In this document: one piece after another, positions 1 through 53,354 of the stretch | Position numbering within the stretch: position 1 is the stretch's first letter | How the letters are laid out: the number at the start of each line of letters is the position of its first letter | Virus record (IMG/VR): IMGVR_UViG_3300031539_000043 | Location: 1-53,354 of that record | Origin: a virus | Lineage: Duplodnaviria > Caudoviricetes | Length of the DNA stretch: 53,354 bases | Direction: 5' to 3' (one strand) | Program-made: the position numbers and the translations under genes | The notes under the pieces: generated by a model | Database searches by the model: none | The model's input: only the letters and a program-made list of their open reading frames with translations | Told to the model about the DNA's origin: nothing

Positions 1-2
1 CA

Positions 3-818
3 TTATTAGAGCAAGCATATTCAGGTATTACTGATGATACTATATTAGATCCTGAATCAATTTATTTTACACTTGTTTATGACGCCGGATATCCAGCAGA
101 TGTTAAAACTGCTATAAGCACTTTATGTCAAACGAGACGTGACTGTGTTGGTATTTTAGATAACGGTGATAATGCAACAGTAAACGCTGCATTAGCTACT
201 AGAAATAATACTAATACATTTAATAATTATTTTGTTTCTCTTTATGAACCATTCAATAAAGTATCAGATCCATTTACAGGGGCAGACGTTTGGTTTTCTC
301 CAGTATATCATATGTCATATTTATTACCAAGAAATGATAATGTTGCTGAATTGTGGTTTGCTGCTGCAGGATTCAATAGAGGTGCAATTGATTCAATTAA
401 AGAAATGAGATACAACCCTAGATTGGGTCAACGAGATCAAATGTACTTAAAGCAATTAAATCCAATTGTTAAATTTGCTCAAGGACATGTAGTGTGGGGG
501 CAGTTAACTAGTCAGGCTAAAGCTTCAGCACTTCAAGATCTAAATATTGTAAGACTTGTTTTATATGCTAAAAGAGCTTTAGAACAATTTTGTAGATTTT
601 TTGTTTTCGAACAAAATGATGAAATTACATGGGGTCAAGTTGCAGGTAGTATTGTTGATTTCCTAGAAGTGATTAAACAAAATAGAGGATTAGATTCATA
701 TGAGGTAGATGTGGGTGCAACCGAATACGAAAGAAAAACAAAGATATTTCATGTTGACGTTACTTTACAACCTACACGAGTTGTAGAAAAAATTGAACTA
801 AACTTCTTCATTAAATAA
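3..818 (+). CDS. Contractile tail sheath protein, C-terminal part (5'-truncated by window edge)
   Basis: Frame is open from base 3 (LLEQAYSG...TRRDCVGILD) into the 312..818 ORF. WFAAAGFNRG, LNPIV, WGQLT, LNIVRL, FEQNDEITW and LQPTRVVEKIELNF are typical sheath C-terminal motifs. Confidence 0.92.
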   Translation, partial: LLEQAYSGITDDTILDPESIYFTLVYDAGYPADVKTAISTLCQTRRDCVGILDNGDNATVNAALATRNNTNTFNNYFVSLYEPFNKVSDPFTGADVWFSPVYHMSYLLPRNDNVAELWFAAAGFNRGAIDSIKEMRYNPRLGQRDQMYLKQLNPIVKFAQGHVVWGQLTSQAKASALQDLNIVRLVLYAKRALEQFCRFFVFEQNDEITWGQVAGSIVDFLEVIKQNRGLDSYEVDVGATEYERKTKIFHVDVTLQPTRVVEKIELNFFIK

Positions 819-820
819 GC

Positions 821-865
821 AAAAAAATAACGGGGAAACATTTACTTAATTTCCCCGTTATTTTT
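821..865. terminator. Bidirectional rho-independent terminator
   Basis: Inverted repeat AAAAATAACGGGGAAA...TTTCCCCGTTATTTTT with A/T tails on both sides, between convergent genes ending at 818 and 869. Confidence 0.85.
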
Positions 866-868
866 CCG

Positions 869-1300
869 TCATTTTACCAACTGAAGTAAAGCTTCATCTG
901 ACATCCCATACTCGTCTAACTCAACCATTCTTTTTAATGCCTTTCCATAATTTTTCAATTGATTTACTAGATATAAATTAAAACATATAAACGTGGTCAT
1001 ATATACCTCTTTATCATTATACATAAAAGTATTTGGATTAAAGTGATGATCAATGCGGGTTTCAATACATAATCCCAGATCAGTTATCACTTGGTTGATT
1101 TTGTCAAATGTATGATGGTGAATTAAAGCATCTGGGAGGACAGTTAATGGAGTAGTCTTAATTGATTCCATAACCATTCTAAGATATTCAATGTTACAAT
1201 GTCTAAATTCATCATCAAAAAATCCAGAAGCTTCTCTTATTGAAAGAACATTATCCAGTTCAAAAGTTAATGGTAATGCTACGAACATTAAAGTTAACAT
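869..1300 (-). CDS. Hypothetical protein
   Basis: 143-aa ORF, last gene of the minus-strand block; no motif recognised. Confidence 0.7.
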   Translation of the reverse strand: MLTLMFVALPLTFELDNVLSIREASGFFDDEFRHCNIEYLRMVMESIKTTPLTVLPDALIHHHTFDKINQVITDLGLCIETRIDHHFNPNTFMYNDKEVYMTTFICFNLYLVNQLKNYGKALKRMVELDEYGMSDEALLQLVK

Positions 1301-1467
1301 TTTTTTTTATCCTTTATATTTTTGTATTTAGATGTTAATTTTGATATACACTGAACTCCTTCGGTAATCAATATAAGTTCTTCACCACAATCAATACATT
1401 TTATTACAAACCTATGATATTTAATTGGTTCTTTTTTAATATTTTTTCTTTTTAATATATTAAACAT
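1294..1467 (-). CDS. Small basic CxxC protein (57 aa, not in ORF track)
   Basis: Manual translation MFNILKRKNIKKEPIKYHRFVIKCIDCGEELILITEGVQCISKLTSKYKNIKDKKKC*. AAGGAG RBS upstream; overlaps next gene via ATGTTAA. Confidence 0.65.
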   Translation of the reverse strand: MFNILKRKNIKKEPIKYHRFVIKCIDCGEELILITEGVQCISKLTSKYKNIKDKKKC

Positions 1468-1479
1468 ATTATCTCCTTA

Positions 1480-2001
1480 CTAGTGATAACTGAATTGTAT
1501 ATGAGGTAAATTTTTAAAAGTATTTCCATGTTCAATCATACTCTCAAATGAACTATTTTCATCACAATAAACAAGGCGATAAATATAACCTTCCCCATAC
1601 TTTGTTAATAAAAATTTAATATATTCTTTAGCTTCTTGAAATCTAATGTCATATTGATAGTTCATCCACTTTTTAGCTTCTCCAGAAATTTTATGTATAT
1701 CATACATATCACCAGTCCACCCTTCTTCAAGTTCCTCACTAGATTTAAATAAAAGCTTTTTATCAATTACAATATCCTCAAAGAGATGCCCCTCTTCTAG
1801 ATCAGTTAAGTATACTACATGAGCATCTTTAGCTGACAGTAAGGTAGGCATTTGATGTAAATCATCTTTTAAAACTCGGTGACAAACATCAACTCTATTT
1901 ATATGTTGAAACACATCATCAAATTCTAAAACTCTTTTTGGAAACATAACAATAAATGATGATGAAGAACTGTTGGTGACAAAATCTGTTTTTATTTTCA
2001 T
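1480..2001 (-). CDS. FVTNSSS-motif protein, copy 1
   Basis: Starts MKIKTDFVTNSSSSSF; its ATG immediately follows the radical SAM stop codon. Confidence 0.85.
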   Translation of the reverse strand: MKIKTDFVTNSSSSSFIVMFPKRVLEFDDVFQHINRVDVCHRVLKDDLHQMPTLLSAKDAHVVYLTDLEEGHLFEDIVIDKKLLFKSSEELEEGWTGDMYDIHKISGEAKKWMNYQYDIRFQEAKEYIKFLLTKYGEGYIYRLVYCDENSSFESMIEHGNTFKNLPHIQFSYH

Positions 2002-3033
2002 CTAGAATCCAGCTGGACATGTGTATGGATTTTTCTTTAAGATTTTTCTAAATCTTTCAAATTCAGGTGCATTATTCCAAACTTTAAAGATAGACTTTTT
2101 CTTTAAAGAAACACCACATTTTTTATGGTCTGCAAAACTACATGGAATTAGATGCATACTTGGAGAAATATATACAGACATTCTAGAACTTTCACATGAG
2201 TCAACAGACATCTTCTGTAGATCATTCATTTCTACATATTGAAGAACATGATTTACAAGGCAAGAATCCATACCAACCTTCATTTTACAAGAAGATTCTA
2301 TAATCCTTTCTGAAAAAGTTTTTAACTGATATGGGGTTGGGGTAAAATCAATGAGATCCAACGCCTGACCTTGTGGTTTAAACAATAGAAATACTATAGC
2401 ATTCAACTTATTTATGTCAAACAATGTTGATTGATTTCCATTTGTTCTCCATGGATTGTATCCAAAAATAATTTTTATAGCGTCTTCGTATGTATGTCTG
2501 GTTAATATAAAATGAATATTAGTTTTAATTTTGGCATTAGTTAATCTTTGTAAAGCTGAATATGAATAATCTTTTCTATAATCTGACACTGCTACAGCAC
2601 CCGCATATTTTTTGGATATTTCAATATGTTCATCTGTTAATCCATTTCCACTTGTAGTGTAGTTTGGAACAACATTATTTTCCCGACAATATTCAAGAAT
2701 CTCTTTAAAGTTTTCATGAAGATTGGGGTCACCTCTTCCACCCAGAGCTACTTGGTTTACATGGTATTTTGCTTCATCTATTATTTTTTTGAAATTGTCA
2801 AGGGTCATGTTATCTTCATATTCACGACCCTGGTAACAAATTTCACAATTGTTTATACAATGTCCCATGATTCCAACATCTAACATAGATGGAAATTCCA
2901 ACTGAAAGGGGTCTGGATGCCCGTTGATGCCTCTTAAGACTTCAATCCCAGTGTTGGTGTTAAACAAAAGTTCGTATTCATCATTAGAGAATTGTTTGTC
3001 AAATTCTCCAACCATAAAAGTATTATCTGACAT
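2002..3033 (-). CDS. Radical SAM protein with C-terminal SPASM/twitch-like cysteines
   Basis: CxxxCxxC (CINNCEIC), GGRGDP, NYTTSG; C-terminal SCES...PCSF...CP. Start placed at MSDNTF (3033), overlapping the upstream gene end; ORF track extends to 3111. Confidence 0.9.
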   Translation of the reverse strand: MSDNTFMVGEFDKQFSNDEYELLFNTNTGIEVLRGINGHPDPFQLEFPSMLDVGIMGHCINNCEICYQGREYEDNMTLDNFKKIIDEAKYHVNQVALGGRGDPNLHENFKEILEYCRENNVVPNYTTSGNGLTDEHIEISKKYAGAVAVSDYRKDYSYSALQRLTNAKIKTNIHFILTRHTYEDAIKIIFGYNPWRTNGNQSTLFDINKLNAIVFLLFKPQGQALDLIDFTPTPYQLKTFSERIIESSCKMKVGMDSCLVNHVLQYVEMNDLQKMSVDSCESSRMSVYISPSMHLIPCSFADHKKCGVSLKKKSIFKVWNNAPEFERFRKILKKNPYTCPAGF

Positions 3034-3289
3034 TTTCAATAATTTCTTCATCTTTGATTTTGTTTTCCTCTTCACTAATAACCTCCAATCTTTTAAGAAT
3101 GTCAAATTCATATATAGATCTTAAAGCAAATACTAATAACATAACCATAAGAGCAGAGACTTTACCAAAGCCAAGTGTAAAAATAAATATCGCTATTAAT
3201 ATCATATCTCCAAAATTTGATCTTTTATAATCAAAATTTGTCTTATAAATAAATTTTAAGAGTTTTGTTACTAAAATTTTTTTGTTCAT
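3023..3289 (-). CDS. Small membrane protein
   Basis: 88 aa with a long hydrophobic stretch; overlaps both neighbours. Confidence 0.65.
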   Translation of the reverse strand: MNKKILVTKLLKFIYKTNFDYKRSNFGDMILIAIFIFTLGFGKVSALMVMLLVFALRSIYEFDILKRLEVISEEENKIKDEEIIENVR

Positions 3290-4359
3290 GTTGTTGTTTT
3301 CTCCTTTATTTGTTTTATATGTTGTTCAATAATTTTAATACATAAATCATCAACTTTTATTAATTGAGGTTTTTTTGGAAGAATACTATTTTTATATATT
3401 TCTTCTAGTTCATCATTTACTTTGTCAAATTTTTCCATGAGTTGTTCAAAAGAATATAACCCATTTTTAATAGCTAATAAATGTTCTCTATCTGGTCTTG
3501 GTAAAGTAATTTTTCCGGTTGTTAATAATTCCTGGCATTCTTCCACCAGACGATAAAGATGCATTGCATGTTTTGTATCATAATTAAACTTTGCTTCTAG
3601 TTTTGCTCTAGCAGGATTCCTATTTTTTAACCAATTTTGATATTGAGTCCAATGTATAAGAGCGGATGAATATGCTTTTTCTCTTTCAAGGGCATACATT
3701 ATATTATCACTTAAAGGAACAATTGTACCAATTGCTTTAAAATCAAGTTTACTTGTATTTTCAATAATGGCTTTATAGTTATGAACTTCTTCCATTTCAA
3801 GAAGACTATCTTTTAACTCATGATATGTACCAATTTGTTTTAAGTAATTTGCAATGATTTCATTAAATGCTCCAATCTTATCTCTGGATAAAAGAGATTT
3901 ATGAGGGGGTAAATCAAAATCTTTTCTTTCAGGTTTTTTCTTTGGAGGAGTTAATAACCAAGATCTATGGTTTTTAATTTTTTTCATTTGTGAAAATGCA
4001 TAACCTGTAAAAGTATGTTTAGCTTTACTTGATATAAATAAATCTTTATTTTCAATAATTATATCCCATTCTTTAGATGAAATTATCATCTGTGAAGATG
4101 GAATAAAAAAATATTCAATAATATTCGGATTACATTTTAAAGCAAGTTTAAAAAAATGTTTGATATTATAATATTCTGTATCAGTTACTTTATCTGAAAA
4201 TCTTTCAGCTTGTCTGGCAAACCCTAGCACATTTTCTCTGGGTGGAAGGAATACCCCTCTTGTATCTATATCTGAATCAGGGGTATTCGTTCCATAGAGA
4301 TTACTGCCAGTTATAAATGCTGATATTAGTTTACTTCCTTTTGGCAGTTTAATCGACAC
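3286..4359 (-). CDS. DNA polymerase beta-superfamily nucleotidyltransferase (RlaP/YcgL-like)
   Basis: GSNLYGTNTPDSDIDTRG (GS...DxD), CNPNIIE, YDTKHAMHLYRL, LLAIKNG. Confidence 0.85.
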   Translation of the reverse strand: MSIKLPKGSKLISAFITGSNLYGTNTPDSDIDTRGVFLPPRENVLGFARQAERFSDKVTDTEYYNIKHFFKLALKCNPNIIEYFFIPSSQMIISSKEWDIIIENKDLFISSKAKHTFTGYAFSQMKKIKNHRSWLLTPPKKKPERKDFDLPPHKSLLSRDKIGAFNEIIANYLKQIGTYHELKDSLLEMEEVHNYKAIIENTSKLDFKAIGTIVPLSDNIMYALEREKAYSSALIHWTQYQNWLKNRNPARAKLEAKFNYDTKHAMHLYRLVEECQELLTTGKITLPRPDREHLLAIKNGLYSFEQLMEKFDKVNDELEEIYKNSILPKKPQLIKVDDLCIKIIEQHIKQIKEKTTT

Positions 4360-5704
4360 TTATTATATTCCTCCTCTCCATAAAATCTGTTATTATTTTT
4401 GTTAAATTATCTTTATTGTTTAAATTAGGATCATCTAATATACTCTCCAATAAAAGATTTTTTAATTGACCTATTTGTGGTCCTGGTTTTAATCCTGTTA
4501 TTTCCATAATATCTTTTCCATTAATAGCCAATTCATCAAATCTATTTTCACTTCTAGGTTCTAAAGCTTTCTTGATTCTTTCAAAATCTGCTCTAATGGT
4601 TTGATATGGATATGGCCCTTTTATAATATTAGCTTTTGTGTCTGCAAGTTTTAATCTATACAGATCCATTAAATCAATATCATGCTCACCCAATTTATGA
4701 GCAAGTTTTCTTATTGATTTCTCAGATGAAAAAGTATTCATATGAAGTCTAACAAGAGTTGTAATATATTCAATCTCTTTACTTGAAAAAGTTAAATGTT
4801 TTAATTCCTCTAAAAGCAAATATTTGCCATCAACGTCATGAGAAGTAAATTTAACATCTTTAGTTTTTACATTATATTGACATGCTGGAGGTTTCCCAAC
4901 ATCATGTAAATATGTAGCTAACTTTATTAATGGATACTTTGATGATATGTTATCACCAGCCAATAGAGAGTGTGTAATAATTGACTCTCTATGATGTATT
5001 CCATGAACATCAAAATAATAACAGCAATCCAATGATGGAAAGATATATTGTAAAACATCAATCTCATGCAACGCATTAAAGAATACACTTGCATATCGAG
5101 CTTTCATTGCTTTCAAAACTTCGATTCGGATTCTTTCTGGAGCAACGTAATCCTGAACCAAATGAGCCATTTCTTTTAATGCCTTTTTTGTTTCCGGATC
5201 AAATATTCCGTCAATAACTGCTAAGAACCTACATGCTCTTACGATTCTATTCGGGTCTTCATATATTCGATCTTTTGCATTCCCAACAAATTTGATTCTT
5301 CTTTTCTTGAGATCATTTAATCCTTTATATGGATCAAGAATATCTCCAGTAAATTGACATAATGCCAGTGAGTTAATGGTTAGATCTCTTCTTGCTAAAT
5401 CCTCAAGAATATTTTTTGCTTGTACAACTTGAACATCTTTATCATTTAACCCTTTATATACATCTTTTCTAAATGTAGCTACTTCAATTCCGTCAACAAA
5501 AATAACTTTAAAATAGGTTCCTCCGGTTGCTATTTTATGTCCTTTAAATAATTTCTCAATTTGTTCTGAGGTTGCTGAAGTTGCAATATCTATATCTGCT
5601 GGATTTTTTCCATCTAATAAATCTCTAACAGCACCACCCACGATATAGGTATCGTATCCGAAATCACATAATCTATTTATAATATAAGTCGCTGTAGCTT
5701 TCAT
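4349..5704 (-). CDS. cca: CCA-adding enzyme / tRNA nucleotidyltransferase with HD domain
   Basis: VGGAVRD, DIDIAT, EVATFR, DLARRDLTINS, EDPNRIVRACRF, ERIRIE, LHDVGKP, ING.DIM...PGPQIG. Confidence 0.9.
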   Translation of the reverse strand: MKATATYIINRLCDFGYDTYIVGGAVRDLLDGKNPADIDIATSATSEQIEKLFKGHKIATGGTYFKVIFVDGIEVATFRKDVYKGLNDKDVQVVQAKNILEDLARRDLTINSLALCQFTGDILDPYKGLNDLKKRRIKFVGNAKDRIYEDPNRIVRACRFLAVIDGIFDPETKKALKEMAHLVQDYVAPERIRIEVLKAMKARYASVFFNALHEIDVLQYIFPSLDCCYYFDVHGIHHRESIITHSLLAGDNISSKYPLIKLATYLHDVGKPPACQYNVKTKDVKFTSHDVDGKYLLLEELKHLTFSSKEIEYITTLVRLHMNTFSSEKSIRKLAHKLGEHDIDLMDLYRLKLADTKANIIKGPYPYQTIRADFERIKKALEPRSENRFDELAINGKDIMEITGLKPGPQIGQLKNLLLESILDDPNLNNKDNLTKIITDFMERRNIISVD

Positions 5705-5709
5705 GTAAA

Positions 5710-5880
5710 TTATTCTCCTTTAAGTTTCCAGACATTCATAACGTCTTGCATAAAAAATGTATGTACTCCAACTCCTTCTGATGTTACTGCTATAGTTCGT
5801 ATTATCCACCCACCGTAAACTCTCAATCTACTTGTATCATCATCTATTTTCTCAAATTTTTTAGAATATTCAATAGCCAT
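5710..5880 (-). CDS. Small hypothetical protein (56 aa, not in ORF track)
   Basis: Manual translation MAIEYSKKFEKIDDDTSRLRVYGGWIIRTIAVTSEGVGVHTFFMQDVMNVWKLKGE*; AAGGAG RBS upstream. Confidence 0.7.
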   Translation of the reverse strand: MAIEYSKKFEKIDDDTSRLRVYGGWIIRTIAVTSEGVGVHTFFMQDVMNVWKLKGE

Positions 5881-5974
5881 TTTTATCTCCTTTATTATAA
5901 GTTTAAAAAATCCTTTTCATTTATTAATATATATAGAAATAACTTTCTTAATGAAACCAACCTTCTTAAAAATA

Positions 5975-5990
5975 TAGAACAAAATATAAA
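5975..5990 (+). promoter_or_regulatory. Putative late promoter TAGAACAAAATATAAA (copy 1)
   Basis: Identical 16-mer at 23453..23468 (minus); lies just upstream of the RBS of the first gene of the plus-strand structural operon. Confidence 0.65.
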
Positions 5991-6007
5991 TTGGAGAATA
6001 AATTAAT

Positions 6008-6502
6008 ATGAATATAATTAACTCTTTTTTAGAAAAATTACACACTGATGAATCAATGTTCTCAATGGATAATTATGCAACTGACGAAGAAGAAGATGAA
6101 AAAATTATATCAGAACAGAAAAATGGATCTGATAAAAAAAGAATAATGATAGATTTAGATGGAACTATTCATAAATATTCTAAAGGATGGAATGGTGGAG
6201 ATATATATGATCCCCCTTTTGAAGGCTCTATAGATGCAATTAAATGGTTGAAGAGCCAGGGGTTTGAAATTATAATATTTACAACTAGAGCATCTAAAGC
6301 TAATAATGAGGAAATGGGTGGAGATTATTTAGATCAATTAAAGAAAATCAAAGAATGGTTAGATGAATATAATGTTCCATATGATGGAATTACAGCTGAT
6401 AAGTTATCAGCTGAATTTTATATTGACGATAAAGCTATTCATATCCCAAATGGAAATTGGGATTTTGTAGTTCAGACTATTCAAAAAAGAATGAGCGTGT
6501 AA
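6008..6502 (+). CDS. HAD-superfamily phosphatase-like protein with acidic N-terminal extension
   Basis: IDLDGT, IFTTR, YIDDKA motifs. Confidence 0.8.
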   Translation: MNIINSFLEKLHTDESMFSMDNYATDEEEDEKIISEQKNGSDKKRIMIDLDGTIHKYSKGWNGGDIYDPPFEGSIDAIKWLKSQGFEIIIFTTRASKANNEEMGGDYLDQLKKIKEWLDEYNVPYDGITADKLSAEFYIDDKAIHIPNGNWDFVVQTIQKRMSV

Positions 6503-6554
6503 TATGCCAAAAAGAGATATTATTCAATAACATATTTTCGGGAGGAAAATTAAA

Positions 6555-7277
6555 ATGGCAATCAAGAATTCTTTTGTTAATGCAACAACCAATCGGTTAA
6601 GTCGTAATTTTGGAGGGACAGTTGCAGGTGTGGCTGACCCATATTTAACCGGGTATCATTTTATATACTTTGCAAAACTTCCAGCATCGTTAATTAAATA
6701 CTCTGGTGGAATTAAGGATGGAGAAATTAAAAGTCTTTTAGCTGGCGCATGTTTATCAGTTACACCACCAGGTGGAACTCTTAACAAGGTAGAATATACT
6801 GGATTAGGTGGGATTAAATTTGCTGTGCCTGGTAATATTGATTATGGTAATAGTGTTTCTGTTAAATTTTTAGAGTTTAATAAATTACCAGTGTTTAATA
6901 TTATGCATGGATGGGTTAAAATGATTAGAGATTATAGAACAGGTGTTTCTAACTTAGTAGAAACAGAAGATGGGATGGGTTATTCAAAATCAACTTATGC
7001 AGGGTTGATGTATTATTGGACAACAGCTCCAGATGCAAAAACTGTTGAATATTATGCATGTTATGATGGTCTGTTTCCAACCAAAGACCCTCAAGATTTA
7101 TTTACAAGTGACGTTGAAACCGTTGGAAGGTTAGATATCGAGATTGAATTCAATGTTGATTATATATGGCATGAAGATTGGGTTAAGAAAAAATGTCAAG
7201 ATTATGCAGATAATATTTTTGCTATTAAAGCGGGCGTTGTAGAACAGTATGGTAATGCTATTTCATCAGCATCATAA
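6555..7277 (+). CDS. Tail tube protein (T4 gp19-like)
   Basis: Size, strong GGAGG RBS, structural context; SVTPPG, SVKFLE, W..MIRD.RTG, YDGLFP, IEFNVD tube-like pattern. Confidence 0.7.
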   Translation: MAIKNSFVNATTNRLSRNFGGTVAGVADPYLTGYHFIYFAKLPASLIKYSGGIKDGEIKSLLAGACLSVTPPGGTLNKVEYTGLGGIKFAVPGNIDYGNSVSVKFLEFNKLPVFNIMHGWVKMIRDYRTGVSNLVETEDGMGYSKSTYAGLMYYWTTAPDAKTVEYYACYDGLFPTKDPQDLFTSDVETVGRLDIEIEFNVDYIWHEDWVKKKCQDYADNIFAIKAGVVEQYGNAISSAS

Positions 7278-7307
7278 AATAAAAAATTATTAGGAGGATG
7301 AGTTATT

Positions 7308-8396
7308 ATGTTTATCACAGAAAATCAAAATATTGCTGAATCAATTTTATTCTTACTTTCAGCACGAGAGTCATTATCTTATATAGTTGAAGGATCTTCA
7401 GTTGACCATAAAGACAAACTGAAAAATTTTTTAATGAATGAAGCATCAGATTATGAGATTATGTATATGTTAATGCATGAAGAAATGCCAAATGAGAAAT
7501 ATGATTTTGCTAATGAAGTTAGACTTTTTAGTAAGTTGAAGGAACAAGTCTTAATTAATTATAAGATTTTGAATAAATATATTGGAGAAAGTGTTCAAAC
7601 ATTTGTTAATGAAGTTGACACAGTTAATCCGTATTATTCTTCAGCTGCTCCACTTTTTGAATTTCAACGTGCATCTAAAAATACTTTAAATGAAGTTTTC
7701 GATAAAGAAGGTGTTGGGTTGCAAAAAGCAATTGATTGGGTTACAAAAAAACGTGAATTTCAACCAATTGATATTGGCAAGTTACAAAAAACTGTTGCGA
7801 ATGCTATTGGATCTACAGGAAGGAAAGCTCTTGCTATGCAAAAGAAAGAGGTTGCTATTAATAACCTGATTCGTAAAGGAGTTGATCCCAGTGTAGCTCG
7901 AAAACTAGTTACTCACCAAATACCTTATATAAAGAATGTTGGTAGTGCTGGTTATGTTAAAGGTGGAGATGCATTATTAAAACAAGGTACCACGGGTGCT
8001 GCCCGAGCAGCTGATCCTGTTGGATTTATAGCAGCTCTTAAATTGAAAGCTCAAGCTGCTGCTCCAGCATTACAAAAAGCAGTAACAAGTCAAGCTGGTA
8101 TGGCTATAGGTGGGGCTGCTCTTGCAGCATTAGCCTTATATGCTTCAGTTAAACTTTATAAAAGATTTATGAGTAAAGCAGCTAAATCATGCGCTGGACA
8201 GTCAGGAAGTGCCAAAACTGTATGTATGAAAAAATATCAACATGGTGCTATAGCTGCTCAAGTAAAAGATTTAGGAGCAGCTATGAATGCTTGTGCTAAA
8301 TCTAAGTCACCAGAAAAATGTAAAATTCCAATTCAAAAGAAAATTTCAAATTTACAAGTTAAAATGCAAAAAATGAAAGCTCAAATATCAGCATAG
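7308..8396 (+). CDS. Putative virion protein, 4-Cys paralog family member 1
   Basis: Shares N-terminal ES(I/L)LFLLS.RE..NEASDY and C-terminal hydrophobic helix plus 4-Cys motif with neighbours. Confidence 0.7.
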   Translation: MFITENQNIAESILFLLSARESLSYIVEGSSVDHKDKLKNFLMNEASDYEIMYMLMHEEMPNEKYDFANEVRLFSKLKEQVLINYKILNKYIGESVQTFVNEVDTVNPYYSSAAPLFEFQRASKNTLNEVFDKEGVGLQKAIDWVTKKREFQPIDIGKLQKTVANAIGSTGRKALAMQKKEVAINNLIRKGVDPSVARKLVTHQIPYIKNVGSAGYVKGGDALLKQGTTGAARAADPVGFIAALKLKAQAAAPALQKAVTSQAGMAIGGAALAALALYASVKLYKRFMSKAAKSCAGQSGSAKTVCMKKYQHGAIAAQVKDLGAAMNACAKSKSPEKCKIPIQKKISNLQVKMQKMKAQISA

Positions 8397-8406
8397 AGGA
8401 TATTAT

Positions 8407-9462
8407 ATGATATTAGCAGAGAACTTTAAATTAAAAGAGTCTCTTTTATTTTTATTATCAATGAGAGAGACTCTTTGTTTATTAATAGATGAATCCAATA
8501 TCTCATATAGAAAAGAATTGAAGTCATTTATAATAAATGAAGCATCTGATTATCAAATAGTGTCTTTAATATTAGATGGTGAACTTCCGTTAAATGAAAC
8601 TCACCATTTTAATGAACTGGTTTTATTTGAAAGAATAAGAATAGAAGTTAAAGAAAATAAAAATCTTGTTTGTGAAATGTTTGGACTTGATATTTTTGAT
8701 GATGTTTCTAAAAAAGTTGATTCCGTTAGTCCGAAATTTTCTACAAGGAAACCTTTATTAGAAGTAGATGATGATAATCCATATAGTATAAAGAATATGC
8801 TAAAGAATGCTGGAAAACCATCAACTAAAGTCATGCCAAGCAAATATAAAATAGATCCTAAAATAAAAGATATGTTAGATTCTGCTAAAAAAGAAGTAGA
8901 TAAGCATCACGCTTCTTTTGATTTAAAACCTAAAGCTGATATAAGTAGTGTCTCAAAGACAATTCCAAAGATAATACCACAACAAACAAGATCAATGCCA
9001 TTAGTGAAAGGAGATGTTAATATAATACCACAACGAATAAAATCAACACCAGCACCTACCCATGATATAGTTAAGAAAACTGTTGGTTTGAGAGCTCAAA
9101 TTACCAAATCATTTAACGATCTTAAACATCAAGCAACATCAGCTACTAATGCAACAACATCGTTTGTTAAAGCTCATCCAGCTGAAATTGCTGGAGTTAT
9201 GTTAGCAGTATTAGCTATTTATGCAAGTGTTAAAATATATAAAAGATTTTATAGTCAAGCTGCTAGATCATGTTCTATATATAAGGGACAGAAAAAAACA
9301 ATTTGTATGAAAAAATTTCAACTTACAGGATATAAAGCACAACTTATGGATTTAAAGAAAGCATCTACTAAATGTGGTTTGACTAAAGATCCTGAAAAAT
9401 GTGTAAGAACAATAAAGAATAAAATGGATAAAATTAATAAAAAAATAAGTAAGGCTGTTTAG
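8407..9462 (+). CDS. Putative virion protein, 4-Cys paralog family member 2
   Basis: Paralog of 7308..8396 at both termini; unrelated Lys/Pro-rich middle. Confidence 0.7.
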   Translation: MILAENFKLKESLLFLLSMRETLCLLIDESNISYRKELKSFIINEASDYQIVSLILDGELPLNETHHFNELVLFERIRIEVKENKNLVCEMFGLDIFDDVSKKVDSVSPKFSTRKPLLEVDDDNPYSIKNMLKNAGKPSTKVMPSKYKIDPKIKDMLDSAKKEVDKHHASFDLKPKADISSVSKTIPKIIPQQTRSMPLVKGDVNIIPQRIKSTPAPTHDIVKKTVGLRAQITKSFNDLKHQATSATNATTSFVKAHPAEIAGVMLAVLAIYASVKIYKRFYSQAARSCSIYKGQKKTICMKKFQLTGYKAQLMDLKKASTKCGLTKDPEKCVRTIKNKMDKINKKISKAV

Positions 9463-9473
9463 AGGATAATACC

Positions 9474-9959
9474 GTGATTGGATTAAAAACAATCTGCACA
9501 GTTCTTGTGCATGAAAATAAAAATATTTCAAAAAATCAAAAGATAAATATATTGAAATATATTAAAGAAACATCTGATAGTGAAATTGAATCTCTATTTA
9601 AACCAGAAATGATAGAACAGATTGTTAAAGAAGATGTTACGGCACAAGCATTGGGAGCTTTATTAGGAGGGCCTTTTTGGGTATTGTGGAGAGCAATAGG
9701 AGCTACAATAAGTAAGAAAAGACGCTTATGTGGAACCCTTAGAATTAGTAACCAAAGAACAATGTGTATTCAAAGAGTTGCAATAGATGAGTTAAAGAAA
9801 AAGATTAATATGCTTTCTTCAGCTCTTGCTACTTGTAGAAAAACAGAAGATCCTGGTTTATGTAAAGATAGGGTAAATAATGCTATGCAGTCATTGAAAG
9901 AAAGACTTGATAAAAAAGAAGAAAAATTTAAATATAAATGGGGAAGTCAAAATAAATAA
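9474..9959 (+). CDS. Putative virion protein, 4-Cys paralog family member 3
   Basis: GTG start after GAGGA; hydrophobic segment followed by C-x11-C-x22-C-x8-C. Confidence 0.65.
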   Translation: MIGLKTICTVLVHENKNISKNQKINILKYIKETSDSEIESLFKPEMIEQIVKEDVTAQALGALLGGPFWVLWRAIGATISKKRRLCGTLRISNQRTMCIQRVAIDELKKKINMLSSALATCRKTEDPGLCKDRVNNAMQSLKERLDKKEEKFKYKWGSQNK

Positions 9960-9991
9960 ATAATTAGATTTGAAAAGAAAGGAGATTTATT

Positions 9992-10780
9992 ATGTTTACA
10001 TCATTTGTTGATTTAAAGTATCCGGAATATGAAGTCATCACGCCTCAAACACATGATTCATATCACACCAAAACACTTAATGTTCAAGAGGAAGAACGAT
10101 TAAAAGCTAGTTTTTTAACACCATCAAAAATTACAGAACATTTAAATAAATGTATTTATGAATCATTAGTTAAAAAACCTGCTAAGATTAAAAATTATGA
10201 TGATTTTTTAAGGAATGTTACTTTAAAAGATCGGGATGCTCTTCTATATGGTTTATATCACATTACATATGAAGACATTAGAAATTATGAAATTAAATGT
10301 GGTGAATGTGGGAAAAATTATCAGGTATCAGTTAAAGCATCTGAAACCTTTAATTCACAATCTTACCCTGATAAAGATGTATTAAAGAAGAAAGTTGAAG
10401 TTACTTTACCTCTTTCAAAAGGCGTCACTGCAACAATTAAACAACCAACAATGTTTGATGAATTATTGGCATTTAAAACATTAGGAATGCAGCCAAATGC
10501 AAGTATTGATATTATAACAGAAACACTTGTTATAGATGATTTTAAACAACTTCCGGAAAATGGAGATATAATTGTTTGGAATGAACCCGGAGATATTATT
10601 GATGCTTATCTATCACTTCCTTCTAAAGATAAAAGAGCAATACACTCACAATATAGAAATACATTTGGTAAATATGGAATTGCATTAAAGATGAGAAGTG
10701 CATGTATTCATTGTGGACAAGAGGAGGACGTGGACCTTGATTTGGTCCAGAACTTTTTTCGTATGGTGTACTCAGTCTAA
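9992..10780 (+). CDS. Baseplate hub assembly protein / tail chaperone (T4 gp26-like)
   Basis: YPEYEVITP, DRDALL...ITY, two CxxC motifs (CGEC, CIHC), C-terminal NFF; upstream of gp25-like gene. Confidence 0.7.
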   Translation: MFTSFVDLKYPEYEVITPQTHDSYHTKTLNVQEEERLKASFLTPSKITEHLNKCIYESLVKKPAKIKNYDDFLRNVTLKDRDALLYGLYHITYEDIRNYEIKCGECGKNYQVSVKASETFNSQSYPDKDVLKKKVEVTLPLSKGVTATIKQPTMFDELLAFKTLGMQPNASIDIITETLVIDDFKQLPENGDIIVWNEPGDIIDAYLSLPSKDKRAIHSQYRNTFGKYGIALKMRSACIHCGQEEDVDLDLVQNFFRMVYSV

Positions 10781-10970
10781 TTTACAAAATAAATTTCGAG
10801 AAGAGTTAGAGGAAAATATTTTTGCATGTATGGAAATGAGTCATCAATCATATTATCATGTTTCTTTGATGCCTCTTCAGCGTTTTTATAATTATCTTAA
10901 GTGGAAATCAAAACTTGAAGAAGATAGAAGAAAAACTATAGAAGAGCATGTTGGAAATCTAGGAGGTTAA
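10754..10970 (+). CDS. Small tail/baseplate chaperone segment, possibly expressed by frameshift from the upstream gene
   Basis: EENIFACMEMSHQSY..VSLMP..RF pattern resembles the small chaperone that follows gp26-like genes; +1 frame, no clear RBS or start. Confidence 0.55.
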
Positions 10971-10974
10971 TTAA

Positions 10975-11412
10975 ATGGCAAATTTGTTAGATAGATTTAA
11001 AAATAGCGTTATTGGATCTGACAATAAGATTCGAGATTATTTGCCAAATATTGAAGCAAAAGGAGATTTTCAATCTACTGTAGATCTTAATGTTATAATT
11101 AATTCATGGAGAAACATTTTATTAACTCCACGAAGGAATTATCCATTTGATCCTGAATATGGTAGTGATTTGTATAAAATGGTTTTTGACCCATTAGATG
11201 AGGTAACCATTCAAAGAATTGAGGAGGAAATATATAATTCTATTCAAATATATGATAATAGAGCTTTTATTGAAGATGTAGATATAAAATATTTAAAATT
11301 TGAAAAGGGAGTTTCCATTGATATATATGTTGATTATAAAGGAGATAAAGGAATCTTATCTATTATATTAAATGAGCAAATATTTTCTGGTCTTCTAACT
11401 GCGGAGGGGTAG
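10975..11412 (+). CDS. Baseplate wedge subunit, gp25-like
   Basis: NSWRNILLTP..YPFDPEYGSDL..MVFDP, IQIYDNRA. Confidence 0.88.
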   Translation: MANLLDRFKNSVIGSDNKIRDYLPNIEAKGDFQSTVDLNVIINSWRNILLTPRRNYPFDPEYGSDLYKMVFDPLDEVTIQRIEEEIYNSIQIYDNRAFIEDVDIKYLKFEKGVSIDIYVDYKGDKGILSIILNEQIFSGLLTAEG

Positions 11413-11416
11413 TTTA

Positions 11417-12079
11417 TTGAGTTTAGATACAATACAAAAATATCAACGAGTGTATGAATATATATCCGATTATCATAGACTTCTGTATGATTTTTATAGT
11501 AAGCATGCTGTTTCATTTTTAGTTACATACTATCATCTTAATATTGATGAAACTATTTGGGATGATAATAAATTACTTGGCGGATCTTATGAAGACTTTG
11601 GAACATTATCGGGAGTGAAGTATGATAAGATATTATTATTGCCAGTGTATTTTATGGAAGATGTAGCAACTGCTTTTGATGGTCAGGAAATTGGATATGT
11701 TAAAGATGGAAATACATCATTAACTATTCCGAGCACTTATGGGTTTGTGCCATATCCTGGAGATATAATAAAATTTGATCAAACATTTTTAAGGCAAACA
11801 AATGATACATATCCCCTTTTTAGAATAGAAGGAATTGAAAAATCAGTTAATACTGATTATACATTTTGGAAATTAACAGCCCATAAATATCAAAGTCGTA
11901 CTACAACAAATATTGAGGAACAACAACTAAATAGAGTTTTAACATTTTTAGATTATGATAAAAAGATCCATTTGTTAGATGATAGTTCATATCTTACTAG
12001 ATTGCTTGTTAAGAATGAAAGTCTCAGAGCAACTTTAAAAAATTTATATGATGATAACAGTGGACTTTACTTTATTTAA
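11417..12079 (+). CDS. Virion structural protein (possible neck/head-completion protein)
   Basis: Context between gp25-like and wedge genes; PYPGDII motif is reminiscent of neck proteins; TTG start uncertain. Confidence 0.5.
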   Translation: MSLDTIQKYQRVYEYISDYHRLLYDFYSKHAVSFLVTYYHLNIDETIWDDNKLLGGSYEDFGTLSGVKYDKILLLPVYFMEDVATAFDGQEIGYVKDGNTSLTIPSTYGFVPYPGDIIKFDQTFLRQTNDTYPLFRIEGIEKSVNTDYTFWKLTAHKYQSRTTTNIEEQQLNRVLTFLDYDKKIHLLDDSSYLTRLLVKNESLRATLKNLYDDNSGLYFI

Positions 12080-12096
12080 TTAAGGAAATATAACAT

Positions 12097-14553
12097 ATGA
12101 CTGATACAAGTTTATCAAATCAAATTTTTCTTTCAAGAAATGAGATAAAGAATCAAATTATAACTTTTTTACAATCCTACCTTGAATTAGAGAATGTTGA
12201 TTTGGTTAAATCATCATTTCTTTCTTTTCTTATTGAGGTTTTAGCGATTTTAACAAGTAACACTTTATTTTATCAAATATCAACATACAAAGAATTTTTC
12301 CTTACCAAAGCTCAATTACCGGAATCTATTTTAAATCTATCCTCATTTTTAGGTTATACTGCAAATGAGGCTACTCCAGCAACAGTAAATATTTTAATCA
12401 CAATGCCATTTGGTTTTACAGATTCACCTACAGAATTTACAATTCCAGAAGGAGCTGTTTTTAAAAGTTCAGATATAGAATTTAAAACATATTATATAAC
12501 AACAATTACAGTAACTGATAATTTAACTGTTTCTATTAATATTCAAGAAGGAAACAAAACATATAACTTACCTATTAGCATTGATACTGTTGAAGATAAC
12601 TTTTCATTTTTATTACCTGTAAAGCAAGTTAAAGTTGATATTCAGGAATTTCAAGTTGATGCTGATTTACAAACTTATCAATTTTATGATCAAGAAGTTG
12701 AATTGGATGGTCAAATGTCAAGTTTACTTGTTGAAGTTCAGGAAGCATCTTCTACATCTTGGACTACATATACAAAATTTAATAGTTTATTTTTGATGGA
12801 TAATAATGATCTAGGTTATGTTTCTTCTAGAAGTGATACTGGTCTTAGAATATCATTTGGTAATGGTCTTAATGGAGTTCAACCTCCACCAGGTGGTAGA
12901 ATAAGAGTAACCACTAATTTAACAAAAGGATTAGATGGGAATGTAATTGCTGGAGCAATTACAAGCGGAGATAGAATTTATAATACAACTTTAGCAGGAA
13001 TAACACAACTTGTTAGTTATACTGTTCTTAATATATCAGCAGCAGTTAATGGGGCAGATGAAGAATCATTAGAATCAATAAGATCAAATGCAATTATTAA
13101 TTTAACAGCTTTAAGTAGAGTTGTTTCTGGAGGTGATTTTACAAATATTGATACTATTATTCAAGATTCAACTCTTGGAGCAAACTCTTTGCCTATATTA
13201 AAACGATCGGATCTTAAAGTAAATGAAATTAGTTTATTTACAACATTGTTTTTCAATGGTTCTATTGTACCTACCAGAGATGCCTTTCAAGAATTTACCT
13301 CAACATATATTCCAAGGCAAACTATTGTAACTGTCAATGGAACTCAATTTTATACTATTTTTGATATGGCTATTGATCCTTTAAATTCTGTAGCAAATTA
13401 TGATTATATTTTATTTGAACTTGAACTAATTCCTAGTTTAACTACTACATTTGATACTGATTATGATATGCAAGCAACTAAATTAGTTTCTAAACGAGAA
13501 GGTCAAAAAGCTATATATGAACTTACTTATACTTCAACAGAAGTAGATGTTGGAACAACAACCTGTGAAATGGAAATTGTTGAAGTTGGTGCAAAATATT
13601 CAATGATTAATGATACAACTGGAGCGTTTGTTTTTGAATTTGCAAATTATGTAATTGTTCCTGCTGGAGAATTAACATATAGATTTCATATTTCAAATTC
13701 GTTAGGATTAGTATCTACATATTCAACACAATTTACATTTAGAAAATCTTTAAGAGATTTTACTATGTCGGATGTTGTGGTTCAGGATTCCACTGGATAT
13801 ATTGTATATGATATACCAGTGGTAAAAAAGAGTTATTACGATGGTATTAATCAACGTGATTTTGAATTACAAGTTCTACAAGAATTAATGAATAAAGCTA
13901 CGTTTGAAGATTATAGAATGTTGACAGATTTTATTAGTTTAAAGTTCGGTAATACAACTGGAAGTATGACTAATATGCAATTAAACACAACTAATAAAAC
14001 AATTGTATCTATACTTTCAGACCCACCTTCTTTATGCAATACTGGTGACATATATATTGTAGGAAGGGGTACTGGAGCTTGGAATGGATATAATAATTAT
14101 TTTGCAACCTGTGTAGATTCAACTGCAGGTACATGGTCTTTTCTAGAACCTAATCCAGATCAAATGGTTCTAATTCAAAGTGATAGTAATAAGTATATTT
14201 TTTCAGAATCTGGATGGGTTATTCCTAATTATACTATTCCTCTTGAGATTGAGGTTGATGTTTTTAAAGATTCATCTTATAGTGGGTCTCTTGGAGATTT
14301 AACAAGTGCTATAAGAAATGCTATATATAGTGCATTTTCCAATAGGTTTGGTATTAACGTTAATATTTTTAGATCTGAAATTATTGATGTTATTCAAGAA
14401 GTTACTGGAGTTGAAAGATGTAGAATAGTAAAACCAAAATCTTCTATCTTTTTTGATTATGATATTAACAATTTCACACAAACACAATTATTAGAATTTT
14501 CTCCAGAATATATTTATTTTACATCATCAAATATTTCTGTTAGGGTTTTTTAA
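12097..14553 (+). CDS. Baseplate wedge protein (T4 gp6 / baseplate J-like) with internal DUF2793-like insert
   Basis: EFFLTKAQL..SI..L...LGY, ISFGNGLNG..P, GADEESLESIR, SRVVS..DF, SEIIDVIQEVTGV. Confidence 0.85.
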   Translation: MTDTSLSNQIFLSRNEIKNQIITFLQSYLELENVDLVKSSFLSFLIEVLAILTSNTLFYQISTYKEFFLTKAQLPESILNLSSFLGYTANEATPATVNILITMPFGFTDSPTEFTIPEGAVFKSSDIEFKTYYITTITVTDNLTVSINIQEGNKTYNLPISIDTVEDNFSFLLPVKQVKVDIQEFQVDADLQTYQFYDQEVELDGQMSSLLVEVQEASSTSWTTYTKFNSLFLMDNNDLGYVSSRSDTGLRISFGNGLNGVQPPPGGRIRVTTNLTKGLDGNVIAGAITSGDRIYNTTLAGITQLVSYTVLNISAAVNGADEESLESIRSNAIINLTALSRVVSGGDFTNIDTIIQDSTLGANSLPILKRSDLKVNEISLFTTLFFNGSIVPTRDAFQEFTSTYIPRQTIVTVNGTQFYTIFDMAIDPLNSVANYDYILFELELIPSLTTTFDTDYDMQATKLVSKREGQKAIYELTYTSTEVDVGTTTCEMEIVEVGAKYSMINDTTGAFVFEFANYVIVPAGELTYRFHISNSLGLVSTYSTQFTFRKSLRDFTMSDVVVQDSTGYIVYDIPVVKKSYYDGINQRDFELQVLQELMNKATFEDYRMLTDFISLKFGNTTGSMTNMQLNTTNKTIVSILSDPPSLCNTGDIYIVGRGTGAWNGYNNYFATCVDSTAGTWSFLEPNPDQMVLIQSDSNKYIFSESGWVIPNYTIPLEIEVDVFKDSSYSGSLGDLTSAIRNAIYSAFSNRFGINVNIFRSEIIDVIQEVTGVERCRIVKPKSSIFFDYDINNFTQTQLLEFSPEYIYFTSSNISVRVF

Positions 14554-14556
14554 ATT

Positions 14557-15669
14557 ATGCATATACTTTTAAAAGAAGCAAAAGTTGACAAATCAAAATT
14601 AAAAAGATTAATTACTCAATTAGCTGCTGGGGAATTATCTAAATTATCAGAACCATGTTATTACTCACCATTAAAGGGACCTTATTTCCAATTATTATCT
14701 GCAGCTGGTTTAACTGAAAAACAAGTAAAAAAGTTTATTGAAAGATTTTATAAAGATCATCCAGCAAGAAAATGGAAAACACAAACTGTTGTTCCCACCA
14801 ATCTACTATTATTTATTATGTATTATTTTTTAAAGGAAAGAGACCAGGCTGGATATTCTATGACGTTGACATATCTTTTAATAAGATACTATTCTAATTT
14901 AATGAATAAACATATTAAATATTGTAATCCCAATGTTTTTAGATATACCCTTGAACATCTAACTAAAACACATTTATTTATAAGAGAAAAAACTATTGCC
15001 AACGGACTTTATTTTCTATCTAACCAGATTCAATTAAGATGGACTAAATATATAAGGGATTGTGCAGAAGTGAATAGTATTGTTAGATTTATTGGTGAAG
15101 CAAGACATAGAGTTGCTCAAAGTGTTAGAAGTTTTGCACAAAATTATTATAAAGCAAGTAAAGAAGGTGGGTCTATTAAAACACAACTTGAACCAACTGA
15201 AGATGATGGTATGTTTCAATATAAAGTTTTAGAAAAAGGTAAGAGAGCTATTGAAGAAGTAACGAAGAAGATATGTATATATAAATTTGTAGATAAGAAA
15301 GCGATTGAGGATGCTAAGAAATTAACAAAAATAAGATCTTCGATTGCAGTATTAATTTCTAATTCAATTACTGATTTAAAATACAATGAAGATATTAAAA
15401 TGATATTACATTTATTTATTAAAGATCTTGATAATGTTAATTCTTTATGTGGTTCAGGGTTTGTTAAATATGTTAGAAAATTAATGGCAATCAAGAGAAC
15501 TAAATCTAATGTATATTTTAAACAACAAATTAATCTTTTATTAGAAAAGGTTTTAAATGATATTAAATATCAAGAATGGTATTCAGGTTTAACAAATCAA
15601 ACTAGATTTATAGTTAATTCATATTTTGCATTCTATTTAACTATGCTATTACGAAATAATATTTGTTAA
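14557..15669 (+). CDS. Hypothetical basic helical protein
   Basis: 370-aa ORF ending the plus-strand operon; overlaps the convergent gene by 4 nt (TTAA). Confidence 0.7.
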   Translation: MHILLKEAKVDKSKLKRLITQLAAGELSKLSEPCYYSPLKGPYFQLLSAAGLTEKQVKKFIERFYKDHPARKWKTQTVVPTNLLLFIMYYFLKERDQAGYSMTLTYLLIRYYSNLMNKHIKYCNPNVFRYTLEHLTKTHLFIREKTIANGLYFLSNQIQLRWTKYIRDCAEVNSIVRFIGEARHRVAQSVRSFAQNYYKASKEGGSIKTQLEPTEDDGMFQYKVLEKGKRAIEEVTKKICIYKFVDKKAIEDAKKLTKIRSSIAVLISNSITDLKYNEDIKMILHLFIKDLDNVNSLCGSGFVKYVRKLMAIKRTKSNVYFKQQINLLLEKVLNDIKYQEWYSGLTNQTRFIVNSYFAFYLTMLLRNNIC

Positions 15670-16826
15670 ATATTTGGATAATCAATCATTAAAGTATCAG
15701 CTATATTTTTTTTATCTGGATCAACTCTTGCTTGACGTGAGCCAGTTTCATAATCTGTAGCAGTGCCTGCAAGTTTTGAAGTTGAAGATTTTCTAGTTGT
15801 ATTTGTTACTGATTCTCCTAAACGATCATAAACTGGTTTCTTTTCACCCTGCATTATTTTAAGATATTTTCTCAATGTTGGTCTTGCTGGGTTTGCACTA
15901 TGACTTGCAAGCATACTATTATATAAACTTCCAAAATCAATTCTAACATCAACCATTGCCAATCTTTGATTATATGCTATACTTTGTTGATCCCCACCTT
16001 TAATAATTGTAATACCGGCAATATATGCAGGATCTAAATCAAAAATTCCAGGTGCTTTAACTTTATGTAAAAGTGGCCAATTATATGATGCCCCATCTTC
16101 TGAAATTGGAATTCCTAATAACATAAGTGCAGCAATAGGACCAACTATATATTTATTTGTATCTATTCCACTTTTTGGATTTGGATTATATAAACGTATG
16201 GTCATTGTATATGAGGGAGTAAATGAACTTGTTTTCCAAACTTGAGGAAAGTCAATTCTTGCTCCAGCAGCTAAACGATCTACTAAATTTATCCCACTAA
16301 CTATACTTTTCCCCCCTGACATTCCTTGAAGAGCCCCCATTAAATCTTTTGCCCATCCTCCAGCCATGCCCATACCAGATCCGATAGCTCCAGCGACGCC
16401 ACCTTTACCTTTTAGTTTCTTTTGAATTTTACCAAAAGATTCAGTTGCAGATCTAGACCCCATGAATTGATTTAGAGCAGCGGCACCTTCTGAAACAACA
16501 TCTGTCATTTTTTGTAAAAAATTTTCTCCATATTCATTTTGAAATGTATCAGTTGGAAAACTATCAGCTAGAAAAGCAACTTTAAGGGATTTTGTTCCAG
16601 TTTCAAAATCAAAACCATGAGAATTTAAAAGACTTTTATATTGAGCCCACGCATCACCTAATGTGTATATATCAAGTCCTGCTTGGAATGACGGAATTGA
16701 AGGTCTAATGTCTGCAATTGGCATAGCGTTGAGCATTACAGCATTTGTCCGAGGTTCTAAATTCAAAGGAGGCATTCCTATAATATTTGGTATTTTTATT
16801 AAAGCATTGTTTGATTGTTTTGCCAT
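15666..16826 (-). CDS. Putative baseplate/tail-tube initiator (gp48/gp54-like)
   Basis: DTFQNEYGE, Gly-rich middle, FPQVWKTSSF.PSY.MTIRL.NP, ITIIKGG, VDVRIDFGSLY; follows the tape-measure-like gene. Confidence 0.55.
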   Translation of the reverse strand: MAKQSNNALIKIPNIIGMPPLNLEPRTNAVMLNAMPIADIRPSIPSFQAGLDIYTLGDAWAQYKSLLNSHGFDFETGTKSLKVAFLADSFPTDTFQNEYGENFLQKMTDVVSEGAAALNQFMGSRSATESFGKIQKKLKGKGGVAGAIGSGMGMAGGWAKDLMGALQGMSGGKSIVSGINLVDRLAAGARIDFPQVWKTSSFTPSYTMTIRLYNPNPKSGIDTNKYIVGPIAALMLLGIPISEDGASYNWPLLHKVKAPGIFDLDPAYIAGITIIKGGDQQSIAYNQRLAMVDVRIDFGSLYNSMLASHSANPARPTLRKYLKIMQGEKKPVYDRLGESVTNTTRKSSTSKLAGTATDYETGSRQARVDPDKKNIADTLMIDYPNI

Positions 16827-16935
16827 TTATATATCCTCTAATGTTTGATTTAAAAATTTTTATAATTCTGTAATACAGACTATTTTACTAGCTTGCCTGT
16901 TGAATGTCTATATTTATAATGACATTTTCATATCA

Positions 16936-19584
16936 TTAATTTATCATGCCTGTTACAATTTTACTATTGTAGTAATCTTTAGCTTGACTTAGAGCTTTTC
17001 TACCACCTTGAACTGAAGAAGATGATTGATTTTGTATGCTATTAGCTACACTATTGGATATGTTATTTACAGCTACTACTGATTCTTGTGTGCCTTCTTG
17101 AATCATACTACCTACTTTTGTTAATCCTTTTTCAAGATTTTTTGTGTAAGCAGTCATTTCTACTATTTTATCTTTTGCTTGATTTATTGCTAAAGTTGTT
17201 CCTTCTACAACTTTACTACCAACTTCTTGTACTTTATCTTTAGCCATCATTCCTTTGTCATATAATGTTGATTCTATAGCTGTAAATTTTCCATGTTTTT
17301 TAACATACTCTAAGAATGCTGCTTCTCTTCTAGCTCCATATTTTTCTGGGTTCATCCCGATTAATGCAATTTCACGGAAACCACCTTGATTCAACCATTC
17401 ACCTCTTAATTGAGTTAAATGGTCTGGATCATATTTCATGTATTCATTCAAATTTTTATTTGCATATTCTACTTGCGCTTTCTGAATTCGTTCACGATTA
17501 ATGCTCCATCCTCCAACATCTTGGTCTCGTTTCTTCTTAAATGTTCCATATATATCTTTCGTAGTCCTCAATCCTACTTGTCCTTCTCTTCTCTCTGCTC
17601 CAGTTTTGCCAGTTCTAGCTTTTTCTAACTGTGTTTTTCGTATTTCATCCATTGATTTTCTGCCTTCTCTGGTTATATCGTCAACATGTTTAAACCACTT
17701 TTCTCTGGCGGGAGCAATAAGATATTTATTTATAATAGTTCCTAAACCATAACCCAATGCACCAGCGGCCAAAACTGCAGAAGCTGGACCTAAAAATTTA
17801 GCTAACCCAGCCCCTGTTCCTATTTTGGAAAGAAATGGAGCAAGTCTACTAATACCATTTAGACCACCCATTAATCCACCGAACATACTTTTTAATGTGC
17901 TCATAAGGAATCCACCAACAGTCATTAATATACTTAGAAAGTTTTTTGATCTCAATCTTCTTTTTACTTTAACTAATGATTCGGTTTGATCCTTATTATA
18001 TGCTAGCATTTTTTTATCTCGTTTATTATCTACTTGTTTTTCTTTTCGTTCAACTTTACAACAATTTATCATAGTATCATAAAACGTAAGTTCTTTTTTT
18101 CCTTTCTGTTCTTCAGCAGTTGCTGATAATCCACCATAAATTCCTTCTAATTTACGAGCGTTTTTTCCTTTCAATGATGGTATATCTCTTTCTTTTGTTA
18201 AAAGTTCAGCTAAAGATTCATGACCTTTTCCAATAAGAACTTCGCGAATTACATTTTCAATTCCTTTTGTTCCCTTGTGCCATGCCCACATAAATGGTTT
18301 AGTAATTAAATTACTAAGACGCCATATACCAGTTGAAACCCCTTCTAATTTACCGTATGATTTCCCCGTAACAAATGCTGATAAATCTCTTGTTGCTTCA
18401 GCAGTAGCTTTGGTATATAGAACAAGATTATCTAATCTCCACATACCTTCACTATACACGAGGCCTATATTTGTTGCTGTTGCGATCATTGGATTTTTAT
18501 TTCTAGATAGATGAGAGACATATCCACCTCTGGCTTTAAATATTCGATATATCGCTTTAAATGGCATTCCGATAGTTTTATTGATAGTTTTTGCTAAAAA
18601 TATAATTTGTCTAAACATTGGATGTTCAATAAGCATTTTTTGCCATACTTGACGCCATGTCCCAATTTGAGCTCCAAGTGCATCTTGAATTGCCAATAAA
18701 GCTCTTAATTGTCTTTTAGAATCTGGCTCCAAATATTGAGTATTAACTTCCCCCCATGCTCTAATAAAACCTTTTACTAAACCAACTTTTTGTTTTTCTC
18801 CATGAACTGAAACAAATGTTCTCATATTTGTCATACTCTTTAACTGTTCTTTTCTATAAATATTAATCATTGATTCAAATGTACCTAATCGGTCATCTAC
18901 ATTTGCTAGAACTTTTTCAATTGGCATTACAACTTCTGCTGGGTGCAATTGAGCGACACCCCCTTTAGAAACGTATCCACCATGTTGCATTTTAGGAATT
19001 GGTGTATCAGTTAGACTTTTTTCACTGATCGAACTAATATCAGCTTTCTTACTTTTTCGACTTTTTACTTTGTCTATAATATTACCAAATCCTTCTTTAA
19101 ACTTTGTAGTAACACTTCCAAGAACATTTCCAAAACCTTCTCTAAGTTTTGCAGCAGCTGTTCTAAACACATCAGTCTCCATAAATTTAGCTGCAAAATA
19201 TCCAAAGAGCGGAGTGCTTCTTGCCATAGCCATTGCTATAACATTTTTTTTATTAAAACTAATATCTTCTGATACTGCTTTACCATACTGAGAAATCGCA
19301 TCTTTTGTAGCAGAAGCAGAACTAATAGTTACCTTTTTTATACCTGTACTAAAAGATCCAATGGTTTGACTCAGTTTCTTTAAAACTCCAATCATAGATG
19401 ATTGTACTTTTTCAATATCCTCTGAATCATCAATCATCTGTTCTGTTTCTTCAATTTCTTGATATACATCTTTTTGCATTCCATCAACTGTTTTATTTAC
19501 ATTACTTATATTTGCAATTCTCTCATCCATAGCATCGTTTGTTTGTGTAATACTACCAGGAGTTTTGTCATTTTTTATTGCCAT
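16936..19584 (-). CDS. Tape-measure-like tail protein
   Basis: 882 aa, helical, Gly/Ala-rich hydrophobic segments; PKMQHGGYV....AQLHPAEVVMP motif common in tape measure proteins. Confidence 0.65.
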   Translation of the reverse strand: MAIKNDKTPGSITQTNDAMDERIANISNVNKTVDGMQKDVYQEIEETEQMIDDSEDIEKVQSSMIGVLKKLSQTIGSFSTGIKKVTISSASATKDAISQYGKAVSEDISFNKKNVIAMAMARSTPLFGYFAAKFMETDVFRTAAAKLREGFGNVLGSVTTKFKEGFGNIIDKVKSRKSKKADISSISEKSLTDTPIPKMQHGGYVSKGGVAQLHPAEVVMPIEKVLANVDDRLGTFESMINIYRKEQLKSMTNMRTFVSVHGEKQKVGLVKGFIRAWGEVNTQYLEPDSKRQLRALLAIQDALGAQIGTWRQVWQKMLIEHPMFRQIIFLAKTINKTIGMPFKAIYRIFKARGGYVSHLSRNKNPMIATATNIGLVYSEGMWRLDNLVLYTKATAEATRDLSAFVTGKSYGKLEGVSTGIWRLSNLITKPFMWAWHKGTKGIENVIREVLIGKGHESLAELLTKERDIPSLKGKNARKLEGIYGGLSATAEEQKGKKELTFYDTMINCCKVERKEKQVDNKRDKKMLAYNKDQTESLVKVKRRLRSKNFLSILMTVGGFLMSTLKSMFGGLMGGLNGISRLAPFLSKIGTGAGLAKFLGPASAVLAAGALGYGLGTIINKYLIAPAREKWFKHVDDITREGRKSMDEIRKTQLEKARTGKTGAERREGQVGLRTTKDIYGTFKKKRDQDVGGWSINRERIQKAQVEYANKNLNEYMKYDPDHLTQLRGEWLNQGGFREIALIGMNPEKYGARREAAFLEYVKKHGKFTAIESTLYDKGMMAKDKVQEVGSKVVEGTTLAINQAKDKIVEMTAYTKNLEKGLTKVGSMIQEGTQESVVAVNNISNSVANSIQNQSSSSVQGGRKALSQAKDYYNSKIVTGMIN

Positions 19585-19595
19585 AAGTTAATCCT

Positions 19596-20477
19596 CTAAT
19601 CCATTAATTTAAATGCCTTTCTTATTATTGAAGTAGTTGGTGCCATTTCTGATAACACACATATTACTTCAGATGGGGAATATAATTCTTGAAATACCGT
19701 AGTATATTTATTTTTTTTTCCAAAAGTTTGTTCATATGATTTATGTAAAGGTCCGAAAATATGAACATATTTTCTATACACTTTTGCAAACACTGGAAAA
19801 CTAGCTATTGATATTTTTATAGAAACAATATAATCTGTTAAAACTTTTCTAAACTCTTCCTCATTAAGAGAAGTTATATCTTTCATCTCTTTTTCTAGTA
19901 GTCTAAAATAATCAGATAACTCTTTATTAATAACCTTTGGATTATCATCTTCAAATCTAATAATAAAGTTTATTATTTTTTCAGTGTCTACTGGAGATTT
20001 TAATTTAAATATTCCTGTGAAGGTATTTTCATAAAATTTCTTTAATACAGGTTTAAATAATGATAAAAATTCTCGTCTAAATCTTCCGGCACATAAATGC
20101 ATACATTCGTGCATAGTGGTAGATACAATTAGATCATTTGAAGCAGAACCAAATGTATTAATATTATTATCAATTAAAACATATACTCTTTTGTTATGTA
20201 AATAATAGAATCCCATAATTGTTTTATTATTTCCGCCAGTCATCTTATGTTTAAATAATCGAAACAAATTTTTACTTAGATAACATGGTGTTATTAAATT
20301 ATTACCTACCATTTTTTCAATACTAGAATAAATTGGTTCGCCTCTACCTGACTTTGAAAATGAGAATAGAAATGATTTTTTTAATTTTTCGGATGAATAT
20401 AGTTTCATCCCTTCAATATTAGCAACCTCTTTTAATCCAATTGGGAGCGAAAATAACTCTTGAATATTTTTTTTCAT
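19596..20477 (-). CDS. Putative zincin-like metallopeptidase
   Basis: HECMH (HExxH) preceded by GFY...VYVL strands; downstream Glu candidates (QELY.PSE). Confidence 0.5.
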   Translation of the reverse strand: MKKNIQELFSLPIGLKEVANIEGMKLYSSEKLKKSFLFSFSKSGRGEPIYSSIEKMVGNNLITPCYLSKNLFRLFKHKMTGGNNKTIMGFYYLHNKRVYVLIDNNINTFGSASNDLIVSTTMHECMHLCAGRFRREFLSLFKPVLKKFYENTFTGIFKLKSPVDTEKIINFIIRFEDDNPKVINKELSDYFRLLEKEMKDITSLNEEEFRKVLTDYIVSIKISIASFPVFAKVYRKYVHIFGPLHKSYEQTFGKKNKYTTVFQELYSPSEVICVLSEMAPTTSIIRKAFKLMD

Positions 20478-20481
20478 ATTT

Positions 20482-22152
20482 TTAATCCCTACTATACATA
20501 CTCATTATATCAATAAATCCACCTTGTAGTTCCTCAATATTTTCTTTAACATTTTTCATAATATTTTCATTAGTTAAATCTCGTACATTTGTTAATGACC
20601 CGCCCTCAATATTTCCATTTATTATATCTTTAATTTCTTCAGATATACCCACAAATGTGGATCTATCAATTAGGACAGGAGGATCGTATTTTCTAACATA
20701 AAAACAACATGCTGCAGATAATGCTATATCATCTTGACACCCAGTATCAGCTTCAATTTTGCCATTCTTTTTTGAGACAAGTCCTGTTAATTCTAAAGCT
20801 AACCTTTCTGATTTAACATTTTCAGGAAACTCTGTCATATAAGAATATAAAGCATCAATCATTAATGGTCTTGTTTTTAAGTTATTTGATAATCCAGGAA
20901 CTGTAACGTTTTCTCCTCTCTTTTCTCTATATAGCATTGAGGAGAATTCGCTTCTTCCTAGATGTTCTACAACTTGATTTCCATATGAATTTGATTCTAC
21001 AACAATTATACCAGGATATTCTCTGGCTGCAACTTGAACAACTTTAATAAAATCAAGAACTTTACATTTTCCTTGGTATTCCCAAACCTGTTCAAGAGTT
21101 TCGTAATCCCAAACCGTGATTGCAGATTTATCCATACCGTGTTCAGGAGCTGTATCGACCCCAATTATATAATATCTATAAGGAATAGGTATTTGAAATC
21201 TCCAGATTTCACCATTAAATATTTTTAATTTTTCAATAGGTTTTATAGATGCTGCTTGCATCCTTTCAACTGTTTCCGCTTCAAAGAATGCTCCCTCTGC
21301 TGGTAAGAATTTTAACTCCAATTCCTGAGCAATTTTTCTTGGGTTATGATCAAAAAGTTCGCATTGAGTTTTGTACCAATGTGAATCTTCTGCTAATTGT
21401 GGAATCATTTTCCAGTGAATAATAAAAGGAGTAAATATATCACTACTCGTTGTGATTGCTTTTTTGTATTTTTCAAAATACCATTTACCAGTTCCAATTG
21501 TTTTATTTGGGGTTGAAAGAATGACAGTTCCATATGGAACTCCTGCTTTTTTTGCCTGCATTTGGTTAGTAGATAATGCCGGTACCATTGAAGTCCAAGC
21601 TTCATCGATATGATTAATAAATGCTGCCTCATCTATTACTAATAATGTTATAGCTTTACCACGAAGAGTTTTTTCTGGTGCAGTTGGGTTAACAGGTGAA
21701 GCATATATTTTTGAACCATTTGTTAAAATAAATGATTGTTCTGTACGTTTTGCAAATCCTCTCCCCTGAACCCCCTTAGGAGGTTTCATCCAATCGGGAA
21801 GTTTTTCAACCATTCCTCTCATTGTTCTTGCAAAGTCTGTGGCTTCTTTAAAGTCTTTTGAAATAATTCCAATTACAGCATTGTTATAAAATACTGCTAA
21901 CCATGCAGAATACGCTTGTATAATAGTTGATATTCCTATTTGTCTACTTTTTAAAACAAGAACATATTTATTTTTTTCAATTGTATAGATCAATTCTGAT
22001 TGTTTTTTATATGGATTTATGAGTTGGTCTCTGCCAGGATATTCTATTTTTATATAATTTTTACAACAATAATCAAAGTTGCTTTTACACTTAAGATATT
22101 CACTTATATACTTATCAGCCATACTTTGCATTTGTTGTTGGTTTATTCCCAT
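20482..22152 (-). CDS. terL: Terminase large subunit
   Basis: LKSRQIGIST (Walker A), LVIDEAAF (Walker B), STPN, QELELKF, IGVD nuclease motif, VVESN, DDIA. Confidence 0.93.
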   Translation of the reverse strand: MGINQQQMQSMADKYISEYLKCKSNFDYCCKNYIKIEYPGRDQLINPYKKQSELIYTIEKNKYVLVLKSRQIGISTIIQAYSAWLAVFYNNAVIGIISKDFKEATDFARTMRGMVEKLPDWMKPPKGVQGRGFAKRTEQSFILTNGSKIYASPVNPTAPEKTLRGKAITLLVIDEAAFINHIDEAWTSMVPALSTNQMQAKKAGVPYGTVILSTPNKTIGTGKWYFEKYKKAITTSSDIFTPFIIHWKMIPQLAEDSHWYKTQCELFDHNPRKIAQELELKFLPAEGAFFEAETVERMQAASIKPIEKLKIFNGEIWRFQIPIPYRYYIIGVDTAPEHGMDKSAITVWDYETLEQVWEYQGKCKVLDFIKVVQVAAREYPGIIVVESNSYGNQVVEHLGRSEFSSMLYREKRGENVTVPGLSNNLKTRPLMIDALYSYMTEFPENVKSERLALELTGLVSKKNGKIEADTGCQDDIALSAACCFYVRKYDPPVLIDRSTFVGISEEIKDIINGNIEGGSLTNVRDLTNENIMKNVKENIEELQGGFIDIMSMYSRD

Positions 22153-22165
22153 TTTGATATCCTCA

Positions 22166-22181
22166 TTAGTTTTTTGTTCTA
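22166..22181 (-). promoter_or_regulatory. Putative late promoter TAGAACAAAAAACTAA (variant copy)
   Basis: 13/16 match to the motif at 5975 and 23453; directly upstream of the GAGG RBS of terL. Confidence 0.55.
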
Positions 22182-22190
22182 AAAAATTAA

Positions 22191-23438
22191 CTATATTAAT
22201 GATTTATTAGTTCTAATTAAATTTATATCTACATAAACTTCCCAATCTCTGAGACGTTCAAATGATAACTCGCTTGATTTTAAAATATATTTTCCAGTTA
22301 ATTGAGTATAATCTGATACCTTTGAATTAAATTTAACAGATTCTCCAACATACATTAAATTTAATAATGAAATATTTTTACTATTTAGACTAATACGTAC
22401 TAATGACATTTCAGCTATTTCTTTGGATAAGTTTGCATTAATAAATGATTCTGTTTTTTCATATCCTGTATGATTATTATATATTCTTTGTCTGTTGCTT
22501 CCCAGAGCCTCAGTATCAAAAAATATCTTTTTATTCTTTGATATTATTCCATATTTAGAAGAAAAATTATTCATGTTAATATCAATTGTATGAGATAGAG
22601 TGTCTTTGGGTTTAACTATATATTTTAATATTGGTGCAGTTACAGCTATTATAGAATTTCCCATATATGTTGTTTCTACATTTTGATATGTATAGAATGT
22701 TTTACCATCAATTGGTGATGATACAATAGTTGGTTTTTTGGAATCTGTTGTTAATTGGTGTATTGTGAAAGTATGAGATGTTATTGGTTTCTTAGTTAGA
22801 TTTTTTAAGTATATTGTATTATCCCATAAACAAAAAAATCCAAGCAAACCATTATACACTCCAAAGTAATGATCTAAATAACGAACAGCTTGATGAAAGG
22901 TAGTTGGTGGGATTAATATTTGATCAATTTTTTCAGTATTCATTCCTTGATTATCATATTTTAAATTAGCACCTGTAGTAATTCTTTTATCAACTAAGTT
23001 ATTTATAATAGATTGTATATCTGAATCATAATATAAACTATTTACAATAGTAGTCATTGTCCGAAAAGGTTTTCTACAAATAGTGATTACTTCAACTTTA
23101 TTTCTATCTTTCATAGTTTTTTGAGGATTTGAAGATTTCATTAATAAATCATAATTTGAATCTACATACATAAGATCCATTTCTATTTGCTCAACGGTGA
23201 TTCCGGTTGAACCTAAAAGACGAATGTTTAATTTAATTGGATCTTGACCATATATTTTATCAAGAATCATATCATTAGTATCAATAAAAAACTCGAAAAT
23301 TATAGTTTGCCAAGGAGCTGTGATTGACGTTGCAATACTTACTCTTTGTAAATCTGGTGTATAGTCTTTATCCTTTATAAAAAGCTGAAAATCATAAGTT
23401 CGACTTGGAGACCAATACCTTGTTTTACCTGATGCCAT
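22191..23438 (-). CDS. Putative baseplate hub / tail protein (gp27-like)
   Basis: 415-aa beta-rich protein, C-terminal VGESVKF...GKYIL pattern seen in hub proteins; preceded by the putative late promoter. Confidence 0.5.
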   Translation of the reverse strand: MASGKTRYWSPSRTYDFQLFIKDKDYTPDLQRVSIATSITAPWQTIIFEFFIDTNDMILDKIYGQDPIKLNIRLLGSTGITVEQIEMDLMYVDSNYDLLMKSSNPQKTMKDRNKVEVITICRKPFRTMTTIVNSLYYDSDIQSIINNLVDKRITTGANLKYDNQGMNTEKIDQILIPPTTFHQAVRYLDHYFGVYNGLLGFFCLWDNTIYLKNLTKKPITSHTFTIHQLTTDSKKPTIVSSPIDGKTFYTYQNVETTYMGNSIIAVTAPILKYIVKPKDTLSHTIDINMNNFSSKYGIISKNKKIFFDTEALGSNRQRIYNNHTGYEKTESFINANLSKEIAEMSLVRISLNSKNISLLNLMYVGESVKFNSKVSDYTQLTGKYILKSSELSFERLRDWEVYVDINLIRTNKSLI

Positions 23439-23452
23439 ACATACAATCCTCC

Positions 23453-23468
23453 TTTATATTTTGTTCTA
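23453..23468 (-). promoter_or_regulatory. Putative late promoter TAGAACAAAATATAAA (copy 2)
   Basis: Exact reverse-complement match to 5975..5990; sits between a terminator and the GGAGG RBS of the 23438 gene. Confidence 0.65.
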
Positions 23469-23473
23469 AAAAA

Positions 23474-23510
23474 AGAAAAAAAAAGAAACGGGGGAAAAAA
23501 GTTCCCCCAT
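23474..23510 (-). terminator. Rho-independent terminator ending the long minus-strand block
   Basis: Minus strand ATGGGGGAA-loop-TTCCCCCGT followed by a long T tract, just after the stop at 23515. Confidence 0.85.
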
Positions 23511-23514
23511 CGCT

Positions 23515-24438
23515 TTAATCATTAATCTTTTCCAATACATCCATCATTCTAACTGGAATCACCAAGACACTTTCGGCGGCATTTTCAAGAAGACTTTTGG
23601 CATTAAGATTGGGTTCAAAACTACTATATCTTGTTACAGCAAGAAACACTTGCCAAGCGGTTGGAAGCGGTGGAGTTTGTCCATCTGGTACTTCTGGAGC
23701 TAGTTCAGTTAAAAGTTTAGAAACTTCCTCTCTTCTTTTTTTACCAATCTCGCCCACTACGTCAAGAGTCATAAATAATTGTTCTTCAGTTAATGTATGA
23801 TTAAAACTAGCATTAATCATATCAAGAATACTCTCTGTGAATACTTCCATATATTCACCAACGTCAGATGATAGAGTCGTTGAGGCGCCATCTATATGAA
23901 TTTGTTTCATTTCTCCAAGTTTAAAACCAAATGAAAGAACTTCGTTGTTATAATTCATACTTAAACCAAATTGTATGGATTGTGATTTAGATCCATTATA
24001 GCTATTGTTTACAATCATAACTGGAAGAATATCCCCATGCTGTAAACTGTTTGCTCCATTTTGAATAACAATTTCATTTCTCATTCTGGTTAAATCATAA
24101 GATATAATTGTATTTTCTCGAATGATTGGAAGTCCAATTCCCAGAATAGATTGTCGTACTTGTTCATTAAGAACTTCATTCCCAACAAACTTATAAATTT
24201 TTGATACAATACCACAATAATGCCAGTGAGCATCATCCCCATTTCTTTTTGTAAATAGAGATAAATAAGGTATTTTAAATCCATCTGTTTCGCCTGGTGG
24301 ATCTTCTATTGATGGAATAAATTTAGTTTGATTTGTTCTATATATTACTCTACCATGAGTATCCACATAACTATATATACCCTTTTCTTCATTACATACG
24401 AGCCCCATTTCTGCAGCTCGATCTTCAAATTTTATCAT
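23515..24438 (-). CDS. DUF932-like protein
   Basis: IVSKIYKFVGN, NNSYNGS, KQIH, TAWQVFLAVTRY match the DUF932 pattern. Confidence 0.65.
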   Translation of the reverse strand: MIKFEDRAAEMGLVCNEEKGIYSYVDTHGRVIYRTNQTKFIPSIEDPPGETDGFKIPYLSLFTKRNGDDAHWHYCGIVSKIYKFVGNEVLNEQVRQSILGIGLPIIRENTIISYDLTRMRNEIVIQNGANSLQHGDILPVMIVNNSYNGSKSQSIQFGLSMNYNNEVLSFGFKLGEMKQIHIDGASTTLSSDVGEYMEVFTESILDMINASFNHTLTEEQLFMTLDVVGEIGKKRREEVSKLLTELAPEVPDGQTPPLPTAWQVFLAVTRYSSFEPNLNAKSLLENAAESVLVIPVRMMDVLEKIND

Positions 24439-24742
24439 TTTCTTCTCCTTTTAAAACTTTATGAAAATCTAATAATTTATATATATCTTTCTTTAAAGAT
24501 TCTTGGAACATAATACATGTATCATTAAATACAGCTCTTGCTAATAAATTTATTAAAGTTTCAACTCCTTCCCCACTAGTTATCATTCCAGTTTTACCAT
24601 ATCTATTTTTTCCTATTTCTACTACACCATCTGAAGATACAAATAAAACTACACTAGCTCTTTCCATTCTTTGTAATGCTGAAGGTTCGCGGGGTCTTTT
24701 TGAATATGGTTTTGTTGTGGAAAAAGAATTTAATCCATTCAT
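24425..24742 (-). CDS. Hypothetical protein with DnaB C-terminal-like motif
   Basis: ERASVVLFV...EIGKNRYGKTG; no Walker motifs. Confidence 0.5.
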   Translation of the reverse strand: MNGLNSFSTTKPYSKRPREPSALQRMERASVVLFVSSDGVVEIGKNRYGKTGMITSGEGVETLINLLARAVFNDTCIMFQESLKKDIYKLLDFHKVLKGEENDKI

Positions 24743-25320
24743 AATCTCTCTATAATCGCCCGGATATAAATATCTCTTCCATCGAAATCAAAATTATTAT
24801 TTATATCTATTAATTTAAATCGCCCTTCTAATTCCCAGAAATATTTCATTCTATCAGGAGTCCAAATTGTTGCGTGTGGATCAGGGGGTTGATTAAGTAA
24901 TTCTGTGGTTAAAAGAATATTATGTTCTTCAAAGTCTTTATCACCTGGAAAATCTTTTGATATAATCATTTTTGCTAAAGTTTCATAGTTTGGAACTATA
25001 ACATCAATTTTAGAATTTTTAGTAGTTATTGTTGATATAAGATATATAAAATAAGTTAATTTATCCAATGAAACATGCTCAAGAAATCTATAAATACATA
25101 CATTATTAAAAAATATTTTAGTTCTTTCCATAAATTCATAAATATCTGATTTACAATAATGAAGTTTGTTTATTGATTTATCCCATTCTAACCATTCTTT
25201 TTCAATAATATCTGGTAAAGTACTATGATAATACATTATATCAGTGTTAATTAAAAAATATATTTTAGGTAAATTCAAAGGAAGTTGTTTTCCAGCAGCA
25301 ATATTTAAGATTGTATTCAT
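24739..25320 (-). CDS. Putative class I SAM-dependent methyltransferase-like protein
   Basis: Start MNTILNIAAG with AAGGAG RBS; RFLEH, VIVPN, HATIW resemble Methyltransf_11-type proteins. Confidence 0.6.
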   Translation of the reverse strand: MNTILNIAAGKQLPLNLPKIYFLINTDIMYYHSTLPDIIEKEWLEWDKSINKLHYCKSDIYEFMERTKIFFNNVCIYRFLEHVSLDKLTYFIYLISTITTKNSKIDVIVPNYETLAKMIISKDFPGDKDFEEHNILLTTELLNQPPDPHATIWTPDRMKYFWELEGRFKLIDINNNFDFDGRDIYIRAIIERL

Positions 25321-25322
25321 AC

Positions 25323-26023
25323 TTATTTCTCCTTTATGGTCTGACATTTCCATCCGTACCAAGTTTTATTAGTGCCGAATGATCTATGGTTGATTTTATT
25401 TTTAGAGCAAAATTTAGCAAGGTCATTAGTAATAAAAATTTTTCCTTCTGGATTGATGATTTTCCATGTTTTGATGATGGATTATTTTTACCAATTAATT
25501 TTCCTTTAACTGCTTTTTTTATTTTTAGTCTGGTATCTTCTGATCTTTTCTTTCCAAAATTTGGATTTTTAATCCCTCGTTTTCCAAACATATGATTTTT
25601 TTCCCCAAGTTGTTTATTCCCAATCTTACGTTTAGTTTTTTCGGATAAAGTCACTCCAGTTCGAGTACCTGGTTTACCATACATTGCGTTATTCTCACCA
25701 GCATTAACTTCAGATATTGCCATGTCGCTCATATTATCTTTGTGTGTTCCAAGATATAAATGTTTTGGATTTATACATTTTGGGTTATCTTTTTTATGAT
25801 CTATATTACATTTATGTAAAACCATTAATCCCTTTGGGATATTTCCAATAAATAAGTAATAACTAGCTCTATGGGCACTATAAAATTTTATTCCATTTAT
25901 TATTCTTCTAAACTCTCCATATGTTTGAGATGGAGTATCTTGATAAACCCAACATCCATTTTCATCAATCTTAATTTTACTTAATAATTCTTTTTTAAAT
26001 TTTTGATTTATTTTAGTTTCCAT
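25323..26023 (-). pseudogene. HNH homing endonuclease with NUMOD3 repeats, frameshifted near 25470
   Basis: GCW, AHRASY, VLHKC...NPKCINPKHLYLGTHKDN, NUMOD3-like repeats; C-terminal domain continues in a shifted frame (TWKIINPEG...LAKFC...GWKC) to the stop at 25323. Confidence 0.75.
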
Positions 26024-26024
26024 T

Positions 26025-26759
26025 TCAACTCCTTACAAATTCCGCCACGATACTTTTAGTAAAGGGCTCAATATAAAATTTAAAATATCGTTCTCGGTCA
26101 ATATCATCTATATCCATTATCCTTAAAGCGGATTTTGAAATTTCAATTTCTCCATACTCTTTTAAAAATATATTTACTTTTTTATCATTGATAGGAATAC
26201 CAAATAAATTGGGATTATATTCTTTCATAAATTTATCTTTTATCCTTTGAAGAGATTTAAAAATTGAAGTTTTATTTGCATAGTTAATTTTACAAATTTG
26301 TTCATAAATTCTATCTATTGGTTCATACCGAAAAGGAACACCTTTAATGATTATATCAAAGTTACTTGCTCGAGCAATATACATTTTTTTATCAAATGAG
26401 CATATGAAAATTTCAAAATGATGACGATAATCTAAGGGCATATTATTCAAGTCGGTTGTGGATAAAACTTTTGTTGTAATTATACCATCATACTGCCTTA
26501 ATATAATTTCGTCTTCTTTTATTTCATTAACTATAATATATTCATCAATTAATGAGTTTGTAGTATTTCTTAAAAGAGATGTTATCCTGGGATTATCCCG
26601 CATCATCTTCCCTATTTGAATATTTCTTTTTTCTTTATTATCTTTTTCTAAATGAGATGTGTTTATGTTATGTTTTCTTAAGATATTATAATGACATGCT
26701 GATATATCATAAGAGTAAACGTCTCTTAGAACTAATCTATAAATGGTGTTTATTTTCAT
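26025..26759 (-). CDS. Divergent family-B-like DNA polymerase palm-domain protein (stand-alone)
   Basis: YSYDISACHYNIL (motif A-like), KRNIQIG, LRQYDGII (motif C-like), IIIKG. Confidence 0.5.
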   Translation of the reverse strand: MKINTIYRLVLRDVYSYDISACHYNILRKHNINTSHLEKDNKEKRNIQIGKMMRDNPRITSLLRNTTNSLIDEYIIVNEIKEDEIILRQYDGIITTKVLSTTDLNNMPLDYRHHFEIFICSFDKKMYIARASNFDIIIKGVPFRYEPIDRIYEQICKINYANKTSIFKSLQRIKDKFMKEYNPNLFGIPINDKKVNIFLKEYGEIEISKSALRIMDIDDIDRERYFKFYIEPFTKSIVAEFVRS

Positions 26760-26770
26760 GTTAAGTTATA

Positions 26771-26851
26771 GGGTAGATATAGAAGAGAAGAGAATTATAT
26801 CTGCGCAGTGCGACTTACGTGTTTTTGACTTTCATTCTCCTATATCTACCC
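26771..26851 (-). promoter_or_regulatory. Long intergenic stem-loop
   Basis: Perfect 12-bp inverted repeat GGGTAGATATAG / CTATATCTACCC, extendable inward (GAGAA/TTCTC); no T tail. Confidence 0.65.
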
Positions 26852-26859
26852 ATTCTCCC

Positions 26860-27660
26860 TTATGAAAGAATTGTTGTAATTACGCTATCAATTTGTAAGT
26901 GGTGATTAATATCCGTAATTGATTCTTGTCTGCTAATTAACCAATCAATTACACTTTGCTTACTTGTAAAATCATCAATAACTTTAGTAGTTTGTTTATA
27001 CAGAAGTTGTAGTGATTCTTTATCCAATTCTGCTGCTAAATTTACTACTACCTCGTTTGCATCTTTAAATTTAAGGACTAATAAATCATCATCTTTCCCT
27101 AATTTTACCTGATCATATGGTAATAACTGGTCATTTATTCTGTTACAAAATGCTACAATAAGACCGGTTTTTATTCCATATGCTTTAAGAAATACATTTT
27201 CTGAATATTGATAAACAATTCTAAAACCATTGTTATAAACATTCATAGAAATTGCTGGAAGATTTATAACTTTTTGTTCGTCAGCTTTCTTAAATAATTC
27301 AACTTTCTTTTTTAGAGTACCATCTTCCATCGCTTCATTAGACTCATGAGGAAGTACAACAATAATATCTGATCTTGGATCCAATCCCCTGATTTTGGTT
27401 TTCAATTGTTTTATATCAGGTTCAAATATACTTCCATACTGTTCAAACCAATCTGATAAATAAGAAGTTTCAACAGTAATTTCTCCTGTATCTGGTCCCT
27501 CAATTCCACCAGTAACATCTCCTGTAGCAGAATGAGTTATTTCTTCTGCCTCTCCAGTTGCATATTCTGTTTTTTTGGTAGGTAAATCAAGATCAGCTTC
27601 TGAAAATATTTCTGGTGTTGGTTCATCTGATTGAACCATTTCGGTTAAATTTTCGTTCAT
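26860..27660 (-). CDS. Hypothetical acidic protein
   Basis: 266 aa, AAGGAG RBS, acidic disordered N-terminus. Confidence 0.75.
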   Translation of the reverse strand: MNENLTEMVQSDEPTPEIFSEADLDLPTKKTEYATGEAEEITHSATGDVTGGIEGPDTGEITVETSYLSDWFEQYGSIFEPDIKQLKTKIRGLDPRSDIIVVLPHESNEAMEDGTLKKKVELFKKADEQKVINLPAISMNVYNNGFRIVYQYSENVFLKAYGIKTGLIVAFCNRINDQLLPYDQVKLGKDDDLLVLKFKDANEVVVNLAAELDKESLQLLYKQTTKVIDDFTSKQSVIDWLISRQESITDINHHLQIDSVITTILS

Positions 27661-27664
27661 TTTT

Positions 27665-28123
27665 TTAAAATTCTCCTTGTGTTTTATTTTTACTCCATTT
27701 TTTACTATCTAGTTCTGGATTTCTTCTCCATGAGTCAACATCAATTTCTGCATATGCCTCTAAAGCTGCTCCAGCTAATGCCATTAATTTAATAAGATTT
27801 TCATATGCTTCTATTGGACCGTTTCCTCCATTCTTCGATTCATCTGTATTTTTTAACCAGTCAGGAAACTTTTCTTTTGAAGACCATACTCCAGTGTATG
27901 CTTGTTCTACTCTATTCAAATAGATTTTTAAGAAAGTTATAAAACTGGCAAGATTGAGAGTTGGATCATTTTTATAATCTCCAAATACACATGTCTCATA
28001 ATCTCGTTCTTTAATGAATAATTTTATTATATCGGACTGTTCCAAATTATACAGACCTCCTTTCATGTATTTTATTTTGAACTGTTTCAATAAATAAACT
28101 TCTTGCTTCCTCTGTATTACCAT
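27665..28123 (-). CDS. MazG-like all-alpha NTP pyrophosphohydrolase-like protein (start uncertain)
   Basis: KERDYE..FG and ENLIKLMALAGAALE resemble phage MazG-like helices. Confidence 0.4.
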   Translation of the reverse strand: MVIQRKQEVYLLKQFKIKYMKGGLYNLEQSDIIKLFIKERDYETCVFGDYKNDPTLNLASFITFLKIYLNRVEQAYTGVWSSKEKFPDWLKNTDESKNGGNGPIEAYENLIKLMALAGAALEAYAEIDVDSWRRNPELDSKKWSKNKTQGEF

Positions 28124-28643
28124 ACTTTGAATATAAATCTTTTGCTAAATTTATAATTCCTAACTTTAAAAAGAGTTTTGTTACTCCTTTATTTATATGA
28201 AAGTATGGAAACTGACCACATAGGGTATAGGGGGTAGCTGGGCATCTTTGGTAATATCTTCTTAGATGACCAGGTTTTGATCCTGATATGAACATTACAT
28301 GACTTCCATAATCTGTAAAGATCTTATATTTCTCTCTGGTTATTTTATATCTACACATTAATATAGCATATTGATTCCTTGCATATTTGGGAATGTTTGG
28401 TATTTTACTCCAGTATTTCATTTTATCTTTTCGAGTTTTTAGGAACCATTCTTTCCAATCAGTAAATTTTGTTTCATTATATCCAGAACCAAATTTATAA
28501 ATATCTCCTCTTTTATGGGTAGTGTTTATATCAGAGACTGGTTCTCTTGTGCAATGAACTAAACCTTGCCTACCCATTTTTCTTCCACGATAATATTCAT
28601 ATTGATAATGTTTTGGTTCAAGTTCCCAAGGTCGAATAATCAT
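28047..28643 (-). CDS. Hypothetical basic protein
   Basis: 198-aa ORF with AAGGA RBS. Confidence 0.7.
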   Translation of the reverse strand: MIIRPWELEPKHYQYEYYRGRKMGRQGLVHCTREPVSDINTTHKRGDIYKFGSGYNETKFTDWKEWFLKTRKDKMKYWSKIPNIPKYARNQYAILMCRYKITREKYKIFTDYGSHVMFISGSKPGHLRRYYQRCPATPYTLCGQFPYFHINKGVTKLFLKLGIINLAKDLYSKYGNTEEARSLFIETVQNKIHERRSV

Positions 28644-28658
28644 ATAAATTTCCTTTTA

Positions 28659-29021
28659 TTAGAGATTTATTTCTGGGTCAAAATTGCCCATTAATTCATT
28701 ATCATCACCCCAACCTTGATTTGGATCATCCTTTGATCGTTCGGAAGGGAGTTCATCTTTATAACATTTGGAATGAATTGCTGCTATTCCATTATCTCTT
28801 TTTTTACGAAACATTAAATCACAGACATCCCCCCATTCCATTTCCCATTTAATAGATTCTTTATTTTTATCAAAAACTCTTCCGTAAGAATCATATTCTC
28901 CTTCCATTTGTTCAATAATATTACCATCTTTTAAAAGAAATAACTTAACGGGTTGTCCAGAAAAACTATTTGATAAAATCGGTTTGTCGCACTTTTGACA
29001 CATAAAACTAAAACATCCCAT
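28659..29021 (-). CDS. Hypothetical Cys/His zinc-binding protein
   Basis: Likely start MGCFSFMCQKC after AAGGAG; GEYDSYGRV, HSKC, DDPNQGWG. Confidence 0.65.
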   Translation of the reverse strand: MGCFSFMCQKCDKPILSNSFSGQPVKLFLLKDGNIIEQMEGEYDSYGRVFDKNKESIKWEMEWGDVCDLMFRKKRDNGIAAIHSKCYKDELPSERSKDDPNQGWGDDNELMGNFDPEINL

Positions 29022-29034
29022 TTGATGTCTCCTT

Positions 29035-29889
29035 TTATATAAATCTTTTTCCATCAAATCCACCTTCTATCCCTTTCCAATTTACAGCAATAGCTTCAGA
29101 TGTATGGATGGATTCTTCATGGCTACATTTAATAATCCAATCATGAACTCCCGGAATATTATTTATTACAACAGATATATTACGCATTGCATCTTCAACA
29201 AACATAAGATTTTTTCCTGCGTTTTCAGCAATTGCTTGTTCGTCTTCCCTTTTTATAATTGGATAAGGTAAAACCTTAACACTTGATTCTACTGCTTCAA
29301 TAATATCTTCCAACCAAATATAGTGTGGTTCTCTTGTTTCAACTAAAATATTAGCAAAAGATCTTTGATTATGAGGAAACCCAGTTCTTCCTTGGCTTTC
29401 TAAATGATTGCATAATTCAGCAGAACATGGACAATAAGAAGCATATTGAATTATAACTCCCTGGTAGAAATCAAAATTACTAGGTAGATCTAGGTTATAT
29501 AACTGTCCTTCAAATCTACATTTATAATAAAGAGGAAACTCATTATTTGATTTAATTGATTTTTTTATTATTGGAAATCTAAATTCAAACTTCATAAAAC
29601 TGGAAGTCCCTCCAACATTTTTTCTAATATCCTCTAAAATTAATTTAATTAATTTATGCTTTAATGGAAGATCAAGATATGGTTTTAAGGTCCTTATTAG
29701 TCTAGACATTGAGATTCCTTTTGTATTTTTATCTAGGTTAGTCCTCATTGAAACATTAGCTATTAGCTGATGAAACCCACCATATTTAGATTCTAATTTA
29801 AAAGGAACCTCAACATTTTCAACTCCAACTTGACTTATTGGAATTTTAATATTTGGTTTATTTTTTTGAATATCTGGTAAGTTTATCAT
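29035..29889 (-). CDS. folE2: GTP cyclohydrolase FolE2/MptA (type IB)
   Basis: LPDIQ, ISQVGV, KGISMSR, SYCPCS, PHNQRS, KREDEQ, NLMFVEDAMR, HEESIH. Confidence 0.92.
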   Translation of the reverse strand: MINLPDIQKNKPNIKIPISQVGVENVEVPFKLESKYGGFHQLIANVSMRTNLDKNTKGISMSRLIRTLKPYLDLPLKHKLIKLILEDIRKNVGGTSSFMKFEFRFPIIKKSIKSNNEFPLYYKCRFEGQLYNLDLPSNFDFYQGVIIQYASYCPCSAELCNHLESQGRTGFPHNQRSFANILVETREPHYIWLEDIIEAVESSVKVLPYPIIKREDEQAIAENAGKNLMFVEDAMRNISVVINNIPGVHDWIIKCSHEESIHTSEAIAVNWKGIEGGFDGKRFI

Positions 29890-30161
29890 ATAACAAGACC
29901 CTCTAATATTAATATTTTAACAATAGTTATTTTATAATCTTTTTTCCAGTTTATAAATTCATCTAAACTATCAAGAGCTTTAATATCATCTTCCATATCG
30001 TCTGAACAATGAAAATGAAAATGAGGTTGCATGTCATGTATTGTATCTTCATTAGTATCACGAACCACATTATCATTTTCATCTTGGTAGAAATATAAAT
30101 TTGGTTTTTTATATGTACAGGCAATTGGAGATTTACATACTGGACAGAAAAATTGTTTCAT
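29886..30161 (-). CDS. Small zinc-ribbon-like protein
   Basis: FFCPVC...HFHC; translationally coupled to neighbours. Confidence 0.6.
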   Translation of the reverse strand: MKQFFCPVCKSPIACTYKKPNLYFYQDENDNVVRDTNEDTIHDMQPHFHFHCSDDMEDDIKALDSLDEFINWKKDYKITIVKILILEGLVI

Positions 30162-30344
30162 CTATCCCTCCTTTAAAACTAAATCTTTAATATCAAACAT
30201 ATAAATCTCTTTTTTTTCAGGTAAGATATTTAAAGGTTTTATTTTTTTAACTTCTGTAGTTGTTTTATTAATTTCATAAAAATAACTGAATCTATCACAA
30301 ATAGTAGATCTTGTATATGTTCCATTTGATGGTGATGCACTCAT
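30162..30344 (-). CDS. Small hypothetical protein
   Basis: 60-aa ORF overlapping the RNAP beta stop and abutting the next gene. Confidence 0.55.
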   Translation of the reverse strand: MSASPSNGTYTRSTICDRFSYFYEINKTTTEVKKIKPLNILPEKKEIYMFDIKDLVLKEG

Positions 30345-33340
30345 TTATGTTCTACCCCCAAAACCGTTAGATATGAGTTAAATAATTTAACTGCTTCTGG
30401 AGTTATATCTATCTTTTTCTTTTCATCATCCAGATCAAATTCAATTAAACTCCTAATATAACGATTTTTTAAATCAATACAATCTGATTTTGTAGTAAAG
30501 AACTCAAATAGATTATTCGGAGCATCATGACCTACAATACATGCCATTTCCATTTCACCTATTCTTTGTCCTCCTTTATTTTTCCTTCCTCCTAATGGTT
30601 GAAGTGTTCTTTTTGCATATGTACCAATTCCTCTAGCAGCTATTTTCTCTTCTGCAATATGAACCATTCTAAAGAAATACATATATCCAACTGCAATTGG
30701 ATTTACTAAAAACGTCTTTGATAATGGGTCATATAATTCTTGTTTAAATAAACTGGCAGAATATTCTAAAGCTTTTTCAAGTTCTTCAATTTTTATAGAT
30801 TCAAAAGGAGGTTGAATTAAATATAAATCTTCAATAAATTTAGAATCAATGGTATCAGTCAACTGTTCTTCAAATTGTTTATAATACCAATTATCTTTTG
30901 TGTTATCCACAATTTTTATAAAATTTAACAAATATTCTTTTAACTGTGGTTGTTCTATATTATTATTTAACATTTCTATCATTTTAATTTTTATACCCTC
31001 TAATGCTATAGAAAGATGAAGTTCGTATAGTTGCCCAATATTCATTCTTGAGATTATACTCAAAGGATTTATACAAATATCCAAATGTCTTCCATCTTTT
31101 AATTGTGGCATTTTTTCATGTTCTACAATTCTTGATACAACACCTTTATTTCCATGACGGTTTCCTAGTTTATCTCCAACTTTAATTTTTCTAAAATGGA
31201 CTCCAATCATTTCAATATATATACCATTTATTCTCTCTCTTTTATTTTTATACTTTCCAACAAATGAAAATAAATCTAAACTGTTTTCTTTAATAAATTT
31301 ATCAGCTTCTACTTTTGATAATTTATCTTTGATTATTTTTTTAAGATAATTTTCATTTTCTTTTTGATTATGAATTCGTTCTTCAACCCATTTTTTAAAT
31401 TCTGGAATATCAGAATTCCATTCATTTGCATAAACATTTACTTCTGATATAATAAACTTCTTTTCTGCGTCTAATGTAGTTGTTTCTCTAAAAACAGAAT
31501 AATAATCATCAGAATTTAAATTCTTAATTTTAGCATATGGTTCCCCAACTTGAATTACACTGTATTCATCTGGAAGTGGTTTATATTTGTTTTTATCTAA
31601 ACTTAATAGAACTTTATTTGGTGGTATTTTAAATGATAGATCTCTATAGTGAACAGATGTTAAAATATCTTCACTAACTAAACGATCTGAAATCACAATA
31701 CCATCTTCATAATTGTTTCCATAATAAATCATAACTCCTGTTAAAAGATTTTTACCAAAGTTTATTTTTCCGCCTTTACAGAAATTACTTTCTGCTAACA
31801 CTTCTCCTTTCTTAAATTTATCACCAGGTTTAACATAGATATGCATAAAATCCATATGTTCAACATAAATTTTTCTATATGATATATCAAACACTTTAAC
31901 TTCTCCGGTTATATATTGAACCATTAAATATTTTTTATCAATATAAACAACTTCTCCATCATCTTTAGCTATTTTTACAAATTGTGTATATTTACTAAAT
32001 AATCCTTCACACCCAGATGAGATCATTGGTCTATCAAACTTTTTTAACATGATTGATTGTCTCATTTGTGAAGATGACATTTGTAGTCTGGTTTGGTCAT
32101 CATGTTCTAAAAATGGGACCATAGTTACAGGAATTGAGATTGGAAATTCGTTTTGTTTATTTGTAAATTTTAAATTATCATCCAAATCAACATTAGGAAC
32201 CAGATTTTGTAACACTCCACAATTATCCCTATCTGGAGTATCAACTGGGCATATTCTTCCAAACATTGTTGGACATATATCCCTTAAATGACTTGGAATG
32301 TTTTCTCTTTTAAATCCACCAGGACCTAAAAGACTAATCCTTGATAATTTAGTTAATTCTTCAATGGGATTTATTGAGAAATCAAATTGAACTATATCAG
32401 AAACATTACAATCAGAAATTACTTGGTTTGAATTAATATTAAATTTTGGTTGTCTGGCAGTTCTGTTTGAAAAACATAGGTCAAAAACATTTTTGGATAA
32501 TTTTGAATAAATTACATACTCAAAACATCTAACCCTTTTATTTGTAAATAAAGTATCATCTATATATTGGATTTTAATTGCTTCAATTAATTCTTCAATG
32601 ATTGTTGGTTTAGTTAAAAACTTTGCTGTTAGAACATCAACTTTTGGTATTAGATCTAAAGCATATATAATATCTTCCCCTTTTGATTTAGCATTGTATC
32701 TTGAGTATGTTTTTCCCAATTCAACTATAAAATCATCTTGTGTATAACCTTTTGATTCAGTATAATATTCCTTTAAATCATTAAGTAATAATTCATAAAG
32801 ATTAGTAGAGTTTTCATCTGTTGTTATATTATTAAGATTATACTTGTTTACCAATGTATTAGAATTATAGTAGGCAAACATTAATAGTGCTAGTGGAATT
32901 TTCTTTCCCAAGAAACTTACTTTAATATTTGGAATTATTTTATCTTTGAAAATCATAAGGGTTGCAACATTAGTTCTTAACTTAATAGATTCTCCCCTTG
33001 TTACAACTGGAATATCAAATAATTGAAACAGGGGAATCTTTTTTCGACCATTTATCATAATATAATTCCCATTAATTAACTTAGGAATAAACATACTAAG
33101 ATCTATTTTTGCTGGTCCTTTTTGAAGTAGTATGGATAAAGTTTGTTTTATAGTTTTTGATAATTCTCCGGATGTAAACCTGGAATCTTTTAAACCTATT
33201 TCTGTTATATCAAAACCAATTTCTTTAACTGGTTGTAATATTTCTGTAACTGTATCCAGTAGTTTATTGTAATCATTTTGTCTTATTCCGAAAATACTAT
33301 CGTCTGCATTGATTTTGTAATTAGGATTTATAATGTTCAT
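30341..33340 (-). CDS. rpoB: Phage multisubunit RNA polymerase beta subunit (compact, unsplit)
   Basis: LGPGG, GRICPVDTPD..NCG, PFLEHDD..R.QM.S.QMRQ, G.NYEDGIVIS, GDKLGNRHGNKGVVS, NPLSIISRMNIGQ, QPLGGRKNKGGQRIGEME, KSD. Confidence 0.95.
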   Translation of the reverse strand: MNIINPNYKINADDSIFGIRQNDYNKLLDTVTEILQPVKEIGFDITEIGLKDSRFTSGELSKTIKQTLSILLQKGPAKIDLSMFIPKLINGNYIMINGRKKIPLFQLFDIPVVTRGESIKLRTNVATLMIFKDKIIPNIKVSFLGKKIPLALLMFAYYNSNTLVNKYNLNNITTDENSTNLYELLLNDLKEYYTESKGYTQDDFIVELGKTYSRYNAKSKGEDIIYALDLIPKVDVLTAKFLTKPTIIEELIEAIKIQYIDDTLFTNKRVRCFEYVIYSKLSKNVFDLCFSNRTARQPKFNINSNQVISDCNVSDIVQFDFSINPIEELTKLSRISLLGPGGFKRENIPSHLRDICPTMFGRICPVDTPDRDNCGVLQNLVPNVDLDDNLKFTNKQNEFPISIPVTMVPFLEHDDQTRLQMSSSQMRQSIMLKKFDRPMISSGCEGLFSKYTQFVKIAKDDGEVVYIDKKYLMVQYITGEVKVFDISYRKIYVEHMDFMHIYVKPGDKFKKGEVLAESNFCKGGKINFGKNLLTGVMIYYGNNYEDGIVISDRLVSEDILTSVHYRDLSFKIPPNKVLLSLDKNKYKPLPDEYSVIQVGEPYAKIKNLNSDDYYSVFRETTTLDAEKKFIISEVNVYANEWNSDIPEFKKWVEERIHNQKENENYLKKIIKDKLSKVEADKFIKENSLDLFSFVGKYKNKRERINGIYIEMIGVHFRKIKVGDKLGNRHGNKGVVSRIVEHEKMPQLKDGRHLDICINPLSIISRMNIGQLYELHLSIALEGIKIKMIEMLNNNIEQPQLKEYLLNFIKIVDNTKDNWYYKQFEEQLTDTIDSKFIEDLYLIQPPFESIKIEELEKALEYSASLFKQELYDPLSKTFLVNPIAVGYMYFFRMVHIAEEKIAARGIGTYAKRTLQPLGGRKNKGGQRIGEMEMACIVGHDAPNNLFEFFTTKSDCIDLKNRYIRSLIEFDLDDEKKKIDITPEAVKLFNSYLTVLGVEHK

Positions 33341-36048
33341 TCGATTTTTTCTCCTTTTAGTATTTTATCCATAACTCCAGAATATATTCCTTCATACAAT
33401 ATACCCTGTCGAATACTTCGTTTGGGATTTGAAAAAGCCATAGCAAGTATCCAAGACTCTTTATTTGGAGTAGATTGAATACTAAAATATTCTGGCTGGA
33501 CTGTTTCACGATTAGGCAATAGTCTCCATTTTTTATGTCCAACCCACATAAGTTGGGATACAACACATTCATAATGAACATGATAAATACTTTTATCATA
33601 TACATGAAATAGCTCTTCAACTATTTGAGTATAATTCTTGTTAATAAATTTATGTAATATTCCTGTAATAAAACTAAGATCTCCAACTATATCTTGCTGT
33701 TTCATATCATTATCATGATTATCATCTTGTTCATCTTTTATAACTGCAGAACCAGATGTATGAAACGTTCTAAGAACTAATTGTGTAGATCTTTCTCCGA
33801 GAGTTTGAGCAGCTATTATTCCAATAAATCTACTGTTAAGAGTTTTATATAATTCGCCATAACATTTATGACAAATCTTTGAATTTTTACAAAGAATTGG
33901 ACTTCTAATAAGAATTCTTTTTCCCAATAGTGGCATACAATTATCTTTTTGAATAAGAGTATGACTTCCATCTTCTTGTTTCATCCAACGACCCACTAAC
34001 ATATATGCTTTTCTTTTGGTATTAACATCTACTTCTAAATGGTCAGTAGTACCACAATCTTCTAAGGTTGTACTAAGTTGAAGGTTTGTACATGTGAATA
34101 TTAATTTTCTTGATAAATATCCGCTTGTGCCTGTATTTAAAGCAATATCAAGTAGTCCTTTCCTACAACCATATGTTGAATAAAAGAATTCTTGTTGATC
34201 TAAACCATCAATTAGATTCCGTTTAATTGGTAATGGTAATATTTCACCATCAAAATTTGAGATAAATCCTCTTGTCAAAATTAACTGTTTAACTTGATCC
34301 CAACTACCTCGTGCTCCAGAATCAATCATATATGAATATTTAAAATGCTTTCTTAATTCATCTGTTAGATTCTTACTAGAAAAGCTAACTAACTGGTCTC
34401 TTATGTCACCTTTATATATATCATCTCTAAATTTTTGTGAATCTTCAAATTTACAATCATTTAACGACATGGTGCAACCAAATAAAGTTGCGTATTTAAA
34501 ACCAATCATTTTTATTTTGTCAAGAATTTCAATAACATCCGAGCTTTTATATTTATCTTTAATATCATTTAATATTGCCATTAATGTTTTTTTATTAACT
34601 ACTGTGTCAATAACTGGATAATCTTCAGGCAAACATGAGTTAAAAACCTGTTGACCTTTACTTATTTTATGATTTTTATACTCAACAATTTCTTTAAGAT
34701 TATCGAAACTATCATTTGTTAAAGAGTATATACCCAGAATAATATCTTGACTTGGTATTGTTGATAAATCTTCATTTGCTGGGCTATGTAGATTTTCTGT
34801 TATAAATATTTTCTTTATTATTTCTTGTTTTGATACTTCGGTAATGGGAATATATACTGCCATTTGGTCACCATCAAAATCAGCATTAAATGGAGAACAT
34901 ACCAAAGGATGTATTTTAATAACCATATCTAATGTTAACTTTATCTTAAAACCTAGCATACTAAGTCTATGAAGAGATGGTTGTCTATTAAGAATACAAA
35001 CTTCCCCTTTTATAACATCTTCACAAACTCGGTATAAAACATTAGATTTTAATTTAATACATTTATCAACAAAGTCAATAGCATTATTTAATAACTTGAA
35101 TTTTCCCATCTCAATTATTTTTTTGGATATTTGTAATTTATATATTTCAAGAATCATAAAATAAGGCAAAGCACATTCATCTAATTTAAGGGTTGGATCA
35201 GGAACAATAACAGCTCGCCCTGAAAAATCAATTCTTTTTCCAAGAATATTCCCTCTTATTAATCCTTCTTTTTTTGCCATTTTTTCTAATATTCTGGTAT
35301 ATAGTTCATTAACATCTTTTTGAATTTGTTTAAAATAAGTATAATATAGATCCTTATCCCTATGAATATTAAGAATTGTTTCTCGTATGATTTCTTTCTT
35401 GGTTAAAATTTGAGTATAATACCTATTTATTTTATCCATTAATTGTTTATTCTTTCCCCCTGCCAACATAGTAGGTCTTAATTCTGGTGGGAGAACTATA
35501 ACATGATTAATTAAAAGGCTATCAATATTTTCTAAAACCAACTTCCATTCTTCAACTTCATAACCAGCTTCACGTTCAGCAACAAAATGAATTAGCTTTT
35601 TTATAGCATCCGTCTTTTCCCAGGTTTGAGTCCCCTTTGGAATATATTCAGGATTAACGGTAACAACCATATCATCCCCATCTTGATATAAGACACTTTT
35701 TTCCATTTTCATTAAATCGTCAATTCCAGTCTTTAAAGTTTTTCCGCCAATATGTACAAGTAGATCATAGAATAGTGGATTAACTACAGGCATTGGTAAT
35801 ACTATTTTTGCAAATCTTGTTCTACGAACATTACTATTTACTATGTCTACTTTACACAAATCACACTGGCCGCCGGATTTAGAAACACCATAATATGTTC
35901 CACATTGACAGGTATAGTTTTTTAAGGGTCCAAATATTTGTTCAGAAAACAAACCTTGTGGGTGAAAATATTTTTTTCCAATGATTTTTATGGACGTGAC
36001 TTCTGGTAGGTCTTCACAGAATTCTTGGTAGTTCAATATTTTTGGCAT
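33337..36048 (-). CDS. rpoC: Phage multisubunit RNA polymerase beta' subunit (compact, unsplit)
   Basis: GLFSEQIFGP..YTCQCG Zn finger, VLPPELRP, GKRIDFSGRAVI, NRQPSLHR, catalytic NADFDGD, SGYLSRKL, AAQTLGERSTQLVLRTFH. Confidence 0.96.
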   Translation of the reverse strand: MPKILNYQEFCEDLPEVTSIKIIGKKYFHPQGLFSEQIFGPLKNYTCQCGTYYGVSKSGGQCDLCKVDIVNSNVRRTRFAKIVLPMPVVNPLFYDLLVHIGGKTLKTGIDDLMKMEKSVLYQDGDDMVVTVNPEYIPKGTQTWEKTDAIKKLIHFVAEREAGYEVEEWKLVLENIDSLLINHVIVLPPELRPTMLAGGKNKQLMDKINRYYTQILTKKEIIRETILNIHRDKDLYYTYFKQIQKDVNELYTRILEKMAKKEGLIRGNILGKRIDFSGRAVIVPDPTLKLDECALPYFMILEIYKLQISKKIIEMGKFKLLNNAIDFVDKCIKLKSNVLYRVCEDVIKGEVCILNRQPSLHRLSMLGFKIKLTLDMVIKIHPLVCSPFNADFDGDQMAVYIPITEVSKQEIIKKIFITENLHSPANEDLSTIPSQDIILGIYSLTNDSFDNLKEIVEYKNHKISKGQQVFNSCLPEDYPVIDTVVNKKTLMAILNDIKDKYKSSDVIEILDKIKMIGFKYATLFGCTMSLNDCKFEDSQKFRDDIYKGDIRDQLVSFSSKNLTDELRKHFKYSYMIDSGARGSWDQVKQLILTRGFISNFDGEILPLPIKRNLIDGLDQQEFFYSTYGCRKGLLDIALNTGTSGYLSRKLIFTCTNLQLSTTLEDCGTTDHLEVDVNTKRKAYMLVGRWMKQEDGSHTLIQKDNCMPLLGKRILIRSPILCKNSKICHKCYGELYKTLNSRFIGIIAAQTLGERSTQLVLRTFHTSGSAVIKDEQDDNHDNDMKQQDIVGDLSFITGILHKFINKNYTQIVEELFHVYDKSIYHVHYECVVSQLMWVGHKKWRLLPNRETVQPEYFSIQSTPNKESWILAMAFSNPKRSIRQGILYEGIYSGVMDKILKGEKIE

Positions 36049-36050
36049 GT

Positions 36051-36260
36051 TTACTCCTTTGAGTTAAATTTTTCTAAAATGTGTTTCGCCAAACTACGAA
36101 AATGTTCTTTAATTATTTCAGATACTAATTTATTAATTTTGGGCATGATAACTTTTACAATTTCATTTACATCTTTCTTTGCAATAATTTTTTCATTCTC
36201 TCGTACTTTTTTCAATATAATTTTATTCAACTGTCTTTCAAATGGACTCGGGGAGATCAT
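36051..36260 (-). CDS. Small basic helical protein between Ubl cluster and RNAP beta'
   Basis: 69 aa, AGGAGG RBS; overlaps the upstream gene and ends 2 nt before the beta' ATG. Confidence 0.7.
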   Translation of the reverse strand: MISPSPFERQLNKIILKKVRENEKIIAKKDVNEIVKVIMPKINKLVSEIIKEHFRSLAKHILEKFNSKE

Positions 36261-36714
36261 GGGCAGTTATACCTCCTATTTTTGATATCTCTTTTATTTT
36301 GTAATGTTTGGGATCTGGTTTTCTAAAACAATTATTTAAGTGCCAAGTTTCAACCATAGAAATTATCATAAATAAATAACTCATATCAAATTCTTTATTT
36401 TTTAGTTTTTCATCTATACAATATTCTCTTGTCTTTGGATCCATGTTTGGGTGACTTCCATTCATGATTTTTATAGATTGAACCTTATTATCTTTTGTTA
36501 TAAATGTTAACCCATTGATTTTAAAATTATTATTACAATCTTTAATTTTAAATAATTTATTTTCTTTAAATATATGTGTTGGGTAGATTTCTAAGGGGAA
36601 TAAAGATATTTCTCCTCTACCACGATTAACTTTATTTCTTGTAATCCATGAGTTCATTTTTATAAGGGTAGTTTCTACATCATGCTGCCCCAGTTTCTCT
36701 AATGAGTAAAACAC
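36238..36714 (-). CDS. Putative E2/UBC-like protein
   Basis: HPNMDPKTREYC = HPN-x8-C, the E2 active-site spacing; follows a ThiF-like gene. Start uncertain. Confidence 0.5.
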   Translation of the reverse strand: MFYSLEKLGQHDVETTLIKMNSWITRNKVNRGRGEISLFPLEIYPTHIFKENKLFKIKDCNNNFKINGLTFITKDNKVQSIKIMNGSHPNMDPKTREYCIDEKLKNKEFDMSYLFMIISMVETWHLNNCFRKPDPKHYKIKEISKIGGITAHDLPESI

Positions 36715-37612
36715 TAATCCTTTCCCCCTTTGAAGATAGGCTCATTGAATATTCTAAATCTTCTTTTTGTTTCGATATTAGATCAGCTATTACTTCTAAG
36801 ACTTTTGATGTGTCACTTCCTTTTGGAATGATAGCATATTCTGGAGAAGTTGTAAATGACATACTAAATTTTTTCCAAAGATGTTCTTCACCAACAAAAA
36901 CATCAATATCTTTTGTTTTTGCTTCTTGAACAGTTGTGTTGATATAATCTTCAAATGAATGAATTTTTTCTAATCCTTTATGAGTTTCGTATACTAAATC
37001 ATTAGAATTCTTTAATTTAATATCTTGAAATATATTGGATATTGTTTCATCAATATTTAAAGATTGAAGGACTTTATTGTTTATCATTTTATTTAAAATT
37101 TTTGGAGTTGAAATTAATTTATATGCTATAAATGCTGCTTCCCTAATTTCGCTTTTCTTTAAAATCATAAAATAACTACCTAAATGAGATTTTCTATGAA
37201 CAAATTGTCTACAGTCAATTACTAAACTTCTTTCATCAATATAAAATTTAACATCAATTTCTTGCTTTCTACTGCATATAAAATCTCGACAATCTATAAC
37301 TAAATCACATGGAGGTAGTTTTGTTGTTCCTTCATTGTATTCACTTTGGAATATTTGTGTCCTTGTGTATAATGGATCTACTCTATTAAGCAAACATTCA
37401 ACTTTTGGTTTTCCAATATCACTTTTTTTGAAGAATGAGCTATCTAAATTATTTTTTTCTACTATCTGTGGGTCAATTAATATCAATTTCTTAATATTTT
37501 CATTATAAGAAAGATGTTTATATAAAAAGCTTCCCAAACTACCTAAACCAATTATACATACATTTTGATAACATAATTCTGTCTTAGATTTTTTTGAATT
37601 CATATAATACAT
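36680..37612 (-). CDS. ThiF/E1-like protein (second copy, possibly degenerate) with extra C-terminal domain
   Basis: IIGLGSLGS, IDPQIVEKNNL, GKPKV, DLVIDCRD; lacks the NLxRQ arginine; ends LLIRETGAA. Confidence 0.75.
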   Translation of the reverse strand: MYYMNSKKSKTELCYQNVCIIGLGSLGSFLYKHLSYNENIKKLILIDPQIVEKNNLDSSFFKKSDIGKPKVECLLNRVDPLYTRTQIFQSEYNEGTTKLPPCDLVIDCRDFICSRKQEIDVKFYIDERSLVIDCRQFVHRKSHLGSYFMILKKSEIREAAFIAYKLISTPKILNKMINNKVLQSLNIDETISNIFQDIKLKNSNDLVYETHKGLEKIHSFEDYINTTVQEAKTKDIDVFVGEEHLWKKFSMSFTTSPEYAIIPKGSDTSKVLEVIADLISKQKEDLEYSMSLSSKGERISVLLIRETGAA

Positions 37613-37629
37613 TCGTTACAGTCCTTGGG

Positions 37630-37659
37630 ATTGCTGAGGAACTTTCGCCCCCCAGCAAT
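37630..37659 (-). promoter_or_regulatory. GNRA-capped RNA hairpin 3' of the Ubl gene
   Basis: Minus-strand RNA AUUGCUGGGGGGC-GAAA-GUUCCUCAGCAAU, 13-bp stem with three G-U pairs, no U tail. Confidence 0.7.
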
Positions 37660-37676
37660 TTATTTAACTCCGCTTT

Positions 37677-38156
37677 TTATCCCTTTGACCCAGCTGGTTT
37701 CAGGAATTCTAACTCGTCACCATCTTTTAGAGTATAGGTTCCTTCAACATCTTTTCCGTTGACTAGACCTGGAGACATTTTTTCAATATTAAGAACTTCT
37801 CTGAGGAAGTCAGCAACCTCAGCAACTGAACGACCGGCAACTGGAAAGTTACCAGATGAAGCTCCACTGGATACACGAATAGTAGTAGAACATTTATCAC
37901 CTTTTTTCGCTGATGGTTTTGTAAGAACAGATGTAGCACAAAACTCAATAGCGTTCATTGCTTTGATGGCAGCTGCAGGAGCAATTGATGCTGTTGCAGC
38001 TTTTGGGGCTAATGGTCCTTGACTTTGTAATATTGCTTCGATGACAACAGCTTTAGTTTTTTTGGAAAGTCCTACAAGACCCATTTCTACTGCCAATGGT
38101 TTTAAATCATTTTTTACGTTCATGTTTTCAAGTTCTTCTCTTAAGTAAATCGGCAT
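37677..38156 (-). CDS. Ubiquitin-like (beta-grasp) protein with N-terminal Rho_N/HeH-like domain
   Basis: C-terminal VNG.....YTLKDGDELEFLKPAGSKG with terminal Gly; N-terminal EELENMNV..LK.LA...GL.GLSKKTK..VIEAIL; Ala/Pro linker; flanked by E1 genes. Confidence 0.8.
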   Translation of the reverse strand: MPIYLREELENMNVKNDLKPLAVEMGLVGLSKKTKAVVIEAILQSQGPLAPKAATASIAPAAAIKAMNAIEFCATSVLTKPSAKKGDKCSTTIRVSSGASSGNFPVAGRSVAEVADFLREVLNIEKMSPGLVNGKDVEGTYTLKDGDELEFLKPAGSKG

Positions 38157-38193
38157 AATTCTTTATTTCTCCTTTGTTTTGTTTTTTGTGAAA

Positions 38194-38871
38194 TCATTTC
38201 ACGATTCGAGTTTTTGCATCAACGACCATCCTTGACATATCAAAATAAATTTCGGATGCGTTAATGTTTTGTTGAACAACGACGTTATAATATGCCCAAC
38301 ACATAATTGTAGCCACACTTAAATTAGTAAAATATAACTGCGGTTCTGATTTTGATAATTCTTCGCAAGACATTTCATCTGGGGATCTATCATCAGGCGT
38401 TGCAATTTCGGGATGATATGTACATAGATCTGGTGTTATATTAACACCCCCCTTTCTGATAAAAATTTGTACATTGCCATCTGTAAGTTCATTACCTCCA
38501 GAGATTAAAATAACATCATTTAATGTCTTACAATAGTTAGATACAACCATTCGAGTTTTGTGATTATCAACACAGAGAAAAACTATATCTTTCTCACCTA
38601 TGCCTCTAGTTATTGTATCTACAGTAATATATTCTGTAATGTATTCTATAATTAAATTTAAATATTTAATTTTAAGTTCACTTGCTTTAATTTCAGCTTT
38701 ATTACCTAACCTTATAAACTCTTGACGTTCAAGATTTTTATCTTCGTATTCATCACCATCAATTAAAGTTATAACAAAGCTAGTGTCAACTTGAGAATAA
38801 TTTAAAAATCTACATAGTCTTTCAATTAAAATACTTCCAACACCACCTAATCCAATTATTTTAATATTCAT
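38194..38871 (-). CDS. ThiF-family E1 activating enzyme
   Basis: IIGLGGVGS, DGDEYEDKNLERQ, CVDNHKTR, SGGNE, candidate catalytic SC (MSCEE). Confidence 0.9.
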   Translation of the reverse strand: MNIKIIGLGGVGSILIERLCRFLNYSQVDTSFVITLIDGDEYEDKNLERQEFIRLGNKAEIKASELKIKYLNLIIEYITEYITVDTITRGIGEKDIVFLCVDNHKTRMVVSNYCKTLNDVILISGGNELTDGNVQIFIRKGGVNITPDLCTYHPEIATPDDRSPDEMSCEELSKSEPQLYFTNLSVATIMCWAYYNVVVQQNINASEIYFDMSRMVVDAKTRIVK

Positions 38872-38872
38872 T

Positions 38873-40198
38873 TTATATAGTCCTTTTTAAGAATTTTGTA
38901 ACCTTTGAGAATGGAGTTGTGGGATTGCCATCTGGCGTAGGAATTAAAACTTTATTTTCATGTTCATGTAAATAAGCTTCACTCCGTAACTGTTCCTCTA
39001 CTAAATCCTCAGGGGTTTGGGGGAATTCTTGTTTGAGATCATAAGCTAATGATCCATCATCTTTTTCCATACATTCTGTTTCGTCTAATATAAAATTATT
39101 AGTTTCAGGTAAATCTTCATCTGGATCTATACTAGTTTCTAAAATTTCATATGCATATTCTAGTTTAGAATCTTTGAATATACAATTTCGACATGGGTTA
39201 TATTCATCAAGATTACCAGAATCTTCAAAATCTTCAAAATCTCCATGATCTGGAAATTTGATACCATCTTTAACTGGTCCAACATTTAATATATTTTTAG
39301 TATTACCCATTTTTCCTTTATTAATCATCCATTCTGTAAGGGAATCATAACCACTTCCGAAAAAGTCAAAGAATTCATAATCCATATAATTCTGATTACG
39401 AGCAGCGTATGTTTTGGAAGTCCATACTTTTCTAGAAACTTTCTTTAACCACTTTTTGTTAAATTGTCTTTGATTTTCAGAAACTTGAATCTCAAACCTT
39501 TTATCATATCTAATAGGAGGTTTTACAATTGTTTCAGGTTCAACCAAAGTCATTTTCCCATCAATATATTTATATATCTTTGTATTATTATAGGAATTGT
39601 ATGTATATGAATTTCGAGGAACTTCAACTGATACACATTTGTCAATATAATCACATGGATCTACAATGACACGATACCCATTGACAACAATTGATACTGA
39701 AAGACTTTGATAATCATCTGTTAAATGACCAACTGTAATATGAAGTCCGTCAAAATGTTTCTCATCTTTATCATCAGTTGGAGAATGAAATGCAGACATT
39801 CTAGCATGACTATGGATTGTTCCTATCAGATTATATCCAGGAATGCCGGTTCCTTCTTCATAAGCAAGAGATGCTGCAGTTACTTCTTGTTTTGGCACAC
39901 CCAAAGTATATTTATTTTTTTCTTCACTATAATATAAAAAGACATTGGCTTCTCCACTATAAGTTTCTACAACCGCTTTAAAAAATGATATTACTTTGGC
40001 CATTTGCGGGCCTGAAATTTTAGGCAGGTCCATTTTGGCCCATGGTTTTAATTCATTAAGTATTGAGATTTTATCAACCTTTGTTACACTTTCAACTAAT
40101 CCTACTTTCTTTTTTAGAAAAATACCTTGTTTTGCAATTAAATAACATATTTCATCTGCTGGTAGTTCTCCACCTTTATACAGGTATATTGGAAACAT
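38873..40198 (-). CDS. JAB/MPN-domain metalloprotease (deubiquitinase-like) with long acidic C-terminus
   Basis: GEA...PKQEVT...GTIHSHARMSAFHSPTDDKDE (E...HSH-x7-S-xx-D). Confidence 0.88.
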   Translation of the reverse strand: MFPIYLYKGGELPADEICYLIAKQGIFLKKKVGLVESVTKVDKISILNELKPWAKMDLPKISGPQMAKVISFFKAVVETYSGEANVFLYYSEEKNKYTLGVPKQEVTAASLAYEEGTGIPGYNLIGTIHSHARMSAFHSPTDDKDEKHFDGLHITVGHLTDDYQSLSVSIVVNGYRVIVDPCDYIDKCVSVEVPRNSYTYNSYNNTKIYKYIDGKMTLVEPETIVKPPIRYDKRFEIQVSENQRQFNKKWLKKVSRKVWTSKTYAARNQNYMDYEFFDFFGSGYDSLTEWMINKGKMGNTKNILNVGPVKDGIKFPDHGDFEDFEDSGNLDEYNPCRNCIFKDSKLEYAYEILETSIDPDEDLPETNNFILDETECMEKDDGSLAYDLKQEFPQTPEDLVEEQLRSEAYLHEHENKVLIPTPDGNPTTPFSKVTKFLKRTI

Positions 40199-42734
40199 TT
40201 AAAATTCTCCTTTCTTCTACTGGATAACTCATACAAACGTCTGGGTTAATGGTATACATACCATGGAAATTGGGGTATGCTCTTACAAATGGTTGTACTT
40301 TTAATTGAGTTTGGGAATATCTAGGGGTTAAGAATCCTATTCTATCAACCACTGTTTTTAATTCTGGGTAAAAATATCCATTTGAATAAGGATTTATAGC
40401 ATCTTCTCCGCTTAGATATTGAGTGACCAATCTATCCCCCACAAGTTGAAGACATAATAAATTTTGTAAATTCCGATTTTCAGAATATGGAATTGTAGTC
40501 ATATCCCCAGGTTGATATTTAAATTTTTTTTGATATATCATCGGAATATGTTTGAGCGATTTCCATTTTTTATTATTCATGCTAATTAAGTTAAAATTTT
40601 CTTTCAGTTCATCAGCCCAAAGTGTTGCACCATTTGAACATAATGCTAATGGAACATCTCCACCAGTATCTGTTAAGAAACCAACAATTATGTTTACATC
40701 TTTCATTGGAAAATTAAAGATTTGAGGTTTCTTTGCTTGAATTTTAAGACCAGATGTCATCCCATCATACTCTTTTTCAATATGTCTTAATGTACCAACA
40801 TTAACTGTAAAATCAGATGAACTTTTATTTAGATATATATGTTCAGATTTATTTCCATGTTGATCTTCTAATAATATATTAAGATTATTATCTTTAGATA
40901 GAAAACCTGTTATAGTTTTAACTTTTAGCATTTCAATTGGATTTATCCAATTAGATGTAACAACTTTATCTCCAACTTTAAATGATAAGTCCATATCAAA
41001 ACTTTCAATAAATAAATGTTCTTTATCTTTAAATATAACATTCATAGTCTCATTATAATCAGGTTTATAAATATTGTGTTCATCTATAAACAGGTAATTT
41101 TGTGCATAAGAGTTAGTCTTTATATGTAGATTAGCGATCATTGTCGTTCCTAATCTACATATAGAAGGAAGTTTTCTAAACCCCTTAGGATTAATAAGTC
41201 TTTTATTTAAGTCATCAGAAGTTATCCAATAATTTTTATCCCCTTTCATTTCTTCGAATAGTGTTGTCATTTTACCGCCAGGTAAAATATCTAAATCATT
41301 GAATCTTAATTTTTTGATAATTTTAACAGGCGCTGAAGCTCTACTGTAACAGTTTTTATAATCAAATAGAATATCATATATTTTATTTTTAGTTAATTTA
41401 ATTCCATTTATCAATATCTTTTTCATATTCATGACTTTTATATTTTTTATATCTTCTAGAGCTATTAAAGAAGATTTAATTCTAGCTTCAATTTTTCCAT
41501 CAATTCCATATCTCATATATAAAATTTTATTATAAATTTCATTACCATGTATATTAGTAGATTTTATTATAGATCCTTGTTTAACGACTGACCCATCTTT
41601 TAAAGTTATGGATTGAATAAATCTTTCTTTCATAATACTTTCTCTCAAGTAATTCTCGAATAATTTTGTTAATTTATATATTATAATCTTTTTATTACTA
41701 TCCTCTAGTTTTATATGGGTAAGTCTACTTGCTCCTCCTGGAGACATAAATGATCTCACGAAATATTTTTTATTTTTTATCATAAAAGAATCATTTACAA
41801 ATATTGGTATTCTTTCAATATTAATAGAATCCGCCATATTATCATATATACGAGTTTTTGTTTTTTCATCTATTTTAGTTGTTAGAGTTGGTTCATAAAA
41901 GATTTTTTCTACTAATTTTTGAAATCCATTATCTTCACACTTATCAAAACGAGTATTTGAGTTTTCAACTTTATTAATTACATTACCAATTGTATCATAA
42001 GGAATCCATTCAACATTATAGATAAACATAGGATCAACTTTACTATAATATTGCCATGTTAAATAATCACAAACAAATGGTATATCATTATAAGATTGTA
42101 CGTTATATATATAATCTTTGTTAAATACATTTCCCCAAAATGTCTTTATAACACCATTGATAGCAGAGGATACAGTTTTGTTAGAATAACTAGATGTTAT
42201 CGTTCCTGTACAAACTCTTTGATTCTTATTGATATTCATTAAAGGAATTATACATAAATAATCTCCAAAACTATTAAGAGGGGTAACCCTTGAAAAAACT
42301 TTTAATTCTTTAAAGTTATTAAATTGGTCTACTAAAATTATATAAATTAAATATGGAAATGCTAAATAAAATTTATATGGTTTTTGATTTTCTTTAAACC
42401 AGTTTTCATAACCGAATTTTTTGAGATCTCCAGTTGCTTTTAATTCTGCAACAGTCATTGACATATCATAATTAAGGAACATTGTTCTCATTTGTGGTGG
42501 TTCTTCAATTACAAATAATTTATAACTATTATGATTTATATTAATAGAATATCTACAGTTTGCTGGCAATATATAAGATATTTCTTTCTTCTCTTTAATT
42601 TTATCAAAAAACATATTAATTGGCAGTTGTTTTTTTCTTTCTAGTGTGCCTTCTCGTTCTTTTTCAATATCAACATAATGATTATCAAAATAACTAACGT
42701 TCCATTTATCAAGAATTAATTCTCGCTTTACCAT
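40176..42734 (-). CDS. Prokaryotic E2-like domain fused to a large unknown C-terminal region
   Basis: EEPPQMRT, LAFPYLIY, PLMNINKNQRVCTG (candidate catalytic Cys), FW...FN resemble Prok-E2 family D / PRTRC protein B; directly upstream of JAB, E1, Ubl. Confidence 0.7.
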   Translation of the reverse strand: MVKRELILDKWNVSYFDNHYVDIEKEREGTLERKKQLPINMFFDKIKEKKEISYILPANCRYSININHNSYKLFVIEEPPQMRTMFLNYDMSMTVAELKATGDLKKFGYENWFKENQKPYKFYLAFPYLIYIILVDQFNNFKELKVFSRVTPLNSFGDYLCIIPLMNINKNQRVCTGTITSSYSNKTVSSAINGVIKTFWGNVFNKDYIYNVQSYNDIPFVCDYLTWQYYSKVDPMFIYNVEWIPYDTIGNVINKVENSNTRFDKCEDNGFQKLVEKIFYEPTLTTKIDEKTKTRIYDNMADSINIERIPIFVNDSFMIKNKKYFVRSFMSPGGASRLTHIKLEDSNKKIIIYKLTKLFENYLRESIMKERFIQSITLKDGSVVKQGSIIKSTNIHGNEIYNKILYMRYGIDGKIEARIKSSLIALEDIKNIKVMNMKKILINGIKLTKNKIYDILFDYKNCYSRASAPVKIIKKLRFNDLDILPGGKMTTLFEEMKGDKNYWITSDDLNKRLINPKGFRKLPSICRLGTTMIANLHIKTNSYAQNYLFIDEHNIYKPDYNETMNVIFKDKEHLFIESFDMDLSFKVGDKVVTSNWINPIEMLKVKTITGFLSKDNNLNILLEDQHGNKSEHIYLNKSSSDFTVNVGTLRHIEKEYDGMTSGLKIQAKKPQIFNFPMKDVNIIVGFLTDTGGDVPLALCSNGATLWADELKENFNLISMNNKKWKSLKHIPMIYQKKFKYQPGDMTTIPYSENRNLQNLLCLQLVGDRLVTQYLSGEDAINPYSNGYFYPELKTVVDRIGFLTPRYSQTQLKVQPFVRAYPNFHGMYTINPDVCMSYPVEERRILNVSNIPV

Positions 42735-43105
42735 TATTCACCTCTTAGAAATTTTACGGTTTTTGCAAAGTTGATTAAAATTTTCTCTGCTTTGTTTTCA
42801 TTTATTTGCCAAACTTTTATCTTTTTTAAATTCTTAGATTCATCAACATAAAACTTATTATACAAACTCCACAATACTGTTAGATATTCTTCCTCTCCCT
42901 CTCTTTCTAAAGATAGATAAGAAACTTCATTTTTTTTAATTCCAGGAACTTCAATTGTTAGAAAAGTATTTGGTCCAGTTGGTAGTCTTTCCGGATGTTT
43001 GCAATTTTTTATTTCTTCTAATTCTATCCTTTCACACATTTTTTTAACTTGTAAGGTTAAATCCTTTTCGCCAAGTTCTTTGATTATATCCCCTAATATT
43101 GTCAT
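42734..43105 (-). CDS. Hypothetical protein
   Basis: 123 aa, GGAGG RBS; 1-nt overlap with the E2 gene. Confidence 0.7.
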   Translation of the reverse strand: MTILGDIIKELGEKDLTLQVKKMCERIELEEIKNCKHPERLPTGPNTFLTIEVPGIKKNEVSYLSLEREGEEEYLTVLWSLYNKFYVDESKNLKKIKVWQINENKAEKILINFAKTVKFLRGE

Positions 43106-43114
43106 TAAACCTCC

Positions 43115-43435
43115 TTAATTTGTTTTAATTTTATATGTTTTATTTATAGTCTTTAAATATTCAACTTTATCAAAAGGAACTGATCTCCATCCTTTTTTCT
43201 CTAAATCATAAACATGAATAATTTTACTTTTTTGCATTAACTTGAGAATTTTTGGAATATTAATATTTTTGTCTGGATAATCTTTTTTAGGAATTAATGA
43301 AAAATCTAAAGTACATTTCATTATCCTCGTTGAACCATCAGATTTTTTTTCAAACTTTACAGTTACAACTTTTTCATCCCTAATAATATTCCAAAATTCT
43401 ATTGCATTATCTATAATAGTTGGGTCGACCGCCAT
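43115..43435 (-). CDS. WYL_2 / SH3-like beta-barrel protein (DUF2693-like)
   Basis: VTVKFEKKSDGSTRIMKCTL...VYDLEKKGWRSV. Confidence 0.75.
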   Translation of the reverse strand: MAVDPTIIDNAIEFWNIIRDEKVVTVKFEKKSDGSTRIMKCTLDFSLIPKKDYPDKNINIPKILKLMQKSKIIHVYDLEKKGWRSVPFDKVEYLKTINKTYKIKTN

Positions 43436-43439
43436 AGTT

Positions 43440-44468
43440 TTATCCTCCTTGCCTTATTTTTTTATGGACTAATTCATCCACATTGTCTCCGTACTTACTC
43501 ATGAGTAAACACGTATGATTACATAATTTACAAAACATTTTTTTATCTTTAATTATACATTGTTTAGTATAAGGATTAACTTCCATATCTTTTGTAAATA
43601 GATTATTTATGGAAACACTGTTAGGAGTATAATGTCCTCTAATACGAGTACATAATCTAATTGAACCATCAGCATCAACAGAAATATTATGTAAATCTTT
43701 TTCAATACCACAATCCATATTAGATGGCAATATATTCCAAATAGCAGGGAGTAAGAATTCCTTCATATGAATATTCAAACTTTTATCATCACATATTCTT
43801 TGAAATTGCTCTGCCAATTCGGGGGATATATGAACCAATTTCCATGGTTCTGTAACATTTGAAAAATCATAATATTCGCTTTTTGCAGTATCAATAAAAG
43901 TTATATCACTGTTAATTCCGTACCCAGTTAATTCTTTAATAAGATCATAAAGATATGGAATGTTTTCTCGCATAACAGTAATTTCAGCTACTAAATCTTT
44001 TACTATATATTTACGTTTTAAAAGATTTGTTAATCCACTGGTACTTTTCTTTACTCGATCAGATCCATCTTTTTGATTGAATACAGGATCTACTGATGAA
44101 GTAAAACCGCGTATATCCCCTCCCGTTTTTTCAAATAGTCGCTCGGTTAATGGTTGAATCTCAGGAGTGTTATTTGTAATGATTGTATAATTAATATTTT
44201 CTTTGTTGCAGAAATTAATAATATCAGGCAAGTCTTTTCTTAACAGTGGCTCACCTCCATATATGATTATGAAAATATCTGGATTATGAGCTTTGAATTT
44301 ACCTAATAATTCTATTACATACTCCGTGGACATTTCATTTTCATAATAATGTTTCATATCAGGATATATACTTGGTTTGTTTTTATAATTTCTTGTAATA
44401 CCACAGTATGAACATTTGAGATTACACCTTCTTGTTATAAATAAGTTGACTATTTTTATTTTATTCAT
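43440..44468 (-). CDS. Radical SAM protein with C-terminal Cys cluster
   Basis: TRRCNLKCSYC, GGEPLL, ITN; C-terminal C...DADGSIRLC...CKLCNHTC. Confidence 0.9.
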   Translation of the reverse strand: MNKIKIVNLFITRRCNLKCSYCGITRNYKNKPSIYPDMKHYYENEMSTEYVIELLGKFKAHNPDIFIIIYGGEPLLRKDLPDIINFCNKENINYTIITNNTPEIQPLTERLFEKTGGDIRGFTSSVDPVFNQKDGSDRVKKSTSGLTNLLKRKYIVKDLVAEITVMRENIPYLYDLIKELTGYGINSDITFIDTAKSEYYDFSNVTEPWKLVHISPELAEQFQRICDDKSLNIHMKEFLLPAIWNILPSNMDCGIEKDLHNISVDADGSIRLCTRIRGHYTPNSVSINNLFTKDMEVNPYTKQCIIKDKKMFCKLCNHTCLLMSKYGDNVDELVHKKIRQGG

Positions 44469-45153
44469 CGGGTCTCCCTATCATCACACCTTTATTAAAC
44501 ACATCTTTAATACTATTTATTATATGAAAAGCATCTTTTGGTCCTGATAGTTCACTTACTATTTTATTATTTATTATAAAAATGTTTCCAACTTTTGTTT
44601 CATGTATAGCAAGTTCAGGAGTTGTTGTATATTTTCCTGTTGGATCTCCACCATCCCACCCACCACTCCCAGTACTTTCAGGGATACATGTGTAAATCAA
44701 TGAACAAAAAGGAATGTTTACATCTTTTATAATTATCTTTAATAGATCTTCAATTACCTCATTAATGGGGTCAACATGAATTATAGTGTGTGGTTTAGTA
44801 TCTATATTTAATATTGTTTTTACACACTTTACTTCTTCATCTGAGTCAATCCATTCATTACTATTTACCATATGTAAAGTTATTTCTAAAGTTTCTGGAT
44901 AGTCAAAATTTTTTTCATATTCAGAATTGGTTAAAACCAACCAGGTAGAATTATATGAGTATGTACCAGTTTTTATAGTGTATTTACTTCCTTTAAATAG
45001 ATTAGTAATCATATTTTGTGTTATTTCTTTTTGAGCTAGATACCCATGACCTTGTTCAGAAAAATATTTAACAGGTAAAAATCCAGTACATTTGGTATGC
45101 AAAACAAATGATGTACTGGAACTATTGGTTACAAAGTCTGTTTTAATTTTCAT
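44461..45153 (-). CDS. FVTNSSS-motif protein, copy 2
   Basis: Starts MKIKTDFVTNSSSTSF; 3' end overlaps the radical SAM start by 8 nt. Confidence 0.85.
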   Translation of the reverse strand: MKIKTDFVTNSSSTSFVLHTKCTGFLPVKYFSEQGHGYLAQKEITQNMITNLFKGSKYTIKTGTYSYNSTWLVLTNSEYEKNFDYPETLEITLHMVNSNEWIDSDEEVKCVKTILNIDTKPHTIIHVDPINEVIEDLLKIIIKDVNIPFCSLIYTCIPESTGSGGWDGGDPTGKYTTTPELAIHETKVGNIFIINNKIVSELSGPKDAFHIINSIKDVFNKGVMIGRPDE

Positions 45154-45162
45154 ATATATCTC

Positions 45163-47355
45163 CTAACTAAAATTGTAAACATCATCTGCTTCAAGTTGAT
45201 CAACATGTTTATGAGAAATAACAAATACAGATCTATCATCAGTTAATATTCGTAATACTTTTGATACAAATTCTACGTTAGTATCATCTAAACTATCGAA
45301 AATTTCATCAAATAATAGTATATTAAATGATACTTCTTGTACTTTAGATTGTAAATCTCCTAAAGTTAAAATTGTTGCAATATCAATTAGACGTGTTTGT
45401 CCTCCTGATAATTGAACTCTTTTATTAGCTTTTGTTTGTGTATCAACAACTTTAACAGAAATTTTATCTCTAAATTCTCCGCTTTTTGTTTCGTCAAGAG
45501 TATCAAATGAAACTATATATCTTCCATTTGAAATCTTATCTAAATATTCTGAAACTTTTTTATTCATAAAAGGTATTGAATCATCAATTAACATAGATGG
45601 AATACCCCTTGAAGAAAATCCTTCTTTCCAAAATGTAATTACTTTATGAAGTTTTTCTAATTCAAGAATATTATTATTCATTGTAGTAACCAAATTATTT
45701 AAATCAACAATTCTTTGTTTTGCAGCATTTAATATTGTTAAGTCAAATTCTGATTTTTGAATACGATCAATATCTCGATTTATTTGAATTATATCATTTT
45801 GAATATCTTTAATTGTGGTTTCTATTTGGTGTATTTCTTGAAGAGAATTTTCAATTGATGTTTTATTACCTTTTAATTTTTGAAGGTTTGCTTTCATATT
45901 TATTAACTTATCAGCAAACTTTTTTACTATTTCTTCTTCTAAACCCTTAATAATTTCTTGAATTTGAGCAAGAGAATTATTTAATTTATTTTGACATTCA
46001 TTTTTCTTTTTTTCTTCATCAGTTTTACATTGTTTTATTTTTACATCGAATTCCTGTGAACTTTTATCAGACTCTTCTAAGAAATTGGTTATTTGTGTGT
46101 TTACTTCTATTTCTTTCTTATTTTCTATTTCAATATTATTTAACACTTTAGTTTTTTGATTGATTAATATTTCACGTTTTTTCAATAGAAGATTACGAGT
46201 TTCTTCTGTGATTTTTTGTTCGCATGTTGGACAGGTAGTAAGCTCAGCAGATAAAACTGAATTTGCCATCTCATTAATTGATTCTTGTAATGCCATTTCA
46301 CTAGCTTTAAGAGCCATAATATTTTCTCTAATGTTAGATCTGTCATCTATTAATAATAAATGTTTTTCTGTTATTTTCTTTTTTTCCTCATCTTTTCCTT
46401 GTTGAAAAAAATCGACCATTTTTTTAAAATTATTTATAATCTCTATTTTAAATTTGTTAGCTTGATCTTTTATTTCTGATTCTTTCTTAAGTGCTTCCGC
46501 TCGAATTTTTTCTTTTTCATTTTCAAGACCAGAACCAATATTTTTTAATTCGTTGGTGACCGTTGCAATTTTAGTCAAAATAGATTCCAAATTGGTATCA
46601 TTTTTCTTTAATTTATTAATAGAATCCGCCCATTGTTTAAGAAGTGTATTATTAACTTGTTTTTTCTTTTCAAATTTATTTAACTGATCTTGTTTATTTT
46701 GTTCAAATTGTTTATTTAATAATTTTTGATCTTTAATTTGATTTTCTGCATCCTTTGTTAAAGTAAGATTAACTACTATATCATTCTTTAATTTTTCAAA
46801 ATCTTTATCAATTTGATCTAATTCTTTTTTTGCATTATTATAATATAGAACATATTCTTCAAGTTTCAAAACTTTTCTAAAAATATCTTTTTTGTCTACA
46901 TCCCCAAGATCTGTAAAGAAGTCTTTTACTTTTTGACCAAACATAATAGTATTCATAAACAATTGTCTAGGTAGAACCAATCTTTCGATTTCAGGTAAAA
47001 CTTCTTTTTGACCTTTCTTATAAGGTGCTTCTCCATTTTTAGAAAGTAAGACTGTATTACTATATTTACTATGTTTGTGATATCTATTTATAGAATATTT
47101 ATCATTATCAATTTTAAAGTCTACCCAAGTATGACAATTTTTCTCAATTATATTATTTACTACATCATCACCTCTAGCGCCCTTAGTTGTTATTCCATAG
47201 AAAGTATATGGGATAGCATCGAGTGACATTGTTTTGCCGATACCATTGGGGCCTGTAATAAGCGTAAGGATTCCATCTTTTATTTCAAATTCTAAGGGAT
47301 CTATATAAGGCCCAAAGTTTTTCATTCCGACTTTTTCAAATATTATTTTTCTCAT
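45163..47355 (-). CDS. sbcC: Rad50/SbcC-like ATPase (gp46-like)
   Basis: Walker A GPNGIGKT, Q-loop FGQ, coiled coils with CPTC zinc hook, LSGGQ, LLFDE..DSLD, ISH. Confidence 0.93.
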   Translation of the reverse strand: MRKIIFEKVGMKNFGPYIDPLEFEIKDGILTLITGPNGIGKTMSLDAIPYTFYGITTKGARGDDVVNNIIEKNCHTWVDFKIDNDKYSINRYHKHSKYSNTVLLSKNGEAPYKKGQKEVLPEIERLVLPRQLFMNTIMFGQKVKDFFTDLGDVDKKDIFRKVLKLEEYVLYYNNAKKELDQIDKDFEKLKNDIVVNLTLTKDAENQIKDQKLLNKQFEQNKQDQLNKFEKKKQVNNTLLKQWADSINKLKKNDTNLESILTKIATVTNELKNIGSGLENEKEKIRAEALKKESEIKDQANKFKIEIINNFKKMVDFFQQGKDEEKKKITEKHLLLIDDRSNIRENIMALKASEMALQESINEMANSVLSAELTTCPTCEQKITEETRNLLLKKREILINQKTKVLNNIEIENKKEIEVNTQITNFLEESDKSSQEFDVKIKQCKTDEEKKKNECQNKLNNSLAQIQEIIKGLEEEIVKKFADKLINMKANLQKLKGNKTSIENSLQEIHQIETTIKDIQNDIIQINRDIDRIQKSEFDLTILNAAKQRIVDLNNLVTTMNNNILELEKLHKVITFWKEGFSSRGIPSMLIDDSIPFMNKKVSEYLDKISNGRYIVSFDTLDETKSGEFRDKISVKVVDTQTKANKRVQLSGGQTRLIDIATILTLGDLQSKVQEVSFNILLFDEIFDSLDDTNVEFVSKVLRILTDDRSVFVISHKHVDQLEADDVYNFS

Positions 47356-47356
47356 A

Positions 47357-48373
47357 TTATACCCCTTCTATTAGTTGAGTTGCTACCTTTAGATAATTTT
47401 CAATTTCATTTTCAGGAATTTCTTTAGCTTCTACATAACGTTTAAATATATCAGCTTTTGACATACTTGAACTAATTCCTCTGTTTGTTATATCTACCTC
47501 AGACTTATCAATTATTTGAAGATCATCTATATCGTTGCCTAGATCAATCTTGTCTTTCTTTACAATTTTAACATAAGATCCGCACTCTTGTTCTTTGCGA
47601 GCTCTTTCAATAATTTCTTGTTTATTCTCTTCGGTAATTTCGTATTCAAGATATTTTTTATATCCAGTAGTTGGTATACTTTCAACTTTTAACGTTTCTG
47701 TATCAACAACCAGAAATCGTTTATCTTCATTTTTCTCGCCCCAATCTAATTGAATGGGGGAACCTACATAGTATAAACTAATGTTATCATTAATAATTTG
47801 CTGTGGCTTATGATAATGTCCAAGGAGAACTAACTTATATTTTCCAATTAAATCTTTTAAACCAATATCAGCAATAATACTTATACCACTATTTAAAATT
47901 CCTTCATTCAATCCAAAATGAGATATTAAAATATCAGCTTTATATTCTTTAATTGTTTTAATCATGTCATATGAATATGGCACAAATAATATATTTTTAT
48001 TATCACCATATCCTGAAAATTGAGTAATCCATTCTACATTTGGAACATGTTGAAGAGGCCTTAGTGATGAAATTGATTCTGATCCTTTACTAGATAGGTC
48101 ATGATTACCATCAATAACCCAAAATTCTAAATCTTTATATGTGTCAAAGAAATCTAACAGGATTTCTTGAGCAATTGAATAAATAATTGATTTGTTATGT
48201 AGAAGATCTCCACCAATTATAAATGTTCTTATATCATTATTACAACAATAATCAGCTATATTATAAACTGTCTTTTTTATACTATGTAATCTTTCTGGTA
48301 AACTACTGGTTTGTTCAATAGTATCTTGCCCATATTTTGATAAATGAATATCAGCTGTATATACAAATTTCAT
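47357..48373 (-). CDS. sbcD: Mre11/SbcD-like nuclease (gp47-like)
   Basis: ADIH, GGDL, GNHD, SH, GHYH, YVGSP.QLDWGE. Confidence 0.93.
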   Translation of the reverse strand: MKFVYTADIHLSKYGQDTIEQTSSLPERLHSIKKTVYNIADYCCNNDIRTFIIGGDLLHNKSIIYSIAQEILLDFFDTYKDLEFWVIDGNHDLSSKGSESISSLRPLQHVPNVEWITQFSGYGDNKNILFVPYSYDMIKTIKEYKADILISHFGLNEGILNSGISIIADIGLKDLIGKYKLVLLGHYHKPQQIINDNISLYYVGSPIQLDWGEKNEDKRFLVVDTETLKVESIPTTGYKKYLEYEITEENKQEIIERARKEQECGSYVKIVKKDKIDLGNDIDDLQIIDKSEVDITNRGISSSMSKADIFKRYVEAKEIPENEIENYLKVATQLIEGV

Positions 48374-48765
48374 CTGTCTATTAACTCCTTTATTTCTTGA
48401 AGGTTACAAATTGATAAGAATGTTTTTTCAATTACTTCTGGTTTTACTCCTGTCATACTATCCACTCCTTTCTCCCCAGATTCAATCTGAGCTATAATTA
48501 TTCCTTTTTTTATTAAAAGATTTTTAAGAGCATAAAATGAATTCTCATTTATATCTTCAGGATTGACGGTAAAACCATTTTTAAGTGAATCAATACCATC
48601 AAGAGTAGACTCAAAGAAATAACTTTCTTCACCCTCTTCTTCATTATCTAGTTCCCAATCTAATAAGCTCTCCAATTCTTCTTTAGTAGTTTCAAAATTT
48701 GGAGGTATTACAACTATATAAGCAGTAGATGAGCTATTTGTTACAAAATCTGTTTTTATTTTCAT
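48370..48765 (-). CDS. FVTNSSS-motif protein, copy 3
   Basis: Starts MKIKTDFVTNSSSTAY; acidic. Confidence 0.85.
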   Translation of the reverse strand: MKIKTDFVTNSSSTAYIVVIPPNFETTKEELESLLDWELDNEEEGEESYFFESTLDGIDSLKNGFTVNPEDINENSFYALKNLLIKKGIIIAQIESGEKGVDSMTGVKPEVIEKTFLSICNLQEIKELIDR

Positions 48766-49121
48766 TAGTTATCCATCCAACACCCTGAAATATGGACCGG
48801 TTCAACTTCTATACCAAAAGAATCCATAATTTGTTTTTTAACTCTAATTTTAAATTCTGCTAATGTTTCATCATCTTTCATTCTGGTATATTCAATACCA
48901 ACCATTACTTGTCCGTTATAATCATATCCGGTTGATGTTTCGAGTTCATTTCCTCTGGTAAAAACGTCAAGATTATACTGTATATCATCGAGATCTATAT
49001 CTTCTTTTTCTTGAATCTCTGTCATAATATTTTGTGGTATTTTATCAATTTCTATATTACCACCCATTACTACGAATGATGAAGAACTACTGTTTGTTAC
49101 AAAGTCTATTTTAATTTTCAT
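48765..49121 (-). CDS. FVTNSSS-motif protein, copy 4
   Basis: Starts MKIKIDFVTNSSSSSF; acidic. Confidence 0.85.
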   Translation of the reverse strand: MKIKIDFVTNSSSSSFVVMGGNIEIDKIPQNIMTEIQEKEDIDLDDIQYNLDVFTRGNELETSTGYDYNGQVMVGIEYTRMKDDETLAEFKIRVKKQIMDSFGIEVEPVHISGCWMDN

Positions 49122-50524
49122 GATACACTTTCTCCTCTTATAATATTGATTGCTTTTTGTTCATCAATATTGTATAATATGTTATTTTTTAACAAGATAT
49201 AATTAACTTGCCATTTCTTCTTCTTGTAATATTCATTTCTATTTCTAAAAGTATTTGAAATATAAGTACACCCATAATCAACCATATCAATAACAATTGG
49301 AGTTTTCTTGCCATCTATTGCTCTAGTAACCCGGCCAGTTAATTGTTCAATATTAGATATCGGCGAAGACATTATTAAACAATCTTTTTTAGGGGCGTCA
49401 ATTCCATCTCTACATTTTCCAGGAGTTGTAAAAGTTATTTGTGAATCAAGAGCATCTAATTTTGCAGAACCACAGAATTTAGATTTACTCTTATGGTCTA
49501 ACCAATTATATAAGTCATCAATTAATTTTATTCTCTCAAGCATCACTATCATATTTTTATCTTTTTTCAATCTTTTTAAAAGACCTTTTATTGCTAGAAG
49601 AAAAGGTTTTGATTTTTTTATTAAATTTAGATATCTGGATCGTTGAAACTCTCCTCCCCAATGAATATATTTCCATCTTGCTGCAGTATCTATTTGATAA
49701 TCAACAAGTAATACAGTAACGTTTGCAGGCATAGTTCCTTTTATATCATCATCAGAAAATATTTTTCCCAAGTGATATTCAATTATGTCACCATTACCAT
49801 CATATCTATACGGTGTTGCACTAAGACCATATGTATATTTCGCTGGAATATGAATTGAACATTCTGAAAAAGTCGGAGCACCAACCGACGTATGAACTTC
49901 ATCAGCTATAAATACTCCAATATTTGCGTCATTTAATGCATAGAGAAACTCTTTTCGATTTCGTTTTAATAAAGATATAAAGGTTTGAACCGTTGAAATG
50001 ACTATTGGTTTTTTTAGATCTTCTTTAAAAGTTGTGGATGAAATCCTTGCAATATCATCTTTATTAAGATTTGTAAATTGTAAAAATCTATCACGCCATT
50101 GATCTCCAAGACTATCTCTATGCACTAAAATAAAAGATTTCTTTTTTCTTTCAGCAATCATATAAATGGATATAACAGTTTTTCCCACACCAGGCAATAA
50201 TTGCAAGATAGCACTATCATTATCCATCATATGTTTTATTGCTAATTTTTGAGTTTCACTTCTTAGTATTATGTTGTGAGATATATTAATATCATCTCCT
50301 TTATTTTGACGATTATCAATTTTACAAAATTGATATTTATCTATTGGAAACATTCTGGGTATAAGAAGAAAGTTTTCCGATTCAAGAAAAAATTCATTAA
50401 CTATATAATTTGATGTTTGATATGCTTGACTTCTTCTGGTTAATTCTTCTACAATTTTTTGATAGAATTCTTTATCCTTGTGTGTTTTTGAAATTAATAA
50501 CCCAGATCTTTTTATAATATCCAT
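49118..50524 (-). CDS. Superfamily 2 helicase (UvsW-like)
   Basis: PGVGKT, DEVH, GLSATP.R.DG, EQLTGRVTR. Confidence 0.88.
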   Translation of the reverse strand: MDIIKRSGLLISKTHKDKEFYQKIVEELTRRSQAYQTSNYIVNEFFLESENFLLIPRMFPIDKYQFCKIDNRQNKGDDINISHNIILRSETQKLAIKHMMDNDSAILQLLPGVGKTVISIYMIAERKKKSFILVHRDSLGDQWRDRFLQFTNLNKDDIARISSTTFKEDLKKPIVISTVQTFISLLKRNRKEFLYALNDANIGVFIADEVHTSVGAPTFSECSIHIPAKYTYGLSATPYRYDGNGDIIEYHLGKIFSDDDIKGTMPANVTVLLVDYQIDTAARWKYIHWGGEFQRSRYLNLIKKSKPFLLAIKGLLKRLKKDKNMIVMLERIKLIDDLYNWLDHKSKSKFCGSAKLDALDSQITFTTPGKCRDGIDAPKKDCLIMSSPISNIEQLTGRVTRAIDGKKTPIVIDMVDYGCTYISNTFRNRNEYYKKKKWQVNYILLKNNILYNIDEQKAINIIRGESVS

Positions 50525-50538
50525 TATTTATATACCAT

Positions 50539-50931
50539 TTACTCCACTAACATATCCTCTGCTATAATGGTTGCAAATGAATTAGGAGTTTCCCATAATC
50601 TTATTTTACTCAATAGTTCACCAATTGGCTCTTTTTCTAATTGTTTCCATATCCAACATAACATATTTTCGGCAGTAGGATTAATATCCATCACATCATT
50701 TAAATAAACATGATCTATTTTCTCTAAAATTAATTCAGAAATAGTTTTATTCAATTCTCCAAAATCTATAACCATACCTGTTTCAGGATCAATTCTTCTT
50801 TTTAAAGAAATTTGAAGGTGGTATGTATGTCCGTGAAGATTGGCACATTTTCCATCATAGTTTAACAACTTATGACTTGAATCAAAAGTAAACTCTCTTG
50901 TAATTTCGACTGGATAAGTAAATTTAATCAT
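50539..50931 (-). CDS. queD: 6-carboxy-5,6,7,8-tetrahydropterin synthase QueD
   Basis: FDSSH, CANLHGHTY, GMVIDFG, DHVYLN, PTAEN, LWET. Confidence 0.93.
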   Translation of the reverse strand: MIKFTYPVEITREFTFDSSHKLLNYDGKCANLHGHTYHLQISLKRRIDPETGMVIDFGELNKTISELILEKIDHVYLNDVMDINPTAENMLCWIWKQLEKEPIGELLSKIRLWETPNSFATIIAEDMLVE

Positions 50932-50947
50932 TGGATATTCCTCCTTA

Positions 50948-52279
50948 TTATTGTTTATTAGAAATTAGCTCTTGATAGTCTTCTAAAACATGATTCTTAA
51001 GATTATCTAATTTTAATTTGACCTCTAAACTTTCATCTTTCAAATATTTTGTATCAAAATCTATAGTCAATAATTTTTTAATCCTATATTTTTCAAATAA
51101 ATTTTGAACAATTTCCTTCTTGATTGTGGACTTACTAGATATTTCATTTACTGTAGAATCTATATCATATTGTTTCTTTAAACAATCACTTAACAATGGT
51201 CGTATAATTTGCAGTATTTTTAACTCGTCAATTTTTTGTTGTATTTTATTTATCTTATCTGTTAAAAAATCCTTTTCAGATTTTATATAAATTTCAAATG
51301 TTTCTACTAACATTTCGTCAAGAGATTTAATCTCAACCTTTTTGTTTTGATTTATGACAGTTGTTTCAAATGATATACTGCCTTGAATTGCATTTTTTAA
51401 TTTTTTAACAAAGTTGTTATATATTACATCTCTGTTTCTTTCTCTTAAAACTTTAAACATAATCATAGTTGTATCAACAGATAAGTCTGAAAATCCAATA
51501 GCTCCTGAATCTAATTCTTTTTGAAATTTTTTCAAAATAGATTCAAACTTTTTTCCAGGAGGCCATGATTTTAATATAACAGTGCTATTTCTGGGGATTT
51601 CTTCAATAATTCCCTCGACATTTATTTTTGCTTTTCCAGTTGTCAGTAATTGCTCAAGGTCTTTATTTGAAGCTGTAATTGTACAGTCGGTAATTGGCTG
51701 GATAGTAATTTTATTTTTTCTTTCCCCTATAAGCCATTGTAGTCTTTTATATAAATCCTCAATTTTATAACATGGAATATATGATCTATACCCAAATCCA
51801 ATTGCCTGTGTGTAAGTATTTCCAATTAAACATAAGGGAAACATACTGGGTAAATATAAAGGTTCTTTTTGATCAAGATCATTTACTATCCATGGAACAA
51901 ACTCTAGATTTTTAAATACCAAGTTTATTACAAATGGTAATAATTTAACTTCTGTATAACGTGACGCTGCTGGTCCAATTGGTTCTACTCCAACATTACA
52001 ACCAAAATTTCCTTGACCTTCTAGAAATCCTTGTCTAACTAATTGAACAATTGAACCATATACAGATCCATGTGGATGATAATTACCTATAACATGTCCG
52101 TCAACCCTAGCAGATTTTGTTAATTTGCTTCTAGCCATTTGAAGAGTTGAAAATAATATTCTTCTTTCAACTGGTTTAAGACCATCTTTAGAATATGGAA
52201 AATTTCTCCAGTTTGAATATTCTCCATATTCTCTATATAGTTTTGGTAATATATTGTCCATTATTTGAATACTCCACAA
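50948..52279 (-). CDS. Type IIA DNA topoisomerase subunit A (GyrA/ParC/gp52-like, no CTD)
   Basis: DGLKPVERR, KSARV, YHPHG, GQGNFG, AASRYT (catalytic Tyr), EP.YLP; true start may be MDNIL (52261). Confidence 0.92.
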   Translation of the reverse strand: MWSIQIMDNILPKLYREYGEYSNWRNFPYSKDGLKPVERRILFSTLQMARSKLTKSARVDGHVIGNYHPHGSVYGSIVQLVRQGFLEGQGNFGCNVGVEPIGPAASRYTEVKLLPFVINLVFKNLEFVPWIVNDLDQKEPLYLPSMFPLCLIGNTYTQAIGFGYRSYIPCYKIEDLYKRLQWLIGERKNKITIQPITDCTITASNKDLEQLLTTGKAKINVEGIIEEIPRNSTVILKSWPPGKKFESILKKFQKELDSGAIGFSDLSVDTTMIMFKVLRERNRDVIYNNFVKKLKNAIQGSISFETTVINQNKKVEIKSLDEMLVETFEIYIKSEKDFLTDKINKIQQKIDELKILQIIRPLLSDCLKKQYDIDSTVNEISSKSTIKKEIVQNLFEKYRIKKLLTIDFDTKYLKDESLEVKLKLDNLKNHVLEDYQELISNKQ

Positions 52280-52689
52280 TGGGTTTTATTTAGATCTATT
52301 GGAGTTATAAAAGGCGCTATCATAAAAGGATATTCAACTTTAATCCTTGGTGCATATTTTTCTGCGGCAATTAGATCTTCACCACCAATAATAACAAGAG
52401 GGTCAAATAATTGACCTCCCATCATTGAACACCAAACCTTACCATTAAATAAATGATATGAATAATTGGTCATTTGACTGTCTTGCCATAAATGTGGCCA
52501 TCCATCTTCAGGTTTAACACCATAATATAATTCTTCTAATAGTTCAGTGAATAATTCTTCATAGTCAACTGGATTTGTCATTAAAAGAAATCTCGGTATA
52601 ACAATACTTACAGGATCTCCATATTTTAACAAGCTCCCTATCCATTTTGCATCTTTATCTATACCGATGTAGAAATCAGCTTTATTCAT
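52261..52689 (-). CDS. Hypothetical protein
   Basis: 142 aa; ADFYIG...WIGS, GWPHLW. Confidence 0.7.
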   Translation of the reverse strand: MNKADFYIGIDKDAKWIGSLLKYGDPVSIVIPRFLLMTNPVDYEELFTELLEELYYGVKPEDGWPHLWQDSQMTNYSYHLFNGKVWCSMMGGQLFDPLVIIGGEDLIAAEKYAPRIKVEYPFMIAPFITPIDLNKTHCGVFK

Positions 52690-52921
52690 TTTCAGCTCCT
52701 AACATTTTATTAAATTTTCGCTTTAAATTTTCTGGAAGACCAATTCCACTAAATTCATAGTCTCCTCTGCTTATTGAATCCATAACGGCCTCTCTTGCTT
52801 TTTCAAACTGGGGATGCTCTATTTCTAATATCTGACAATCTTGACAAATATTGTCATTATTAAACATACTCTTTCTTTGAATATGAGTTTTTTTATCACA
52901 TCTATCGCAATGAAAGCTCAT
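52682..52921 (-). CDS. Small zinc-finger-like protein
   Basis: MSFHCDRC...SMFNNDNICQDC...HP....GIG; GGAG RBS before the ATG at 52921. Confidence 0.65.
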   Translation of the reverse strand: MSFHCDRCDKKTHIQRKSMFNNDNICQDCQILEIEHPQFEKAREAVMDSISRGDYEFSGIGLPENLKRKFNKMLGAENE

Positions 52922-53180
52922 GATATAACTCCAGATCGCCATTTTCCCTAATCTTTTGATCTTCATGAGGACCAAGCAATCTTCTTTTTATTTCATCAGC
53001 AGCGTCGACTAATGACGAAGCAGCTGATGAAATATTTGTATATGATTTACCATGATTTTTAATATATTTTAATGCTAATACTGTAACACAATAATTTAAA
53101 TCCCCTTTATTTATTGTGTTGGGAAATTCATTAAGAGATTTATCAAAATTAAATCGATCTGCTTTTCTTATGTATGGCAT
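52902..53180 (-). CDS. Conserved phage hypothetical protein
   Basis: MPYI...R, GDLNY, E..RR...P.ED.KI.ENGD pattern seen in many phages. Confidence 0.65.
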   Translation of the reverse strand: MPYIRKADRFNFDKSLNEFPNTINKGDLNYCVTVLALKYIKNHGKSYTNISSAASSLVDAADEIKRRLLGPHEDQKIRENGDLELYHELSLR

Positions 53181-53354
53181 CCTTCTTTCTCCTTTTAAAA
53201 AGATTCTTAAGCAATTCTATAAGGAATCTTCTTTTTATTTTCTTTTCACCTTTATATACCATAACTATTTCCTCTTTAATGTACAACTTATAGCTTTCTT
53301 TCGTTTTCGATTGGTTAAAATTTTTATAACTTTAGAGTTACCCCAGTTGCATAC

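What the first reader, a model, noticed from the sequence alone, without database searches (positions are those of the whole stretch)
1480..49121. Four unrelated proteins share an N-terminal MKIK(T/I)DFVTNSSS tag, linked to radical SAM enzymes: candidate undescribed protein-modification system
Seen: ORFs at 1480..2001, 44461..45153, 48370..48765 and 48765..49121 begin MKIKTDFVTNSSSSSF, MKIKTDFVTNSSSTSF, MKIKTDFVTNSSSTAY and MKIKIDFVTNSSSSSF. After about residue 19 they show no visible similarity (118-230 aa, mostly acidic). The DNA differs at synonymous positions (e.g. GTC ACC AAC AGT vs GTA ACA AAT AGC), so the peptide is under selection rather than being a DNA repeat. Both radical SAM genes in the window are translationally coupled to a copy. 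Established: SPASM-type radical SAM enzymes often modify short peptide motifs (RiPP maturases, anaerobic sulfatase maturases acting on Ser/Cys). Inference: the motif is a portable recognition/modification tag or a Ser-derived cofactor site on variable cargo domains. I know no functional description of it.
Basis: partly seen in the sequence, partly recalled or inferred. Interest (0 to 1): 0.9.

Follow-up and report, generated by a model that had tools for sequence, protein, structure and literature searches.

The report
Radical-SAM-linked N-terminal hairpin protein family
Four small acidic phage proteins share an almost invariant first 16 residues that mark a huge, unnamed protein family which travels with dedicated radical SAM enzymes in large phages and in bacterial immune-sensor operons, so it is probably a new enzyme-partner module of the phage-host arms race.

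Summary
Four minus-strand ORFs start MKIK(T/I)DFVTNSSS. Their first 13 codons differ by 4-6 synonymous and 0-1 non-synonymous changes.

The motif is not local:
- A 32-residue profile finds 6,565 cluster representatives among 1.84 billion, nearly all at residue 1.
- Large phage records carry 2-10 copies.
- No Pfam or NCBIfam family covers it, and the motif strings are not in print in any relevant sense.

The radical SAM (rSAM) link is real:
- 42 of 150 viral copies abut a CxxxCxxC enzyme of one of two families: A, upstream of the motif gene, or B, downstream.
- Five of five long viral records with no enzyme near the copy carry one elsewhere.
- Bacteria of many phyla hold a cassette of Avs2-like STAND NTPase > U > N > rSAM-A. 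N carries the motif. U is its paralogue and lacks the motif.

The bodies after residue 20 are mostly not detectably related. AlphaFold2 leaves residues 1-11 unplaced in both models.

Best reading (0.45): the N-terminal segment is the rSAM recognition and probably modification site of a phage-host conflict module. No chemistry or binding is shown. The closest published thing is the uncharacterised Avap1 (rSAM) and Avap2 accessory pair of KpAvs2; I could not test homology to it.

The parts
1480..2001 (-). N protein W1 (173 aa), motif MKIKTDFVTNSSSSSF. This is the body type most often found just downstream of rSAM-A.
   Evidence: (phrog_7397, E 1.6e-12, unknown function)
2002..3111 (-). Radical SAM enzyme, family A (CINNCEIC). 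Alignment to homologues suggests the true start is at 3051. It has four invariant C-terminal Cys (twitch/SPASM-like).
   Evidence: (Radical_SAM 33.5 bits against cut-off 29.5; SPASM 16.5 bits against cut-off 21.5)
44461..45153 (-). N protein W2 (230 aa), motif MKIKTDFVTNSSSTSF. This body type always sits just upstream of rSAM-B.
   Evidence: (3 of 3 of this cluster abut rSAM-B)
43440..44468 (-). Radical SAM enzyme, family B (CNLKCSYC at residues 15-22), with a C-terminal CxxCxxxC.
   Evidence: (Radical_SAM 52.5 bits)
48370..48765 (-). N protein W3 (131 aa), motif MKIKTDFVTNSSSTAY.
48765..49121 (-). N protein W4 (118 aa), motif MKIKIDFVTNSSSSSF. The model has secondary-structure order beta-alpha-beta-beta-alpha-beta, and residues 1-11 are unplaced.
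42734..43435 (-). Two small genes (a 106-aa WYL_2-like protein and a 123-aa unknown) that follow rSAM-B in this lineage. They may be part of the module or only conserved gene order.
   Evidence: WYL_2, E 1.8e-8; both seen after rSAM-B in 16 of 17 loci; the 17th ends after the first

Best explanation
The four ORFs belong to a very large, unnamed superfamily of small acidic proteins, here called N proteins. Their first ~18 residues read: strand MK(I/V)Kx(D/G)FV, loop (T/S)NSSS(S/T)x, strand (F/Y)(I/V)(V/I). I read this segment as the element through which they work with dedicated radical SAM (rSAM) enzymes of two families: A, twitch/SPASM-like, and B.

The most likely mechanism is that the rSAM enzyme binds this segment and modifies a residue of the Asn-Ser-Ser-Ser loop. 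The fast-diverging body gives each paralogue its own target or role. The module belongs to phage-host conflict. Bacteria place N, its motif-less paralogue U and rSAM-A behind an Avs2-like STAND NTPase. Large phages carry 2-10 N paralogues plus one or both enzymes, possibly as counter-defence.

Shown: the motif, its selection, its spread, the gene linkage and the U/N paralogy.
Inferred: binding to the enzyme, the modification, the hairpin shape and the conflict role.
For: 1. Selection on the peptide: 4-6 synonymous against 0-1 non-synonymous changes in codons 1-13. Among 40 W1-type proteins at 26-42% identity, plus one identical copy, 12 of the 16 invariant columns lie in residues 1-16.

A looser pattern finds 58 more copies in the same loci. 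6,565 representatives of 1.84 billion reach E <= 1e-3, and nearly all of the listed 150 match at residue 1. There are 5, 10, 10 and 5 copies in four jumbo records and 2 in Citrobacter phage Margaery.

3. Linkage: 42 of 150 copies lie within 50 bp of a same-strand CxxxCxxC ORF, 61 of 150 within 1 kb and 71 of 150 within 3 kb. 70 of the 71 such ORFs fall into two BLAST families, each holding a window enzyme. Family A is upstream of N (29 abutting) and family B downstream (13 abutting).

4. Genome level: in long records with no enzyme near the N copy, A is present in 4 of 5 and B in 4 of 4 jumbo records, so 5 of 5 have at least one. In cultured phages, rSAM-A is in 171 and W1-like proteins in 156 of 50,697 records, with near-identical host genus counts.

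5. Independent bacterial arrangement: 32 of 58 motif ORFs from 54 cellular loci abut or overlap a CxxxCxxC ORF. Gene order large protein > U > N > rSAM recurs across loci; a U-N pair is present in 30 loci, 26 of them with an upstream same-strand ORF over 400 aa. It is also on pAt of A. tumefaciens Ach5. Six of 6 large proteins tested hit Avs2 models in the NTPase region.

6. The motif is an add-on: U aligns to N over residues 15-122 (97.3%, E 2.4e-11) and lacks the motif.

7. AlphaFold2 leaves residues 1-9 (W1) and 1-11 (W4) below pLDDT 50 while the bodies fold. That is what a segment that needs a partner would look like.

8. The only solved-structure sequence match of rSAM-A is SkfB, a peptide-modifying rSAM (E 1.3e-4). 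Bacterial rSAM-A homologues end in a CxxCx5Cx3C motif.
Against: No modification, binding or expression has been observed.

Linkage counts are not phylogenetically independent. In the window's lineage the whole block helicase > N > SbcD > SbcC > N > rSAM-B > WYL_2 is conserved, so adjacency there may be inherited gene order.

All samples were fished with the motif itself, so invariance of the fished positions is partly circular.

In Margaery the two N genes lie about 20 kb from the enzyme, and 64 of 150 viral copies had no CxxxCxxC ORF in the held locus.

Position 6 can be Gly and position 9 Ser, so not every motif residue is essential.

The phage rSAM-A SPASM hit is below Pfam's cut-off. rSAM-B's best solved relative is MoaA, a small-molecule enzyme.

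A folded protein with its target at residue 1 and no leader is unlike the usual rSAM peptide substrates (recalled knowledge).
Confidence: 0.45

Rival explanations
1. Docking adaptor. The N-terminal segment is not modified. It plugs N onto the rSAM enzyme, for example by strand pairing. The variable bodies bring different targets, or the STAND sensor, to the enzyme, which then acts on the target or on a small molecule.
For: One or two enzymes serve 2-10 different bodies per genome. In bacteria only one of the two paralogues carries the motif. rSAM-A has a conserved ~55-residue N-terminal extension before the cluster motif. In the published KpAvs2 operon the small protein binds the STAND protein (PMC11564622, section 6 read).
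Against: No interaction is shown. rSAM-B has no N-terminal extension: its CxxxCxxC is at residues 15-22. A run of invariant Ser/Asn looks more like a reaction or ligand site than a docking strand (inference).
Confidence: 0.2
2. One diverged fold with an intrinsic functional loop. All N proteins share a small alpha/beta fold. The NSSS loop is their own ligand-, phosphate- or metal-binding or catalytic site. The rSAM link is at pathway level, for example N binds or carries the enzyme's product.
For: Some body clusters link by profile at 86-97%. W4's predicted secondary structure follows a beta-alpha-beta-beta-alpha-beta order. A strand followed by an acidic motif (GDE.G, SD) recurs late in several clusters, by eye only. 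The family is uniformly acidic, median pI 4.7.
Against: Most cluster pairs, including those of the four window proteins, show 7% probability or less. The motif-less paralogue U keeps the body, so the loop is dispensable for the fold. The motif segment is unplaced in both models. No known fold or family matches: Foldseek PDB gave nothing at E <= 1, and the best VIA Z was 4.8.
Confidence: 0.15
3. Inherited gene order only. N genes and rSAM genes are neighbours because a few successful phage lineages keep a fixed gene order. There is no functional tie.
For: There is strong conserved synteny in the window's lineage. The viral loci come from related contigs.
Against: There are three different arrangements (A upstream, B downstream, bacterial N > A), two unrelated enzyme families, separate phage and bacterial clades of rSAM-A in a quick tree (starred phage clade of 46 rows; bacterial group of 24 rows, support 86), and co-occurrence when the genes are far apart.
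Confidence: 0.08
4. Targeting or assembly tag. The N-terminus is a signal for packaging into capsids, import into a phage compartment, or homo- or hetero-oligomerisation. It would be like the shared N-terminal capsid-targeting sequence of T4 internal proteins (recalled, not looked up).
For: A short shared N-terminus sits on otherwise dissimilar small proteins, in many copies per large phage. The segment is flexible in monomer models.
Against: The same motif sits in bacterial chromosomal and plasmid STAND operons that have no capsid or phage compartment. This reading does not explain the rSAM linkage.
Confidence: 0.07

Closest known systems
KpAvs2 operon accessory proteins Avap1 (radical SAM) and Avap2 (Bechon et al. 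2024, PMC11564622; outline, section 6 and passages of sections 10 and 27 read)
   Same: An Avs2-type STAND NTPase is encoded with a radical SAM protein and a small protein of unknown function. Homologous operons are reported in Nitrospirae and Syntrophobacterales. The small protein binds the STAND protein. The radical SAM protein is needed against only some phages, and its predicted site does not fit an NTP.
   Different: The published operon has three genes and an Mrr nuclease N-terminus. The cassette found here has four genes (U and N paralogues) and other N-terminal domains (SMEK_N in A. tumefaciens). The passages I read mention no N-terminal motif and no phage homologues. I could not test homology of Avap1 to rSAM-A or of Avap2 to U/N, because I had no sequences. 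The paper's supplements, which may hold them, were closed.
SPASM/twitch radical SAM maturases with a cognate peptide or protein substrate (SkfB-SkfA, PqqE-PqqA, anaerobic sulfatase maturases)
   Same: A radical SAM enzyme with extra C-terminal Cys residues is encoded next to the polypeptide it would act on. A conserved recognition segment goes with a variable remainder, and several substrates can share one enzyme. SkfB is the only solved-structure sequence match of rSAM-A.
   Different: The candidate site is at residue 1 of folded 90-230-aa proteins, with no leader. There is no Cys, and no sulfatase-type (C/S)xPxR motif (recalled). All NCBIfam maturase models score far below their cut-offs. 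The chemistry is unknown.
phrog_7397 (PHROGs v4, unknown function)
   Same: W1 matches it end to end (E 1.6e-12). W3 and W4 touch only its first 20-23 positions.
   Different: It covers one body type only and carries no annotation.
Capsid-targeting sequence of T4 internal proteins (recalled, not looked up)
   Same: A short shared N-terminal peptide sits on otherwise unrelated small phage proteins.
   Different: Here the peptide also occurs in bacterial operons and travels with radical SAM genes.

Membership tests
Radical SAM superfamily (the two enzymes) | CxxxCxxC cluster motif and a Pfam PF04055 score above the gathering cut-off | tested here: met
   CINNCEIC and CNLKCSYC. PF04055 scores 33.5 and 52.5 bits against a cut-off of 29.5.
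SPASM/twitch subgroup of radical SAM enzymes | C-terminal auxiliary-cluster Cys motif (CxxCx5Cx3C for SPASM) | tested here: inconclusive
   For the window's rSAM-A, PF13186 scores 16.5 bits, below the 21.5 cut-off. There are four invariant C-terminal Cys. The A. tumefaciens homologue shows CxxCx5Cx3C. rSAM-B has an invariant CxxCxxxC.
rSAM maturase with cognate protein/peptide substrate | Enzyme and substrate genes adjacent and co-inherited | tested here: met
rSAM maturase with cognate protein/peptide substrate | Enzyme-dependent covalent change in the substrate | not testable with these tools
   Needs anaerobic co-expression and mass spectrometry.
Named NCBIfam rSAM maturase families (PapB, WgkB, MftC, PqqE, HxsB/C and others) | Score above the curated cut-off | tested here: not met
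   Best scores are 47.1 bits (cut-off 380) for rSAM-A and 63.5 bits (cut-off 340) for rSAM-B.
KpAvs2/Avap1/Avap2-type STAND operon | Avs2-type STAND NTPase gene in the operon | tested here: inconclusive
   In the bacterial cassettes, 6 of 6 large proteins hit Avs2 models in the NTPase region only: 49-83 bits against a cut-off of 1000, and PADLOC E 2e-24. None of the window ORFs next to the N genes that I annotated is a STAND NTPase: they are a helicase, SbcD-like and SbcC-like proteins. Not every window ORF was scanned.
KpAvs2/Avap1/Avap2-type STAND operon | Small protein related to DUF6375 (PF19902), which is how the paper defines Avap2 | tested here: inconclusive
   The PF19902 HMM gives no hit on the four window proteins, on 27 U proteins, or in six-frame searches of 5 cassette genomes. 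The paper used HHpred, which is more sensitive. I had no DUF6375 or Avap2 sequence for a profile comparison.
KpAvs2/Avap1/Avap2-type STAND operon | Radical SAM protein homologous to Avap1 | not tested
   No Avap1 sequence was available from the tools. Supplements were closed.
phrog_7397 | Full-length HMM match | tested here: met
   W1 only: E 1.6e-12, residues 1-173 on profile positions 1-170.

The most novel reading that the evidence does not exclude
The N-terminal Asn-Ser-Ser-Ser segment carries a new kind of radical-SAM-installed modification on folded proteins. Large phages use it to arm, or to recruit an enzyme to, an arsenal of 2-10 fast-evolving paralogues. These paralogues imitate or intercept the small U/N regulators of bacterial Avs2-type STAND immune sensors. 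That would make the same enzyme-partner module serve both sides of the phage-host conflict.
Probability: 0.2. Interest if true: 0.9.

Novelty: new variant of a known kind. Interest (0 to 1): 0.78.

Why it matters
First, a protein family with thousands of sequence clusters, several copies in many large phages and no name would gain a handle: an invariant 16-residue segment that can be synthesised, mutated and followed by mass spectrometry.

Second, it gives a concrete hypothesis for an open question in bacterial immunity, namely what the radical SAM and small accessory proteins of Avs2-type STAND operons do. It also points to cultured material: T4-like enterobacterial phages, Tissierella praeacuta DSM 18095 and the A. 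tumefaciens pAt plasmid.

Third, if the enzyme does modify the loop, this would extend radical SAM protein chemistry to a new motif on folded proteins and to phage biology. If it does not, the family is still a large unannotated block of phage gene content worth a Pfam entry.

Tried and rejected
- Complex prediction of rSAM-A + W1 with SAM and a 4Fe-4S cluster: no verdict (scores 0.20, 0.42, 0.18; mark 0.32; controls not run).
- Fold searches: Foldseek against PDB with the W1 model found nothing at E <= 1. VIA wide search with the W4 model gave best Z 4.8, in the range of common small alpha/beta arrangements. BFVD gave one hit at E 7.9e-4 and weaker hits, all to uncharacterised viral proteins, for W4 and none for W1.
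- ESM Atlas: only unnamed viral or bacterial clusters.
- Family libraries: Pfam, NCBIfam and PADLOC on the N and U proteins gave nothing.
- DUF6375 route to Avap2: the PF19902 HMM found nothing in 5 cassette genomes or in 301 Bacillota genomes, and the controls did not ring either. This is a dead end, not evidence of absence.
- Fused forms: no relatives of bacterial N longer than 245 aa were found. The tool itself says this is weak evidence.
- Near-identical DNA in cultured phages: none.
- Literature: the motif strings gave 2 irrelevant papers. 'radical SAM + bacteriophage + SPASM + hypothetical protein' gave 3 irrelevant papers. 'SMEK + radical SAM + NTPase' gave none. The Ophion rSAM defence system (bioRxiv 10.1101/2025.09.30.679545, passages read) is rSAM + PHP + PRTase and unrelated in make-up. 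The Nature 2026 STAND survey (PMC13581612, term search only) mentions neither radical SAM nor Avap.
- Motif variants by enzyme family: positions 14-16 differ between copies abutting A (mostly SSF) and B (T/S, S/C, F/Y). I rejected this as evidence of specificity because it is confounded with body type.
Full report
**The observation**

The four ORFs exist as described, all on the minus strand. They begin MKIKTDFVTNSSSSSF (1480-2001, called W1 here), MKIKTDFVTNSSSTSF (44461-45153, W2), MKIKTDFVTNSSSTAY (48370-48765, W3) and MKIKIDFVTNSSSSSF (48765-49121, W4). A six-frame scan finds the core motif nowhere else in the window. Across the first 13 codons the copies differ by 4-6 synonymous and only 0-1 non-synonymous changes. 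So this is selection on a peptide, not a DNA repeat.

The proteins are acidic, with pI 4.2-5.4. W1 starts directly after the stop codon of a radical SAM (rSAM) gene (2002-3111). W2 overlaps the start of the second rSAM gene (43440-44468) by 8 bases.

The window is the whole held record. It has 29% G+C. It is from a large phage with split RNA polymerase beta-like genes, a large terminase, a baseplate protein, SbcCD-like proteins and a helicase.

**How widespread the motif is**

- These hold 146 motif ORFs of 93-234 aa. In 110 of them the motif starts at the first possible start codon.
- A looser pattern finds 58 more copies in the same loci.
- A profile of the first 32 residues of 134 sequences, run against 1.84 billion cluster representatives, gives 6,565 proteins at E <= 1e-3. 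Almost all of the 150 listed match at residue 1.
- Four jumbo records hold 5, 10, 10 and 5 copies. Citrobacter phage Margaery holds 2, there as MKIRSGFVSNSSSSSF.
- W1-like proteins occur in 156 cultured T4-like phages of enterobacteria.

No Pfam, NCBIfam or PADLOC model covers the family. Of 124 representatives scanned, 4 had any Pfam hit. W1 belongs to phrog_7397, of unknown function. The motif strings are not in the searchable literature in any relevant sense.

One caveat applies throughout: all these samples were fished with the motif, so the invariance of the fished positions is partly circular. The independent signs are the W1-type alignment, where relatives at 26-42% identity keep residues 1-16 almost unchanged, and the Margaery variant, which shows that positions 4, 5, 6 and 9 can change.

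**The bodies**

Residues 21 onward fall into 24 BLAST clusters in the first sample and 62 clusters among 497 unique proteins in the larger one. The four window proteins sit in four different clusters.

Profile-profile comparison links a few clusters: 97%, 96%, 87%, 86% and 69% for five pairs. W1-, W2- and W4-type bodies link to nothing, and W3-type links only to two small clusters.

AlphaFold2 models fold the bodies: W1 at mean pLDDT 70.8 and W4 at 83.1, the latter with secondary-structure order beta-alpha-beta-beta-alpha-beta. Both leave residues 1-9 or 1-11 below pLDDT 50. The first modelled strand begins at residue 13. No known fold stands out.

So 'unrelated proteins' is true at the level of detectable sequence. 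It is not proven at the level of fold.

**The radical SAM link**

Of 150 viral copies, window included, 42 lie within 50 bp of a same-strand ORF of at least 200 aa that has CxxxCxxC in its first 200 residues. 61 lie within 1 kb and 71 within 3 kb. 67 of 113 loci hold such an ORF.

Of the 71 such ORFs, 70 fall into two BLAST families:
- Family A has 53 members, including 2002-3111. It lies upstream of the N gene, with 29 abutting cases, mostly W1-type.
- Family B has 17 members, including 43440-44468. It lies downstream of the N gene, with 13 abutting cases, including all three W2-type.

Where no enzyme was seen in the held locus, the full record still has one. Family A is in 4 of 5 long records and family B in 4 of 4 jumbo records, so 5 of 5 have at least one. 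Margaery has family A about 20 kb from its N genes.

For scale, family A occurs in 171 of 50,697 cultured phage records.

These counts are not phylogenetically independent. In the window's lineage the whole block helicase > N > SbcD > SbcC > N > rSAM-B > WYL_2-like gene is conserved.

**The bacterial cassette**

A scan of one genome per prokaryotic species found 54 stretches. 32 of the 58 motif ORFs there abut or overlap a CxxxCxxC ORF.

Most of these loci show one cassette: a large protein of about 700-1,070 aa, then a ~130-146-aa protein (U), then a ~131-139-aa motif protein (N), then an rSAM of family A. 30 loci hold the U-N pair. By their record titles the loci come from Bacteroidota, Bacillota (including the isolate Tissierella praeacuta DSM 18095), Desulfobacterota, Omnitrophota, Nitrospirota, Campylobacterota, Spirochaetia and Chloroflexota. 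The cassette is also on large alphaproteobacterial plasmids, for example pAt of A. tumefaciens Ach5, where N begins MKLKMDFVSNSSSTSF.

All six large proteins tested match Avs2 (antiviral STAND) models in the NTPase region, far below the curated cut-off. The Agrobacterium one starts with a SMEK_N domain.

U and N are paralogues: hhalign gives 97.3%, E 2.4e-11, over residues 15-122. In the MAFFT alignment of the two, U has a plain N-terminal strand and nothing in the place of TNSSS(T/S). So the motif is an elaboration of an N-terminal segment on a fold that exists without it. Reading that segment as a two-strand hairpin with the NSSS run as its loop is my inference from this alignment; neither AlphaFold2 model places residues 1-11.

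In a quick tree, the rSAM-A sequences of uncultured phages form one well-supported clade of 46 rows. The cassette enzymes form another group of 24 rows with support 86 (the careful search was not finished, and two long branches were left unplaced). This is not recent transfer.

**Comparison with what is known**

The closest published system is the KpAvs2 operon (PMC11564622; section 6 and passages of sections 10 and 27 read). It consists of Avs2 plus Avap1, an rSAM protein, plus Avap2, a small protein with an HHpred hit to DUF6375. Avap2 binds Avs2 and is needed for defence. Avap1 is needed against T2 but not against SECphi18. Both roles are stated to be unknown.

The cassette found here shares the triad and the taxa named in that paper. 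It has four genes and different N-terminal domains. I could not test homology: I had no Avap sequences, the supplements were closed, and the PF19902 HMM finds nothing.

As enzymes, both rSAMs pass Pfam's cut-off, and all named maturase families are far below theirs. rSAM-A's only solved-structure sequence match is SkfB, a peptide-modifying rSAM. rSAM-B's is MoaA.

**Reading**

The invariant segment is best explained as the part that meets the rSAM enzyme, most likely as its modification site (0.45). The alternatives are:
- an unmodified docking element (0.20);
- an intrinsic functional loop of one diverged fold, with only a pathway-level link to the enzyme (0.15);
- inherited gene order with no functional tie (0.08);
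- a targeting or assembly tag (0.07), which the bacterial operons argue against.

Binding, chemistry and the conflict role are inferences. The complex prediction gave no verdict.

Noticed in passing
window 29038-29889 and 50542-50931 (minus strand): These encode a type I GTP cyclohydrolase FolE2 (E 6e-65) and a 6-pyruvoyl-tetrahydropterin synthase/QueD-like protein (E 1e-35). They are the first steps of a pterin or 7-deazaguanine pathway, which suggests nucleotide or DNA modification by this phage. No QueC, QueE or DpdA was looked for.
   Followed up: partly
window 36680-42734 (minus strand): Downstream of rSAM-B lies a conserved block: an 852-aa protein with no family, a 441-aa protein with a weak Prok-JAB hit, and two ThiF-family (E1-like) proteins of 225 and 310 aa. 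The same order recurs in related viral loci. It looks like a ubiquitin-like conjugation set in a phage.
   Followed up: partly
window 30341-36048 (minus strand): Two large ORFs (999 and 903 aa) match phage RNA polymerase beta-subunit families. So the phage has its own multisubunit RNA polymerase, as jumbo phages do.
   Followed up: no
L130 3200-4717, L149 2752-4293, L160 5669-7204: Bacterial proteins of about 480-510 aa in Clostridia-type bins start with the same motif (MKIK.DFVTNSSSE...). A hydrophobic stretch follows, and no CxxxCxxC ORF was seen in these held loci. This may be a membrane-anchored relative.
   Followed up: no
L126, L144, L159, L165: Contigs binned as Thermoplasmatales and Promethearchaeota MAGs have 26-29% G+C and several N copies. 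L126 has phage-like gene order (helicase-size ORF, N, N, SbcD/SbcC-size ORFs). The rSAM-A of L144 sits inside the phage clade. These are probably viral contigs in archaeal bins, or viruses of those hosts.
   Followed up: partly
L121, L124, L169: The same ~3.27-kb cassette fragment (identical N protein) is filed under three differently named MAGs: Vampirovibrio, Bacilli and Eubacterium. This suggests a shared mobile element or a binning artefact.
   Followed up: no
P0012-P0015: A few representatives carry the motif twice, at residue 1 and again internally. These may be fused tandem genes or gene-calling read-through. P0014 also has a Cys-rich stretch after the first motif.
   Followed up: no
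alignment A5 (124 representatives): Four members hit Pfam families: CTI (1.3e-17), Peptidase_S74 (3.6e-9), DUF7487 (4.1e-8) and FTH (2.8e-4). I did not find out which members these are or where the domains lie. Real fusions would bear on the 'portable tag' idea.
   Followed up: no

Follow-up and report, generated by a model that had tools for sequence, protein, structure and literature searches.

The question raised by an open reading frame in the IMG/VR virus record IMGVR_UViG_3300031539_000043 (Duplodnaviria; Caudoviricetes) is what a Rho_N/HeH-like helical module is doing at the N-terminus of a phage Ubl, and whether that Ubl is conjugated to other proteins. The window, i.e. the whole stretch of DNA that was analysed, comprises 53,354 nucleotides. 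An earlier note had read the frame as an HeH/Rho_N module, an Ala/Pro-rich linker and a beta-grasp domain with a terminal Gly. All three structural calls hold, and the three-part architecture, which is seen in the sequence family and in a predicted model, is almost certainly real. The N-terminal stretch quoted in that note corresponds to Ubl residues 7-43. The frame (Table 1) is preceded by an AAGGAG-type ribosome-binding site and is covered by contigs at least 99% identical in DNA runs from two further studies. At E<=0.01, 227 full-length relatives were found among 317 candidates, most of them 50-60% identical to the Ubl, and viral sequences make up 98-100% of the nearest Atlas clusters, in which 51% and 15% of the members carry Rho_N. 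A tblastn search with the Ubl against 50,697 phage records yielded no match, and the window's 324 open frames revealed no second copy of either HeH or beta-grasp.

Table 1. The Ubl gene, its three parts and the neighbouring genes (positions in the window)
Feature	Coordinates	Strand	Description	Evidence or occurrence
RNA polymerase beta' and beta	30341..36048	minus	beta' 33337-36048, beta 30341-33340; context, outside the cassette proper	PHROG; 69/69 loci
Small E2-like protein	36238..36714	minus	158 aa as listed, true start perhaps downstream	61/69 loci
E1b	36680..37612	minus	310 aa, second ThiF-type protein	Pfam ThiF 2.6e-12; 69/69 loci
Ubl gene	37677..38156	minus	159 aa, HeH + linker + beta-grasp; ATG start, ends ...LKPAGSKG then TAA	
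ThiS/MoaD-type beta-grasp	37680..37895	minus	Ubl residues 88-159	Pfam ThiS/TGS sub-threshold, structure rows
Flexible linker, Ala/Ser/Lys/Pro-rich	37896..38012	minus	Ubl residues 49-87	pLDDT, composition, conservation
Rho_N-type HeH bundle	38013..38147	minus	Ubl residues 4-48	Pfam Rho_N, matches of relatives, pLDDT, VIA-align rows
E1a	38194..38871	minus	225 aa, ThiF-type adenylating subunit	Pfam ThiF 3.8e-17; 65/69 loci
JAB/JAMM peptidase	38873..40198	minus	441 aa, motif HSHARMSAFHSPTD	65/69 loci
852-aa protein	40176..42734	minus	Prok-E2_D/PRTRC_B-like N-terminal ~250 aa	63/69 loci

Regarding the N-terminal domain, Pfam Rho_N (PF07498) aligned with residues 8-46 of the window Ubl on profile positions 1-38 of 43 (E=0.0019, 18.6 bits), and a six-frame search with the same profile gave 20.3 bits; both scores fall short of the Pfam gathering threshold of 24.9 bits, so that the assignment from the window Ubl alone is suggestive and not significant. 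Rho_N was matched at E<=0.01 by 25 of the 38 aligned relatives (best 3e-6) and by 69 of the 148 cluster representatives of the beta-grasp relatives, with 45 of the 148 reaching the gathering score (counted by hand). The Ubl of one complete relative scored 29.3 bits. In the AlphaFold2 model residues 1-49 have a pLDDT of 83-88 and are folded into helices at 6-10, 14-24 and 35-45. The top eight rows obtained with this model in VIA-align were all Rho N-termini (Z 5.5-6.8, rmsd 1.3-2.4 A, 44-48 residues aligned, 31-34% identity); in the case of 1a8v, model residues 2-50 lie on Rho residues -1..46 (Z 6.8, rmsd 2.1 A, 48 residues, 31% identity). The Foldseek rows to Rho showed an rmsd of 0.8-1.1 A over 40-43 columns at E-values of only 0.56-1.1, because the HeH domain is short. 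Foldseek comparison of the model with PDB and BFVD returned nothing at E<=1e-3 in either, and in BFVD no protein combining the two domains, HeH and beta-grasp, was conspicuous. The Rho matches in a PDB profile search with the Ubl family were not significant (E 0.16 and 0.34). The HeH call holds at the level of the family, where Rho_N is matched in relatives, and through a predicted model of the window protein that superposes on Rho residues 1-48.

The N-domain of the Ubl shares a three-helix HeH fold, with a group of basic residues where the last helix begins, with the Rho N-terminal bundle and the HeH/SAP/LEM group. Next to the bundle Rho has an OB-fold RNA-binding domain, whereas the Ubl continues into a flexible linker and the beta-grasp. 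Residues L9, G29, K32 and K35 of the HeH are invariant in the family alignment (A1), K32 and K35 being located in the inter-helix segment where Rho has an R/K cluster; with four invariant columns versus about 25 in the beta-grasp, the HeH is the less conserved of the two domains. Its net charge is 0 in the window Ubl, with a family median of +2 (range -6 to +7, 67% of the members positive).

The linker is predicted to be flexible, with a pLDDT below 50 at Ubl residues 50-76. Across 192 relatives its median length is 37 aa (range 4-66 aa) and its composition is 17% A, 11% S, 10% K, 9% T, 9% G and 8% P; its end, TKPSAKKGDK, is conserved and leads into the beta-grasp. Regarding the latter, the match of Pfam ThiS to the window Ubl (E=0.002, 19.1 bits) is under the threshold of 22.5 bits, which is exceeded by several relatives, e.g. 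the poly-Ubl P0142 at 67.8 bits. Among the 38 aligned relatives, TGS matches 27 and ThiS eight. The model is partly confident in this part (pLDDT 41-86 across residues 80-159, below 50 at residues 93-102), and its structure rows are MoaD, Fubi, ubiquitin, Caldiarchaeum ubiquitin and SAMP (Z 4.6-5.3 over residues 92/103-158); the best Foldseek row was ThiS-like 2cu3 (E 0.11). The best PDB profile match on the beta-grasp was an FHA-domain kinase (E 0.028), which was taken as chance. An exhaustive search gave 438 cluster representatives of beta-grasp relatives at E<=1e-3, stand-alone forms included. A word-index search for shorter forms gave only one 33-aa fragment, and no longer fused forms were found at E<=1e-3 among 159 candidates, which is weak evidence.

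At its C-terminus the family shows little or no variation in LEFLKPAG-x-KG; A1 has no exception at G156 or G159, and the window protein stops at Gly159. The C-termini listed for 120 relatives are Gly (64), Gly-Cys (50) and Gly followed by F, Y, Q or L (six). Thus 56 of the 120 have one residue after the terminal Gly; about 45% of relatives have one or two, and processing would therefore be needed there. The statement in the earlier note that the Ubl needs no JAB maturation stands for the gene of the window and does not extend to other relatives, which run past the Gly in the proportion just given, are in some cases tandem poly-Ubls, and belong to a family whose loci nearly all carry the JAB gene (Table 1).

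A survey of N-terminal fusions revealed HeH-Ubl as a widespread viral architecture. Among the 149 best beta-grasp relatives, 85 have at least one HeH (one copy in 73, two or more in 12), and 64 have no detectable HeH, namely 63 with at least one beta-grasp and P0176, which the models left unscored. The HeH is accordingly not required for Ubl chemistry. The relatives without it are stand-alone, otherwise extended or tandem poly-Ubls, the last with 2-4 units that each end in AG-x-KG. Locus searches with a poly-Ubl or a stand-alone Ubl as query re-found only loci of the same lineage. Cellular relatives occur in Desulfobaccales, where the neighbours in the one locus read, of 40, are a PLP-dependent, cysteine-synthase-like enzyme and a thioesterase; the ORFs scanned at that locus included no E2.

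The Ubl gene is part of a cassette whose composition and strict synteny were observed directly. The gene order is constant, on one strand, in 69 IMG/VR loci: rSAM, o106, o123, the 852-aa protein, JAB, E1a, Ubl, E1b, E2, (o69), beta' and beta. Counts below 69 in Table 1 are mostly due to loci truncated where a contig ends. In every locus the two E1-like genes lie on either side of the Ubl gene, and the beta'/beta genes follow directly downstream of the cassette, co-directional, with genes overlapping or abutting. Since the strict synteny spans the whole region, the adjacency of the polymerase may reflect nothing but a conserved core genome. Median identity across the loci is 60% for the Ubl and E1a, 37% for JAB, 33% for E1b, 30% for the 852-aa protein and 29% for E2. 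Scans across the cassette stayed at the level of shuffled sequence, with 54 promoter-like sites versus 50.2 expected and two terminator-like sites versus 2.2 expected. Two small contigs from the RNA library X19 map within E1a and the Ubl has none; these contigs are possible DNA carry-over and have no bearing on expression.

E1a has an intact adenylation motif, its GxGGxG (G7, G9, G10, G12), D38, N46, R49, Q50, D102 and N103 being invariant in alignment A4, as are Cys169 (in MSCEEL) and Cys191; UBA5, MoeB, ThiF and BubCD were among its matches in a PDB profile search. BubCD was also among the PDB matches of E1b. When E1b is aligned to MoeB the arginine of NLxRQ has no counterpart, and E1b is therefore probably an inactive adenylation subunit, to judge from its sequence; its C-terminus, ..ETGAA, is invariant (A5). 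Exactly two ThiF matches per genome were found in three large relatives. In a complex prediction of E1a, E1b and Ubl, with the Ubl as partner, replacing E1b in a control left the score as high as before, so that the prediction speaks neither for nor against binding. The small E2-like protein has invariant H88, N90 and C99 (HPN..P.....C, alignment A2), and its best PDB sequence match is the active site of the E2 1yrv (E 0.24); Pfam UBC gave no match. Its model (pLDDT 82.6, pTM 0.73) gave VIA-align rows of which numbers 1-33 are all E2 enzymes, with Z of only 4.2-4.9 and about 100 residues aligned.

The JAB protein matched Pfam Prok-JAB at 2.3e-4 and 21.5 bits, under the cut-off of 25. Its motif HSHARMSAFHSPTD is conserved and fits the JAMM metal-binding motif, H-x-H-x7-S-x2-D; an upstream Glu is conserved too, and the C-terminal half is variable. 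As to the 852-aa protein, Prok-E2_D was found in 13 of 16 relatives (best 2.2e-6) and Cys175 is invariant (A3). The C-terminal ~600 aa received no assignment, with no match in the PDB sequence search, no usable feature in the Atlas and structure rows of TM <0.3. The small E2 and the 852-aa protein showed no similarity when their profiles were compared (probability 0.1%). 'Prok-E2' labels in Pfam can mislead: a passage in PMC10557695 describes the 'E2 family C' domain of BilD as an inactive adenylation domain.

Among known systems, passages of PMC10557695 and PMC11601603 present BilABCD as similarly composed, with a Ubl bearing a reactive C-terminal Gly, an E1, an E2, a JAB/JAMM protein for pre-processing and deconjugation, and variable N-terminal domains on the Ubl. 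BilABCD is carried by a bacterial defence island, whereas the present cassette is a syntenic module of a phage core; its E1 is a single IAD-AAD-CYS chain, whereas here two ThiF-like proteins of 225 and 310 aa are found (E1a predicted active, E1b degenerate) and a second E2-like domain is carried by the 852-aa protein. The N-terminal domains of Bil and Bub Ubls described in passages of PMC11601603 comprise N/G-rich tails, coiled coils and DUF1508, and HeH is not among them. With PADLOC only CBASS-type E1-E2 models matched the cassette, weakly. The Bub (6E/DUF6527) operons likewise combine Ubl, E1, E2 and a peptidase and include poly-beta-grasp and N-terminally extended Ubls; according to a passage in PMC11601596 they rely on Tyr/Ser oxyesters and a DUF6527 protease, whereas the E1a and E2 candidates here have invariant cysteines. 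DUF6527 was not found among the cassette proteins scanned.

The nearest curated families are those of PRTRC, the ParB-related, ThiF-related cassette. E1a matched PRTRC_ThiF over its full length (2.8e-11), JAB matched PRTRC_A (7e-10) and four of the 16 relatives of the 852-aa protein matched PRTRC_B (best 0.0015), but the scores are far under the curated cut-offs (43.2 versus 144.75 bits for ThiF, 38.8 versus 101.8 bits for A). PRTRC ParB, B, C and E gave no match in the window, which is about 17% of a genome, so that the absence of ParB is weak evidence. PRTRC also rides on mobile DNA, i.e. plasmids and integrative elements, in the account given in part of PMC3318190; it has a separate ParB-family DNA-binding protein, whereas here the sole candidate DNA-binding element is fused to the Ubl.

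The earlier note had taken the Ubl to be conjugated, its N-domain thereby attaching a DNA/RNA tether to targets. The cassette lends the first part indirect support through the intact E1a motif, the HPN...Cys of an E2 with a predicted UBC fold, the second E2-like domain and the intact JAB motif, and conjugation to proteins is considered likely on these sequence grounds. Points against it are that the nearest families of the beta-grasp are sulfur carriers, that the E2 fold match is modest (Z <5) and that the Desulfobaccales context is without an E2 in the ORFs scanned. Each chemical step, the identity of the targets and the partner of the HeH are what we infer from these motifs and from the cassette. 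E1a, which probably forms a split E1 together with the degenerate E1b, would adenylate Gly159; the Ubl would then pass as a thioester to an E1 cysteine, for which Cys169 of E1a is the candidate, and on to an E2 cysteine, either Cys99 of the HPN-Cys E2, Cys175 of the 852-aa protein or both, to end on lysines of target proteins. The JAB peptidase would remove the Ubl from its targets and, in relatives that run past the Gly, would first expose that residue.

The HeH would take no part in this chemistry and, held on a flexible linker, would serve as an extra handle for the free Ubl and its conjugates. Its likeliest partner would be nucleic acid, bound weakly and non-specifically and with a strength increased by copy number in relatives with 2-3 HeH; the tag would then keep targets at DNA or RNA, or tagging would be limited to proteins bound to nucleic acid. 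For a handle we count the variable linker, the HeH copy number from 0 to at least two, the invariant K32 and K35, a weak match of a PHROG annotated endonuclease VII to the HeH stretch (E 0.008) and the occurrence of the same small HeH module on unrelated bodies in many viral proteins of BFVD. Against a nucleic-acid handle stand the zero charge of the window HeH, the 64 of 149 relatives without HeH, and the Rho helix bundle, which, in the relevant passage of PMC11347177, helps the neighbouring OB-fold site to bind RNA and is not itself the binding site. That the HeH binds nucleic acid, as its superfamily membership would suggest, is put forward tentatively, at somewhat short of an even chance. 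The reading as a whole, a Ubl that modifies proteins within a phage-borne conjugation cassette with the HeH as a passenger binding handle and nucleic acid as its likeliest partner, is judged evenly balanced between right and wrong.

The HeH could instead be a protein-docking module on a conjugated Ubl, its partner being the phage RNA polymerase or part of another cassette component, such as the C-terminal half of E1b or the unassigned stretch of ~600 residues in the 852-aa protein. LEM, an HeH relative, binds the protein BAF. The module is specifically Rho-like, at the 31-34% identity to Rho 1-48 mentioned above, and not a generic SAP, and the uncharged HeH of the window also fits docking. In 69/69 loci the cassette is closely packed with beta'/beta in a single co-directional array, and the complete relative has, inside the same cassette, a second HeH-like ORF without beta-grasp. 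But the synteny extends over the whole region, so that the neighbourhood of the polymerase is not specific, no partner emerged from the analysis, and a variable copy number with a long flexible linker is better suited to avidity-type binding of a polymer than to a one-to-one interface. Docking is regarded as rather unlikely. Less likely again is the most far-reaching version of the preferred, nucleic-acid-handle reading: a Ubl system that is indispensable to the core of this jumbo-phage lineage may act as a reversible covalent DNA/RNA anchor that is released by JAB, with the phage's own RNA polymerase or host nucleoid and defence proteins as targets, and its two-gene E1 may be the free-standing counterpart of the heterodimeric E1s of eukaryotes.

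It is very unlikely that the Ubl is a sulfur carrier of the ThiS/MoaD/TtuB type, in which Gly159, once adenylated by E1a, would bear a thiocarboxylate, the HeH would bring the carrier to tRNA or DNA thiolation and JAB would only trim. C-terminal trimming by JAB is known from CysO/QbsE-type systems. ThiS, MoaD and CysO carriers and SAMPs/TtuB share with the Ubl a beta-grasp whose C-terminal Gly is activated by a ThiF/MoeB-type enzyme; ThiS, TGS and MoaD are the nearest Pfam/NCBIfam families of the beta-grasp, the enzyme adjoining the cellular relatives is cysteine-synthase-like and PLP-dependent, radical-SAM genes are nearby, the Gly-Cys end of 50 of the 120 listed relatives resembles a carrier-cysteine adduct, and a nucleic-acid handle would suit a carrier serving nucleic-acid thiolation. 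Unlike those carriers, the Ubl has an N-terminal HeH and is accompanied by a JAB and two E2-like proteins, whose invariant cysteines are conserved in the cassette, whereas the sulfur-carrier operons treated in a passage of PMC10557695 are without E2s. No sulfurtransferase partner was found: PP-loop ATPase (PF01171) and rhodanese (PF00581) gave no match in the window, and PF01171 gave none at E<=0.01 in the complete 277-kb relative, which has two ThiF genes only. The tandem poly-Ubl relatives fit modifier precursors.

The phage precedent for a Ubl with a C-terminal Gly beside a JAB is the tail-assembly protein I of lambda and T1 with its JAB-NlpC partner (passages of PMC1779556); it has no E1 or E2 and a tail-assembly neighbourhood, whereas here two E1-like and two E2-like genes are present and the cassette lies between DNA-metabolism and RNA polymerase genes. 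That the Ubl is, like protein I, a non-covalent adaptor or assembly factor that is never conjugated, the ThiF-like proteins serving another substrate, is highly improbable: phage Ubl-JAB pairs without conjugation have been proposed in that source and no conjugate has been observed, but the AG-x-KG motif and terminal Gly are invariant or nearly so throughout the family, the two E1-like genes flank the Ubl in every locus, and no other cassette members are as well conserved as E1a and the Ubl.

No description of the HeH-Ubl fusion or of the cassette was found in full-text literature searches (supplementary tables outside their scope). In the sections of an overview of jumbo-phage genomics that touch on it, ubiquitin is mentioned in passing only (PMC7824862), and for one group of Asgard viruses a preprint passage describes three ThiF-like genes and no Ubl (10.1101/2021.07.29.454249).

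Ubl conjugation in prokaryotes has so far meant anti-phage defence (Bil, type II CBASS) or operons of obscure role (Bub, PRTRC). Here a whole Ubl toolkit belongs to the conserved core of phages of roughly 220-300 kb from an uncultured lineage, beside the phages' own RNA polymerase genes. If the HeH binds nothing, what remains is a domain decoration, on a cassette of interest in its own right. If the Ubl is conjugated, this would be a case of a prokaryotic virus running its own Ubl system, in which the HeH would turn the modification itself into a localisation signal, and the split E1 and the HPN-Cys E2 would bear on the origin of the E1/E2 architectures of eukaryote type.

The Ubl ORF, encoding the ubiquitin-like protein, is genuine: it is preceded by an AAGGAG-type ribosome-binding site, and the gene is covered by contigs of at least 99% identity in DNA runs from two further studies, so its sequence is no assembly oddity. 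The window is a complete IMG/VR virus record (53,354 bases; an estimated ~17% of the genome). Its source appears to be a large tailed phage, as marked by its other genes; besides the RNA polymerase subunits beta' and beta, the window encodes terminase, baseplate wedge, SbcCD, topoisomerase II, helicase and tRNA nucleotidyltransferase. Regarding beta' and beta, identity to any of 50,697 deposited phage records was 29% or less, and this comparison found no cultured relative of the lineage in that collection.

An earlier note had assigned to the N-terminus of Ubl a Rho_N-type helix-extended-helix (HeH) domain. The Pfam Rho_N profile matched residues 8-46 of the window protein (profile positions 1-38 of 43) with an E-value of 0.0019 and 18.6 bits, below the threshold of 24.9, whereas among 38 aligned relatives 25 were matched at E ≤ 0.01 (best 3e-6). 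The family comprised 227 full-length relatives at E ≤ 0.01 among 317 candidates, mostly 50-60% identical across 98-100% of their length. Among 148 cluster representatives of the beta-grasp domain, a scan that left out the 2972-aa P0176, Rho_N reached E ≤ 0.01 in 69 and the gathering score in 45 (hand count). In an AlphaFold2 model built from the 38-row alignment, residues 1-49 had a pLDDT of 83-88, with helices at 6-10, 14-24 and 35-45. The eight best VIA-align rows were all Rho N-termini (Z 5.5-6.8, rmsd 1.3-2.4 Å, 44-48 aligned residues, 31-34% identity), with model residues 2-52 on Rho 1-48. Foldseek placed the same Rho chains at an rmsd of 0.8-1.1 Å with E-values of just 0.56-1.1 and returned nothing at E ≤ 1e-3; Rho matches in a PDB sequence-profile search were not significant (E 0.16 and 0.34). 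Family-level matches and superposition thus uphold the proposed domain, and its predicted Rho_N identity is settled by the family and not by the window protein alone. Invariant HeH residues are L9, G29, K32 and K35; the two lysines coincide with the position of the R/K cluster of Rho.

The Ala/Pro linker of the earlier note was recovered as a stretch of pLDDT below 50 (residues 50-76); its counterpart in 192 relatives that each carry a single HeH and a single beta-grasp spans 4-66 residues (median 37) and abounds in A, S, K, T, G and P. The beta-grasp is the best conserved part of Ubl (~25 invariant columns). In the window protein it matched ThiS (E 0.002) and TGS, both below threshold, and at the family level TGS (27/38), MoaD_arch (14/38) and ThiS (8/38); structure rows were MoaD, Fubi, ubiquitin, Caldiarchaeum ubiquitin and SAMP (Z 4.6-5.3, from a partly confident model). 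That the terminal Gly needs no maturation by the JAB peptidase holds for the window gene and fails for the family, because many relatives carry one or more residues after it: the 120 C-termini listed end in Gly (64), Gly-Cys (50) or Gly plus F/Y/Q/L (6), and those of 69 viral loci in Gly (47), Gly-Cys (16) or Gly plus one or two other residues (4), with two odd or truncated. A few HeH-Ubl relatives have a Lys/Ala-rich tail of ~65 aa after the Gly.

For the survey of N-terminal fusions, residues 78-159, covering only the beta-grasp, were used as the query of an exhaustive HMMER search; it yielded 438 cluster representatives at E ≤ 1e-3 (92 at E ≤ 1e-10), the best 149 of which were scored with two family-specific HMMs (domain E 1e-3 or better). 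The fusion recurs: 73 of these 149 have one HeH and one beta-grasp, and 12 have two or more HeH ahead of one beta-grasp (one with three copies by eye). A single beta-grasp with no detectable HeH was found in 51, some stand-alone (65-83 aa) and others with different N-terminal stretches; another 12 string 2-4 beta-grasps in tandem, every unit closing with AG-x-KG, and one was scored by neither HMM. Polyubiquitin-like arrays were seen in P0122, P0127, P0142, P0205, P0207 and P0259 and tailed HeH-Ubls in P0159 and P0251, and P0176 has 13 matched stretches. Atlas clusters nearest to Ubl are 98-100% viral. One HeH-less group is chromosomal (Desulfobaccales, 40 loci); its loci L076-L115 come from Desulfobaccales and Thermodesulfobacteriota MAGs. 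At the one locus read (L077), the beta-grasp ORF neighbours a PLP-dependent enzyme and a FlK-type thioesterase, a sulfur-carrier-like setting. The complete 277-kb relative G001 has an additional ORF with a HeH-like N-terminus (Rho_N E 0.007), an acidic/Gln-rich tail and no beta-grasp; an equivalent is absent from the window.

In 69 IMG/VR loci the gene order is invariant on a single strand: radical-SAM, o106, o123, 852-aa protein, JAB, E1a, Ubl, E1b, small E2, (o69), beta', beta. Cassette genes in the window overlap or abut; Ubl is set off from its neighbours by 37 and 64 nt, and beta' from the gene before it by 2 nt. Identity across loci is ~50-58% for Ubl, 60% for E1a and ~30-37% for the remaining members.

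Features of the Ubl locus and of related sequences; counts are out of 69 loci, and missing genes mostly reflect loci cut by contig ends
Feature	Position	Strand	Loci	Remarks
Radical-SAM gene	2002-3111	minus		
RNA polymerase beta' and beta	30341-36048	minus	69 each	903 aa and 999 aa; both unsplit
Small E2	36238-36714	minus	61	158 aa; invariant HPN...Cys
E1b	36680-37612	minus	69	ThiF-like
Ubl	37677..38156	minus		ATG start; 159 aa; C-terminus ...LKPAGSKG, then TAA
E1a	38194-38871	minus	65	ThiF-like; adenylation motif kept
RNA-seq contig matches on E1a	38346-38520, 38681-38833			at least 99% identity
JAB	38873..40198	minus	65	
852-aa protein	40176-42734	minus	63	N-terminal Prok-E2_D/PRTRC_B-like domain
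Radical-SAM gene just upstream of cassette	43440-44468	minus	58	
120-aa ORF of G001	L120:1258-1620	minus		between o123 homologue and large E2-like protein
220-aa ORF, Desulfobaccales	L077:8001-8663			opened by beta-grasp

E1a retains the glycine loop, N46, R49, Q50, D102 and N103, with invariant Cys169 and Cys191, and its PDB profile matches are UBA5, MoeB, ThiF, Uba4 and BubCD. Aligned to MoeB, E1b has no counterpart of the NLxRQ arginine; it ends in an invariant ETGAA. The two resemble a split E1 made of one active and one inactive subunit, an arrangement also seen in the heterodimeric E1s of eukaryotes, and recall the inactive and active adenylation domains of BilD and NAE1-UBA3 (PMC10557695). 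ThiF genes number exactly two in each of three large relatives. The E1a gene is also matched by two small contigs in an aquatic-metagenome RNA-seq library, possibly DNA carry-over. The small E2 had no Pfam match; its H88-P-N90...C99 is invariant and, in an alignment, pairs with the active site of E2 1yrv (E 0.24). With its model (pLDDT 82.6, pTM 0.73), the 33 best VIA rows were 33 E2 enzymes at modest Z (4.2-4.9), and the protein is predicted to be a divergent UBC-fold E2 with a eukaryote-style HPN...Cys signature. JAB has an intact H-x-H-x7-S-x2-D motif. Prok-E2_D was matched in 13 of 16 family members of the 852-aa protein (best 2.2e-6; Cys175 invariant); ~600 conserved residues without assignment follow, and the protein may serve in target recognition or as an E3-like component. 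The radical-SAM gene next to the cassette on its upstream side resembles PapB/SPASM (1.9e-17) and, less strongly, the viperin family (4.5e-13).

The curated families nearest to the window enzymes belong to PRTRC, a cassette carried by plasmids and integrative elements: E1a matched PRTRC_ThiF (2.8e-11) and JAB matched PRTRC_A (7e-10), and for the 852-aa protein 4 of 16 relatives matched PRTRC_B. Every score was far below its cut-off, and PRTRC C, E and ParB had no match in this ~17% of a genome. Bacterial Ubl-E1-E2-JAB systems are already known (PMC1779556, PMC10557695, PMC11601596), and the catalogued N-terminal domains of bacterial Ubls include N/G-rich tails, coiled coils and DUF1508 (PMC11601603). 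No published description was found of a HeH/Rho_N-Ubl fusion, of a split E1 of the E1a/E1b kind or of a phage cassette with Ubl, E1a, E1b, E2 and JAB, and supplementary tables might list more. Parts of a jumbo-phage overview (PMC7824862) hold no treatment of such a system; an Asgard-virus preprint describes one virus group with three ThiF-like genes.

Nucleic acid is the favoured candidate partner of the HeH, given the superfamily it belongs to, its invariant lysines and its varying copy number. This reading is tempered by the net charge of 0 of the window HeH (family median +2) and by the Rho helix bundle itself, which according to PMC11347177 plays only an auxiliary part in RNA binding. A role as a protein-docking module stays alive because the cassette is placed, conservedly, ahead of the phage polymerase genes.

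Since no component of a Ubl conjugation pathway is missing from the cassette, in which Ubl and E1a are conserved best, Ubl is quite probably a conjugated modifier. The two E2-like proteins of the cassette speak against Ubl being a sulfur carrier, and so does the failure to find a PP-loop ATPase in the complete 277-kb relative, or either this enzyme or rhodanese in the window. As a conjugated modifier, Ubl would first have Gly159 adenylated by E1a, which probably works as a pair with E1b; it would then pass as a thioester to an E2 cysteine, be joined to lysines of targets and be taken off by JAB. The HeH is putatively a passenger handle outside this chemistry, because the linker is floppy, the copy number varies and many relatives lack it.
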